DNA of 64,000 nucleotides, taken from NCBI RefSeq assembly GCF_037042905.1, contig NC_087257.1, positions 14,632,001 to 14,696,000 on the forward strand, given 5' to 3'. Shown here piece by piece: positions 1 through 64,000 of the stretch. How positions within the stretch are numbered: position 1 is the stretch's first letter; every line of letters begins with the position of its first letter. This stretch comes from Lytechinus pictus (taxonomy: Eukaryota). The translations under genes were made by a program, and so were the position numbers. The notes below the pieces were generated by a model. That model was not told the DNA's origin and searched no databases. It saw only the letters and a list, made by a program, of their open reading frames with translations.

Positions 1-344
1 AACTTGGGAGCTCTTTAAGCTGCTGCAAATTGGCAACGCACACATTTACATACAACCACGATGCAAATTTACAAACAAAAATATTGAACCAAGCAAACAG
101 TAAGGGGAAGAAAAAGAGGGAAGGAAATAAAAAGAGGATACACACATTAAATGATGCAATGCAATGCAATGCAATGGAGAAAGCTGCAAAATCATTTAAA
201 AAAATAGTATTATCACAGAATAATATATATATTGAAAACAAAAGCATATTATATGGCATTCAATATAATATACCAGAAGCTTTGATTACAAATTCATAAT
301 GCAAATCAATTTGAACTACATGTATGTCAAGGTAAAAGTAATAA

Positions 345-926
345 AGGGCAAGTTCACCACAAAGTTGATTTGTATGAATCTAGAGGAAAAAAATCAAACA
401 AGCATAACACTGACAAATCATCAAAATCTGCTGTAAAATAAGAAAGTTTTGATAAAAATTATAAGGTTCTGCTTTTATTCCCCAGAACATCCTGATCAGT
501 ATGCAAATATGGAACCAACGAAGTCACCCACTCACTATTTTTTTTTTGTACAGTATGAAGTACTCATTTTCCTCATTTTAAACAAGGTACTGTATTCTTT
601 CTCTTTGAAACTGTGGAATTGCCATTGCCACTATCTTTTCACTGAAGATCTTTTCATGATATTGTGAAATCTGAAGAAATTGAGATTTTCCATATTTCAT
701 ACAAAAATTAGTGATTGTATGTATAGTATGAGATCATCGCCTGTCTTATTTGCATATATCACCTGTGTTGTATTTGCATAAATGTACCAACTAATTTGTG
801 AAAAAAGCAAAACTTTTGAAATTTTATATTTTGAAGCTTGAAATTTCAGCGCTATACGCTGTATTTGGGTGGGGGGGGTTCTCTTCTATTTGAATATTTT
901 TTTTTGTAAAAGGGTGGACTTGCCCT
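345..926. mobile_element. Kolobok-like MITE
   Basis: TIRs AGGGCAAGTTCACC / GGTGGACTTGCCCT|TTAA. Related copies at 13528-13694, ~35751-36016 and 50510-51099. Confidence 0.75.
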
Positions 927-1660
927 TTAAAGCCATGATTTTTTTTTTTTACCAGAAACAAAATGGTTCTACAAAAAGGATGCTGATGTAGAATCCACAC
1001 TTTAATTTAATCTTATGGATTGGATTCAATGTTATCCATTCATGTATACATGTTTGTTCATGTACAATGTAGTTTGCTGAAAACATTTTTTTTTTCAACA
1101 TTCCCACATATTTCTCTATAAATTATCTGAAATGTATATGTATCTCATGCTAAACCTTGAAAATGGTGTCTAAAATTATCTGCAACGCAGTCTGGACAAA
1201 ATAAAATTGGATAGTGATATTAAAGTATATAAAGTCTTGAACTACATAAGCCTACATGTAGTACATGTAGCTCCTCTGGCCTCTTGCTTCAATGTGTAAT
1301 GTAGGGTAAAGCGAAGCCTAATCCACTGGCGCGCAATAGATCTGCAGTATAGTATGTTCGTACACTTTGGTCAATGAACGCATAACGGACTACCAACAAT
1401 GGTCCGTCTCTACAGGGCACATTATCCCAGTATCATAGCACATTGGAGCTAACTTTATGCGGATGTCTCACTTGGCATTTCATAAACACATCAAGGGAAC
1501 GTTGCTGTCGGCTATAATTACCCAGTCTAAACAACACGTCAGGACAGGGGTTCCAGTGTGTGGGACTAGAGCAATTTATTTTGAGCCGCATCACACCCTA
1601 GTCTCAGCTCCAGACTGCTTGTCCATATTATCATTATATTTCAAGTTAAATTTTTATTTT

Positions 1661-1940
1661 TAAATAATAATAAACAGTTCTTGTATAGCGCATATCACGA
1701 TTATGAATAAATGTCTCTATGCGCTTCCAAAGGACTTGGATATTATTACCCCAGCTGTAGCTTGGCAGCCGTAATTACTAAGATTACAGCGCACACGCAT
1801 TTCAAGGAATAAATTCCTGCCAGGTACCCATTCACCTCACCTGGGTTGAGTGCAGCACAATGTGGATAAATTTCTTGCCGAAGGAAATTACGCCATGGCT
1901 GGGATTCGAACCCACAACCCTCTGTTTCAAAGTCCGGACT
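1661..1940 (-). mobile_element. tRNA-derived SINE (5'-truncated head)
   Basis: The reverse strand has B-box GGTTCGAATCCC (~1901-1913), a core TGAATGGGTACCTGGCAGG and a (TTA)n tail at 1661-1673. Confidence 0.7.
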
Positions 1941-2626
1941 GTAAGTTAAAGACTGTAAGTTTGATTCATAATTTTAAATCATTACAAACATATCTTGAAT
2001 AAATGTTAGAGATTAGAGATTCAATCTAAAATCAAATATGGATGTAAATTTTTTAATGAAAATTTTGCACTATACGTGTAGCAGTGCACACTAATGTTTC
2101 CACTCGCACTACATGTACATGTATCTTCCTTTCTTTTTGTCGATATTACCCAACACTATAAAATACAAATTGACTTCCTTTTTTTTAATCAATTTTTATC
2201 ACTAAGCTAGAAACATGACGAATGGGGGAAGGAGGGGGCAAAAGAAAATACATGTAGGTATTTAAAAGCCATCGATTTTTCTAATTCTAGAGTAGAATTA
2301 CATGTATAGGCAGCCAAAAGTATCAAGACCTTCATGTTATCTTGGCTCTTTTTTTGAGTGCATATGTAATGCAGTCTGAAGTAGGAGACTAGATTTACTT
2401 CATTCAGATTCAGATTCAGATTCATCTATCATTCACTCAATGCTGCTTGATTCAGAATGCAATGTACTTTGGAGTCTAGTCTCCATCCTGGACATGGTAC
2501 CCAAAATTGGTGTCAAAATTGAGTCTGTGCAGACTAGTCATCACTGTGTATCTATGTGTATTTGTATATTTTTATATAAAAAACATTCAAGACTGAAGAG
2601 GAAGACTAGCAAATCCTTACACGTAA

Positions 2627-3211
2627 AGGGATACTCCCGGCTGAAGATATTTATATCTCAATAAATAGAGTAAACTTTACAGAGCAAAATGCTGAATATT
2701 TGATCAAAATCGGATAACAAATAACAAAGTCATTAAATTTTAAAGATTGGCATTATTCCGGTGAAACAGTTTGAGGCATGTCTTCATGAATATTCATTAG
2801 GTGGGCTGATGATGTCATATCCCCGCTTGTTCTTTTGTATTTTATCATATGAAATTAGGTTTATTCAAAAATTTTCTACCAAAAACTAAAACAATTGGAT
2901 TGACAACTAATTAAGTGCATTAATTGCTGCAACTTATTTTGTCACAATGGAGGCACATCATTTACACACATATGAACAAATGAAACAATTATGATTTCAT
3001 GAAATCACATATTAGAGGAAAGAGGGGATGTGAAATCATCAGCCCAAATAATGAATATTCATGACGATGTGCATATAACCATTTTCACAAAATATTGCTA
3101 AACTTTAAAATTCAATAACTTTGCTACATGTATTTGTTATCCGACTTTTGCGTTTTGCTCTGTGAATTTTACTATATTAAAGATATTAAATATCTTCAGC
3201 CTGGAGCATCA
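2627..3211. mobile_element. Kolobok-like foldback MITE, same family as 29628-30209
   Basis: Shares ATGAATATTCATTAGGTGGGCTGATGATGTCA arms and the terminal sequence with 29628-30209. Confidence 0.8.
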
Positions 3212-3797
3212 TCCAATAAGACATTTGTTTGACAGTGAAAAATGACCCACAGAACCTGTATTGTTTATATTGCCATAATGATGTCTAGAAACTGAAACCA
3301 AAATTGCCATCAACTTTGGATCATAATCACATTTAAAGTTTAAAATTATAGCATGTGCTTTAAAGTGTACATGAATGGAGAGAAATGTGTACATGTATCT
3401 AGTCATACAGCACTCAGCGGTACAAACATAAAGCAAGCAGGTACTATAAAACGAGTAAAATACACGATACAATATCCAGGCATAATCCAGGCATACACTG
3501 ATTTTACATGATATGTAGGAAACTTAGAAAATAATTGAAGAAAATGATTTTTCTGATTCTTAGTATTAAAAAGCAAATGCTCTATTTTTTTATTTGTAAC
3601 AGAAACAGAGAAACTTTTTTGATGAACAGAACAGTGTACCTCAAACCGGGAATAAGTTTCCTGGTATCGAATTGCAATTTGGTCCGAAGATTTCAATTAC
3701 TGCAACACAACATTTCTTGTGTGTAGCAAGAACTGTACAGAACATAGTTCGAAGCTTTGCTCAAGATTACAACCAGAAATGCTAATTTGAGAAGTAA

Positions 3798-4655
3798 AAC
3801 AAGTAGACCGCCTCTGGCAGTCTCACCTGCATTATGCAATTCAATATAGCAGCAGTGCTGACTTTGAAAACAACTATTGAATGATCATTCACAAAAAACA
3901 CCATTCATATGATAATACCTGAATGACCTTTGACCTTGATCATGTGGCCTATTAAGACTCGTGCAAAGTGATACATTTACTTGATTAACCTTTCGTCCTT
4001 GTTTTATGAACTAGATCCATAAAGTTTCAAAGTTATGAAGGCAATTCAACAATACCCCCAACATGGCCAAAGTTCATTGACCAATAAATGACCTTTGACC
4101 TTTGTCATGTGACCTGAAACTTGCACAGGATGTTTAGTGATACTTGAATGCTCTTACATGTATTTCCAAGTTTTATGAACTAGATCTATTAACTTCTTAA
4201 GTTATGATGGCAATTCAACAATTACCCCCCAACATGACCAAAGTTCATTGACCCTAAATGACCTTTGCCTTGATCATGTGTCCCAAAACTCAGGCAAGAT
4301 GTTCGATGATACACCATTACTCTTATGTTCAAGTTTCAAGAACTAGATCCATAAACTTTTGCGTTATGACAAAATTTCAAAACTTAACCTTTTAAGGTTT
4401 CAATGTTGATTACCCCAACAGGGTCTATGAAGTCCATTGACCCTATATGACCTTTGACCTTGGTCATGTGATGTGAGCTGAAACTCAGGCAAGATATTCA
4501 GTAAAAGTTGATTACCCTTATGTCCAAGTTTCATGATCTAGGTCCATATACTTTCTAATTTATGACGACATTTCAAAAACTTAACCTTGGTTTAAATCAT
4601 GTTGACGACGCCGACGTCGCTGCCGCCGGAAAAGCGGTGCCTATAGTCTCGCTCT
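3798..4655. mobile_element. Non-autonomous element with internal ~170-190-bp tandem units containing TGACCTTTGACC (possibly Helentron/HINE-like)
   Basis: Starts AACAAG and has four related units (motif at ~3924, 4089, 4259, 4448). The class assignment is an inference. Confidence 0.55.
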
Positions 4656-5470
4656 ACATTTAGTCCCTGCTCAAATAAAAAAAAAATATATATATATATG
4701 CAGAAACAAATATCCACTGAACAGTTTTGACAACAAGCAAAGTGCTCTTCATTCATCTCAAGCATGAAATTGCATATTGAAGAACAATATCATAACAAAA
4801 TTTCTGCATCATCAATTTATACTGTCACTGGTTCCACGAACAATGAGATGAAAGAATGAAGAGACTATGGTTTACCATTATCCGATGACGATACTAGGGT
4901 TGTATGTACAGTATGGGTGGCATTTCAAAATAATCACAGAATAGTATAGAGGGTTAATAGTTAAGAATACTATTAGGAAGGGAGTTTGGCTGACCAAGGC
5001 TGTGTTCAATCAATATTTCAAAAACCTAGAAACAGTTTTAAAGATATTTGATTCAACCACAGTTGCATTCAAGCAAGTTTGGTTACAAAAAATTGGAGCT
5101 GCAGAATCACAAAGTCCAATAGACTGCACTGCAAAGTTCATTAACAATTCTTATTAAAATCAAACGATCCAGTTTTGTATGATGCGCAGTGGATGGGCTT
5201 TAATAAGGACAGCGATGAAAACTCACTTGAATGCTATCCTGCATATTAAGGATTTATTTTTTGTGGTTCATTTTTGAGATTCTAGTTTTAAAACATTAAC
5301 TGAACACACCAGAAGGGCAAACAGATGTATACGTATTATTCATTTGTTACCTTCCAAGATTTTTCTGGTCGACCCTTTGCAGTTTAAAATCACATTTGAA
5401 GGAAAAAATAGCAGAGGGTCATACTTATTACGAAAATAAACTACAATGCTGCATGTATACTGAAGGTGAT

Positions 5471-5924
5471 AATAGACCAGTTCGTAGTTACTCATGGACA
5501 ATTTTAGTCAAATGACCTTTCATTTCTTTCATTATTATAGGCAGATTTCAAAGCAAGATATTACGTAAGCTTGCCTTACATAGCAGGATGAAGAAATTGA
5601 ATAGACCAGGTGACTAGAATAGCACACCAATGAACACTTAATGAAGGTATTTGTTGCATTCCTACTTTGAATGCATATCATAGCATGTTGCACAATGTAC
5701 TTGGCTAACTGTGAAATACCAGTCGTTGTGGACGCATTGTTGTTTTTTGTGGATGTAAATGAAAACCACTATTCAAAAGAATATATGCATAATCAAGACA
5801 TCAAAGTTGGTGCTTATCTCATTAGATTTTAAACCACCATGTCACGTTAATACAAATGACCTTTCTCTGATCATGCGTAGAATCTTTTGATCATGCGCAG
5901 AAAGGAACTATGAACTGGCTTATT
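5471..5924. mobile_element. MITE
   Basis: TIRs AATAGACCAGTTCGTAGTT / AACTATGAACTGGCTTATT. A partial inverted relative lies at ~15290-15464. Confidence 0.65.
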
Positions 5925-7691
5925 ATTCAAGCAGGGATTTACAGCTAAATTCCAGTTTAAGAAGCATCCCACATACGATACAGATTTTGAAAAGTTGACT
6001 GTACTCTTTGACACTGAATATCTCTATTAAAAAATAGAATTATTGATAAGTACTGTCTAATTGTTAAACCTGCTTTGTGCATCATAACATATCAACTTCT
6101 TATATAGCACACATCAATCACTGCTGTAGATTGAATTAATTTTTTTCCAAGAAAAACTGCAGAGATAAATACAGTTTATCAATTCATTGTTAATCCCAAT
6201 ACCACAATTTAGTTTCACGAAGTCTCGCGATCGATCATGGGGCTGATATTTACAAAATTGATCATACACATTAATCAATGCAACCAATCATAGAATAGAA
6301 AATATCAGCCTTCATGATCAATCACTACTATGTTATGGAGCCCAGAGTTATTTATGCAAGAGATTTCCCCGCATCGATCATGGGTGAGGATGTAAAATCA
6401 ATTTTAATATCCTGTCCCTTCTTCCTTGAAAACCTGCAATCCAAACTACAAATCAGTTTGAATGCTTCACTTCAGAGGAGAAATTAGGTGAGCTCCAAAA
6501 TGACCAGCAAATGATAACTTGCAAAATATGTTTAGTAGTGATTTTTAAATCGTAATAATTTCTGTATGTGAACTCCCTTGGTGTATGGCGTCAGTAGATG
6601 GATGGATGCATTCCCTGCCATTGGCAATGCACAGAACAAACATATGCTGAATGCAAAAATTCACTTTCAGTAGTCATGATAATACATGTACATGCATTAA
6701 AGGAAAGCTACTTTTCATAAAAATAGAACTTCTGCATGTTGTTGGATTGGAATGGGAGGCATACTTACAGTCTTTTTTTCTTCTTGTTGCATTTTATATT
6801 CCATATCCATTTTCTCGTCAACCTGAGCAAACAAAAAAAGAAAGTACAGAGACAAAGAGTAACATTTACGATTTTGTGTCGAATTAGTATTGAGTGTATT
6901 CAAATTAATGTGTAGAAGGGCACAAAGCAAGGAGAGAAAGATTGTAACAGAGCCCTGGATGATAATGAAGCATCAACAGAGAGATATTCAAGATGTATTC
7001 ATTCAATCATTGCAGCACCAAGGCTGAATTGCCACTGAATTCACAGTGAAGAAGAAAAAACCATATAATTAACTGCACATAATTTCAGCTACAATAAAAC
7101 AATTTTTACAATAATTCCAATTTACAAAAATAATTCAGATTAGGTCAATCAATTCCAATTGATGTTTCTATTTTCAATAAACAATGATAATTACAATTCA
7201 CAATGATATATTGTGATATATTTACATATATTCCATAAAATTGAGTGTGAATGGGGATAAAAGAGATGATGGTTAGAACATGTGGGGTATACATGTAGAT
7301 TATCCACAGCCTCGATAAGCGGGTCTTTAATTGATGTCCAAGTAACTGGACATATTGTTTCAAAGAAAGAATAAGCAGTGTTTTGTTGCATAAAATGAAT
7401 AAATCAAGACTTTTGCCATAACCCTTTCAATAATTTGTGAGTGCGGACGATGGGCCATTTCGCCAAAATGAATGAAAAGGTTGACGATCAGAAGAGTCAG
7501 ACTATCTCATTATTTCATTGTTTTTATAGTTTGCAAAACCTTAAATTGAAATCTACCCTATCGTAACAAGAAATCTTGATTTTTTTATACTTTCACATTT
7601 ATCATTGCTTGCTACAACTAGAGTATGTGCTATTAAAAGCTAGAAGGTTCTTTTTTTAAATAATTACTACATGTACATTTGAAAGGCTTAC

Positions 7692-7778
7692 TTCTTTTTG
7701 TTGCTTTTCCAATTCCAACATTCTGATTTTCCTGGCCTCAGCCCTCGCTTGCCTTCTTTGAGCAAGCTTCGTTTCCGC
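7692..7778 (-). CDS. LRRFIP2: LRRFIP1/2-like, coding exon 2 (gene continues leftwards out of the window)
   Basis: tttttcag|87 nt|gtaagc, phase 0-0, encoding AETKLAQRRQARAEARKIRMLELEKQQKE. The vertebrate LRRFIP counterpart is [29 protein letters not shown]. Confidence 0.92.
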
Positions 7779-8299
7779 CTGAAAAAAAGTAAAACAAAAA
7801 ATAACAAGGAAAATGAGAAGTGGTCACGAAACAAATCATAATCAAGATTTAATTTATTGCATTTATGAACAGTGAAAGTAAAATCGCAACACTGTAAATA
7901 CTCATCCACAAATTTTTGCTCAAATAAAATAATTTGTTATATGTGTAGTAAGTGTTGACACTTACCCATGCAATCTGCTTTTCGCCTTCCCATACAACAA
8001 AATGATTATGAAGTCCCAATTCAAAGTGCTTATCAATAAATTAGACTCGCTGTAGGAGTGATTTCAGTATTAAATATTGAAAATAGAAACTAAACTTAGT
8101 TTTGAATAGGATATCATCATGATCGAATTAAGTGTTTCCAAAGTACTATCACCATAAAAAGAGGTTTTGAAAATGGGAAGTCCTTTAAAGATGTGTTCAA
8201 TTTTGGTGCTTACATTATCTTAATACACACATACGAACCCATATCAGGCGCAGCTCCAGGGTGACACTTTTGCAGGCTGCAAACTTGTCTACAGTGTAT

Positions 8300-8962
8300 A
8301 TTATTTGACCCCCCCCCCCCCACCAAAAAAAACAAAAACACATCATCGCTCATTTTACTGGGTGCGCAATGAAGGCATTCTAAGGGGAGCACCATTAAAT
8401 TTTCAAATTGAATATTTAATGGGGTGCACCTAAACCTTCCGCCACCCCCCTCCCCCTGGATAAGCACTTGCATATCACAGGCAACTCTAAAGAATTAATT
8501 TGTCGAAGAAGAAAAATTAAGAGCATTGTTTGCTTGTTGTTTGTCAAGTAATTTGCAATAGAGTACGGTAAACATAACATTAACAAATTAATTTCATCCA
8601 ATTGATGTGAACTGATGCAAGGAATCTGTGACCCCCCCCCCCCCAAAAAAAAAAATCATCGCTCATTTTATTGGGTTTGCAATGAAGGCATTCTAAGGGA
8701 AGCACTACATGTATATTATATTTTCAAATTTGATATTTAATGGGGTGCACCCACACCTTCCGCCACCCCCTCCCCCCCCCCCCCCCCCCCCCCCCCCGGA
8801 TAAGCCCTTGCATATCCCGGACAACCCTAAAGAATTAATTTGTCGAAGAAGAAAAATTAAGAGCCTTGTTTGCTTGTTTGTCAAGTAATTTGCAACAGAT
8901 TTTAACATAATATTAACAAATTAATTTTATCCAATTGATGTGAACTGACTCAAGGAATCTGC
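8300..8962. repeat. ~340-bp tandem duplication
   Basis: AATTTGTCGAAGAAGAAAAATTAAGAGC at ~8497 and ~8837, with matching flanks. Confidence 0.85.
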
Positions 8963-9910
8963 ATAATACAAAAGCATGAGTCACAGTCATTGTTAAAAAC
9001 TAATAAATCATTGACCTGCACCTGATCTATCACTCCAAGGTGAATCATGACTTGCATTTTCTTCTTCACATCTGGATAATATCACCCCATCAATTTATTC
9101 ATACAATATACAATTCTATAATATATTCGCCAATGAAATAATCATACTGTTATCACAATATTTCGACTCGTCTGTTTTATTCAAGGTTGTCTACAATGTA
9201 CAATGTACTTTCATTATATTTTAGTAAGGGTGGAAAACGCCATCACTCAACAGCCCTTTTCCTCCCTTTTCACCTTTTGTGTTTTTAAAGTACAGCGTAT
9301 AAAACATATTATACATTGTTTTTACACGTACATGTTTAGTGAGAGAAACCTACATGTAGCTAGCATACCTGAACCTCACATAAAAGTACTGTATGCAACT
9401 GTGGTCCCATGTGATAAAGTCTGCACAGTCATATTGTATCACATCACACATGCACAAATAGGAGCACCGAGAATCAATAAAATCATCGCTGTTCAAAGCA
9501 ATTCATCATTTTATATGAAACAGACTCAGGTCCTTAGTGCTGCCAAAAACATATACCTGTGAGCAAGTGTGGCTGGGTTATTGCTTTTTATGTGGCATCT
9601 TGTTCAGCTACCGGTAATAATAATATATTGACTTGCTTGGGTATATTTTTTCATAGCAGGAACATGCAATATTTTTATTCTTTTAAGGGTTTACAAACAG
9701 ATTTCCAAAATGCACTTCACCCATAATTGTGTTAATAAAAAAAAATGTTTTGGGTGGTGTTACAGGTTGGCTTACCATACATTTTATTTCAAACTGGAGG
9801 GGGGGTCTCAAGTACTGTACATTGTATGCCTACATGTATTGCCAACCAAAGATAATTCAGATGTTGTTTGAAGGTTTACATGGTGGTACATGTACATGTA
9901 TAAACAATCA

Positions 9911-10622
9911 CGAAAGTGGTTTACACCTAATACGGTACACCATGTCTGAAGTCCTGAGATACATGTAAAAGTGGAAAGAGATAGAAGTGAAATGGAAAGC
10001 GAGAAAGTGGAGGTTTGGAAGTACAGGCAGAGTATTCTTTTCAGAATGAGTGGAAACCAGGAGTGGAAAGCTGAGTAGTAGGGAGGGGTGAGAGGCTTCG
10101 GTAGAAGGCTTGAGTAGGAGGCTGGTTGGGTGGGAGAGATGAGAGAGGTTTGAGTAGAAGAGAGAAGGCTGGCTTGAGTCGGCAAATCAGGACTGCGGCA
10201 AATGGAGCTGTAGAGCCGGAGCAGGGGAGACTCAACGTTTCGGGCAGGTTGATCGTCTTAAGGAGTGAGTGCCTGGGTGGACTCACTCCTGAAGATGAAC
10301 AGTCAACCTGCCCAAAAGATTGAGTCTTCCTGCTCCAGCTCTACAGCTCCATTTGCAGACTCAAGCCAGCCTTCTCTCATCTACTCAAGTCTCTCTCACC
10401 TCTCCAACTTAATGACAACTCAAGCCTCTCATCCTGCCTTCTACTCAGCTTTCCACTCCTTCTTGTTTTCAGTCCTTTTTAGGACTACATTCATTCTGAA
10501 AAGAATACTCTACTTCCCAACCTCCACTTACTTGCCTTTCCATTTCACTTCTACATGTATCTCTATCCACTTATATTGGTCCTTCCAGGACTTCACACAT
10601 GGCGTACCATAAACCACTTTCG
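9911..10622. repeat. ~710-bp diverged, nearly spacerless inverted repeat
   Basis: The left arm (purine-rich) and right arm (pyrimidine-rich) are reverse complements about a centre near 10274, e.g. AGGAGTGAGT / ACTCACTCCT and CGAAAGTGGTTTA / TAAACCACTTTCG. Confidence 0.9.
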
Positions 10623-11501
10623 CAAAAAGATAATTAAAGCACTGACATAGCAAGGTACCTCACTCATTGCTAGCAAAACCCATTGAACTTGTTTTTGTTC
10701 TTCTTTGGGGCCCCTAGTTGTGGTTTCCATATAAAGTTCCAGTGTTCTGAAGTCTAATTTTGGTATTTGTAAGCATTAAAATACTATACAGTATAGTACT
10801 TGAGGGCAATCCAACCATTTTGATTTACATTGAGAAAGTAAAATAAATAAAATTCAAAATATTGATAACAGGGTGGTGGGTAGAAATTTTTTTCAAATAA
10901 ATTGTCACACTGTACATACATACATGTATGAAGATGAGCCAGAGATGTAAAAAAAATCACTATATATACATTGCATGTATTTTGTGAGTATATTATGACA
11001 AATAGCAGGGGCAACTATCCAATTACGAATTTCACAAAATAATATATATATAAGGGCAATGCAGTACGTGTTGATGACTGTTTTGGATCTAGAGAAAAGT
11101 GGGAAGCAAAATGTGGGGAAGGAGTAAATAATACTAGATAGATAGCTGAATCACTTGAATGTATATTTATTGTCAGAAAAATGCATACATGTACATGTAT
11201 TGCATATTAATATAAAGAAATTATAGTTAAGTGTACATGTATATAAGACAGGGAAAATGCATGTTGAGGGGATTTTTCCAGTAGATCCTGTAATAAAGGT
11301 AATAAAGTAATAAAGGAATATAATTGAATTATAAAAATTATGAATTGAATTATCTGTTACCTAAATGTACCTACATGTATGTAGTTATACTGGTTCATGT
11401 ACATGTAGTATGTACAGTTGGGAAGGGAAAGAAGGTGGAAGGGCAGAAGGGGAGAAAATGGGGAAGATAGAAAAAAGGAACTACAAAGCAAGATAAGAAC
11501 A

Positions 11502-11657
11502 NNNNNNNNNNNNNNNNNNNNNNNNNNNNNNNNNNNNNNNNNNNNNNNNNNNNNNNNNNNNNNNNNNNNNNNNNNNNNNNNNNNNNNNNNNNNNNNNNNN
11601 NNNNNNNNNNNNNNNNNNNNNNNNNNNNNNNNNNNNNNNNNNNNNNNNNNNNNNNNN
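11502..11657. other. Assembly gap (N run)
   Basis: Run of Ns. Confidence 1.
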
Positions 11658-12624
11658 AAGAGGAGGAGAAAACAATGACAAAGAAGAAGACGAAAACATC
11701 AAAGACAAAGGTGAAGAAGAATAGATGAAGTATTACCTAAGAATACAAGGGAAAGAAAAAAAATCATGTCAGGAATTTATGAAAGATTAGAAAGAAAAAA
11801 ATAAAATGAAATGACAAATGGAACATAATTAATGTTTAACAAAAAGCAACAACTACAAGGGTACTGTAAAGTATTACATGTCAAGTGTTTGTCTATAAGC
11901 CATGCTTTATCCCCCCCCCCCTTCTTTTCCATTCAATATCAATCTTTTTTGTAATAAATAATTTGTTTTCAACATCAAAATTATAAAAAAAAAATTGTTA
12001 GCTTTAATTATTAAACTGTGAGCATACTGAAGCACTTTCATCAACATTGTTTTTTTTTTTTTCAATTGATAAAAGCTGTCAATAAACCATCTTGAGTGCA
12101 AAAAAATGCTATTGGTGCATTTTGCAAGTGCTTTCAAATCAAAATTATATAAAGTATTTTTTATTCTATTAAAGTAGGGATTTCCCTTTAAAAATCAGTT
12201 CTAATACCTTATGTTTGGGAATTATCAAGATCCACAAACTTAAAATATGCATAAATATCAAGCACCAGCACCCCCCCTCCCCTATCCCAATGGGATTTCT
12301 GATTATTCTTCCTACATACACTGTACATGAACATTATGTAATTTGGAAGTAAGGGTCCAATACACCTTTGATGTTCTCAAACTGTTCATTCCATCTACAT
12401 GTACATCTATGTGATAATTTGTATTTAAAGCAGAAATAAAATAAAATAAAAATGTGCAAGAATTTTGTGCTCTTCTAACTTTGATTTTGACAAGTTAATG
12501 TCAGATGAAAACAAAAGATAAATTATTGTAAAAATAAAACGATTACATGCATCTCCCCCCCCCCCCATTGCTTTTTTACTCTGCATTTCTATGTGCAGTA
12601 CTAGTATCCCATGGACTCTCTCAA

Positions 12625-13033
12625 TAGGAGGTGCTGCATCATCCCGATTTTGCTCAATCTCCAGATTTTAGCCCGATCGGCCCTCTTCGCGATTAATCTC
12701 GAGATTCAAGAAACCCTGTCTCCACCATCGCAAGAAGAGCGATTCCTGCTCGAGCGAGGCATCGATGCATTATGGTCTGACGCCGTAAATAAATAATCCC
12801 AAGTGCCTCTGCACCTACGAATTAGCGCGATAATTCGTAAAATAGCGCGCTATTTTGCAAATAATCCCAAGTTGACTTGGAATTGCAATCTTGAGACTAA
12901 TCCTACTGTACGAACTAGCGCGATAATTGCGTCTCCATTGCAAACATTCTCGAGATTGTTCAGATCGGGATAATTAGCCGGATCAGAAACAGCGCGCTAA
13001 TTTGAAAACTCGGGATGGTGCAGACGACCCTAA
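12625..13033. mobile_element. MITE with internal AGCGCG repeats
   Basis: Imperfect TIRs TAGG..GTGCTGCATCATCCCGA / TCGGGATGGTGCAGACGACCCTA; CpG-rich compared with its flanks. Confidence 0.65.
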
Positions 13034-13936
13034 TGTGATGTAGTATGTACATGTACTTGTAGAGTATTGTACATATTGAAAATTGTTCACATGATCAGTA
13101 TGTTGTACATGTAGGATAAAATACTATGTAATGATAAATCTAATCTGAAGAAAAAAAATGTAGATGTATTGTATACTAGAACACAGTGATTTGAATGATG
13201 TGGAGCTTTTTAGCATCTATATGAGGACCATTCCATGAAAGATCATTGCTCTTTTATAATATATTTATAATATAAGCCATTCAGATCAAGAGATACAGTC
13301 TGTGATCTCAGTAGCTTAGCACCGCAAATTCTCTTCATGATATGCTCCCCTGTATAAAAAGCTCAGTGGTCGATTACAGTGGGTGATGTAATAATATTCA
13401 ACACTCACCTTTTCTGCTTCCTGTTACATGTAGGTCAAATTGACAGAGAAATTGTGACAAAAATTACCAAATGACAAAACATGCAAACTATAAACAAATA
13501 GCAACAAACTTCTTTTATCGTCATTAAAGGGAAAGTTCGCCAAGCTGATAATAACTTGGTTTTTAATACAGGCAGAAGAAAAAAGAGAACAAATATTGGT
13601 GGTTTGATGAAAATTCATCAAGGAATAACCAATAATATTTTTCTCTATTTTTATCCAATGTACAGTACATGTATCATCAAGGTGAATTTCCCCTTTAATG
13701 ATATTCTTCCAATTAATGGGTTTGTAATATTTATGTGAAACTACAATTTACATAATACAAAAACATTAACAATGTACTGTACTTCAAAATTCCATTTGTC
13801 ATAATATCCCAATTGGCTTGAAATATCCCAGAAGTTCATATCGTCATTCATGAAACACACCTTTGCATTTAACACTACCCTGGGCCCTGGTACAACAATG
13901 CATCAATCACAGAGACAATGATGTACATGTACATGT

Positions 13937-14334
13937 AGGTGGTTTCAAACCGCCTCGATAACAAGAATCCCTGTTATTATTCCTGCATTCACTCCGCCCC
14001 GAAACATACCCTTCAGGATACTGTAAGTTCCTGAAGTTACGAGCATGCGCAGTATGGTCTGATAAGCAAGCAAGGGACGAGATTCAAAATCGCTAGCTGA
14101 GCATCCACCCACAGCGCTCGCATCCAACTACATGCTGGGCAAAAAGTTTCTATAATTTGCTTTCAGTTTCACACTGCCAAAATACCTGCGACCTTGGAAA
14201 AATTCAAAGTTCTTGTAATTTGACAAGTACCTACATGTACTATTTAGTGGGTATTTTCTTTCGGAGATTACATGTAATTTCACACTGCCAAATTACCCGG
14301 AAGGGAAGAACTTTGAGGCGGTCTGAAACCACCT
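13937..14334. mobile_element. MITE
   Basis: TIRs AGGTGGTTTCAAACCGCCTC / GAGGCGGTCTGAAACCACCT. Confidence 0.75.
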
Positions 14335-16419
14335 TTTGGGATTTTGGACCTCTTTGATACAGTGTTCAGTACCTGATGGGGCTAATTTCAGAAGAGCTTG
14401 AAATCAAACGCAGCTCTTTATTTTCAACCTAACAGGTTGCGTACTGTATATTGGGGACTTGCGCTTGACTCTTTCTACATATGTACAAGGTTTTTATTTT
14501 TCCTTTCATATCGAGCTCAAATAATAGAAATGGTAATTTGCAGAAATATTTTGGAGGATAAGTCACCATCAGCCCAATTGTCTCTTTTATTCTATTTTTT
14601 CAATTCATTATTGGGGGGCGGGCTGATATGCAGTGTATTTGCTTGTCTCATTCATCCATTGTTTGTTTATTGCTTGTTTTGTCTATGCTGGCTCATGGGA
14701 TAATTTGCAGTATTAAAGCCAGTTACCCACGTACTGTAGTAACCACAAGTATTATACCAGAACACCATGTACGTGTAGCCTACAGTCTGTAGACCATGAC
14801 AGGTTCAACATTTGATTGCCAATTATAATGATGTATTTTCAATGTTGATGGAAGGTCATACAGTATGTAATGTTGTTCAGAACAAATGTAAGCGTATGTA
14901 AAATTAGGTACCGGTAAACATGTTTTCTTTCAAGGGAGAGAGTTTGTGAAGGGGAAACAAATTTTGTCATACTGAACACTGTAATTTTAATAAGCACCTT
15001 GTCTTGACAGTTCACCAATGCAATAAGCCTGTTCACGGTTGTAAACTGCGCACGAGCAGAAAAAGGTCATTGGAGACAACCATGAAGGTGGCTTTCAAAT
15101 TCACTGACATAGGCATTTGTGATTTGATGATTATTCATGTATTCCTTTCAAAATATTTATCACGTCCAAGCTGAAGATTAATAAATAGAGCCTTCATAAT
15201 CACTGGTATTTGACAGTAGCCTAAACAATAGTCAAATGTGCCAAAGGCAGACAATAAAACAGATTTCCAAACTTTATCCCTGATGTACATGTACTATTCT
15301 AGTCACCTGGTCTATACAATGCCTTTTGTTCTTAGAATTTGAATACTCTACCGGTAAAGCTTACGCAACATCTACATTTGAAAATGATAGTGCTTATCCT
15401 AATGAAAAATCACAAAGGTCATTTGAGAAAAGTTGATCATGAGCTAACCGTGAACTGGCTTATTGTCATCATTGTCATAATTTTCACCTAAAAATATCCT
15501 TTACATATCAACAATCAACATCATTACCATTGTACTTTGATAATATAATGCTAATTGAAATAATGATTATCATTTCAATAAGCATTTGATATATTTTGAA
15601 CATCATTATCAGATATTTAAAATCACTATTACATTAATTATCAATTTCATTCCCAATATTGATATTGTACAAGTATGTAATAATGTACTTGCAGGCCGTA
15701 CACATTGTACATATTGTATATTGTATTGTAAATCTGTCGTTTTTTACACACATTACATGTACAATATGTACTGTACGAAAAACGTTATTTTACACATTAT
15801 ACTGCAGATATCATGAGCATCTGATGCATTTGGCTGAATGATTATTATGGCTACCAACATCCAATCACTTGTGAATATAAATGCATAAGAGCACAACTGG
15901 CCTATTAAAATGAATCCAATTACGATGCCCATCCAACCCAAGGCAGTATGCAATGTGTATGGACACTCAAAAAGGAATTTTCATACCCACTTACTCACAG
16001 AAAATACAATCTACCTGGTACTTTGCTAGTGTGAAAGCATATTAATCATGATATTCTTGAAAGAAAATACTGGAAAGTAGATTTTTAAAAATATATTTTT
16101 TTAATACATGTACAAGATCTTTCACAGGAACTTCTGCATGGTCACAGTTAATATCCTTTCTTTTGATATTTTGATATATAACTGTATGCCACTTCTGAAT
16201 ATCATATAAAATGAGCCTTGAGAAGGCTGGATAAGAAAAATACAGGCATTCTTGTGATTGAGGGGGTATAAATGCACCGAAGAATGAAGGCTTAAATGAC
16301 TGTCGTGCTGTATTGAAGAGGTCATGTCTCAAATCTGTGGTAATGTGGAATGCGGTGTCTTCCTCCGGCTTAACGACCGGTCAGTTTAAGATACAGGGAG
16401 AGAGAGGGAGAATCACATA

Positions 16420-16973
16420 TACCCTTTTTACACAGGATTTTCTTAGCCCCGGACTATCGCTAACCCCGTACTATCCTTAACCCCGTACTATTTTTTTTCC
16501 TTTTCACACATGCCAAATTGTTATTTCTAACCCCGGATAAGGAATGCTTGCTTTTCACACACGAAACTCGCTAACCCCGGACTAGTGGTTTTTGTCGATC
16601 ATTCGTAGTACAAGTACTTCACTCGTACCTTTTTTACACACGCTAAAATTTCCTTAACCCCGTACTTTAGGTGGGGCCAAATTGCCATTTAGCCCCACCT
16701 ATAGTACGGGGTTAAGCTTAGCCCACTTTCGTTTTACACTAGCGATCTTAACCCCGTACTATCGCTCTTAGCACCGCAATTGCTGGGATAACCCTGCTTT
16801 TTTGCAGGGCCAAATAATCCCGTACTAAAGGTGGGGTTAGCCCACTTTGCAAAAATGCTGTGTAAAAAGAAAGTGGGCTAAGCTTAACCCCGTACTATAG
16901 GTGGGGCTAAATAGCAATTTAGCCCCACCTATAGTACGGGGTTAAGGAAATTTTAGCGTGTGTAAAAAGGGTA
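16420..16973. mobile_element. MITE with many subterminal TAACCCCGTACTA repeats
   Basis: TA-CCCTTTTTACACA...TGTGTAAAAAGGG-TA; the repeated motif occurs in both orientations. Confidence 0.8.
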
Positions 16974-17759
16974 ATAGAGAAGAAGAGAGTGAAGAGAGAC
17001 AGACAGTTCAGATGAATATAGATGCCATTGGAATGTGTACATGTAGAGAGGTGGACAGTTATTAATGAGGGGAAATACATGTATTATAAAGAAAAATATT
17101 TGAAATAATAATAAACAAGCAGAAGTCCCTGATGGTCCCATTTGCATGTACTGTACGTTGGGCAATTCCTTTATTATGGATTTCATAATTTTATTATACG
17201 GTAGTACATGTAGATGTACCTATACAGGTTACAGGTACATAATGTGCAGACAGTGCAGCTCCTCATTCCTCTCTCCCTTGACTAGCTGTGGCCTGGATGT
17301 TCTTTCAAGCAATCTAGCCCTGTATTATTTGTTCTCCTCATAATGTGCACTCCTACAGTAAATGTATGCGTTTGTGTTTATTATGTATGTACATGTACTG
17401 TAGGTTCAAACTTCATAATAAATTTTGGAGGCATAAAATTTATTGCACAAGTGATATACAATTAAATTTCTTTAAGAGCTACAGGGGACATGGGTATTAA
17501 AAGTGCATGATTACTTAACATTTTCTAATAATTTAGTCAGGGTTGTTTGGTAATGGAGGGCAGGGGCAAATCTCAATCCACCTGTATTTTGCGAAGGATA
17601 ATGTACTGTGTATTAAAAGTTACATGAGTTGGAACCAACTGGCATTTCTAAAGTGTAAAGACCGAGAGACAATGCACAGTAGTATATCAAAGGGTTCAGA
17701 GAGAGTTGAAAAGAGAAGATGGAATGCTGAGTGACCTGAGATGATACCATACAGTCATC

Positions 17760-18110
17760 ACTGTGTGATGTAGGCAATGACATTCAATTACAGCCAAGTT
17801 TTCATTAGCCCCCTCAAAGCCGATCTGCATACAAGTGTGGTGGGATACAACTACAAAGGCCATATTTTCATTAGCCCTTTAATCTACTGTGTGATGACAC
17901 TCATCTACATGTACAACAGCCACATTCTCATTAGCCCTTTCACAGCTTTAATACATACATGTGCATGTACATGTACAGTATACATGTGTATATCCTGTGA
18001 TGGCATTCAGTGGTCACTGGTCATATTTTCATTAGCCTTCTCAAAGCAAAAGCCTTTGATCTTGATCACCGTGTGATGACATTCAACTACAAATGTATTT
18101 TCACTAGCTA
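17760..18110. repeat. Degenerate ~60-100-bp minisatellite, 5 units
   Basis: Recurrent GTGTGATG...TTTTCATTAGCC. Confidence 0.6.
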
Positions 18111-19951
18111 TCTCAAGCACGTACAACGTAGCTACAATGTAGCTTTCAGCTTAAACTTGAATACACATGATGTACATCTACATGATGTTTCATTTGTTTT
18201 AATTCATTAGCACCAAATCTGTTTATTTTTCATTTATAATTTTTTATTTAATTATTAAATGGCATAACCTGGGAGTTGTGAACTTCCTGCTATAACACAT
18301 GGATTATAAAATACCGTCTTGATATCGGCTTCTACATACATGTATCCATTCCTGTGGACAGTGATTCAATACTTTTCTGAGATTGTCACGCTATACATGT
18401 ACTGTACATCATGGTTATATAAGAAAAAATAAGTGACAATTTAAGCATAACACTGAACTGAGCCATTCAATTTTTCATGGTACAACAGACCAATAATGTT
18501 GGTATGTGTTCAAATCTAGGGCACAGCTGCACCTATTATGTGCCAACCACTTGAGATTTTATTTCAAGGGAATGCACATTATGTGATGAACTTGCTTCAG
18601 GATTGGTGCAGGCAAAAAGGTGTTAGAACTCCATGACCCTCGGGACGTGTCCTCACAGGCAAGCTAGCGGTGGCACATTCATACAGAATAATACATGTAA
18701 AAGACCCTCTCTTCTGACAACTTGTATTTTCTCTGATTTCATTTGTAGTTGCAATACTCATCTTCCGATGTCATCCACATTTATGTACCGCAGTACAAGT
18801 AGTGCATGAAACTTGTGTCTCTTCACAAAACCTTAACTTTCCATCACAACAGATTTCTATGTTGCTCATTTTTAAGCATGATTAGGGTCAATGCAAATCT
18901 ACATGTATATGCATCATGCATGAAATCTGGTGGGTGTTTCATAAAAGCTGTTCGTATTAAAGCGATTTTACGAATGACTAGACTTTCTTGTTGTAAATGA
19001 TATACATATATATGTACATGTACATGTACAGTACATGTATATAGGGCTACACCAATTTCATTGATTGATGTTTATTTAGTGCCCAAGAAAGAATCGTCAG
19101 TCATTTGTAAAATCACTTGTAAGTTGTAACTTTATATGAATAGCTTTATGAAACACCTATTACATACTGTACATGTAGGTCCTACGAATCAATGAATGAC
19201 ATTTCCCTCTTAAAAGTGCAGATTTTTTTTCAGCCTTTGTCTTGCCTTCTTGTTTTTATAATACTGTTCTTGATATTTCAACTTTGATTTCCTCAATTTA
19301 AAATCGAATAATTTCTGACAACTACATTTAAGATTACACCAACAAACTAATCTAGGAAAGCAAGGCAAGCATAAATTTCTTTTAAAAAGGGTATTTTATT
19401 TCATGGCTACTGTACACTTCATTCAAGTCATGGAATGCTCTCATCTCTTCAGGGATACAGCTTAGGGATTGATCATGGCAGGGGCTGATGTACAGTATAA
19501 TGATCGATAGCATCGGTTGTAAAAATCAGCCTCACGATCAATCTCTAAATTTCATAATGCGGGTCCCTGACCCTGATTGGAGAGCTTTGTCTCTCGAAGC
19601 ATTTAATTATATCCAACTGATGAAACAAGGCGTTTGCTTGGGGGGTGGGGGCTCATAACCCTGCCACGCATCCACATCTACACGTAGAAAAGCATTGAAA
19701 ACCCTAGACCAAAAGCTTCAGTCTCTGTATTTTGGTTGTTCAGCTGAACTGCGTTGGCTCACTCACCAATACATAGACTGAAAAGTTGTTGGCCCGTACG
19801 GTACAGACAACGTATTAGCAGTAACGTTAGATTTAACATTCAGCGGAAACCCAATTTTCGGATCGTTTTTTTGTACATAAAATGTCACATTATAAAAATG
19901 AAATTACATCCGAGTTGACAAGAAAATAAATAGAATTCAGAAATATTGTAC

Positions 19952-20250
19952 CTTAGGCCGCAGTTACCGCTAATTCCTTTCAAATGATGATCAAAACAGT
20001 CATCTTCGATCCTTTCGTTGGTCAACGTAAGTTGCCATCTTGGATGAGGTCATCATCCTTACAGACGTATTTACCAGTGGCTATATATAGCGATTTGTGC
20101 TGCTGCTTTTCGCTTGTAGATGTGCGTGCGTTCGGAACTTGTCACTCGCATTGATTGGCCAGGATACCGAAAATTTAATCAGAAAGCCTTGATAAAAGCA
20201 CAACTCATTGAATGTAGAGGGTAGCAACACACGGCTGCCATTTTTTCCTC
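19952..20250 (-). promoter_or_regulatory. Candidate internal promoter and non-coding first exon within LRRFIP intron 1
   Basis: Locally CpG-rich. YY1-type motifs on the minus strand (CAAGATGGC ~20034-20042, AAAATGGCAGC ~20234-20244), a CCAAT box (ATTGG ~20154), and a donor CCTAAG|gtacaa at 19952/19951. Confidence 0.45.
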
Positions 20251-21295
20251 TCCAGCAGAAAGTAACAAAAATAAGGAATAAATCATCGGAAACGTATATT
20301 TTCGATATTTTCTGGGAATATGTATAGTATCAAAAGAAAAATTAGAGTCTAACGAAAATAGTGGGCCTTCTTTCAAGATAATATAATGTCATTTAGAATC
20401 TTTAAAAAAATACAAATCTAGACAAAACCCGGTCGCCCGAATTGGTGGACCCGATTACACATGCAGGCTCGCACTAACACACTACTGTCGGTGAATGGGG
20501 ATGATAGTAAAATGTCAGAAATTGTTAAATAAATCCCCAGAAACGACGGTTATTCCTGTCTATGAAAACCCAGACTCCAGAGACCCGGAAGTTGTTGACA
20601 ACTTTTGGAATAGGGGTTGCCTTTTGAAAAAGAAAAAAAAATCACTCGAAACCACCATTTTTTAGCTAGACAATATGTTTAATATATGGTAGGGGGTCCT
20701 AGAGCTGCGCGGGTCCTAAAGCTACGCACCACTCATCGCGCATGCAGTTTTTAATGGCAAATGCGCACTTTGTGTGTGGAATTGTGACTGCAGAGTGACG
20801 AACGATTCCTAATCAATTTTTTCTACAGAGGCTGCAGTAAATCCTTAAATGCAGAGAAAAACCACAACTGTTTGGAATTTTGGAGTTAGATTCGCTTTAA
20901 TTTCATATTATCCCATGATAATATGAACATATTTTAGAAATTGAGGCACAGGAAATACTATTTTTCTGCATGATAAATCGAGTGCGTAGCTTTAGGACCC
21001 CTTCTAACATCGGGCGGCGAATTCAAGAGGTGTTCGGAAAACACGGCGGGATTTTCGTTTAGAGAGTTTTGTGATATTTTTTCCTTCCTTAATGATCTTT
21101 AGAATATTTGCCATAAATTAGTGAAAGATAATTTGTTCAAATATTAAAATTGGCATAGTTATTGTTTGTAAACGAAGTGCGTAGCTTTAGGTCCCCCCAT
21201 CATAATTGTCAAACAAGTCAAAGTCTTCGCTAAAAAAAAATAAAAATTCTATTACTATTAGACCCTCTAAGGCTCTATTTGGATGTTTGGATTAA

Positions 21296-21703
21296 TACCC
21301 CTTTCATAAACCCAATTATGCGGCTAATAGCAGCATAATTTGGTCGTAAAATCAGAGGAGGACAAGTCAAGAGTTATCCGCATTATTCTGATGCTGCTAT
21401 TATCCGCATAATAGCGGCATCGGGACAAGATTTTGAGTTTATGAACGTATTTCCAAATAATGCGGATAATGCCATGGTGCGGTCACAAGGTCACCCTTTT
21501 CCAACACAACCGCATCGGAGGGGGCGTGTCCAGTTGTCATGACGATTATCCGCCTTTTTCAGGACGGGCTCTCGTACAAATAGGCCTAATGGAGTAATGG
21601 GGATAATTTTCGGAGTTTGTGAACGCAATTTTTATTGAATTATCCGCATTTCTCTTAGGCGGCTAATTGGAGGAAAGGTTTTATTGGGTTTATGAAAGGG
21701 GTA
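21296..21703. mobile_element. MITE with internal TTATCCGC repeats
   Basis: TIRs TACCCCCTTTCATAAACCCAAT / ATTGGGTTTATGAAAGGGGTA. Confidence 0.8.
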
Positions 21704-21891
21704 TTATTTGAGCGGGAATTCTGGGAATGGGCGTGGACGTTGACAGCTGGGAATCCGATTCCGAATTATCTGCAAGTGCAAAGACAAGTTTTAACTTAAA
21801 AAAAAAGTGTCCGACTTCTCTTCTGACAGGGTTAGGTAACCATGCAAGATGAATGAAGTTAAACTTAGAATCTAACGTTAGAGTTACTAAC

Positions 21892-22044
21892 CGCTTTGGC
21901 GATATCTGTGAGAGCTTCATCCTCCGCGGTGTAGGCCCGACTCTTTACCCTCCTCCTCCCCGCCGGACCTCCCGGCGATGGTCCGCTGTGATTCGGCCCG
22001 CCCCCGACGGTACTAACGTCCAATTCCACTGCGTCTACAGACAT
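21892..22044 (-). CDS. LRRFIP2: LRRFIP1/2-like (leucine-rich repeat flightless-interacting protein), first coding exon
   Basis: Hand translation from ATG at 22044 gives MSVDAVELDVSTVGGGPNHSGPSPGGPAGRRRVKSRAYTAEDEALTDIAKA|gttagt (phase 0). This matches the LRRFIP N-terminus GRKR...(S/T)AED(D/E)AL..IA.E. The region is GC/CpG-rich. The LRRFIP1 vs LRRFIP2 label is nominal. Confidence 0.9.
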
Positions 22045-25000
22045 GTTGTGTTTTTAGATCAAAGTAGGACATAAAATGGATCAAATACGGTGAAATTCAT
22101 CCATATATTTATGTTATGCCTCCAAGACTTTCTAAAAGTGTTTGGATATTTCCAAATGATGAATAGGACTGGTATTTCAAGGTGAGTTTTGTGTTACATT
22201 TCGTTGAGTTTGCGGCAATCCGGAGGCGCTCCGGAACAATTTCCGTGTTGCTTTCGCTGTGGTTCTGGCTGGAATAATCCTGTTCAGCTTCTGCAACTCC
22301 ACGGCAAAATAGTAATGATCCAGGCATCCAATATGTATTATATCACTCCATCTGTATATTGCTATTGCTCATCTCCAAATTGAAATATTTTGAGCGAAAA
22401 TATCAACGAGTGGCCTTGTTCCTCTCCTCTTTTTTTCCTTCGACGTCGAGTGCCACCATATTTCTGGGTTTCTGCTCACATCACCTTTAGAACCCGGATG
22501 TAGTTTGCGCCATCTGCGTTGACTGGAAGGATATCTTTGAAATGAAAATAAGAAATGCCAAGCCCATGGCCAGTCGGGTGCCATATAGGGTTATTTTTTG
22601 GAGGGGGGGGGGGGCTTCTGGGGGCTTGAGAAATGTTCGATGTTGGTTTATTCAATACAATGAAAAATACCTATTGTGGGTAGTCTTATACTGACCAAGC
22701 AGCTAGAGTCCCTACCCCTTGTTAAAAAAATGTTTTAATATAAGGGAGGGCTCAGCGACCGAGCGAGAAAAAAAAAATCACATTTTCAAAATGCTTGAGA
22801 ATTTTTCACCTATAACATGCACCGGGGCCTGATGGGTGTTATAGATGTAGACAAGGGCATTTTACGATAGGCGGGATAGGACTAGTTATCAGGTAATGGG
22901 TTTGTGTTGTTACTCTCTCCAGGCCTTTTTTTTTGTTAAGAGCGATATTTTCAAAATTTAGACACTTTGAGCGTGAAAGGCAGGATAAGGGATTTTAATT
23001 ACGAGGGAGTGCGGTGACCAGGGAGATAATGTTAACTTATTGAATAGGATACTAAACATGCATATAGGCTGCAAAAAAATGCCCCGTAAAATGCAAAAGT
23101 CTACACAATAGAGTAGGCTCCAATTGTAGAGAATAGAGTCAAATCATTCAACATGTTGCTTCTATCATGGGGCGGGGGGTAAGGGCGATCGCCGTGACAA
23201 TATTGGGGATGCGGCAAATATATCGATTTGCCCTGCCCAAAAAATTTAACAAAATCAAAATTTATTAATCCTTTGCAAAAATTTGTTTGGAAAAAAAAAA
23301 AATCTGAAAGCGCTAGAAAACCATCAAACTCGACATACTAATAACTATAAGCAAATAAAATTATATTTTTTGGGGTGTGCTTCACGTGCAAAATTCTACC
23401 TTATAATTTGGCGAAAATTGTGGACATTGTCTTTACACCCTCTCGCCATCAAAAACATGGATCGACAGTACATGATTAAACTTTTAAGTAAGTTTAGCTT
23501 TAGTCACATAGTATATTAGCGACAGAGCCATATTCTAAAAAAATATCCTAAAGAATGACAAAATTCGGAGCGCTTTTGATAAAACACGGACAGGTTTAGA
23601 GTTAACCTTCAATTTTATGGCAATTTAGTACTGCTATATTCGTGGTGGGTGAAATAGGCCCTATAATAACTTTTTTTAATTTGGAAAAAAAAGTTACAAG
23701 GCAATCTATTATATTGTAGGAGATCAATGACTTGATAATCGCACTTTGAGAGAGCACTAACGTATTCTGCAGTTAGATGTTATTTTGCGAGGGAGCGTTT
23801 AGCGACCGAGCGAGACAATTTTCGAATTTGAATAGATAAATAACTTTTAAAAAAATTGAGTTTAGAGCACTTGGCGACATGAATGGAATACTACATATAG
23901 GGCCTACATAATTATATGTTTATTTTTTTCTTTGTGGTCAATGCTTTTTTTTTTTTTTTTTTTTTTTTGGGGGGGGGGCTTCAGTCCCCAAACGCCCCCC
24001 CCTAAAACCGCTCCTAGGCCCCATTGCTTAAAAGTTACTATTATGGAAACTTTGACATCCAATGATAACTACCATGGTAACGATGTTCATGGGCGGAAAT
24101 CCCAGGGGGGACAGGGGGGACGTGTCCCCCGTACTCAAAATAGTAGGGGGGGACACAATATCAAATGTCCCCCCTACTATTTTTGGTCTTTTATGATGGT
24201 AAGGAATACATCATTCTAAATCGAAATAAGACATGTATTTTGGGACGAGATATGACCTTACTTTGGCGATGATAACCTTTTTTTTGCTTGTCAAATTTTC
24301 CCGCCCCTTGTCCCCATAGGCAGATCCAGGGGCCGAGGGGTCCGCCCCCCCCCCCCCTCTTGGCGGAGCAAAAAAAGAAAAAAAGGAAAGAAAGAAGGAA
24401 AAAAGGAGGGAAAAGAGAGGAGAAAAATTGGAGAAGGACGACGAGTGCATAAAATAAGATGAGGGGAAGTCTTGGAAAATAAAAATAATCTTTCGTGCCA
24501 CTATATAAAATTTTCGCTCGCGCTTCGCGCTAGCATTGCCTGTTAGGTGATTTACATATCTTGTTCAATATGGAGTTCGAATATCAAGTTTGGAAGTCAA
24601 TATACAAATATATTTCACCTCGGAAATCGAACTTTCATTATTTTGTGTAATTTACAAATTGGTTTTTAAAAAGTGCTCTGTAAAAATGTCAGTTTTATGG
24701 TCTGAATGTTAACATTTGCTGCTTGCGCTGCGCGCTCGCAAATTTTGATTTATCATGTACCTATTATTTTCGTGTATTCCATAAAGTTTTCAAAATATCC
24801 CTTTTCAGGTCTGATTGTCAAGACGTATCAGCTAGCGCGCTGCACGCTCGCATTTTGATTGGCGAGTTATATAAATGTTTCAATATTGATTATACAACAA
24901 ACTACTTAAAATCCCCTTTTCATGACAGTTTATCAAAAATTTTAGCTCGCGATTTGCGCTCGCATTAATGGTTAAAAATATATTAACTGATGCATCCTAT

Positions 25001-26647
25001 TCATAATCACAGAAGTGAAATGTCCAATTTTTATGCCATGATCAGATTTCGCGCCCTCATAAGGCATTAATAAATATGATATTAATTTAATAATTAAATT
25101 GTCCCTTTTGTTTCATCTCGCGCTTAGCAAGAGGAATATGAAGATAGTCATCATTTTCATATGATGACATGTCGTAAGAATGTCCCGGTCCTATGTCAAA
25201 ACTCAAAGTAATAATAATATCAGCTCTTTTTTATAAAGTGCGATCCATATCCACCTTACAATTTTTCTACAAAGGGCTTAAAATATAAAGCTGAAATTGA
25301 CTCTTTTTTCAGATCGGAATATCAAAGTGTTATGATTTTCATGATTAAAGTTGTATTTAGAATGCCTAGATTCTAGGTCTAAATGTGAAACACGCTCGCG
25401 CATGTTTATTCAGATACTCAATTTGTTCTCTAATTTAAATCATTATCCAGTTTCAGATCACAATATCAACATTTTTCTGCTCGCGCTTTGTGCTCGCATT
25501 ATTATTGTAGGAAGACCCCATATTACTCATCCTTTTGATGATTTACAAAACATGAACAGATTGGCCCATTTTTAGGTCTAAATCTCGAAAAAAAATTCTG
25601 CTCGCGCTTCGCGCACGCACCAAGCGTTAAATTATATAGCTATCCTGTTCACGATTACAAAAACTGATTAAAATTTTCCATTCTTTCTTTAGAAAGTTCA
25701 AAATTTTTCAGTTCGCGCTTCGCGCTCGCATTGGTAATGTTACATGTTCAGGGAGGAATCAAACTTGTGTCAAATAATTATAATGGGGAAAAGGGGTGAA
25801 TAGTTTTTATATTTCACTGAGTAAAATACAAATGAAAAAGTGAGTGGGTGTCGTTCCCTCATCCACATACTGATCATGATATGCTTAGAACAGTATTGCT
25901 GATTCGATGAATTAAGCAAAATTGTCATAACTTTATTGTTTTTGACGAAAATGTTATTATTATGCTTATTAAATTTTCCTCTCTTTATAAAAATCACTTA
26001 ATTTATTAGGTGGAAAACTCCCTTTAAAATAAAATTCCACCTTTCTGTTATTTTCCCTGTTGGTGACCAAAAATATGCATTTTTTCTTATTTACATAAAT
26101 TTAGTTTGTTTACTGCTGATAACTTTTTGAGACACCCATAATAGAGCAAACTTTCTCTTTAAGCGGTCGTTGAACCATGTTCAGAAAATATAAATCAGAA
26201 TGTGCTTTGATATTCTTTGTTAATCATTATTTGTTTATTGTGCCAGCATAAAAAAATAAGCAATCGCACAAATCTAGTTGCGCTTTCCGTGTAATGGTGT
26301 ATACCTGAGTTATTTCACACTATTAACTTGGTTTGTATTTTGTATTAATAATTGTTAAAATGTGTTTAAAAATGGCCCACAAACCTGTGTGATTGGAATG
26401 ACAATGATTTAATGCGTGTCAAAGAGAAAGTACCGAAAAAATTCGTTCCGAGAGTTTTGGAAGAAAAGGTGAACCCACCAATATGATATAATATTTCAGG
26501 AAATTTAAAGTTTCATCCTGATATTAACGGTCCCGATCAAAATGTATTTCCCTGAATGCTGAAAGAAATAAACTTAATTTTAAAAAACAATACCTAGTTA
26601 CAAATAATGCGTAAAGCATTTCCATTAAATACAGGATACAAAGACAT

Positions 26648-26724
26648 AGGTGTCGTGGACGGGGATCGAAGCCCGGACTTTCCATGTATAGCCAGGCGCC
26701 TTAGATCACTCGGCCACGGCACCT
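26648..26724 (-). pseudogene. tRNA-like pseudogene or SINE head
   Basis: GGTGCCGTGGCCGAGTGATCTAAGGCG...GGGCTTCGATCCCCGTCCACGACACC has A and B boxes and an acceptor-like stem, but no good anticodon arm. Confidence 0.55.
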
Positions 26725-29627
26725 CCACTGTGACTGTCGCTTATTGTAGTATAGCGTCATCTGTTGTTATTTTTCAGTACAATCACCCCTGACAGACAAG
26801 ATAGCAAAAATTACAAATTACGCGCGTAAAACATTCCCCATAGACTTGTGTGTTAAAATGGCACTTAAGAAAAATTCATAAAAAATAAATGTGAAATTAG
26901 AGGGTCGAATGTTTACTACCTTTGGATAGGATATATATCTGACATTCCATATCTGACCAGAGAAGGGTATCGTAGCCAGCTCATTTTAAAAATAAATCGC
27001 CATTTATGAAGATAACTATGATGGGATCAAATTCATCAACTGAAACAGTAAAATAGCCCCAATTCTTCCGCCAGTCAAAAAATAGTTCCAAATCATTGAT
27101 ATATCTTCCCAATTTGGGCAAAGGAAGTTCAGTAGTAGGTACACGTACACCATGCGCCGACTTTCTAAATAGACCGACGGCACAAAAATTAGGCGCTTCT
27201 TCCATCTCAGAGTACAATTTGTCATGCTCCCCCTGAAGTAAAACATTTTTGATAGGGTGAATGCCCTTTCAAGTACTTACAAGGGTTGAAAAAAGTATAC
27301 AATTTTCCCATGATTACATGCTTATATTTTTCACCACATACCTATGCACATACATCCCCCAGCAGTGATAAACTGGCTCTTTGGGTGTTTTGTGTACGAG
27401 GCTTTCACGTCATGTATGTAAGTTTTACTTGGCCAAAGATAGTGCGCCCTCTTCTGTTGTTGGCGCAACCACCGATACAAAACTTCGCAGCCGATTATAT
27501 TATGTTAAGAGCCCAAGATTTCCCGGTCATAATGGTTTGAACAGGCAATGTCGTAATGAGGCAAAAATTTTGAGGGGGTCAGTATGGCGCATGTGGTAAA
27601 AAGTTGCTTAATATATGTTCTGGGCGAGCGAGAAAAAAATACACCTAATTTTCATGAGAATCTAACTAAATTTAGCTTTGGAGAATTAGCAAGCTTATGA
27701 TGGACTTCATACACAATGTTATATGTCACTCATCTTTCTTCCCGTTCTTTATTTTCAATCCTCGGCAGCCTTGTCGTGTTATCTTGTCCCTTGTCTTCAT
27801 TTTTTATGTTAGCTTTTGGCTCATTCCATTCTACCATCATTTCCCACTTTTGTGTGCCTTTTCGTCATCTTTATTTTAATTTATTTCCCGTTCTTACAAT
27901 TGCTAACTGATCATTCTAATTTATTAGCTTTTCGGGATGATTTGTTCTTACTCATAATTCATGTTCTTATTTCCTTCCTTTTCCCTTGTTATGTTTCTTT
28001 TTAGTTTTTTCCCACTTTTTCCCTTTCCCTTTCCTTTCCCCATTTCCTCTTTTTTCTTTCCCTTTCTTTCTTCCTCCCCTTGCTCTTTTCCCGTTTTTGG
28101 GGGTTATTTTCCCGGTGATCGAAATCCGCCTGGGGTGCAACTTGCCCCCCCCCCCCCCCGCCTGTTACGCCACTGTTTTTGACGGATATATTGTGTGGGC
28201 AGACCAAATTTAAACGATATTTTCTCATATAGGAGCTTTTGGCCGATGCCCCCCCCCTCCTTATAATAACGACCTGCGTTGAATGAGTAGGCCTAGATTT
28301 TGGCTGGTCATCATCTTTTGACCAGCGACAATGTTGAGCTATATTGGAAGGGGGCATCACACATACCTTGATCTTGTCTTGTCTTGTCTTGCCTTGGGTT
28401 AAGTCGGCTTATGCAGACTTGCTGTACTCCGCCAACTTTATTGATGTGTGTGAAATCACCAAGTAAGCAGGTCACTTGCTAGGTTTTTGATTGAGTTTGG
28501 ATTTGAAAGATATACCATGACACACTCCAAGACGACGATCCTGGAGGGGGGGGGGGTACCCAAACCCTGAGGAATTTTTATATTCAGTCCTTTGGTCCTA
28601 AGCATAACGGGAAATTGTTCCCCATGAATGTTAATAACTTTAATTTGGAGGCTTGACAATTATTTTTGTAGAGTGCCACCTGTGATGAATCTGGTATTTG
28701 GATCTATACCCAGTGCATCAATACCCCCCCCCCCCCGAAAAACTGCACACACACACACAGACACACCCATATGGAAAGCCTGATATAGGTTGCGTTTCCG
28801 AAACCGCTATGAATTCCATAAAAAAATGTGGTTTATATCAAAATGGTGTCTTTCAAACTTGATGAATGCAATGTGCAATTGAATCCTTCAATAGAAAAAG
28901 AAGAGGGGAAGCCAAGTGTTTCCTAATCCGCTTGAATACACAACGGTGTATCAAGGCCTATAGGCCCACCGGATGTCACCCAAAGGGGGCGGGGCAATTA
29001 AAATCCAGAAAGAGCAAATTGTATATATTTTTTTATTCAAATCCAAATAATTAATTGATTTTTATCCCAACAAAAAGATACATCTTTCTCAATTCAGATA
29101 AGTATTTAACCAAAATCACTTACAAAAATTGAAACATATAGCTTTCAAGAAACAAGAAAAAGTAAGGATAAGTAACACCAAGTGTCATTCCAAATCAGCA
29201 TTGACAAGAGTTTTTTTTTCGTATTTTTAATGAAAGAAAAAACAAATTCTCAACAGGTAAACTTCTAAAAAGACAAATAAAAAGAAATTAGAAATCAAAG
29301 AGACCTACTCATGTATCAGTTTTCGTAGACACGTAGACATAAGGGATGAGTCATATTTATGCAAATTAAGGTAAAAGCTATTTAAAATTTATGAAAAAAA
29401 AAGCTACAGAATTTATAGTACGTGACATAAGCTCGCGTGTGACGTCACAAAAAATGAATCATACCTTTGGTGGATTTTCTTGTCAACTTTCATACACTAT
29501 GATTCTTTCACTTTCTGATTTATTATTAGAACCTCAGAATAGTTAAAGGTCAAATTCACGCGGACAAAACAGTTCGGTAGAATTAGAGAGTAATCAAACA
29601 AGCATAACACTGAATGGTGGCATTTAA

Positions 29628-30209
29628 AGGGATGGTCCGGGCTGAAAATATTTATATCTTAATACATAGAGTAGAATTCACTGAGCAAAATGCCGAAAAT
29701 TTCAATAAAATCGGATAACAAATAATAAAGTTATGGAAGTTTAAAGTTTAGCAATATTTTGTGAAAACAGTCGTCATGAATATTCATTAGGTGGGCTGAT
29801 GATGTCACATCCCCACTTTCCGTTTTCTTATGTTATTACATAAAATCGTATTTTTTTCATTATTTCATACTTGTGTGAATAATATGTCTCCCTTGTAATG
29901 AAATAAGTTGCAGCAATAAATATCTCATGCACTAAATCAGTTGTCAATCCAATTTTTCTAGTTCTTGGAGGAAAAAAATTGAATAAACCTAATTTCATAT
30001 AATAAGATTCAAAAGAACAAGTGGGGATGTGACATCATCAGCCCACCTGATGAATATTCATGACAACTGTTTTCACAAAATATTGCTTAAACTTAAAATT
30101 CAATAACTTTGTTATTTGTTATCCGATTTTGATGAAATTTTCGGCATTTTGCTTAGTGAATTCTACTCTATTTATTAAGCTACAAATACTCTCAGCCCGC
30201 ACCATCCCT
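29628..30209. mobile_element. Non-autonomous TTAA-flanked foldback DNA transposon (Kolobok-like), nested in an older related element (~29547-30568)
   Basis: TTAA|AGGGATGGTCCGGGCTGA...TCAGCCCGCACCATCCCT|TTAA with long internal inverted arms. Family copies at 2627-3211 and 40657-41247. Confidence 0.85.
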
Positions 30210-30991
30210 TTAAGTACGGGATCCATTGATGTTATACACTCACTGTTACAAATATTTTTGTTTCAATCTAATCAATATTCTAAATTTTCCCAAATTAACG
30301 GTACAGTTTGAATCGATTTTCCGTTAAAATTGTGAATCAATGAAGAGGGTTTTTTATCAACAGTAAAATTGAAATATTTTGTTGATATTACATAATCACA
30401 TACAAAAGAAAAGGTATGACGTCATCTCCCTCATGTGCATACATGCCAGGGTAATAAACTTATATAGCGATGTCATAACTTTCGTTTTTACTAACTGATG
30501 AAATTTTCAGTGCTTCTCCTTCCCTACATCAATTATCGCATTGTTGTTATGGGATGGACTTCACATTTTAAAAAGTACTTTAAGAGGGGTGATTGCTTCT
30601 TACAAAGAGACCATCGCATTTTTTTGTGTGGCAAGTTCCAAAAGGTCCTCCACCTTCATCAATGTCTATGAAAACTTGCGAGCGAGCAAAATTTCGGCAT
30701 TTCAATGACAAAAAAAAAATTGCAATAGATCATGACATAATATTCAGAAAATAATATCATATTTCACCCTTCTCTCTTATCTTTTTCTTTCATAACAATC
30801 TCTTCTTTTTCTTCGTCGTGAAAAAATGAGAGGGAGGGGGCAAGCGCCCCAAGCCCCCAATATATATGTTTGCCACTTAATTGCCTGGGCCTGTCAGTCC
30901 AATCGTTTGAAAAGAAAATATTAGTCATTCGATGTTGCTGTTGAAGATGTTGGAGACGCGTGGACCTAATTATGTTCGCCATATTGCATTC

Positions 30992-31617
30992 CTAGATACC
31001 AGATGTAGATTTTAGAACAGTTTCCGCCAGTGATTCTTCCGCAACATTGAAAGCGACACCGTCATCGTTTGGCGTAACGGACACACTTTCTGTTGTTCCA
31101 TCAGATCGTCCATTGTTCATTTCAGCCGCCGCGTGTTGTGTACTTTTACGTCCGCAAGGAAACAAACTGGCCAGATGGCGCTTCATGTGAGGTTGATTGA
31201 GAACGTAGAGAATTGGATTGAGCGCCGCGTTGAAGAGGACGAGGACATCGGTTAACATGTTTAAGGAAATGTGAAGCACCACGTTACGGTGATAGAAGTC
31301 ACCCTTGAGAACATGTGGCCATATCGCTAAGTAGTAGCCATGCCAATAGCCCCAACTGATGAAGAAAGATAGCGACACTGATCCGATCAGCGCCAAGAAG
31401 CGTGTTTTGCGTGCAATTCTTCGCCGACTGGTTAGGGACAGAGTCGACGCGTTTCGCTTCGTTTCAGCAGCCCCGATGGTTAACCCGAAACACACTATTA
31501 TGATGAGGAAGGGAATGGCAAAGGTAAATATGAACAAGATGATATTGATGCAGTACAATGTTTCCAGAGTGGTGAACAGGTCGATGGGAATAACCGCACA
31601 CGATGACAGCAATCCAA
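30992..31617 (-). CDS. Orphan GPCR exon 3 (TM4 end to TM7, C-terminal tail)
   Basis: Phase-1 acceptor aaacag at 31618. Contains TM5 FAIPFLIIIVCF, TM6 FFISWGY and TM7 NAALNPILY, ending at a TAG stop. Total protein ~377 aa. Confidence 0.9.
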
Positions 31618-32066
31618 CTGTTTCATTTTCACCAAAGCACCGAGAAAAGGAAGGAGAAAGGGGGAAAAGAAACGAAAGAGATAGTTAATCCCATTAAAGT
31701 ATATACACCCAGTTCTTAATTATTAGGTAATTTAATTTGATCTTTACTGTGTATTTTTTGTTAATGTCCTATCAACATTTTGGGGGAAAAAGATCTCTCA
31801 TTTGCATGTTTAGATTTAAAAAAATTGTCATTTTGCGCAAATATAGTTATGGAAGGCGACATGTGTATTAAAAATACCGCCATATTCTTGATCTGAGTTA
31901 GGCTTTGCTACATACGCCTTCCATAGATAATTGAATGATTGCCGATGATGTGCGCTCTCAGAGCAAAATGAAGAAATTGAAAGAAGTTCTCTTTGAATAT
32001 CCTGGTTCTTAATTCCTAGATATCATTCAATATTTTTGTGTCTTTAATACCAAATGCTTGACTTAC

Positions 32067-32202
32067 CAGCCCAGACAATGCCACAGCCGATGAGGGCGTT
32101 CTTTACCGTTCTCCTGTTATGCAGAGCCTGGGGATGTGCAACGATGGCGTATCTATCCACTGCCAGTGCCGTTATCATGAAACAATTAATCACCATAGTA
32201 CT
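32067..32202 (-). CDS. Orphan GPCR exon 2 (TM3 DRY, TM4)
   Basis: ttttaacag|STMVINCFMITALAVDRYAIVAHPQALHNRRTVKNALIGCGIVWA+G|gtaagt, 136 nt, phase 0 to 1. Confidence 0.9.
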
Positions 32203-32334
32203 CTGTTAAAAGATTAGAGCAAAATAGCATTAACAATGGGGAAGATGCCATTACTTGCCAACATTAGGGCAACGTTATTGACGGTCTACCACATTTTGTC
32301 AGACGAAGTTGGATCCGATTGTTGGCACCCCATT

Positions 32335-33548
32335 GACATCTGATAGACCGGCAATTATGGGAGGAACGGGTCGGTTTCATGACAAACAGGTCCTGACAAT
32401 ATATTTACTATACCCAAACAATAATTGAACAGAGTCTAGAATGGAAAACAAGCACATACTTAAACTTCGTATAGATAGACTTTGAAAAAGTGTTTGATAG
32501 TATCCACAGAAAGACACTATGGAAAATATTAAGCAGTTATGAAATACCATCAAAATATGTGAACATAATCATGAACAAGGTTTTCACGTGCACAGTCAGA
32601 CATGATGGGGAGCATTCAGATTGGTTAAAAATAACTTCAGAAGTAAGGTAGGGGTGTATTCTACCACATTTTCTTTTCTTAACCTGGGTCATGCGGAGAT
32701 CTACTGGAACCAATGCAGGAATACAATGGACATTGACGACTTTCCTAGAAGATTTAGGCTTTGCCGATGACATCTGTCTGACATCACATACTAGAAACCA
32801 AATACAAGGAAAGACACATAGAGCAGGGTTTGAAGTCAGCCAGGTTTGACCCAAAATAAATGAGAAGACAAAACTGATGATGATAAATTGGAAATGCAAA
32901 CAATCTGTTAAAGTAAATGAGAAAAACATCGAACAGGTTGATGGTTTTGTTATTTGGGTAACACTCTAAACAACAGTGGAGACATCATGGTGGAATTCAA
33001 AGTAAGGATTGGGAAAGCAGCAAGTGCATTAAACAATTTGAACAATATATGGAAAGCAAGACAGATATCAAGAACTACAAACATAAAACTGTGCCGAAGT
33101 AATGTGCGGACGGTACTACTCTATGGAGCAGAAACATGGAAGGTCAACAGAACAATAGAGTGAAAGCTAGGGGACTTTGAGGGGAGGGCGCAGAATTTGA
33201 AATATAAGATGGCCACAAATACTAATAAACAAGGAAGTACAAGAAAAAAAATAGGATTCAATGACATCAACATAGAAATAACTCGAGAAAGGTGGAGATG
33301 GTCGAGACACATAATGCGCATGGACAGTACCAGGCATACAATACATTACTATGCTGGACACCACAAGGGCAAAGAAGGAGGGGCAGACCAAACGGGACAT
33401 GACGGAGGACCATAGAACAAGAAATGAAACAAATCAAACAAACTTTGAATGGGCTGGCATACTCGCCCAGAACAGAAGAAACTGGCGTTCGGCTGTAGAT
33501 CTAGGCCTTGTGTACACTACCAAGTGAGAAGAGGATAAAGTAAGTAAG
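32335..33548 (+). mobile_element. 5'-truncated, degenerate RTE-clade LINE (RT and 3' end) in GPCR intron 1, antisense to the gene
   Basis: Frame-broken RT motifs FEKVFDSIHRKTLWKIL, LEDLGFADDICL and VRTVLLYGAETW, ending in a (TAAG)n tail at 33537-33548. Confidence 0.85.
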
Positions 33549-33670
33549 ATATCTGATTCTAAATCAATCTTTTATACAACACTTCTTTTAGATAAACATA
33601 CATTTTCTTAAATTCAAATTGTGAAAAATGGAGTATCTTTACTGAGAGAATGAGATTGATGTAAGCCTAC

Positions 33671-34042
33671 CGATTCACATGCTTCGATCAGTTTCCTAAT
33701 ATTCGAGTCCGTCACGACGTGGAACAATTGCTTGTGAAGATATATCCCGTAAATGACTGCATCGGTCAGTCCCCAGACAAGAAGAAAAATAAAATTTGAA
33801 ACAGAGAGGCTGACGATGTACACGTTGTAGACAGTATTCCGTAACTTCTTGCTTCGCAGGATGGCATAGAGAACAAACCCGTTGGCGACCAGGCCGACGA
33901 CCAAGATGATGGTGACGAGTGAAAAGCCTACCCGGAATGTCGTCAGGAGTTGACTGGCCAATTCGACCACATCTGACCAGTCGTCGTAGTCGAAACCTGC
34001 CGAAGATATGTCGCCAGTCACTGTGTCAGTGTCAGACGCCAT
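33671..34042 (-). CDS. Rhodopsin-class (family A) orphan GPCR, coding exon 1 (N-terminus, TM1-TM2)
   Basis: MASDTD...VVGLVANGFVLYAILRSKKLRNTVYNVYIVSLSVSNFIFLL...RKLIEACES|gtaggc (phase 0). TM1 N1.50 and ICL1 LR...N motifs are present. An upstream acceptor ttcttcag near 34074 suggests a 5' UTR exon further upstream. Confidence 0.88.
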
Positions 34043-36650
34043 GGCAGATTATGCTAGTTGTTGGGGCTTTTACCTGAAGAAATTAACTGTGGCAGCCTCC
34101 TTTGGCGCGTAGAATTGAATGTAAAATTCTGCTAGCTATAAGCCTACATCACTGAATAACTCTCCAGATAACTCAGTTGCTTAACAGGTACTATGGCTTC
34201 AGCATCCGTCGGATCCCGTTTAAATTATTTCAACTAATCTATTCCATGTGCAGGTGTGGTGTGGATAATCGGAATCATGTAGCCCCATTCATACTGGAAA
34301 ACTATCCTATAGTTGATGAGAAATGAAAAATGTGTAGGACGGTATAGGACCTATGCTACAAACAATCCGGATGTGTCAGTTAAGTGCAGCCGTCAGATTA
34401 TTGCACTGCAGGGGCGGCGAATGTATATATTGATAGGGAGAGGGGGGGGGGGTACAAGACGAAGGCTAAATAAATATTTTAAATATCAAGTGATAGTAGT
34501 ATTATACATAGGGTTACATGCCACATGCCTCTCCCTTAGTCCCCTCTTTCTTCATTTTCTCCCCTTTCTCCTCTTTTTTCACGACTGATACTTCGCCTCC
34601 ACGCCTCCCATCGCGTTTTCATAATGCACAAGTTAAGTATGCTACAGTTAAACCAACGAAACTGCCTCTAAAACTACCGATGGTTTGTTATTAATAATAA
34701 CCTAATGGCTTAATGTCTAGAATCAGTTTCGCCGGACGTGTGACTGCAGCATTAGTTCGAATTTGGCCCTCATGGTGGGTGTTTCATAAAGCTGTTCGTA
34801 TTATGAGCGACTTTAAGAACGACTGGTGATCCTTTCTTGTGGTAAATGGTATATTCATTGGCGATTTGGTTAAGCGCGTAAGAAAGGTTCACCAGTCGTC
34901 CTTAAGGTCGCTCTTAACTTACGAACAGCTTTATGAAACGGCCCCCAGTGCGATTTAGCTTATCAGTGGTTAGGTCATAAACACAAAAGGGTGCAATATA
35001 TTTTTTAACCTGATCTCCAATCAGGCTTTCAAAATTGAAGGAACCATTCTTTACTTTACAATTTTTTTTCAAATTCAAGTTGACAATTAAGTGACAAAGA
35101 ACGCATATCTAGACTTCAGAAAATGTAAACGCGGTTGAGATATTGGCCAGTCTGAGGCTCTCGTTATAAGTGGACTAGCTCGTTGTGGGTAAAAACGTTT
35201 CGCAAATAATATCATAAAGTCACTTTTTTAGTAAGGATGGAGATTTTCCGCATCGCGACGCACGACAGATTCAAGTATCGAAAATTGGTGAACCGGAACA
35301 GCAGTTGATCGGAGCTGACGAATAATAATTGCAAATAGGACGTTTGTCCAGAGTCCGGGACGAAAATGCTATTTTGATTCACCAATCTTTGACAAAGACC
35401 TCTTGGTTGTCCATTGCCATGAAGGGTATTCCATAATTAATTTGCTATGTTCTTGAATCCGTCGTGCGACGTGGAGCGAAAAGGCAGAGGCACAGTCACA
35501 CCGCACGGCGAAACCGACTCCATCCTTTACTAATTGCACATGTGGTATAAATGGGCACATTGAAAAGGAAATAGGAGTCCTTGATCTTGTTGTTCTTTAT
35601 GTAGAGTTTGGAAACTCCTGCTTTCAAAAAGGAAAATCTAATGTTTATCCCAGGCCGTAGCGGATATGGATGCCCAAAACATAATATAATGTGGGCGTCG
35701 AATCACGGGGAATTGTCACCCTATGTTTTGGATGGAAGACTGTGTTTAAAAGGGTAAGTCCACCTCGAGTCATTGAAATTAAAAAAGTGGATTGTTTTGA
35801 ATGAATGAATAAATAGTGAGTGGGTGACGTCATCAGCTCCCCCATTTGCACACGGACTAGGATATACACTGTTTTATGAAATAAAGGGGGGTAAATGTAA
35901 CAATTTTTCTTTGTCATATTACTTCCGATTTTTATTGAATTTCCAGTATAATTGTACTTGTTTGAAGTGTTATCTCTTTATCCAAATAAAGTATTTGTTG
36001 AGGTGGACTTGCCCTTCCAGCACATCACTCATTCTCCTTACCGAGTCTATACTTGACGATTTTGATTTTCCATTTTACGAGACTGGGCGCACGTTCTCGT
36101 CGGTTAAGTTTGTTGTTGTTGTTTTCTTTGTTTTATGAAAAAATCAATGTGGTCAAGTTACAAAGTTCCCAGCCCCCCCCCCCCCCTTATACGCGGATAG
36201 CACCCCCACCTCCAGAAATGATACTTCATAGAAAAGTCGGACATGACTGTGTACACAGAGGTAGTTTGTCTCCACAATCATGACAATTGTTCAATGAAAT
36301 CTTGCTAATTCAAACACACAAAGAGAAAGTTTCAAGTCATCCAAGTTGTGAGTTTAACATGTGCTTTATTTCCAAGTATTTCAAAATACGCAACACACGT
36401 AATCCATTAATGATACAATAGGGACACATATCTAAAATTAAAGATTTGGCCAATAATACACTTTGAATAGCAAAAGAATATAGCTGATTTCCATTATTTT
36501 AACCACATGATGCCAATGATGATAATACCAAAAAATGCATATTTTATTCACTTACTTTGTGACTTAATGACTTACTTTATTTCAACAATATCGTTGAAAA
36601 GTATACAATACAATACAGTTCGGACTAGAATCAGCAGCCACCCCCTCCCC

Positions 36651-38056
36651 CAGTGGCGTAGCTAGGATTTTTTTCCTGGGGGGGGGGGGGGGGCGCTGGG
36701 GGGTCCTTGCTTTTTCAGGGGGCACCATTTTTTATGTTGTGTGTGTATGTGTCACAAGGGCGGATCCGACTTTCGCCAATAGGGGACGGGGCCCGAAATT
36801 ATCTTCACCTATATTTCCCCCGATCAGTCACTTCTTAGTTTTATTCTAGGCTTATAGAACAACATAAACATGAAATAATCTCATAAGCCTTATAAAAAGT
36901 GCGAGCGCGAAGCGCGAGCGATTTGTTTTGGTTACTTTCATGTATTTTGTCCTGAAAATGTAATATTCTGTGCAATATGTTATGTGTGATCCTGAACAAG
37001 ATTCGTATGTAACTAGATGGTTACTGCGAAGGCCAACCGCAAGCAGAAATTTTTATTAACTGTTCTAGCATTATCGAAAAGGGACCTGTTAAGGACTGCT
37101 TACAGTTACCCACGAAGACGGTATATATTTCAATAATGCGAGCGCGAAGCGCGAGCAATTTTTTTTTGACATTCCGACCTAAAAAATTGTCATTCTAAGC
37201 ACTTTTTGTATTAATAAAGGGGATAGGTATGTAACTAAACAATTGATGCGAGCGCGAAGCGCGAGAGGAAGAAAATTGAGATTTTAGACCTAAAAGCGGG
37301 ACACTCTATTCATATTTTGTAAATCATAAATAGGATATAGTTAATTGGGTATCATTGATAATGCGATCGTGAAGCGTGAGCAGACAATTATTGATATTCT
37401 GATGTGAAACTGGATAATTTAAGTACATTTAATATAAAGAACATGCAGGTTATCGCGCATGTTTTAGATTTAGACCTAGAATCTGGGCAGTCTGAATACA
37501 TTTGTTTAATGGAACATTATGAAATATAGGTAGACAATAGGAACTTGGCAAATCAAAAAATTTGACCACGTACGCAGCGTGAGCTTAAAAATGCTGATAT
37601 GTAGACTATAAAAGGGACATTTTACAGCTAGAACACTTAAATTTGTTAATGAAAAAAAATGATGAGAGCTCGATGTCCGAGCTAAAATATATTTTGTATA
37701 TTGACTTCAAAACTTGCTCCATATCAGCCTATTGAGCAAGATATGAATTTCATCGAACAGGCAATTCTGGCTCGAAGCGCAAGCAAAAGTTTTATATAGT
37801 AACATGAAAGATTTGTTTTTTTTTTTGCAAGTCTTCCCTTCACATTATTTCATTCACTCGTCTTCCTCCTCTTATTTTCCTCTTCTTTTTTTTCTTCTGT
37901 CTTTCTTCTTCTTTACTTTTTTTTCTTCTTTCTCCTTTTTTTTTTGCTCTGCCAATTTTTTTCAGGGGGGCACCTGGGGGGGGGGGGCACACCAAATCTC
38001 AGGGGGGGGGGCACGTGCCCCCCAGCCCCCCCCCCCCCCCCGTAGCTACGCCACTG
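36651..38056. mobile_element. Composite non-autonomous DNA transposon with periodic GCGAGCGCGAAGCGCGAGC motifs
   Basis: TIRs CAGTGGCGTAGCTA / TAGCTACGCCACTG with G/C homopolymers. Relatives at ~24316-25735 (reverse), 45537-46219 and ~48590-49400. Confidence 0.75.
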
Positions 38057-38237
38057 GCTCCCCCCCCCCGGAAAAAAATCATATTACTGTAAGATTCACC
38101 GAAAACAATATAACTGAACTTGAAATCACCCAATTTGAATATTGTGATGTTTACAAGCATAAGTGTGTTCTTAGTGCATATAAATATATAAACAATTATC
38201 TAGAAAGTCAATATATAAATATTCGTGGTGATGATTA

Positions 38238-38393
<156 letters not shown>

Positions 38394-39139
38394 TCAGATT
38401 AATGTCGATTACATAGTGGAATCATATGTTTTCGCTGTGGAAAGTTGTCTTTTTTTTTCTTTGCGTCTGAAACCAAAATAAGATTATTTGCTTGGATTCC
38501 ACGTCTTAAACCCATAAAGAATGTCTAATGCGCAATATATCCTTCGTAGCAGAGACCTCTTTGTGTGACTAGCCTTGCATCTGGTCAGTAATTTAATATA
38601 TGTTTACATCAATAAGATTTTCACCTTTTCGTTCCTTCTCTTTTTTCTTTCCTGTATACGCATATATAATTAAGTCGACAATTTACATTTTTTTCATTTC
38701 CAAGGGGATCCACACTTTACAAGCATTGCTTTTAGTAGACCCCCCCTCATTTCCGTTTATGCTCAATTTTATACTGTTTTTTATTTACAAGGTAAGAATG
38801 TTCATCTGTAAAATTGTACCCGATTTATATTACTTTGTATTACGTTTGAATGGAAAAGAAATAAAGAACTGAATTGAATTGAATGAAGGGGTGTCAGCGT
38901 ATGGATTCGTAGGAATATGTTATTCAAGTTTATCCCTTCTCTCGGCATGTGTAAGAGAATTTTCTCTAAGTTTCATTTTTTTAAGTTAGTCCTTCAATAA
39001 AGACAAAATGAGATGAAACAAGAACAACAATCGATATTCAATCAAAAATTATATTTCCAACCATTTACTACAGATATCCAATGTGTATAACCCTACTGGA
39101 AAGAACGCAGTGTACCACAGTGTGAAAATATCTTCACAC

Positions 39140-39756
39140 CAGGGGCGGCGATCCATGGGGATCTTTTTGAAGAACTGAAAGTGTCCTTTTTATGCAAGTA
39201 AAATGCTCCCTCACGAACGTGTACTGTGCCCCTTTCATCGGAGGAGGACCCGTTAGTGTAAGCAAGTGCCCCCTTATTGCCTTCTTGTAAGTGCCCTTTC
39301 TCGAATCAGTGCCCCATTTTACCCAAGAAAAGTGCCCCTCACGAACGTGTACTGTGCCCCTTTCACCTGAGGAGGACCCGTTTTAGGTGTTACCAAGTGC
39401 CCATTCTCGTATAAGTGCCAATATTTCCAAAAAATACCCCCTCTCGAACGTGTTCTGTGCCCCTTTCTCCTGAGAAGGGCCCGTTTTATGTGTGAGCAAG
39501 TGCCTTCTTGTAAGTGCCATTTCTCGAATTAGTGCCCCACGCGAACATGTTCTGTGCCCCTTTCACCTGAGAAGGACCCTTTTAGTTGTTAACGAGTGCC
39601 CCTTTTAAACAAGAAAACAATATTCTAATTTTTATTTCTTACTACTAGTTATAACTGATGAAGGAAATAAACTTGTGAGAATAATCCTAGTATATGAGTC
39701 ATGTGAGTGGGGTATATAAGAAGTGACGTTCAGATGGGGGGGGGCTCCCCCCCCCC

Positions 39757-39788
<32 letters not shown>

Positions 39789-40091
39789 AAACCAAGACAA
39801 AAAAGAGAAAAGGGAAGAAAAGGAAAGAGAGACTGGGTGAATTTTAATATGTCGAAATCTATCACAAAATTGGATTTTCGTTATAAAATGTCAAAAAAAT
39901 TCTCGCTCGCTTTGCTCGCAGCTTATTAATTTTACGTCATACGACATATTAAGCCCCCTCAAAAATTTTGGCTCATTACACCACTGGAGATACATTATTT
40001 TTTCTTTGTTTTAAGAAAGTGCCCTTTTCGAAGGAAAAGGTGCCCTTTTTCCCTGTGCCCCCCCCCCACTTTCAACTTCGCTCCACCCCTG
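39140..40091. mobile_element. Non-autonomous element with four ~100-125-bp internal repeats
   Basis: Ends CAGGGGCGG...CCACCCCTG. Unit CGAACGTGTACTGTGCCCCTTTCACCTGAGGAGGACCC at ~39214, 39342, 39445 and 39542. Confidence 0.6.
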
Positions 40092-40244
40092 CTTCACACT
40101 GTTAAATTCGAACACTTGAACAGAGTGAATACTATTTTCACTCGATCAAGTCCACACTACGAACGCACTGTGTGACGCTGTGTTCTATCCAGCATGGTTA
40201 AAAGCCAACGACTAATTTTCAGGCTGATGTTTAGGTATATTTAC

Positions 40245-40426
40245 ACTGGGCGTTGTGGCGTGCGCCTGTAATCCAAGCTGTGGGGAAGTTACAAATTGAT
40301 GCAGAGGTTCGAGGTTCGAGCCCTGGTCACGTCTTTCGGATGGTGACGTTAAAGGTCGGTCCCAGACGTAAATAATCATATCTGATTGATACACGTCTGA
40401 CAAAACTCAAATACACACACACACAC
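40245..40426 (+). mobile_element. SINE-like element with a 7SL (Alu-domain)-like head and CA-repeat tail
   Basis: Head ACTGGGCGTTGTGGCGTGCGCCTGTAATCCAAGCT resembles the 7SL 5' end. B-box GGTTCGAGCCC at ~40313, a short core, then an (AC)n tail. Confidence 0.6.
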
Positions 40427-40656
40427 ATTACACATCAAAAGACGTTCCATTTATGAAAATGATAGTGTTTTACAAACTTTTTGTCTTCAGGATATTACCC
40501 CCCCCCCCCCCGTGGACGTCTATTCATTATCTATATTTATGATTGAGGGTTGTTGATACCGATTATCCTTGATTTATAGAGATAGGCCTACTGGACAACT
40601 TCTTTCGAAATAAATATTTTATAACTTTCCATAAATCTGACCGCAGATTAGATCAA

Positions 40657-41247
40657 AGGGATGCTCCAAGCTGAAAATATTTATATTTCAATAAATAGAG
40701 TAAAATTCACAGAGCAAAGTGCTGAAAATTTGATCGAAATTGGAAAATAAATAACAAAGTTAATGAAATTTAAAGATTTGCATTATACTGGTAAAACAGT
40801 TCAAGGCATGTCTTCATGAATATTTATCATGTGGGCTGATGATGTCATATCCCCACATGTTCTTTGTATTATATGAAATGGGGTTTATTCAAAAAAAATT
40901 CTACCAAGAATTAAAACAATTGGATTGATAACTGATTATGTGCATTAGTTATTGATTGCTTCAACTTATTTCATCATAATGGAGACACATCATTTACACG
41001 TGTATGAAAAAAATGAAACAATTCATGTTATAACATAAGAAAAATGGAATGTAAGGATGTGACATCATCAACCCACCTAATGAATATTCATGACAACGTG
41101 CATAACTTTTTTCACCAAATATTGCTAAACTTTGAAATTCAATAACTTCGTTATTTGTTATCAGATTTTGATGAAATTTTCAGCATTTTACTCTGTGAAT
41201 TTTACTCTTTTTATTCAAATATGAATGTTTTCAGCCCGGAGCATCCT
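40657..41247. mobile_element. Kolobok-like foldback MITE, same family, in SULT-A intron 6
   Basis: AGGGATGCTCCAAGCTGAAAA...TTTTCAGCCCGGAGCATCCT|TTAA. Confidence 0.8.
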
Positions 41248-41712
41248 TTAAGTGTAAGGATTTTCTGACTATTAATACCGTTTATTCCTTTTTTCAACAG
41301 ATGCGTCGAGAAGTATCGTTTTCAGGCAAAAATAAGTCATCAAAAATTGAATTCAAGTAGATAGAATAAAGTATTATAACATTTTGTATCACTCTAATTT
41401 GATGCAGCCAACGATAGCGCCGATTGAAATTGAAGTAATTTTAGCGTGTATAATAATAAGAGCAGAATGACGCATTTCGGGATATCCAAAGGTGACGGAA
41501 TCGATGAGTTCAGGGCGCAAGATGAAGCTATACTGATATTTGCCAGCACATGTATCTATTTCATTTCAATGTGATAAAATCCATGCATTAGGCCTATACC
41601 AACAAACATGCATCAATTCTTTAAAGATATTCTAATTATATACAATGATTATACTACTACACCCTACTACTAAGCCCTACCATATACTACTACTAATACT
41701 ACTACTACTTCT

Positions 41713-41843
41713 NNNNNNNNNNNNNNNNNNNNNNNNNNNNNNNNNNNNNNNNNNNNNNNNNNNNNNNNNNNNNNNNNNNNNNNNNNNNNNNNNNNNNNNN
41801 NNNNNNNNNNNNNNNNNNNNNNNNNNNNNNNNNNNNNNNNNNN
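41713..41843. other. Assembly gap (N run)
   Basis: Run of Ns, flanked by (CTA)n and a local duplication. Confidence 1.
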
Positions 41844-42205
41844 TTCGTTTTCACTTATTCATTTACGCATTAAGCCTATACCGCTTCCAATAGACCTATA
41901 TAAACATATTAACATAACATATATCATGTTACTACTACTACTGCTACTACTACTATATTTTCATTTCATTTCGTTTTCACTTATTCATTTACGCATTAAG
42001 CCTATACCGCTTCCAATAGACCTATATAAACATATTAACATAACATATATCATGTTGCCTTTGAGGTAATTAATTTTTTAAAGGTTCATGTTCCCTTGGG
42101 AAACACGTGAATCTGTACCCATCGCCTTCAATTAAACAAATAATTTTCACATTTGAAAAATTCGCCGAACCTCCCCTTTCAGTAAAACCGCGCCCCATAA
42201 GTTAC

Positions 42206-42389
42206 CTTTTCGCATGAATGACTTCTCCTTGGTGAGGTCCAGAGGCTTTTTGAAACCGAAATCGGGGTTCATACTCTTGTTACTCTTCATGAACTTGAAA
42301 CTTGACGCGTTGACGATGCGATCAATGACGTCGTCTGGTAAAGATTTCCCCATGAACTCGGTGATCTGAATCACGGCTTTCCTCAGGTC
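42206..42389 (-). CDS. SULT-A exon 6
   Basis: DLRKAVIQITEFMGKSLPDDVIDRIVNASSFKFMK...FMRK+G|gtaact; 184 nt. Confidence 0.92.
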
Positions 42390-43795
42390 CTGTAATTGAA
42401 CAGAAAGAGCATGTGTAGGCCTACACTTTAAATGATTATGTCATGATTCACTAATCAAAACTAATATTTTATTCACTTTCATTCAATCTAGAAAAATTTC
42501 TTTGACCAGGGGTCCGTTGTAGAAAGAGATGCATTTAAACGCAAGTCAAAAAATCAATCGCAAGTCCCCAATGCGCGCTGTTGATAGGTTGAAAATCAAG
42601 TTGCGCATGATTTTTAGAGTTGCGATTGATTGCAACTCTTTCTGCAACAGACCCCAGAACATATTTAGTTTCAGGGATTTTTTAACCATTAAGATTTATC
42701 CTTGCTCAAATAATCCACTGACTAACCAACATGGTTGATTTAGCAATGTAAATGAAAATGAATTGGGGACACAGCATATAATTATTAATGTAACGATTAA
42801 AACGTATTGCGAATTTGGTCACGCACGTGTATAGCAATACATTTGACTGCCCCCCCCGGGTTTGCGAACAATTCAGTGTGACAAGAAACTAAATCGGGGA
42901 CATGGGCTATTATTTATGAAACGATTACAACGTATTGAGAACAAATTGATGAAAGAAACTAAATTGGGGATATGGGCTATTATTTATTTAACGATTACAT
43001 TGTATTGAGAGCAAATCAGTTTTGAGAATTCATAGTAAGAGGAATACCTTGCCTATTTAATCAGAAAATATCCCCTCTTGTATTTTGTATTAAAATATGA
43101 TATTCATTCGAATGTTGTCCTCCAAGGATGAAACAAATTGAAATGTGACCTCAGTGAGTTATATTCGGTGGTATTTCTACATCATTGATTTAGAATGGAC
43201 ACCAAGATTACAGATAGGGCCTACTGAATATGTCATCTCTATCAAACTTACAACAGATCCATGTCTTTACAACTACCTTTATAATAATTTGATTATTTTG
43301 AAGTCTGTCTAAAGTCATTTGGAGATCGGTTTAATGTCGGTCGATGTCGGTCTGAAAACAGTTTGAAGTCATCTCAAAGCCAATTCGAACATTGTCATGA
43401 TTCTTGAGGTCGGTGGAAAGCCAAGGCCACACACTCCACGGTTTGCCGACGTCCCGACTTTGGGAGACACCATGGAACAAATTCAAAAGTCCCGAGTTCT
43501 GATTCGTTATATGAATACTTTAATGAAAAAATACGGCTAAGTCGTTCTTCTTCAAATCAAATTCAATTCAGAATCTTAAATAACATCACAACAAATTTGA
43601 CCATTATTGCAAAATCAATTCTTGCAAATATTATAGAATGTTGATATAAGCATCTGTTACCCTGATCCTTATTTTATATGTTTATAATGTTATAAAATGT
43701 TCAAAATCGGGTCGCAGACCAGTGGTAAGGTTGGCGGTGGCTCTCGTCCATTGGGAAAATTATGTGACGTCACAGATTGATGAAAAGAGACATAC

Positions 43796-43890
43796 CTGTT
43801 TCATGTCTTCATACTTGAGAAAGAGAACGTTGGGATGATTCCTGAACTTCCACCAGTAAAGAGTATGCTCGAACCAAGAACCGTAAAAAG
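43796..43890 (-). CDS. SULT-A exon 5
   Basis: AFYGSWFEHTLYWWKFRNHPNVLFLKYEDMKQ|gtatgt; 95 nt. Confidence 0.92.
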
Positions 43891-44579
43891 CTGTAAAAGT
43901 TTGGATCACGGAGATGCTGAGAATCAAGGCAAAATGAATGAGAAATGGCAATTCTGAATCCATTTTGTTGTGACTTTGCAAAGCCCCACCTACTAACACA
44001 ACCATGATAGTCATTGAATCATGTTTATTGCATCCCCAATCGTGATTGATGCATTCCTCTTTTAATAGTTTTTATGGATAATACTAACAATCCAAAGCAT
44101 TCATAAATGTAGAGCAAAGGGCTTTTTTTTTTATTTGATGGCAGATGATCAATATTTTCGCCTGGTTTGATTTCCCCCATCTCTCATTGTGGCGCAAGAC
44201 ATTATTTTACACTTGATAGTGACATTATGATGAGAGAAGGAAACTTAATATTTGTTGGTGTACTGACTTCTATAAACTTACTGAATATCATTTTATTGGT
44301 TTTATCCTTTATTTTTATTATTCTAGCCGTATTTGTAAATTAATATTGCTTTCATAAAATTTGCATCGACCAGTTATCCTTATAGTGATCCCATGTTCCT
44401 GCTGATCTATATTAATCATTAATCCACAAACAGGGAATGCTTATGAAAATACAAAACATAGGATAATATACAATTGCATTTTTTTTGTTACGAGGTCAAT
44501 AAACCTTTCCCATTGGTATTCATGGTATACTAAGCCCTCTGGTCCCAAATTATTGATAGTGGCAAGGTGGAAGAGTTAC

Positions 44580-44847
44580 CTCTATCTGCGATGAACTCCT
44601 CAAAGAATTCATGCCACGTATACGTCGGAAGTGGCTTAACCAGTTGACAATAATGATATCCAGAAACAGCCGTATCCTTTGGGTTCCTAGCCATGTACAG
44701 CACCTTCGCTAGAGGATTATCTTTGAGTCCGTCAGGGAGCCATCTTGGGACCACGTGTGTTTTTAGTATCCGAGGTGTATCGGTTGGCATAGCGTCTGCC
44801 ATTTCCGCACCTGTTGGTCCAGACATTACCTCTTCCTTGTCTTTGTA
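44580..44847 (-). CDS. SULT-A exon 4 (catalytic His, 3'-PB motif)
   Basis: ...PRILKTH...KVLYMARNPKDTAVSGYHY...WHEFFEEFIADR+G|gtaac; 268 nt. Confidence 0.92.
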
Positions 44848-45011
44848 CTAAAATATATCATTTATGTAAAAAAAAAAAATGTATAAAAACTTAAAATGTA
44901 GACAATCCATGAGTTTATTTTTAACATTTTTTTAACAAAAATTCATGAGCCTTGTCTTGTGATCGATCATGGCATGTGACAGAGGCAATTCTGTTTACTT
45001 TTCATACTCAC

Positions 45012-45139
45012 CGTCATCTTCACCGGTAAAGTGCAAACTTCCAAGAAAGGAACCATCGTAATGATATGCTTCCCTTCGAAGAATGAGAGATCCCCTTCAA
45101 GCTGTACCAACATTACATTCTGCTGGAGCCACGTTGTTC
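45012..45139 (-). CDS. SULT-A exon 3
   Basis: GTTWLQQNVMLVQLEGDLSFFEGKHIITMVPFLEVCTLPVKMT|gtgagt. Confidence 0.9.
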
Positions 45140-45536
45140 CTGTTCACATGAAAATAAAACATTGCATCCGATTTGATTGGTTGATACATTGACATGATTG
45201 ATACATGTTGATGGACCGAATAAATCAAACTAATATCGATGACTTACCCATTATTAGGTTTACTAATAACTGGAACACAATCATGAGATCGATATTCTCT
45301 CCACAATTTTCTTCTATTTTGGACAGTACTTAAATTTTCCTTTCGGGTCAGTATATAAATAAAAAAATTGAGCTTGTACTTCGCGTTCACATTATGTTTA
45401 TTAAGATACACAGCTTGTTCAATTACATATGCCGATTCTGAGTCTGTTCTCTATATAAAAACGTGTAAAAATTTTTAGTTATGCGACAGGATTCTTCACT
45501 CCCTTCAGCCATATGGTCACCTTTATCATGTTTATG

Positions 45537-46219
45537 CAGGGGCGGATCCAGCCTTCGTCAATAGGGGAGGGGGGGGGCGTGGCGGGGCGGGGCGGAATTG
45601 CTTTCAGCCACATTTCCCACAATCGGCCGCTCGAAGTTGATTTTTTGTTTGTTTGAAGGGACAATCCTGATAGTCACTTCTGAGCTTTATTCTTATAAAT
45701 CAACATAAATATATAATAATCTCATAAGCTCTATTTGAACAGTGCGAGCGCGAAGCGCGAGCTATTTTGTTTTTCATTTCATGTATTTTGTCCTAAAATT
45801 TAAACATTCTAGGCAATGTTTGTAATCCTAAACGAGATGTGTATCCAACTAAATAATTACTGAAATTTGTAAATCAAACAAAATATGAAAGTTCGACTTC
45901 CGAGCTGAAATGTGTTTTGTATATTGACTTCAATTTTGATATATTAAGCTCCATATTGAGCAAGATATGTAAATCACCTAAAAGGAAATGTGAGCGCAAT
46001 GCTCGAGCAAAAATTTTGTATAATGACATGAAAGATTTTTTTCCAAGTTTTCCCTCATCTTATTTTATTCACTCGTTTTCCTCCTCTTATGTTTCCCCTC
46101 AATCTTTTATCTCCTCTCTTTTCCCTTCTTTTTAATGTTTTCTTTCTTTCCCGCTTTTTTTCTTTTTTTTTGCTCCGGCAATAGAGGGGGCGGGCCCCTC
46201 GGCCCCCCGGATCCGCCTA
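45537..46219. mobile_element. Non-autonomous element of the same GCGCGAAGCGC family in SULT-A intron 2
   Basis: Ends CAGGGGCGGATCC...GGATCCGCCTATG; body aligns by eye with 36757-37930. Confidence 0.7.
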
Positions 46220-46712
46220 TGATTTTTGTGAAAGGATTCAACAATCCCTATCAGGGCCATGGTCGCCATTATGCGACAGGAATCTATACACTCCCTTCAG
46301 GCCCATGTGTCATCGGTGTCCTATCCTCCTAACATTGGACGCTACGCTGTGTAAAGATGTACATCAGACAGTGATTTCCAGTAAAAATTCATTTTCTTCA
46401 ATGATTACTGTAAGAATAAGCATGATTCAAAAATCATTTTATCTCTTGGTACGGGACTATAAAGTCTTATTTAGGGGCACACCTTTGATATGCCGATAAG
46501 TATAGGCGCCATCTGTACGTAAATCGTGGCCCTCAGAATTACCAACTGCGACACACCTCATGATGATTTATTATTATTATTTCTTGCAACGAGACAAATA
46601 AAGCCCCAATAGAAACTCCCAAATGCGTCCTACTGATTGGTCGAAATCAGTATTTGGGTCGATGGGAAGAAAATGTACCTTTAGCCTCTAATAGAACTTG
46701 AGATTTACTAAC

Positions 46713-46901
46713 CTACTTTGGGATAGCTGATGACAAACACGTCGTCCGGACGAACTTTGAATCGTTTCGTCTGTTCGATGCCTTTCTTTGGGATGTAGTA
46801 TGCCAGGACAACATTCTCGTATTCGTGGCAGTGTTTGGCTGCATGCGCCGGGGACTTGGCGAGGAGGGCCGACATCTCCCCGGTCCAACACTCAACAGTA
46901 T
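46713..46901 (-). CDS. SULT-A exon 2
   Basis: DTVECWTGEMSALL...KRFKVRPDDVFVISYPKV+G, the first half of the 5'-PSB loop; 189 nt, phase 1-1. Confidence 0.9.
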   Translation of the reverse strand: MLLSVGPGRCRPSSPSPRRMQPNTATNTRMLSWHTTSQRKASNRRNDSKFVRTTCLSSAIPK

Positions 46902-48053
46902 CTACAAAAAAAAAATAGATTAAATGCGTTATTGCAATTAATATCAGATGGCTGTAAATATTGATTTACAATGTGGCATATAGGCTTGAATATGCACTTT
47001 TGAAAAGTGTTTATTACATGACTATTATTCTAGGATATGCCTTAGTATTGTGGGCTTCTGGGGTTTTTTACTCATACATGTCATAAGAAAGGTCTTGTGA
47101 CATAGAAATAGTATTTTCTACAATAGAGTTATGTGACTTGTTTAGTATACGCGTTATGACAAATCCCTGTAGTGCTGAGAGTGCGACAAAAGGCTGTCTG
47201 CTTGGATTCTCGAAAACAAAATTACTTGCATTGTACTTTGGACTGCCGCACCTTGACATGTCATGCATGGCTGATATTCATCGATGCGAGAAAATAATAT
47301 CATTCATATTTTCGGCTGGTAGGGTTATTGTGGCTGAAAACGAAAAAAAAAAACTGTGCAAGGGTGAATAAGCATTTTCCACAAACAAGCGCCTGTCATG
47401 ATATTTTTATGTGAGGATGGATCAACTAAACGACCTCAAATTCACAAGGGAACTAATTTCATAAATATACATATATTTCACCTCGTAATTTTGTGTGACT
47501 TCCAATATCATCCAGGTTGCTAGATTTAATATTGAAATTGAAAATAGCACGTATCCGATTGGTAGAATAGCAATGTGCTGTGAGTTTTTGCCATAATTAT
47601 AGATAGGCCTACAGAGATACAACCGGAGATACAATCTCATACGACCGGAGATGCAATCTCAAAGCCATTTATAATGCATGCAATGTTTGTCATATAATGG
47701 TTACAGGTAATATTATTCTATCATGCTCTGTTTGTTTCAGGGTTGTATTACCACAGCAGTAGCACGTAGAAATTTATTTGATAATGGCCATGGGCTGCAA
47801 CCCCAGGGTGGGGGGTTAGCTTGAATTTTGTAGAGTAGCTAGCCTATGGGAGTTGCCCCCTGCCCCCCCCACCCCCATGAAGACTGGCCACGAATATGCC
47901 GCGCATAGAACTAACTGGTCGCCTAGCTCGAACGTGATTTTCTCTAGTTCAAGATCGAAGTATACATAACCTTTGCACCGACAACAAACATACTTTACAA
48001 GCTCACTACGGTCATATTTATCATGTTTAGTCAACAGGAATCATAATGTTTAC

Positions 48054-48069
48054 CTTTTATTTCAGCCAT
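48054..48069 (-). CDS. Cytosolic sulfotransferase SULT-A exon 1 (MAEIK)
   Basis: ATG GCT GAA ATA AAA G|gtaaac, phase 1. A near-identical exon and flank sits at 61494-61528 for the paralog. Confidence 0.75.
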
Positions 48070-49544
48070 ATCTCTGATTAAGCAGCATCCAGCTTGATTT
48101 TAATCTTGAAGCACTCAGTTAACATATGCACATCGGTTGATATTATTACTTACCGGTTGATCATGTGACTGATCACCCCTCTCTCTCTCTCTCTCTCTGC
48201 AATTAATATTTTTCATCTACAATTTATTGTTGTGATTAGATTTTATTCTGAATTCTATCTTGATGATGCCATCAATTTTCTTAGGCAATCTGAATACATG
48301 TTTGTCTTTTAAAATCAAAACTCAAGGTAGCAAAAGTTATTCGCAGTGGAACAGTTTTTTTACGTCTAAAACTCAAGATAATGATTCGCTTTGCAATACA
48401 TCATTCCATATATGAAACGAAATAACCGTATAAAGGAAACAGGGGCGTCGATTGCATAAACTCTCTCTTTCTCTCTCTCTCATCCCCCGCACACACACAT
48501 AGTATATATATTTATATATATATATATAAAACATTGAACATTCTGAGCAATGTGTGTGGTCCTGAAGAAGATGCGTTTGGAACTAAAATATTACTGCAAG
48601 CGCGAAGCGCGAGCATGATTTTTTGTTTGAAAAGGGACATGTAAAGAACTGTTTGCAGTTACCCATTCAGCGAGCGCAAAGCGTGAGCTGAAAATTTTTG
48701 TCAAAAACTTAGAAATTCTAGGCACTTTTTGTAATCATGAACAAGGTTGAATTAAAAAAAATTGACGTTTAGACCTTAAAATGGGACACTCTGTTAATGT
48801 TTCGGAAATCATGAAAATGATTGGTTATTGGAGATCTTCCAAATTTAATAATGCGATCTGGATTCTGGGCGTTCTAAATACATTTCCTTTTATTATTAAA
48901 ATCAATAATGCGAGCGCGAAGCGCGAGCTTAAAAAACGATATTCCGATCTGAAGAAGGGTCAATTAATGCACTATTTCAAGCACTGTGTATGGAAATTGT
49001 GAAGTGGATATGGAGCGCAATGAATGGTTCGAGCGCGAGCTGATATATTTTGAGCTAGAACCAGGATATTTTAAGGACATCATGTTATAATATGAAAATG
49101 ATGACTATCTTCCTATTTCTCTCCCTAAGCTTGTCGATATTCCATTCTAGAAAAGGGACAATTTGATTATTAGGAATTCAGATATATGTTATTGTCTTAT
49201 TTATGTAATAAGCCTGATGATAGCGCGAAATGTGTTGATATTAAGGTCTGAAAACTGGACATATTAAGCACTTTCGAAATTATGAATAGGATGCATGGGT
49301 TAATATATTTTTAACAATAATGATGCAAGCGCAAATCTCGAGCCGAATTTTTTTTATCAACTGTCACGGAAAGTGGGGTTTTAAGTAGTTTATTAGAATT
49401 AATATATGAAAAAAAAAAATCGGTTTTCCATTTTCTTGTTTATTCATTGGCAGAAAATAATGCCTATATGATGAGATTCCTGCGTAAGTATAGGGCCTAC
49501 CTTATCAAAAGTTGCAATGATAGAGGGAATCATTTCCCAATATT

Positions 49545-50220
49545 TAAATATGCTAAGTTTTGTGTTTTATTTGCAGATGACACGTGTGTCTCTATGTCTG
49601 GTAGTAATATTAATTTTCTGTTTAGAGATATGAATTTACAGCTTAATAAGATCAATGAGTGGATGTCGGTCAATAATTTGACTGCGAATACATCAAAAAC
49701 CAATTATGTGTTGTTTAGTACATGCAAGCATAAAGATAAACAACTTGAAATTATACTCTTGGCCCTAATAACTTTGAAATTACTCAACTTCACAGTATAA
49801 ACTTTTTAGGAATTTATTTGGATGACAACCTATCTTGGGACTTTACAGGCCTGTAATAAGATTGCAAAAAAGATCGGGGTAATGGCCAAACTTACATTTT
49901 TGCCTATTTCGGTTCTTAAAATGTTAGATCATGCTTTTATCACATCTACCATTAACTATGGATTGATTGCACGGGGATTCACAACTAAAAGAAATATACA
50001 GGAAATTCTTATTTAACAAAACCGATCAATCCGTCTAACAACTCTTTGCCGTTACCTCTCTGAAAGTGCACCTCTTTTCCAACGAAATAAATATTTTACC
50101 GATTCAGAATTATGATTACAGACCTGTTTATTCATGTACCAATGTCACAACCATATGTTACCCAAGTCTCTTCAAGATTATTTTAAAATGAATAAGTTGT
50201 ACCACTCATATCAAACATAT
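49545..50220 (+). mobile_element. Degenerate LINE (CR1/L2-group-like) RT fragment
   Basis: VLFADDTCV, LTANTSKTNYVLF and KLLGIYLDDNLSW occur in broken frames. Confidence 0.75.
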
Positions 50221-50509
50221 GATACTTCGATTTCTTGGGTCTTAAATCACTGAATGGTATAATTATAAAAAGTAAGATTGTTCACTTTCACAATATGTCA
50301 ATATGTAAAATTTATAATTTAACATTGATTTATCGAGAGCATAAGAATGAAATACATATAAAATATTTTACGTGTCGTTGTTTTTTTATATTTCAATGTG
50401 AACAAATAGAGATCTTCTTGTTTTGTTTCAGGTTTGATATTAGATGTATTTCCAAGTATACAACCAACACTACATCCAGCAAAAGCATGAAAATGATAAT
50501 ATATCTTAA

Positions 50510-51099
50510 AGGTCTAGTCCACCCCAGAAAATGTTGTTTTGAATCGATAGAGAAAAATAAAACAAGAATTAAACGCAAAAAAAATCAACAAAATCGGATG
50601 TAAAATAAGAAAGTTGTGACATTTTCAAGTTTCGATAATTATATGCACAACTCAGTGATATGCAAAATAATGAAGATTCGATGATGTCCCTCACAGTTTC
50701 TTTTGTTTTTTATTGTGTGAACTTTACAATATTTCATTTTTTTTTAAGATTTGACAATAAGGACCAACTTGACTTAACCATAAAATGTTAAAATTATGGT
50801 GATTTCACATGACCAGGGAGGAATAAAAAAAAATCACATGACAATGAGAATTTTTTTAAAGAATTTTTCACATTTCATATTATAAAATACAAAAGAAAAA
50901 TTGAGTGGGGACGTCATCAGTCTGCTCATTTTGTATACCGACCAGGATGTGCATATAACTGTTTTGTGAAATTAAGCGAAACTTTAAAATGTCATAACTT
51001 TCTTATTTTAATTCCAATTTTGATGACATTTTCAGTGTTACACTAATAGGATTTTTTTCTCTTTATTCAAATTAACTTTTGTTGGGGTGGACTTATCCT
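50510..51099. mobile_element. Kolobok-like MITE
   Basis: TTAA|AGGTCTAGTCCACCCC...GGGGTGGACTTATCCT; body similar to 345-926. Confidence 0.75.
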
Positions 51100-51289
51100 T
51101 TGATTATAGCCCAGCCCGTTCGCGATATTTCGAGGACACAACTTTGAATAGAGAGAACAATAAACCCAAATTATACACAAGGATGTTAACTTAATGAACA
51201 TAATCATGATAATAAGTATACAAGAAATGGAAATAAGAATTGTAAACAAATCACACGAAAAGTTGATATTTCTACCTGTTGTCTTTTAA

Positions 51290-51888
51290 AGGGGAATCCA
51301 GCCTTGGCCATAAAATGTTGTGTTGGGAAGGACAAAAATAAATTAAACAGAATGGTGAAAGTTTGAAAGAAATCGGACAAGCAATAAGAAAGTTATAGCT
51401 GCTTTAAAATTGAGATCACTAATACTATGTAGATTTCAAATTGGCAACTGGGTAAGTAAATTATGACAAGGGGCAAGGACAACTTTCCCATAGGCCATGT
51501 ACTTTATTATCAGGGATTTGTGGTTTTCTCCTATAAGTACCCATTCCCCTGGGGCAGTAATCTAAATATAACACAGGTAGTATATTGTTTTATGTCCTCA
51601 TGAAAGAAAAATATAATTTGAAATAAAACTTTTGGGAAAAATGACATTTTAGCCACAATATGTATTGGAGTACATGGAAGAGTTATAGTCCTTGCCTTAC
51701 ATCACTATGACATCCTATATGCGGCCAATTTGAAGTCTCCATGGGTATAGTGATTACCAATATTTACAACTTTTAAAAATTCATAACTTTCTTGTTGTTT
51801 GTCCAATATTGTTCAAACTTTCACCTATCAACTTGTCTGATTTTTCTTTTCCTTATAAAACAATTTTTTATTAGGGTTGGATTCCCCT
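51290..51888. mobile_element. TTAA-flanked MITE (Kolobok-like)
   Basis: TTAA|AGGGGAATCCAGCC...GGTTGGATTCCCCT|TTAA. Confidence 0.8.
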
Positions 51889-52932
51889 TTAATTCATTCT
51901 CATTTTCTTTTCATTACCCAAGCATGAACTTGTAACACAGCCCATTGAATAATCTCCGTTGGGCGGTGCATATAAAAGCATGCAAGTGCAAATAACATAT
52001 GTAGGCCTATATCATGCACAACATGAATAATAAAATGATAAATGATGTTCATATCTTCAAACTTCAAATACATGTTGGAAAAAATGCACAATTACCCACC
52101 ATAAGCTAAAAACAAGTTACAAAAATGCACCTTTCGTTCCTGTTTGCACCGGAAAGGCTGTAAGATGTTATTTTGTCAACTATGCTTATTTTAGGATGCA
52201 TGATATTTTGCAATAAAAAAGAGCAGATCTACTATACATCTTATCTAGAAACTACTATATACTCTGCACCTTAAACATTTACTGAATTGGTGCAGCAATA
52301 AAAGTGCCAAAAACTTTTAGGGTGCAACGTACCGCACATACAGTGTCAAGCTAAAAATAGCATATTAGTTCAGCATACTTGCTATCAAAGAATTTAATTT
52401 ATACACCAAAATAATGCAGGAATTGGTAGTGCAATGTCTTCATGAAATCATGAAGATACTGCTTGCCTTCTGTGCGTGATTGCCATTACCAATCAAAGTA
52501 TCGGAAGAGATTCCAAGATCATTCGCATCTGTCGACCGAAAGGGTACACACACATTAAGAATATTTTCTTATAAGAAATATTTGAATCGTCATCAGTGAT
52601 GGTTGTAATCATCTAGAATTTCCATTTGGGCGATTTTAATATTGATGATGAAGATTGGTATGGTGTTGAAAAAATTAGCACAGCCAAAACTACACCATTC
52701 TTAAAATCAAGTTGATGCTCAGTGTCCAGAGCTATCTATGGTTCAAAATGTGTAATATTTATAAACCCGACTTCGGTGTTGGGGTTTGAATCAGCACCCC
52801 AGTTCACGTTTTGAAATTGAACGAAAACATAAACGCCGAATTTTATTTCATCCGATGTTGCGTTTAAATTTGCGATGTTTAACCTTGTGTAACCTAATGT
52901 AATCATTATGAAATGCAAGATATTGACGATGG

Positions 52933-53082
<150 letters not shown>

Positions 53083-53249
53083 TTATGAACTAGGCCTACT
53101 ACAAACTGCTTGAGAGCAAATTAGTCGTTGGATCCATCACTAACAAAACTTTTCCTTGGATTTCATTATTCAGAACTGAAGTGGCTACCACTGATAATGA
53201 CTTTACTATTATCACCATTAGCATTATTTGTTATCATAATAATGTTTTG

Positions 53250-53344
53250 CTATTATGATTATTATTATAATTATTATTAATATCATCATTATCATCATTA
53301 TTATTATTATTATGATTATTATTATTATGATTATTATTATTATA
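53250..53344. repeat. (ATT/ATC)n microsatellite in SULT-B intron 6
   Basis: Visible trinucleotide run; explains the poly-Ile ORFs. Confidence 0.9.
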
Positions 53345-53363
53345 ACCGATAATGATAAATTAC

Positions 53364-53547
53364 CTTTTCGCATGAATGTTTTATTCTTGGTGAGGTCCAA
53401 GCTTTTCTTAAAAGCGACATCTGGGTTCGCGCTCGTGTTATTCTTCATGAAACTGAAACTTGACGCTTCGATGATACGGTCAATGATGTCGTCTGGTAAA
53501 GTTTTCCCCATGAACTCGGCGATCTGAATTATGGCTTTCCTAGGATC
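53364..53547 (-). CDS. SULT-B exon 6
   Basis: DPRKAIIQIAEFMGKTLPDDIIDRIIEASSFSFMK...FMRK+G|gtaatt; 184 nt. Confidence 0.85.
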
Positions 53548-54100
53548 CTGGCATTAAAAAAAATATGCATATATAAGTATCCTTTCAATCATTGTCAATT
53601 ATTAGTTCATCTTCCACTGATCACATCTAACAGTCTAACATTTCTATCATAAGCCTATATTCATTAATTTGAAGAAAAAAAATGACAACCTAATCTGTTA
53701 TTTCTGAGAAAGAATGCAGTCGCTGCAAAATAATTCTGATTATTCAATTTACTCTAATTGATCATGATTTAATTGGAAGTGTGTAAGAGAGAGTTTATTT
53801 GGGCGTTATTATTAATGTATCAATATTAGGCCATGTGAGTATCGATGATTTGCGACAATCATCACCAACAGAATGAACTTCAGACCGGCAACGGTTCGTT
53901 ATTATCAATGGTATAGGTCAGTTTGGAGTCAGTTTCGGTGGTGTAATGTTAGCGTAATATTTGAACATTGTTGATTGCAAGAAAGTTAAAGATTAATTTG
54001 ACGCTAGTCTAAATAATGCCAGTTTGATATCAATGTGAAGGTTGTTTAAGTCCATTTGATAATGGTCTGTGACGACATAGGTCTTTGAATAGTGACGTAC

Positions 54101-54195
54101 ATGTTTCATGTCTTCATACTTGAGAAAGAGAACGTTGGGATGATTCCGTAGGTTCCACCAATGGAGAATGTGCTCAAACCAAGAACCGTAGATAA
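54101..54195 (-). CDS. SULT-B exon 5
   Basis: VIYGSWFEHILHWWNLRNHPNVLFLKYEDMKH|gtacgt; 95 nt. Confidence 0.85.
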
Positions 54196-55066
54196 CTGTA
54201 AATTTGAAAACATCGCGAAGCATTATGACCGGATAAAAGCAAAATTAATGAGCCATGACTCTCTAATCCTTACCCTGCCCACGATAATTGACATATTTAG
54301 GCATCTATTCATGAAGTATGAAGTATGGCGCCGTCTATATAATAGACAAATATACATGAAAAGTGGGACACAATTTGAGAATGGTAACATTTCAAAATAT
54401 AAATTTAAAAATCCCTTTTATCAAAATAGGTTGCGGCTACCATGTTTCCAATATCATAATCTGCAAGGTCGTGACTCTCGAAATTGAAAAGGGAAATCAT
54501 CAAAAGCCTAGTATTAGACGATTGATGGTAGTTTTGCATTAGATTTTATTATATGAGGCAGACATAGCTTTCCCGATGGGAGTCATCTGTGACGAACAGT
54601 GTTTTAATTCATGATAATTTCATTTCAAATGAACAATGTTAAAATATCATAACATACAAAAGAGAGTTGATTGAAAAAATAATATAATCACATGAAAATC
54701 AAATACTACAAAAATAGGGACTACAAAGAACGATCAAAGAAACAAAACAGTCATAATTATGTAGACCGAATATGGAGTTATTGCTGAAAGCCAACATGGC
54801 CAAAGACGCTTATCATGGGTAAAACAAGGATAAGATTGAAAAAAATGATTGATAAATAAATGAATTACAATATGAGAGAAACGAGAGAAAGGAAACAAGA
54901 GTCGGAAGAATATAGGGAAAACAATATTTTAACAAAATGCACACAATTATGAGCTTTGTCTTTATGCTTTAATACTGACAATCTTGAACATGATTTAAGT
55001 TCATCTGGAATATTGTTCCATCCATCATTTCGATCGAATGAAAATAAAAATGGTGGTTCGGTTTAC

Positions 55067-55121
55067 CTTTATCTGAGATAAACTCTACGAAGAATTCATC
55101 CCAAGTATACTTTAGAAGGGG
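55067..55121 (-). pseudogene. SULT-B truncated exon 4 remnant (last 55 of 268 nt)
   Basis: PLLKYTWDEFFVEFISDK+G|gtaaac aligns with SULT-A PLPTYTWHEFFEEFIADR. The KTH and RNPKD..VS segments are absent from 55122-55423. Confidence 0.75.
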
Positions 55122-55423
55122 CTATATACAAAACAATATTTTTATTCCGAGGTATACATGGAATATGGGAAATAATTGGAGAATGAGGGGGTCATGTACA
55201 TATTCACCAAAACTTTGGTTATTCATTTAAATGAGTGTGAATTTATTAAGGGGTAAAAGTCCTAAACGATTGAAAATCCCTCACAGAATGGAGTAACAGG
55301 TAACCCTGCATACAGGTTCCACGGGCAAATCTGTGATCGGTGATTCTAAGAACTTCCCTACTACAATAAAAAAGGTGGCGCTAAATATTACCAACAACGG
55401 TTTAAAAGTGAATGTTTTCTTAC

Positions 55424-55551
55424 TCCCATCTTGTCCTCTAAAGTGCATGTCTCCAAGTAAGGAACCATCGTGATGATGTGCTTTCCTTCGAAGAATGAGA
55501 GATCACCTTCAAGCCGTACTAACATAGCAATCTGCTGGAGCCAGGTAGTTC
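55424..55551 (-). CDS. SULT-B exon 3
   Basis: GTTWLQQIAMLVRLEGDLSFFEGKHIITMVPYLETCTLEDKMG|gtaaga; 128 nt. Confidence 0.85.
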
Positions 55552-55769
55552 CTGTTCACAAGAAAATAAAATGTGTGCCCAAGTTCATTAATTTGTCCAT
55601 TATTTGAATAATTAAGAATTATGTCGATGTATAATTCAATTCGGGAGCATCTCGAGTGACTCTTATTGTTGCTTGTTATCTCTGCAACATATTGTTAAAG
55701 TCATGCATTGTTTTAATCATACAAAAATTGTTTTTGTTTTTTTATTTCGGAAACACATCTAACTTAGTT

Positions 55770-58560
55770 TCGCATAATGAAGACCATGGGCTTTATGGGA
55801 GCAGGAAGTCATACTCCCAATTCCCTGAAGGGAGTGTAAAATTCTGTCGCATACTGGCGACCATGGGTTTGAAGGGAGTGTAGAATCATGTCGCATAATG
55901 GCGACCGTGGGTTTGAAGGGACTGTAGAATTCTGTCGCATAATGGCGACCATGGGTTTGAAGGGAGTGTAGAATCCTGTCGCATAATGGAGACCATGGGT
56001 TTGAAGGGAGTGTAGAATCCTGTCGCATAATGGCGACCATGGGTTTGAAGGGAGTGTAGAATCCTGTCGCATAATGAAGACCATGGGTTTGAAGGGAGTG
56101 TAGAATTCTGTCGTTTAATGGCGACTATGGGTTTGAAGGGAGTGTAGAATCCTGTTGCATAATGGCGACTATGGGTTTGAAGGGAGTGTAGAATCCTGTC
56201 GCATAATGGCGACTATGGGTTTGAAGGGAGTGTAGAATCCTGTCGCATAATGGCGACTATGGGTTTGAAGGGAGTGTAGAATTCTGTCGCATAATGGCGA
56301 CCATGGGTTTGAAGGGAGTGTAGAATTCTGTCGCATAATGGCGACCATGGGTTTGAAGGGAGTGTAGAATCCTGTCGCATAATGGCGACTATGGATTTGA
56401 AGGGAGTGTAGAATTCTGTCGCATAATGGCGACCATGGGTTTGAAGGGAGTGTAGAATCCTGTCGCATAATGGCGACCATGGGTTTGAAGGGAGTGTAGA
56501 ATCCTGTCGCATAATGGCGACCATGGGTTTGAAGGGAGTGTAGAATCCTGTCGCATAATGGCGACTATGGGTTTGAAGGGAGTGTAGAATTCTGTCGCAT
56601 AATGGCGACCATGGGTTTGAAGGGAGTGTAGAATCATGTCGCATAATGGCGACCGTGGGTTTGAAGGGACTGTAGAATTCTGTCGCATAATGGCGACCAT
56701 GGGTTTGAAGGGAGTGTAGAATCCTGTCGCATAATGGAGACCATGGGTTTGAAGGGAGTGTAGAATCCTGTCGCATAATGGCGACCATGGGTTTGAAGGG
56801 AGTGTAGAATCCTGTCGCATAATGAAGACCATGGGTTTGAAGGGAGTGTAGAATTCTGTCGTTTAATGGCGACTATGGGTTTGAAGGGAGTGTAGAATCC
56901 TGTTGCATAATGGCGACTATGGGTTTGAAGGGAGTGTAGAATCCTGTCGCATAATGGCGACTATGGGTTTGAAGGGAGTGTAGAATCCTGTCGCATAATG
57001 GCGACTATGGGTTTGAAGGGAGTGTAGAATTCTGTCGCATAATGGCGACCATGGGTTTGAAGGGAGTGTAGAATTCTGTCGCATAATGGCGACCATGGGT
57101 TTGAAGGGAGTGTAGAATCCTGTCGCATAATGGCGACTATGGATTTGAAGGGAGTGTAGAATTCTGTCGCATAATGGCGACCATGGGTTTGAAGGGAGTG
57201 TAGAATCCTGTCGCATAATGGCGACCATGGGTTTGAAGGGAGTGTAGAATCCTGTCGCATAATGGCGACCATGGGTTTGAAGGGAATGTAGAATCCTGTC
57301 GCACTATGAAGACCATGGGTTTGAAGGGAGTGTATAGAATCCTGCCGCATAATAAAGACCATGGGTTTGAAGGGAGTGTAGAATCCTGTCGCATAATGGC
57401 GACCATGGGTTTGAAGGGAGTGTAGAATCCTGCCGCATAAAGGCGACCATGGGTTTGAAGGGAGTGTATAGAATCCTGCCGTATAATGGCGACCGTGGGT
57501 TTGAAGGGAGTGTAGAATCCTGTCGCATAATGGCGATCATGGGTTTGAAGGGAGTGTAGAATTCTGTTGCATAATGAAGACCATGGGTTTGAAGGGAGTG
57601 TATAGAATCCTGCCGCATAATGAAGACCATGGGTTTGAAGGGAGTGTAGAATCCTGTCGCATAATGGCGACCATGGGTTTGAAGGGAGTGTAGAACCCAG
57701 TCGCATAATGGCGACCATGGGTTTGAAGGGAGAGTAGAATTTTGTCGTATAATGGCGACTATGGGTTTGAAAGGAGTGTAGAATCCTGTCGCATAATGGC
57801 GACCGTGGGTTTGAAGGGAGTGTATAGAATCCTGTCGCATAATGAAGACCTATGTTTGAAGGGAGTGTAGAATCCAGTCGCATAATTGCGACCATAGGTT
57901 TGAAGGGAGTGTAGAATCCTGTCGCATAATGGCGACTATGGGTTTGAAGGGAGTGTAGAATCCTGTCGCATAATGGCGACCATGGGTTTGAAGGAAGTGT
58001 AGAATCCTGCCGCATAATGGCGACCATGGGTTTGAAGGGAGTGTAGAATCCTGTCGTATAATGGCGACCATGGGTTTGAAGGGAGTGTAGAATTCTGTCG
58101 TTTAATGGCGACTATGGGTTTGAAGGGAGTGTAGAATCCTGTTGCATAATGGCGACTATGGGTTTGAAGGGAGTGTAGAATCCTGTCGCATAATGGCGAC
58201 TATGGGTTTGAAGGGAGTGTAGAATCCTGTCGCATAATGGCGACTATGGGTTTGAAGGGAGTGTAGAATTCTGTCGCATAATGGCGATCATGGGCTTGAA
58301 GGGAGTGTAGAATCCTGTCGCATAATGGCGACCATGGGTTTGAAGGGAGTGTAGAATCCTGCCGCATAATGGCGATCATGGGTTTGAAGGGAGTGTATAG
58401 AATCCTGCCGCATAATGGCGATCATGGGTTTGGAGGGAGTGTAGAATCCTGCCGCATAATGACGACCATGGGTTTGAAGGGAGTGTAGAATCCTGTCGCA
58501 TAATGGCGATCATGGGTTTGAAGGGAGTGTAGAATCATATCGCATTAAGGCCACCATGGG
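55770..58560. repeat. 44-bp tandem satellite, about 62 units, in SULT-B intron 2
   Basis: Unit GTCGCATAATGGCGACCATGGGTTTGAAGGGAGTGTAGAATCCT, repeated head to tail with no unique spacers; some 46-bp variants. Confidence 0.97.
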
Positions 58561-58640
58561 GCCTAAAAGGGGGTTCTGAATCTTCGTCATAAGATGAAAA
58601 TGAGCCTGAACTGGCTTTTGCATGTCTAAGTTATACTTAC

Positions 58641-58829
58641 CTGCTTTGAGGTAACTGATGACGTACACATCATCCGGACGAAGTTTGAATCGTTTCGTCT
58701 GCTCGATGCCTTTCTTTGTGATGTAATATATCATGGCCACATTCTCGTACTCGTAGCATACTTTGGCGACATGGGCCGGTGACTTGGCGAGGAGCGCAGA
58801 CATCTCCCCGGTCCAACATTCTACAGCAT
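58641..58829 (-). CDS. SULT-B exon 2
   Basis: DAVECWTGEMSALLAKSPAH...KRFKLRPDDVYVISYLKA+G|gtaagt; 189 nt; YPK is changed to YLK. Confidence 0.85.
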
Positions 58830-61493
58830 CTGGGATAGAATACAATATGTATTGTGTTAATGTAATAAACATGGAGAGCATATAGTGAATCAACACCTAA
58901 GTTTTATCTTTTAAGTGCGGTACAGCTAGCTTAGGTGTTGGCAAACACACTTTACAAAATTTCAAATTTAGGGGCTTGTTAATGTTAATGGACAATGTAC
59001 TGTATATATATATATATATTTGTGGTTTATCATGAAGTTATGGTAGGACTTCTACGACTTGTTATCCTTTAAAAACTGAGTTAATTTGTTAGGTTGTTTT
59101 CGCTCATTTCATCATGTTTAATATAGGCCAATGTAAATCATCGGTTCATGATAAGGACAAACGAGATATGGTTAGGTCTATTCATTTTTACTTTTCTCTT
59201 TCAATGTTTTTCTTGACAATTGTTTTCTTGATTATGTTATCATGACTATAATAGTACAATCTGCCACACTGTTATGTTGAGATATTATATGTATTATATA
59301 GGCCTACGCAATATAACTACACCGTCATGTTATAGATACTTATATACTCATTTTGGCGATTCTTTATAATTCGCACTGATCGAATGCATAGTACCCGCAG
59401 TACATGAACTTGAGGTTGGTAACGGAACCATATAACTCGATGGAAGTTAAATGCTATATTTTTTTTATTGAGGTTTACCTTCCACTATGCTGGTAGGCAG
59501 AGGTGGCGACGGTGTATTCCGATAGGGGAAGGTTTTGAATTTCTTGTGGAGGTATGAGAGAGTGAATCCAACTTTCCGTTAGGGAATAGAGAAAATGAAT
59601 GTTTGCTTGCAATGTTATTTGATCTATCGCTACATTCATATTTTTACAGTCCAACCAGCTCTAGAGAAAACCTGTATAGAAAGACTATATACCTCTCTAT
59701 AAAGATGATAATTTGGTTTTTCCTTTTATCAGTGACATAATGAGCATGATTATGATGATGATGATGATGGTGGTGGTGAAAGTGATAGCGTATAACAAAA
59801 ATAAAGCTACGGGACTACAGGAGCGAAGCGAACGAGTGAAAATAATTACTTTTTTCCTTTCCTATTTTTTCTTTTGTTTCTCCCTTTTTGACTTGCAATT
59901 TTCTGTTAATATTTTTTTGGGGGGCGAGCCCTTTTCGTATTGTTACACTTGTTTACACCCTATGGTAGCAGATTTTCAAGTTCTCAGGGTGCAGAACAAT
60001 TTGTATTCCTAAAAGGTATAACACTAGACCCTTTTAAGGGTGGAAATGTAGATTGCTGCGCCCCTATAAGTGAACGAAGTTTCTTGGGATGTACCAAACA
60101 TCCCAAAAGGCGGTTTTATTGTGACATTTGAAGTTTGCGGAATAAGACCCATTTTTCTTAGCGTGTACCTGATATACCAAGGCCCATCCAGAGCCATCGC
60201 TTAATTAGGTCGCCTAAAAACTTTACTCGTGTCTCTCTTTTGTAGCAATTTACGCTATATTTATATTTCAACCCCCCCCCTCAAGAAATGGTGGGTAAAC
60301 GTGAGCGGGAGGGCAGAATAAAAAACGAAATAAAGAGAAGACAATGGGAAGCATAAAACATAATTAAAGTTTATAATAATAATAATAAAAATAACAATAT
60401 ACAAAAAGCTATAAAGCGCTTTATACGAAAGTTTCAAAGCGCTAAGAAAGAAGGGGGGAATACAATATATATCAGTAAAAGAACAACAAAGAAACTGAAA
60501 GTGAAAACACCGTTACGAAAAATAAATCTATCTTACGAGTCAAGAACTATAACAAGAAGCTAACGGCGTGAAAACCTAGAATGGGCGCCGCCATCAGCTC
60601 CCACCCTCACCCCTCCCTACTTTGAGATGTTGAAAGGGGCCAACTTGTAGCTCTGCCCAGGAGCACTTTTTCTAGATACGCCAAGGGTAGTAAGTTATCA
60701 TTTTAAGTAACAATGGTGATGGAGTTGCGTTATCATCACAGGTAGACATAATAATCATGATAATGTTTGCTATATCTGTACTTTAACAACATTCAATATG
60801 CAATCATTGACTTTTCCAAGGCCCTTGGAAGCGGGGGTGAGCTGCACCCCCCAAGATTTTCTTTGGGGATGCTGCGTGTATTATTCTTCATATAGGCAGC
60901 ACCCTCTGGAATTATATGTGTGACAAATTGGAGAAATGTAACAAAAAGGGCCAACATTTTTTTGCTTGTCAAATTTCTCGCGACCAAAATGACCTTCATT
61001 TTTTTTAGGGGATTGATCATTTTTTTTTCCTTGTCAAATTTACATCAGCATCCCCCGTAAAAAACATCGCTCAGTTTGGAGCGTATGATGTTTGCGTGAC
61101 TGTAGCATTATTTAACTTGTTAAACACCAAGGTTTTCCAGAGGGGGGGGGGACATTTTGCAGAGAAAAATTGGATAAGTAATAAAATAAAGGTTTAAAAA
61201 AAATACATAAATTTTTACCAACTTTAAATTTGAAAAGCAAAAAATAACCCAGTCCTCACTTGTGCGTGGATGACATATTCACAATACAAATATTTCCTAT
61301 GACTCTCAAAAGGGGGGCATGGGCCGGATGTGCCCCCCCCCCTGGATCCGCCACTTTTAAACACAATTGCCTGGAGTTCAAGATCAAAGCATACTTGCAC
61401 TTTGCCATGTTTTCTCCGACGAGAAATATACAATACCGTAATGTTTACATGCTATATGCGGCGTATTAAGGCAACACTTATCAAAATGTTTAC

Positions 61494-61509
61494 CTTTCCT
61501 TTCAGCCAT
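61494..61509 (-). CDS. Sulfotransferase paralog SULT-B exon 1 (MAERK)
   Basis: ATG GCT GAA AGG AAA G|gtaaac, homologous to 48054-48069. Confidence 0.7.
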
Positions 61510-63697
61510 ATCTCTGAATAAGCAGCATACAGTGTGCACTCTGGTAGCAGTCCGCACTGAATGCCACTGATTCAAATGCAGCTATAAGGTTTGGGATCTT
61601 TCGAGCCTTCTTAGACTTTATCCAATCACAAAATGACAGAACACGAATGGAAATGTGATCCATATCCGTTTGATAATATTATAAATATTCACCAAAGTGA
61701 CTATCTCATTTTCATTTTCTCCGAGTGCCAGCATCTTTGATAAACCCATGGACCCTATACGATTTCCCAGATAGGACTCGATTGGATTATGAATTTTACA
61801 TATCATTATAATGAGAAAATTCTTTTTCCATGAAATATGGATCTGGCTCTATTTGATCTTTCCAAGTCGAGGGGAGATCGCCTAAACCATCACCGACATG
61901 AAAAAGAAAGAAATATTCACAATTTTTCTTAGCGTCTGGAAGCTAACATGATTCTTTGTTTAAACTTCCATATTTGATAAATTTGACCATAATAAAGAAA
62001 ATGATGAACGATTAACAAGCATCATTGCATACAAACAACTATAAAGACTACTGTGGGGACTGTAAAAAAAAAGGGGAAAAATATTTCTTCCTTCAGGGAC
62101 CGATAACTAGGAGGACATGGAAACGCTTTCATGGCTTTTGACCAAAGCTTGCACGCGAAATCTTCTGGTTTTGTCAAATCTCTAGGTTTGAGATTGGAAC
62201 TATATCTTCCCAGAAGTTAGTTCTAGTCCTTATTTAACGTACCTAAGATAGAAAATGCACTCGTTATTCATGCATGCGAATATGCGATCTTTATACACAC
62301 AGGAACATGAAAATTTATAATCTTTAATTTCATCTAGATCACGGGCGCACAGATCTGTTTGGGGGGCCATGCACCCCATACAATTTTCATGACAAAAAAA
62401 GAGAGAGAGAGAGAGAAATAAAGGCAGGAAAGGAAGGGAAAAGTTTTGAAATTTGAATTGATTTAATGAATCATTATGTCAGTCTAACAGAAAATTAGAG
62501 TTTGGTATGAAAAGAGTCATTTTCATGCTTGCTTTGCTCGCTCTCAGATCATTAAAAAGTGTTTGCGTTCCCATACGCCATTTTGACCCCCTCAATTTTT
62601 TTTTTTTGGGGGGGGGCTCGTTACGCTACTGATATTCTAGGTTGGGTTGGCATCCCCCCCCCCCCGCTTTCTTTTGTCTGATAGACTATAGGCCTATCAT
62701 TATTGTCATCATTGCTTTTATACGATGCTTTTTCATGTATTGAATGGACTTTGACTCATGTTTATCAACGTTTGTTTGTGCTAGGTTTTGTGAGTGCTCT
62801 TATCAATTGCCACTTTGGCCAGCGCACGTAGTTTAGTTTGCTTAACTTCCACTTTAAAAATCAGAGGGTGAGAAGATGTTTAAGACATGGGGGTCTGTCT
62901 CATAAAAAGGCGTTTGTAAGTTACGAATGACTTTACGAAGGGATTGATCAGGTTTTCTGAAGCTAAAACAGTTTTTCTTTAACTTCAATCCCCGTCAGCT
63001 AAAGCTGAATTTTAAAGATTGAAATTTTGATATAAAGTTGATTGGGCTTATTTGCCAAATGAAATCGGGCTAGGCCTATATAGTAAGTTCGGTCCCACTT
63101 TGTTGATACACATTTTTAGTCATTCCTGTCATTTAAAGGGCCCCTCTGTAAAACAGCGTTGATAATTATGTTATCAACGCTGAGTAGGGCAATCCCTCCG
63201 TCTTTTTAATGATCATTTCTTTGTAATTGTAAATATAATATCGTTGTTATTTTTCTTAATTGACGGAAAATAAATACAATACAATACAATGAGCATGTTT
63301 AGCACAAACATACATGGGTCGTTCGTAAGATAATCCGTAACAACTTAAATTCCGTGTGCACATTTGTTAGGCCATTTCAGCTATGTTTTCGGTGTGACGT
63401 CATTCATGGGGTGCAACCACTGAACTGGAAATCGTTTTTCCAGTTCAGTGGGTGCAACCATGAGAGGTGGAAACCTTAGGTCTATTTCTTTAAGGCCACT
63501 CGATCGTTGTCGACGGGATCCATAGTCTAAATGTGTGAACGTGCATGGGCATCACATTCTTTGATCTCAAACCAGTAATACAGAAGGTAGTATTAGGCAT
63601 AATATCGGAAAGTCACTGTTTTTGTCATATATTGCCCAACTTAGCAGGAGTAATTGGGGGTTTCGACAACTGGCGAGAGAAGTGTTGCCTTCCAAAA

Positions 63698-63713
63698 ATG
63701 TCTACAGCTAAAG
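63698..63713 (+). CDS. Candidate first coding mini-exon (MSTAK) of a divergently oriented gene continuing out of the window
   Basis: AAAA-ATG TCT ACA GCT AAA G|GTAAGT: good start context and a consensus donor. CRE-type TGACGTCA at ~63395. Confidence 0.35.
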
Positions 63714-64000
63714 GTAAGTCAGCAAAACCGTACCATTTAATCTGACACAGGAGTAAAGATGGGGCTAGGGATGGAAGGGGGGGGGGGCTTTTTAGCTTGA
63801 TTAAAGGGACTTCAGAGACTTCCCAAAGTTCTACGACCAACATTATGGCCAAGAAAAGGTAAGAAGAAAAGGAAAAAGGGATAATAAACATTATTTCTAC
63901 ATATCTATCACAAAAATAATTTTTTAAATTCCAGGTTTTCGCTCGCTCCAACTTTTTATAAAGTTATTCGGCCTCCTCAAAATGTTTGACTAGATCGTTA

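Follow-up and report, generated by a model that had tools for sequence, protein, structure and literature searches.

Within a stretch of Lytechinus pictus DNA, the 8-mer TACATGTA crowds into one part and is missing from the rest, which raises the question of what produced these copies and what confines them. The window analysed here is the whole stretch of 64,000 nt (NC_087257.1, 14,632,001-14,696,000), and negative coordinates denote positions before its start. Regional statistics were computed on a 264-kb stretch comprising the window and 200 kb of flanking DNA, while flanks genome-wide were obtained through gapped pattern counts. CpG observed/expected (o/e) served throughout as a proxy for methylation.

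Extent and limits of the TACATGTA field

An exact count over the whole window yielded 52 copies of TACATGTA within 317-19177 (2.7 per kb) and none within 19178-64000, when dinucleotide-preserving shuffles give 1.37 per 64 kb by chance and a maximum of 5. The 8-mer is also the top-ranked k-mer in an unbiased contrast between the two parts of the window. An initial annotation of this DNA had tallied 35-40 copies in the first 19.2 kb, which is too low, and had correctly noticed none after that; it had also described TACAGTA/TACTGTA as common, and these are indeed in excess (22 against 2.3 expected). Our count confirms that the observation is real and stronger than first described.

The sequences flanking the 52 sites are unrelated to each other. 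Six tandem doubles occur among them. Besides TACATGTA, which we denote +6, the field contains +5 (TACAGTA/TACTGTA), +4, +7 and +8 variants. We refer to all of them as scars: TACATGTA amounts to ~2 per kb of the field and all classes together to ~4 per kb, and scars make up roughly 2% of its sequence. Stacked scars sit in hot (TA)n tracts. In one former tract of this kind, at 19000-19045, four lie side by side with +6 and +5 types mixed (TA-CATG-TA-CATG-TA-CAG-TA-CATG-TA), and the compound scar TACATACTGTACATGTA at 19161-19177 holds +4, +5 and +6 units in series.

The micro-insertions had been described as confined to the body of an LRRFIP gene. The span of the field does fit a minus-strand LRRFIP unit, judged from three mapped exons, one at 7668-7778 (minus strand, PF09738 positions 1-37) and two outside the window, at -12.1 kb and -14.9 kb on the same strand. 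The window is not its limit, however, since the field extends between about -23.6 kb and +19.18 kb at an equal density (2.1 TACATGTA per kb overall). Given the position and strand of the two outer exons, the 5′ side of LRRFIP faces the 19.2-kb boundary, and scar density climbs towards that side (rho 0.59, p 0.004). One scar, at 7668, sits ~20 nt inside an intron, past a GTAAGC donor. An assembly gap interrupts the field at 11502-11657, with purine-rich low-complexity sequence at both edges. Its two sides resemble each other in scar density and CpG depletion (16 and 12 sites, CpG o/e 0.34 and 0.58, in the flanking 5 kb), and the finding is independent of continuity across this gap.

The boundary of the field falls within 19001-20000. 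The final scar occupies 19170-19177, no more than 500 bp from a step in CpG o/e from 0.23 (19001-19500) to 0.94 (19501-20000), and the next TACATGTA is found at 65822. Across the 264-kb stretch, scar density and CpG o/e are inversely correlated (Spearman rho -0.42, p 6.5e-7). The whole genome contains 224,046 copies of TACATGTA against 29,568 of TATGCATA, a control palindrome of the same composition (7.6-fold). In gapped pattern counts, pairs spaced by 200-230 nt are 3.1 times commoner than a uniform spread would give, and the flanks of all the genomic sites show a CG/GC of 0.47, compared with 0.42-0.48 in depleted sample DNA and 0.85 in CpG-rich DNA. The suggested tie of the motif to CpG-depleted DNA is hence seen both locally and genome-wide. 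The further claim that the process is directed at a methylated gene body retains this link, through the proxy, but is too simple: the neighbouring kinesin-like gene, CpG-depleted to the same degree, has 0.40 sites per kb, and this gene and another domain of equal depletion carry 5-7 times fewer scars than the field. CpG depletion is necessary, but not sufficient, for dense scars.

Insertion of CATGTA at TA dinucleotides

Paralogue alignments show that TACATGTA is a 6-bp insertion of CATGTA at a TA, as initially proposed. At least 9 of the 12 alignable sites in CpG-depleted domains display an exact 6-nt gap and a TA in the paralogue. An old TTAA-flanked foldback MITE copy (2621-3210) bears one clean +6 scar at 3125, where related copies lying beyond the field (29631-30215 and 40655-41245) show a plain TA, around 30110 and 41150. 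In the palindrome at 9960-10559, +6 scars were gained independently by both arms, at TAs that do not correspond (9960 and 10552), and the comparison of the repeat units at 4155 and 4320 also holds. In the duplicated pair at 8706 and 8390, the motif is present in the former and absent from the latter, as had been noticed, but the gap is of 8 nt and not 6. A young high-copy foldback repeat inserted in the field at 16413-16981, which shares 98-100% identity with over 40 other copies, has no scar; CpG o/e is 0.79 in the bin covering most of its length (16501-17000), hence this repeat is not yet CpG-depleted.

These alignments bear directly on the possibility that the motif arose by point substitution, through CpG decay of TACACGTA or TACGTGTA, or from the base composition of methylated DNA. 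The paralogue of one alignable field site (-42609) does have TACACGTA, and the 6 background sites outside fields that could be aligned all lack a 6-nt gap, single substitutions separating them from their paralogues. Substitution, which the initial annotation had set against its own reading, thus explains background copies outside fields and 1 of the 12 alignable field copies, but fails to explain the excess. Clean 6-nt insertions at most of the alignable depleted-domain sites speak against it, as does the density of TACATGTA in the field, which is 14.7 times that of CpG-rich DNA when control palindromes reach 1.0-2.6 and shuffles 1.4 per 64 kb. A substitution origin is largely refuted, and we give it almost no weight as an account of the field.

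An assembly or sequencing artefact, such as methylation-dependent base-calling errors, could be suspected from the occurrence of the sites only in putatively methylated DNA and from the assembly gap within the field. Yet the inserted hexamer does not vary, contains no CpG and lies at a TA in a transposase-like target context. In addition, a Logan contig from a separate public run (X1) shows zero differences over 18250-19731, a segment spanning nine copies of TACATGTA, although this support is not fully independent as X1 may come from the same individual or sample as the assembly. We therefore hold an artefact to be extremely improbable.

The insert is constant irrespective of its flanks (CA+TG+TA). 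P-nucleotide or duplication mechanisms are expected to give flank-dependent inserts, and hairpin, P-nucleotide and duplication mechanisms were accordingly ruled out. We also looked for alleles and orthologues of the scars. Reads from four runs over 15500-21400, dominated by the repeats at 16288-17075 and 19637-21400, gave no 6-nt indel among the rows listed for unique DNA and no RNA signal placing the transcription start site. With the LRRFIP exon as a query for orthologous intron DNA, the only sequence obtained was a 617-bp ocean-metagenome scaffold belonging to a more distant species, 88.6% identical in the exon and alignable over the exon alone, its introns being unalignable.

Target-site context and candidate source elements

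Scar sites show the A(-3)/T(+3) target bias that is characteristic of Tc1-like integration. T is found at +3 with a frequency of 0.48 at scars and 0.31 at other TA sites of the field (z 5.9), and A at +1 with a frequency of 0.11 against 0.32 (z -7.2). This bias is that of ANNTANNT, the target-site signature of Sleeping Beauty (reference logo, PMC8934666).

A search for Tc1/mariner elements with CA...TG ends, suggested at the outset, retrieved young families, namely a 1,896-bp DD34E Tc1 and two MITEs, all of which read TA-CA...TG-TA. The Tc1 (TA-CACTACTC...GAGTAGTG-TA) has 548 ends in the genome, that is, ~274 copies, whereas the MITE families TA-CAAAGAGTTACGATTG and TA-CAGTKGTRCTCAAAAG have ~15,900 and ~2,370 ends genome-wide, both with copies inside the field. 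The Tc1 transposase, of 342 aa, contains HTH_Tnp_Tc3_2 and DDE_3 (Pfam); its closest solved structure is SB100X (E 8.8e-29), and alignment to the latter (5cr4) places 34 residues between the second D and the E. None of the 150 scored transposase matches has a stop, and most have open frames of ~364 aa. A contig look-up found no contig on record encoding this transposase. The terminal inverted repeats (TIRs) are of ~197 bp (arms 448-644 and 2152-2349 of locus L026, 80-91% complementary). About 170 bp in from either end, the terminal ACCACTT motif recurs in inverted orientation, although such short matches could be due to chance; with its inner copy inverted rather than direct, the element may not be a canonical IR/DR transposon.

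As a whole, the TACATGTA copies are best explained as footprints left by the excision of Tc1-type cut-and-paste transposons, an origin that we consider very probable. This origin, already put forward in the initial annotation (TA+CA+TG+TA), is the best supported, by the polarity of the insertions, the target context and the CA...TG elements. An element with CA...TG termini would enter a TA, which would be duplicated upon insertion; its excision would leave 2-nt 3′ overhangs, with CA on each flank, and end joining that keeps both overhangs would convert TA into TA-CA-TG-TA. We borrowed the 2-nt stagger from C. elegans Tc1/Tc3 and assumed it for the local elements. The +5 class would correspond to the footprint already described for elements that end in CAG and are excised with a 3-nt stagger, and the +4, +7 and +8 variants would be trimmed or padded joins.

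Counting against this origin, the resident Tc1 has only ~274 copies and is of more recent date than many scars; the ratio of the one-mismatch excess to exact TACATGTA copies is ~0.54. Two repeats of the window were considered as sources and rejected for not ending in CA...TG: the young repeat at 16413-16981, with TACCC...GGGTA ends, and the MITE at 2621-3210, with a TTAA-flanked AGGGATG... end. Local hopping from a donor still in the field was discarded too, as neither a copy nor a remnant of this young Tc1 turned up within the 264 kb studied.

A TA-specific micro-insertion other than transposon excision, through a domesticated nuclease or a CATG-adding repair pathway for example, would account for scars outnumbering the resident copies of the three counted CA...TG-ended families by ~20:1, and for the occupied allele not being seen in the repeat-dominated reads at 15500-21400. 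On the other hand, the CA and TG letters are the termini of abundant resident TA-flanked elements, and the +5 CAG/CTG class that accompanies TACATGTA is the footprint classically left by Sleeping Beauty-type elements (PMC7827188). We judge such a process unlikely by a wide measure.

Confinement of the scars and comparison with known systems

For the confinement of the scars, we provisionally favour methylation-enhanced excision combined with local hopping over targeted integration. In Sleeping Beauty, Frog Prince and Minos, CpG methylation increases excision by a factor of more than 20 (PMC3680223), which, by analogy, could explain the tie of the scars to CpG-depleted DNA; Tc1 itself was unresponsive to methylation in the published assay (PMC3680223). 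We infer that elements in germline-methylated, compacted gene bodies would be re-excised far more often than elsewhere and would re-insert close by through local hopping. Consequently, a methylated unit, once entered, would collect runs of scars and unmethylated DNA almost none. The 5-7-fold scar differences at equal CpG depletion count against methylation dependence, as its simple version does not predict them; they would be explained if a unit must first be entered and hopping is then local.

The alternative keeps the same origin of the scars and proposes that the transposase or a host tether steers integration into transcribed or methylated gene-body chromatin, excision being uniform. The fit of the field to a transcription unit and its rising density towards the 5′ side agree with it, as do both CAGT-ended MITE copies of the 264 kb, which lie in the field (2/2). 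However, the transposase has a simple HTH+DDE architecture that includes no chromatin-reader domain. Moreover, the DNA beside 12 resident Tc1 copies contains 0.42 scars per kb, near the genome mean and far under the field density, and MITE1 copies occur in both depleted and CpG-rich DNA, two small samples from which selection could have purged genic copies. Overall, we find biased integration possible but doubtful. Under either reading, transposon-driven indels shape the introns of particular genes, at ~4 micro-insertions per kb here, each +6 scar adding six bases in frame.

Excision footprints are usually examined allele by allele. Here they would number hundreds of thousands, with borders that are chromatin-like to within a few hundred bases. 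As the scars end where the methylation-like signature ends, they may record where elements moved in the germline. If these borders reflect methylation-dependent excision, they confirm in nature what has been seen only in plasmid assays, and scar density becomes a free proxy for historical germline methylation. If they reflect an integration bias instead, strong gene-body targeting would be a first for the Tc1 family, of interest to vector designers. More tentatively, and with less confidence than in the footprints themselves, scar fields could be a fossil map of germline chromatin drawn by a 'pinball' process, in which an element is excised almost at once from a methylated unit and hops locally; linked scars would pile up along its path, up to the point where it reaches unmethylated DNA and stays there. 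Past germline methylation and transposon visits could then be read gene by gene from sequence alone, as scar density, and excision scars would be a major domain-specific source of indels. The literature that we searched held nothing relevant on the motif as a footprint or on scar fields.

The closest parallel is C. elegans Tc1/Tc3, for which a 2-nt staggered cut was reportedly described by van Luenen et al. in 1994 and Vos et al. in 1996. Both systems have the TA target and CA...TG ends, and their footprints combine the duplicated TA with two retained dinucleotides; in C. elegans, however, these footprints are single revertant alleles, whereas here we find ~200,000 fixed copies and domains at 2 per kb. 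Likeness to the IR/DR Tc1-like elements Sleeping Beauty, Frog Prince and Minos lies in the DD34E transposase, the TIRs of ~200 bp and the ANNTANNT target context. Sleeping Beauty-type TAC(A/T)GTA footprints are present here too, but Sleeping Beauty itself produces +5 and not +6 footprints, and the putative inner repeat of the local Tc1 is inverted where that of IR/DR elements is direct. Sleeping Beauty integration shows only a minor bias towards genes (PMC8934666). Finally, a genome-scale survey of recent DNA-transposon activity in Asian versus African rice, the text of which speaks of 'excision footprints' (PMC4423477), is, as that text describes it, a comparison between genomes, whereas the present case is that of one 8-mer, 7.6-fold up genome-wide and gathered in sharply bounded fields.

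Insertion at TA dinucleotides

The 8-mer TACATGTA, read as CATGTA added at a TA and called here a scar or +6 site, occurs 52 times between positions 317 and 19177 of the 64-kb window, which spans 14632001-14696000 of its contig, and not once across the other 44.8 kb. Dinucleotide-preserving shuffles yield a mean of 1.37 copies per 64 kb and never more than 5. When the k-mers of the first 19.2 kb were contrasted blindly with those of the remaining window, this 8-mer ranked top, and TACAGTA/TACTGTA words numbered 22 for 2.3 expected. Flanking sequences (20 nt) show no relationship among the 52 sites, and hence the motif is not carried by a larger repeat. Tandem doubles are found at 6 of these sites, and stacks also occur (for example TACATGTACATGTACAGTACATGTA at 19015-19039).

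The initial annotation had read the motif as an insertion from four internal comparisons, all of which were borne out. To assess polarity systematically, we self-aligned a 264-kb stretch (the window extended by 100 kb in both directions), in which alignable repeats hold 19 of the 147 sites. An exact 6-nt gap, with the paralogue keeping TA, was found for at least 9 of the 12 alignable sites in CpG-depleted domains. Outside these domains none of the 6 alignable sites showed it; single substitutions or inherited duplicates were seen instead. This comparison shows that the excess copies are insertions and that the background copies are not. At one depleted-domain site, -42609 (upstream of the window), the paralogue reads TACACGTA, suggesting that CpG decay gave rise to the motif there. 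Substitution as the source of the motif had been named beforehand as the finding that speaks against insertion; with so many depleted-domain sites gapped, the paralogues do not overturn the latter.

Scar density and CpG depletion

Genome-wide we counted 224,046 copies of TACATGTA against 29,568 of the same-composition palindrome TATGCATA, an excess of ~194,000. The reversed word ATGTACAT (n=85,448) also lies far over TATGCATA, and is an unclean control, since tandem scars and those with a following CAT overlap it. Pairs of scars 200-230 nt apart number 5,953, versus 1,917 under uniform spread, which translates into a local density of ~0.86 per kb versus 0.28 per kb overall; the field around the LRRFIP gene sits at the dense extreme of the genomic range. 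Counted over the 31-nt interval 12-42 nt upstream of every TACATGTA site, CG numbers 93,178 and GC 197,996 (CG/GC 0.47); for comparison, depleted domains of the 264-kb sample give 0.42-0.48 and its CpG-rich DNA 0.85. A simple two-class mixture, calibrated on one region, places roughly 90% of all sites in CpG-depleted DNA.

The 264-kb profile places 91 sites in a dense field 42.6 kb long, between -23.6 kb and +19.18 kb, at 2.1 per kb. Minus-strand exons encoding the LRRFIP domain (PF09738) are located at 7668-7778, ~ -12.1 kb and ~ -14.9 kb, so the 5' side of the gene is toward the boundary near 19.2 kb, and scar density climbs in that direction (rho 0.59, p 0.004). The final scar is at 19170 and the following copy is 46.6 kb off. 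At this edge CpG observed/expected (o/e), used as a proxy for methylation, steps from 0.23 (19001-19500) to 0.94 (19501-20000). An assembly gap within the field (11502-11657) is bordered on both sides by purine-rich low-complexity DNA, and scar density and CpG depletion are similar either side of it.

A second depleted domain, from -64 to -24 kb, contains kinesin-like ORFs on the minus strand and carries 0.40 sites per kb at a CpG o/e nearly equal to that of the field (0.41 versus 0.44). A depleted domain at +100 to +120 kb, beyond the window end, carries 0.30 per kb, and CpG-rich DNA of the stretch 0.14 per kb. As depleted domains differ in scar density and CpG-rich DNA has the lowest, CpG depletion is necessary but not sufficient for dense scars, and scar density acts as a property of each transcription unit.

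Other features of the region were recorded. The minus-strand kinesin motor-like ORFs (SMLEIYNEQVRDLL, TNMNATS) map to ~ -36.5 kb and -48.3 kb (upstream loci L007-L010); this CpG-depleted neighbour gene has 5-fold fewer scars than the field. A 7TM-like ORF of 292 aa (-65999 to -65124) is in CpG-rich DNA. Immediately past the field boundary, reads of RNA run X21 heap up on a very high-copy repeat block (19637-21400); they derive from copies throughout the genome and do not place the LRRFIP promoter. On a 617-bp TARA Oceans metagenome scaffold the LRRFIP exon is 88.6% identical at the nucleotide level and the introns cannot be aligned, indicating a related marine species in plankton samples.

Scar classes, age and candidate sources

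We compared counts in the 42.6-kb field with expectation from CpG-rich DNA. The +6 scar was observed 91 times for 6 expected, the +5 class (TACAGTA/TACTGTA) 35 for 8, the +4 class (TACATA/TATGTA) 74 for 36, the +7 class (TACA-N-TGTA) 14 for 1.9 and the +8 class (TACA-NN-TGTA) 8 for 1.4; control words gave field/background ratios of 1.0-2.6. All classes combined amount to ~4 TA-anchored micro-insertions per kb.

Between -24 and +19.2 kb (43.0 kb), one-mismatch variants of the scar number 78 where 29 are expected, so that ~49 are in excess; exact copies number 91. On these small counts, a single burst would have an age of ~0.07 substitutions per site, and steady accumulation would reach back to ~0.18. 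A young 560-bp repeat at 16413-16981 has no scars for 1.2 expected, too few to inform; the bin holding most of it (16501-17000) has a CpG o/e of 0.79. This is a foldback repeat with inverted ends (TACCCTTTTTACACA...), and the 98-100% identity of >40 scored copies elsewhere indicates a very recently active family. An old foldback MITE of ~590 bp (AGGGATGCTCC...GGAGCATCCCT; 77-80% identical), TTAA-flanked and probably piggyBac-type, is present at 2621-3210, 29631-30215 and 40655-41245.

If cut with a 2-nt stagger, as C. elegans Tc1 and Tc3 are, elements ending in CA...TG would leave non-complementary CA overhangs, and joining of these would produce TACATGTA. A 3-nt staggered cut of CAG-ended elements gives TAC(A/T)GTA (PMC7827188). 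The genome contains a very young Tc1 family of 1,896 bp, TA-CACTACTC...GAGTAGTG-TA (for example L026:451-2346, among the resident copies at loci L024-L035), with 548 ends genome-wide at <=2 mismatches and 150 stop-free transposase matches among those scored, many with 364-aa ORFs. Many copies are arranged as head-to-head pairs 1.2-1.7 kb apart. The transposase has HTH and DDE_3 domains only, is of the DD34E type, and finds its closest solved relative in the SB100X catalytic domain (E 8.8e-29); the TIRs measure ~197 bp. Two MITE families also emerged when the 264-kb stretch was searched for inverted repeats that have CA...TG ends and TA flanks; genome-wide they have ~15,900 (TACAAAGAGTTACGATTG) and ~2,370 (TACAGTKGTRCTCAAAAG) ends. 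Both copies of the second family in this stretch fall within the field.

Confinement and comparison with known transposons

Our literature search found no description of such scar fields; this analysis adds a test against paralogues, a signature at the target sites, an association with CpG depletion across the genome, a contrast between adjacent genes, the MITE and Tc1 families as candidate sources, and a link to methylation-enhanced excision. Any explanation of confinement is constrained by the coincidence of the field border with the CpG step, by the 5-7-fold difference in scar density between equally depleted genes, and by the near-average density (0.42 per kb) flanking 12 resident Tc1 copies, a small sample. 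Biased integration is a serious rival, and in known Tc1-like elements the gene bias of integration is only minor (PMC8934666), whereas CpG methylation raises excision >20-fold for Sleeping Beauty, Frog Prince and Minos, albeit not for Tc1 or mariners (PMC3680223). We therefore favour re-excision from putatively methylated units combined with local hopping. Frequent re-excision from such units, with local hopping, would generate edges set sharply by methylation, and scar densities that vary widely between genes by chance. This we infer, as methylation is read through the CpG proxy, samples of resident copies are small, and the local Tc1 does not look like a canonical member of the IR/DR group (long TIRs carrying direct repeats), to which Sleeping Beauty, Frog Prince and Minos belong.

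The flanks of the scars bring a likeness to Sleeping Beauty. In symmetrised flanks, T at +3 is present in 48% of +6 sites versus 31% of the field's other TA sites (z 5.9), and A at +1 in 11% versus 32% (z -7.2). Sleeping Beauty integration has the signature ANNTANNT, with A at -3 and T at +3, and the preferred site ATATATAT (PMC8934666). The A(-3)/T(+3) signature is hence common to both, and scar stacks in former (TA)n tracts agree with a Sleeping Beauty-type target preference.

Follow-up and report, generated by a model that had tools for sequence, protein, structure and literature searches.

The closest described systems are the footprints left by excised Tc1/mariner transposons. For Minos, Arca et al. 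are said to have reported in 1997 a footprint of six bases, made of TA plus four terminal bases. Invertebrate genomes show mosaic gene-body methylation, in which some gene bodies are methylated and others are not. The footprint of Sleeping Beauty and Frog Prince is TAC(A/T)GTA, with two- or three-base 3' overhangs (PMC3878927), and CpG methylation of the donor raises the excision of Tc1-like elements of the IR/DR type by a factor of more than 20, as shown on plasmids in human cells (Jursch et al. 2013, PMC3680223). We found no paper in the literature treating TAGGCCTA or TACATGTA as a genomic scar.

We analysed these two palindromic words in a stretch of 64,000 nucleotides of Lytechinus pictus chromosome CM073238.1, here called the window. 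In our view, TAGGCCTA is probably an old and slowly made scar of TA-targeting, Tc1/mariner-type excision, and TACATGTA a faster one, made only in CpG-depleted, presumably methylated, gene bodies.

Distribution of the two words in the window

The word TAGGCCTA occurs 11 times in the window, always within 21581-63071, against an expectation of 0.3-0.5. The eleven places given in the first-pass annotation were all found, one of them starting at 52002 instead of 52003, and the absence that it reported for the first 19 kb extends to the whole of 1-21580, for which the chance by length alone is 0.695^11 = 0.018. In 100 dinucleotide shuffles the mean count was 0.46 and the maximum 4, and an order-3 Markov model predicts 0.28 copies for 19501-64000. 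The right part of the window is, in addition, rich in one-mismatch variants of the word (20 vs 7.6 predicted), most of them transitions, but the left part shows no such excess (4 vs 2.05 predicted). All 11 sites read TA-GGCC-TA, i.e. with a duplicated TA target on either side, and the scar words show a purine-TA...TA-pyrimidine flank bias. Of the 16 possible words of the form TA-palindrome-TA, only 3 are clearly over-represented, which fits one element family per word.

The 11 sites have mutually unrelated flanks, with the exception of 41589, which is part of a tandem array of ~126 bp units; no common flanking sequence is found for 9 of the 11, the exceptions being 21581 and 41589. The first site (21581..21588) is inside a lineage-specific MITE of 414 bp (21293..21706) with perfect 24-nt terminal inverted repeats, of which the window holds no further copy, and which is missing from L. 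variegatus, the alignment being broken between 20680 and 21797. Two contexts within this MITE had been taken as the before and after states of an insertion; the letters are present, but at non-homologous positions of an internal repeat, and the pair was rejected as a 3+3-letter coincidence, because the best internal alignment places the two in different registers. The second site (28288..28295) is intergenic and old, and its orthologous position in L. variegatus reads TACAGGCCTA. Two decayed sites follow, the compound pair AAGGCCTA + TAGGCCCA at 28953..28968, where L. variegatus has the first word alone and the window is longer by 8-9 bases, and an old TAAGCCTA at 33662..33669, which is TAGGCCTA in both L. 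variegatus copies. The latter is in an intron of a rhodopsin-type GPCR gene (30992..34042, minus strand) of the CpG-rich domain, and a search with the GPCR ORF recovered the L. variegatus ortholog.

The next sites are associated with the sulfotransferase gene SULT-A (38238..46875, minus strand), also in the CpG-rich domain, whose annotated span runs from window position 38238 to past 44042, with exon ORFs reaching 46875. Site 40583..40590 is in a 2-kb stretch missing from L. variegatus. Site 41589..41596 is in a diverged unit of the tandem array, of which two related units, at 41871 and 41997, have TAAGCCTA instead, with one mismatch. The array includes a run of N (41713..41843); locus L003, fetched through a protein and identical in record to the window, matches at 100% on both sides of this run, with 131 positions between the blocks, which indicates that the flanks are collinear and that the mask preserves the length. 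Site 42416..42423 is old and lies in a SULT-A intron, ~25 bp from an exon; its L. variegatus counterpart retains AGGCCTA among indels, and the comparison of SULT-A with its paralog SULT-B is highly diverged there, as it is at 53091. Site 47604..47611 lies upstream of SULT-A, ~0.7 kb from its first coding exon, and 53091..53098 adjoins a sulfotransferase last-exon paralog. Together with TAGGCCAA at 59124, site 59299..59306 delimits a weak inverted repeat of 183 bp, with arms 78% complementary, possibly by chance, and 52002..52009, 62689..62696 and 63071..63078 are word matches. A search with a 98-aa sulfotransferase ORF gave a 727-bp contig as its sole match, and Pfam scans of 20 window ORFs gave no match to a transposase.

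At least three sites (40583, 41589 and 42416) are thus inside the annotated SULT-A span, contrary to the proposal that TAGGCCTA lies outside gene bodies, and the word shows no consistent placement relative to the four genes. The split between the words tracks CpG depletion, and not the distinction between gene and intergenic DNA. All 52 window copies of TACATGTA are found in a field at 317..19177, the last one at 19170, in the CpG-poor gene body of LRRFIP, at densities of up to 2.7 per kb, and the same field holds 3 TACCGGTA and 24 TAC[A/T]GTA. The right 44.5 kb has no TACATGTA, nor any excess of one-mismatch variants of this word over background (32 vs 29.7 predicted). The seven-letter TAC(A/T)GTA of the Sleeping Beauty type co-localises with TACATGTA, with 24 vs 6.4 predicted on the left and 3 vs 4.2 on the right. 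The change of words had been placed at a CpG-rich zone, and it does coincide with a CpG step near 19.5-20 kb: at the boundary (19500..20000) the observed/expected ratio rises from ~0.4 to about 0.8-0.9, CpG per kb is 13.6 to the left of the switch vs 28.9 to the right, and the ratio, taken kb by kb, spans 0.17-0.87 before the boundary and is mostly 0.7-1.1 after it.

The word TACATGTA is restricted to CpG-poor DNA beyond this locus as well. By CpG class, 62 copies are found in 33 kb of low-CpG DNA vs 17 in 138 kb of high-CpG DNA, and the restriction recurs in S. purpuratus and L. variegatus (p ~1e-9 without the window), including the syntenic S. purpuratus ortholog locus, where TACATGTA is likewise restricted to CpG-poor gene-body DNA. 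Methylation is read throughout from this CpG depletion, with the observed/expected ratio as a proxy. The possibility that TACATGTA arose by CpG decay of a TACGCGTA ancestor was rejected, since the sister products (TATGCATA and others) show no enrichment, and a target-site preference for A-T-G preceding the word was dropped, since chained scars explain most of it.

Insertion at TA sites and age of the words

Two L. variegatus copies of the locus, with 2% mismatches across 13.4 kb, differ by seven six-base indels, two of which involve the words. At L001rc 5811 one copy has TAGGCCTA and the other is exactly six bases shorter, reading [C/T]A, and at L001rc 309 the copies read a clean TA and TACATGTA. 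In repeat copies, TACATGTA is a gain of six bases at 3124 and 4155, and in an L. pictus repeat copy (L002 12486) TAGGCCTA is inserted, with seven bases more than in two other copies; the empty-site counterparts in repeat copies read TTA or TAA. Similarly, a TA of L. pictus corresponds to TAGATCTA in L. variegatus. Indels of TAGGCCTA are not as clean as those of TACATGTA, as C replaces T at the L. variegatus empty site, and the remaining comparisons give +5, +7 and +8-9, not +6. The insertion grammar of TA + 4 bp + TA proposed for TAGGCCTA is borne out by the L. variegatus and repeat copies, and these alignments identify the word as a six-base insertion repeatedly created at TA sites, the direction of the indels being unpolarised by an outgroup.

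The alignable TAGGCCTA sites are shared with L. variegatus in partly decayed form, and S. purpuratus paralogs likewise share sites with each other. In orthologous pairs TACAGGCCTA, AAGGCCTA or TAAGCCTA stands against TAGGCCTA, and no alignable site has kept the intact word in both Lytechinus species. Judged from sequence comparison, most window copies are older than the split between L. pictus and L. variegatus. The earlier description of TAGGCCTA as replacing TACATGTA is therefore misleading, since TAGGCCTA is about 10x sparser, older and common to L. variegatus. The word is enriched in S. purpuratus (locus L005, 5 seen vs 0.2 expected, the sites of L004 being mostly the same ones), in Diadema (5 vs 0.24) and in the starfish Patiria (4 vs 0.25), at a density that is similar across echinoderm classes, and occurs once each in a hemichordate (0.17 expected) and in oyster (0.26 expected). 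Such breadth counts against a transposon source, as the family would have to be very old or to have been reintroduced again and again.

Possible origins of the words

In the reading that we favour, GGCC plus a second TA, six bases in all, would be inserted at a TA dinucleotide by a departing cut-and-paste transposon of the Tc1/mariner type, with inverted ends beginning with GG and ending with CC. After excision, the duplicated TA would remain together with two bases of either inverted end, so that a palindrome results automatically. TACATGTA, with ends CA..TG, as well as TACCGGTA and TAGATCTA, would be sister scars from other families. The process behind TAGGCCTA may be slow and long-lived, with indels still arising in Lytechinus, and would act in CpG-rich DNA, in intergenic and intronic positions alike, whereas TACATGTA would be made ~10x faster and solely in CpG-depleted, presumably germline-methylated, gene bodies. 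The increase in excision that methylation brings about in IR/DR-type Tc1-like elements could confine TACATGTA to methylated DNA. We thus infer that the scars come from transposons, that the donor of TAGGCCTA had GG..CC ends and that excision depends on methylation.

TA-duplicating elements with GG...CC termini, for which the first-pass annotation suggested a search, were found neither in the window nor in the ~300 kb of loci fetched, and the single candidate donor is one inverted-repeat unit of 137 bp in S. purpuratus. Scans for TA-flanked terminal inverted repeats with GG, GA, CA or CC ends returned only pieces nested within larger inverted repeats or pairs of scars. An L. variegatus MITE (L001rc 1551-1991) was considered as a TA|GA..TC|TA donor of TAGATCTA and rejected, as it really ends in CAGTAGAGG.. 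and has a duplication of 5 bp.

The alternative put forward in the first-pass annotation is a joint chromatin record, in which insertion or excision of the GG..CC family is limited to open, unmethylated chromatin and that of the CA..TG family to gene bodies that are methylated, which we consider unlikely. The split in the window is total (0/11 TAGGCCTA and 52/52 TACATGTA in the field), the 5-kb TACATGTA field of the syntenic S. purpuratus locus has no TAGGCCTA, with five copies outside it, and the pooled TAGGCCTA density is ~4x lower within fields (1 in 29.7 kb of TACATGTA fields vs 20 in 126 kb elsewhere, p ~0.07). However, once duplicated loci are removed the fields have 1 TAGGCCTA vs 3.9 expected (one-sided p ~0.07), and with the window excluded there is no depletion (1 in 10.2 kb of field vs 9 in 82 kb). 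Moreover, the TAGGCCTA at L. variegatus L006rc 23291 is flanked by TACATGTA scars, the density of TAGGCCTA is 0.21 per kb in low-CpG vs 0.14 per kb in high-CpG DNA, and the two words are unlike in age and rate, so that "replacement" compares unlike things. Of the proposed partition by chromatin, what stands is that TACATGTA tracks CpG-poor DNA; the avoidance of its fields by TAGGCCTA falls short of significance (p ~0.07) and does not recur outside the window; similarly, a record of germline chromatin state would be held at most by TACATGTA, the site at L006rc 23291 being a counter-example for TAGGCCTA. The sharp contrast in the window is due almost entirely to TACATGTA.

It is also conceivable, though we give it little weight, that the host itself adds fixed palindromic tetranucleotides at a broken TA, by way of a domesticated transposase, some other nuclease specific for TA, or DNA repair. 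The lack of a donor element in the window and fetched loci, the like density of TAGGCCTA across echinoderm classes and the purine-TA...TA-pyrimidine bias agree with this, but a palindrome with a duplicated TA is the exact product of inverted transposon ends, seven-letter scars of the Sleeping Beauty type occur alongside TACATGTA, and we know of no repair pathway that adds a fixed GGCC or CATG. No more probable is a mixed scheme, in which TACATGTA fields would mark, independently for each urchin lineage, the DNA that was germline-methylated during the most recent few per cent of divergence, and TAGGCCTA would be an echinoderm-wide, donor-less insertion at purine-TA-pyrimidine by a transposase or nuclease retained by the host, and not by a mobile element. 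It is very improbable that selection maintains TAGGCCTA near genes as a palindromic binding site with a function: AGGCCTA is retained at several orthologous places at 13-18% divergence, but the lack of any alignable site intact in both Lytechinus species fits neutral decay, the word comes and goes as an indel between near-identical copies, and its placement relative to the four genes is inconsistent. We find it equally hard to credit that the word is passively carried by repeats or that its excess is compositional. Sites 21581, in a lineage-specific MITE, and 41589, in a tandem array alongside two decayed copies, are repeat-borne, as is one L. variegatus site within a lineage-specific insertion, but 9 of the 11 flanks have no other match across the motif, and shuffles and Markov models predict fewer than 0.5 copies.

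Significance and comparison with known systems

If the words are excision scars, echinoderm genomes hold a countable and datable record of cut-and-paste traffic that left hardly any resident elements. TACATGTA would then show that germline methylation controls this traffic, or at least the step of excision, the methylation-enhanced excision seen in cell culture would become testable in natural genomes, and the word would be a sizeable source of indel mutation within housekeeping genes. If the scars are such a fossil record, they would make past germline epigenetic states readable. The value of TAGGCCTA is more modest, as a second, older and slower scar class originating in the starfish-urchin ancestor or renewed later, and as a caution, since the apparent two-colour map of the window is mostly one-colour.

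As in mosaic gene-body methylation, the CpG-poor body of LRRFIP, a housekeeping-type gene, adjoins CpG-rich tissue-specific genes, the GPCR and the sulfotransferases, and the boundary is slightly inside the gene, although here methylation is deduced from CpG depletion. The methylation-enhanced excision would, likewise, make scars accumulate in methylated DNA, as TACATGTA does, but leaves TAGGCCTA unexplained, and the effect is known from plasmids in human cells. With Minos the words share a six-base net insertion at TA; the Minos ends are non-palindromic, whereas palindromic terminal bases (GGCC, CATG) would make the overhangs cohesive and give one uniform scar. The resemblance to Tc1/mariner footprints in general includes the duplicated TA on both sides, the few terminal bases in the centre and the palindrome formed by inverted ends, and the seven-letter form of Sleeping Beauty and Frog Prince is itself enriched beside TACATGTA in the window. 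The GGCC middle, however, matches none of the characterised families compared, no donor element was found in the window or the fetched loci, and the present scars were counted in a wild genome, in contrast to those described at an engineered donor site.

Word counts and the CpG boundary

In the window, TACATGTA occurs 52 times, between 317 and 19177 and nowhere beyond, and TAGGCCTA 11 times, always at or after 21581, where 0.46 copies are expected from dinucleotide shuffles and 0.28 in the right 44.5 kb under an order-3 Markov model. The first-pass annotation had listed the same 11 coordinates, one of which is corrected here (52002 rather than 52003), and its observation on the positions of both words is confirmed. 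Clear excess in the window is seen for three of the 16 possible words made of a four-base palindrome between two TA, namely TACATGTA (52 copies left and none right of the CpG boundary), TACCGGTA (three and none) and TAGGCCTA (none and 11). One-mismatch variants of TAGGCCTA, mostly transitions, are enriched in the right part (20 versus 7.6 expected) and not in excess in the left part (4 versus 2.05), and TACATGTA is not in excess on the right, with no exact copy and 32 one-mismatch variants against 29.7 expected. The TAGGCCTA copies have flanks unrelated to each other, with the exception of 41589, which is part of a tandem array that also carries two decayed copies. The TACCGGTA copies, at 9609, 14909 and 15349 (0.1 expected), lie in the CpG-poor part only; as they hold a CpG but remain intact, they are probably recent scars, from a third family.

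At the boundary the CpG density steps up from 13.6 per kb on the left to 28.9 per kb on the right, with per-kb observed/expected ratios of about 0.2-0.6 and 0.7-1.1, respectively, the change falling at 19.5-20 kb. The left part is the LRRFIP gene body, on the minus strand, whose 5' end is placed by the L. variegatus annotation at the equivalent of about 22.0 kb of the window; the L. pictus annotation has no LRRFIP gene to the right of 20992. The right part holds a rhodopsin-type GPCR gene (30992-34042), the sulfotransferase gene SULT-A (annotated span 38238 to past 44042, exon open reading frames reaching 46875), a second sulfotransferase to its right, a reverse-transcriptase fragment and a 44-bp satellite (55826-58560; 62 copies, 92% identity, strong GC skew). 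Further sulfotransferase last-exon paralogs are found at 38205-38362 and 52924-53057, and the 3' end of SULT-A in the L. pictus annotation is the last-exon paralog at 38.2 kb. Since the sulfotransferase gene span covers 40583, 41589 and 42416, these TAGGCCTA sites are intronic, and the earlier description of TAGGCCTA as lying outside the gene body does not hold. What the split tracks is CpG depletion, commonly taken as a proxy for germline methylation, rather than the division between gene and intergenic DNA.

The flanks of the masked N run match L. pictus GCA_037042905.1 (CM073238.1) at 100% over 20992-41712 and 41844-44042, and as exactly 131 positions separate the two blocks, they are collinear and the mask length is unchanged. 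The run sits inside an approximately 126-bp tandem array with (TAC)n. The L003 locus is the same record as the window, and was left out of all later comparisons.

Insertion at TA and the age of TAGGCCTA

The proposal that TAGGCCTA arises as a TA + 4 bp + TA insertion had been drawn from a before/after pair within a MITE (21293-21706), which is not usable, as the best internal alignment places the quoted contexts out of register with each other. This MITE has no second copy in the window and is absent from L. variegatus. The insertion claim itself is supported by other comparisons. In L. variegatus one chromosome (CM031027.1) carries two copies of the GPCR-LRRFIP locus, at 24.56 and 18.21 Mb (L001 and L006), which are 95-98% identical over about 14 kb, with 2.0% mismatches across 13.4 kb, and represent a recent segmental duplication or else an uncollapsed haplotype. 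Among the differences between them are only seven six-base indels, two of which are scars: at 309 of the reverse-complemented L001 a clean TA is paired with TACATGTA, and at 5811 TAGGCCTA is paired with a copy exactly six bases shorter, with CA in place of the expected TA. At an independent L. pictus locus (L002), TAGGCCTA lies within a repeat of which two other copies have TTA or TAA, with 7 bases fewer. TACATGTA is a six-base gain in repeat copies at window 3124 and 4155, and at window 33642 L. pictus has TA where L. variegatus (L001 9725) has TAGATCTA, a clean six-base gain that represents a fourth type of palindrome. S. purpuratus also has TAGATCTA in chains with related TAG..CTA words (L004 1223-1340 and 2200-2260). 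In the remaining comparisons of the TAGGCCTA type the difference is +5, +7 and +8-9 rather than six. The L001/L006 indel, the L002 repeat and the other cases support TAGGCCTA as an insertion at TA, less cleanly than TACATGTA.

The L. variegatus ortholog can be aligned to window 18884-45284 at 82-87% identity, and the alignable TAGGCCTA sites are common to both Lytechinus species yet decaying. The L. pictus TAGGCCTA at 28288 corresponds to TACAGGCCTA in L. variegatus and that at 42416 to AGGCCTA, retained amid indels; at 33662 it is L. variegatus that has TAGGCCTA, opposite TAAGCCTA in L. pictus, and at 28953 AAGGCCTA is shared. None of the alignable sites is intact in both species, a pattern consistent with neutral decay that speaks against conservation as a binding site. 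In S. purpuratus (AAGJ06000019.1), two GPCR copies (L004 at 3.13 Mb and L005 at 2.64 Mb) are 88-98% identical over 15 kb and have five TAGGCCTA sites in common, so that their counts, six and five with about 0.2 expected in each, are not independent samples; LRRFIP continues beyond the GPCR copy in L005 only. TAGGCCTA is also found in Diadema setosum (five in 61 kb, 0.24 expected) and Patiria miniata (four in 30 kb, 0.25 expected), with unique flanks at the sites in both, and once each at the hemichordate and oyster loci (0.17 and 0.26 expected). From the shared decaying sites and the enrichment in other echinoderms, TAGGCCTA reflects a slow, long-running process across echinoderms, and belongs to a scar family as a second member that is older and less dense.

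Confinement of TACATGTA and the question of exclusion

The first-pass annotation had proposed that the two scar classes partition by chromatin or methylation domain, an interpretation that is partly supported. The half concerning TACATGTA recurs elsewhere. At the syntenic locus of S. purpuratus, where the TACATGTA events arose independently of the Lytechinus ones, the initial 5 kb of the LRRFIP body, with a CpG observed/expected of 0.2-0.6, holds 14 copies and the following 17.6 kb one. When DNA from all camarodont loci is sorted by local CpG observed/expected, 62 copies fall in 33 kb of low-CpG DNA versus 17 in 138 kb of high-CpG DNA, a contrast that persists when the window is removed (p = 9e-10). 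The SB-type word TAC(A/T)GTA behaves similarly in the window, with 24 copies on the left versus 6.4 expected, and three on the right versus 4.2. The confinement of TACATGTA to CpG-poor DNA is robust. In Diadema, the CpG-poor STT3 gene body (L008 24000-31951, observed/expected 0.27-0.41) has only two copies in 8 kb, so that, judging from this one gene, dense TACATGTA fields may be a feature of camarodont urchins. (TACATG)n chains are present in the starfish P. miniata (L009 9487-9557), and a mild TACATGTA excess is seen at the oyster (Ostrea edulis L011; six versus 0.9 expected) and hemichordate (eight versus 3.1) loci; many marine invertebrates may share such a low-level excess.

The other half, the exclusion of TAGGCCTA from TACATGTA fields, is not established. 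With duplicated stretches removed, there is one TAGGCCTA in 29.7 kb of fields versus 20 in 126 kb outside (p about 0.07, one-sided binomial, worked out by hand), and without the window one in 10.2 kb versus nine in 82 kb, so that no depletion is left. No TAGGCCTA deficit is seen either when DNA is classed by local CpG observed/expected, and in L. variegatus one TAGGCCTA is flanked by TACATGTA scars. The clean two-domain picture in the window is due to TACATGTA. A literature search found neither word described as a genomic scar. The new points are that each word has a polymorphic indel in the L. variegatus pair, that the TACATGTA confinement is replicated in the S. purpuratus ortholog, that TAGGCCTA is old and occurs across echinoderms, and that complementary exclusion is not demonstrated.

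Candidate donors and possible routes of excision

The grammar, a palindromic tetranucleotide between duplicated TA, matches the trace expected from a departing terminal-inverted-repeat element with a TA target, provided that two bases per end survive repair or that a palindromic end of four bases yields cohesive overhangs. In the window and the fetched loci no TA-flanked element with GG..CC ends was found, and the window has no transposase open reading frame. A 441-bp L. variegatus MITE (L001rc 1548-1994; second copy at L006rc 20240-20690; empty site near window 20480) was considered as donor and is ruled out by its 5-bp duplication and CAG ends. It ends in CAGTAGAGGCGCACGG.., with target duplications CACAC and TAAGT, and as one L. 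variegatus copy carries it and both the other and L. pictus lack it, it was recently mobile. The sole lead is a 137-bp inverted-repeat unit in S. purpuratus (L004 7240-7378, also in L005), with 18-nt inverted arms, 94% complementary, and TAGGCCTA at both ends, a single case, perhaps a miniature element that ends in GGCC.

Among known systems, Tc1/mariner excision produces 3' overhangs of two or three bases and leaves characteristic scars behind (PMC3878927). Methylation-enhanced excision would account for the restriction of TACATGTA to CpG-depleted DNA, and we infer it as a possible cause from elements of this kind: excision of the IR/DR Tc1-like elements SB, Frog Prince and Minos from a CpG-methylated donor is enhanced more than 20-fold, while Tc1, Himar1 and Hsmar1 excise without such an increase (PMC3680223).
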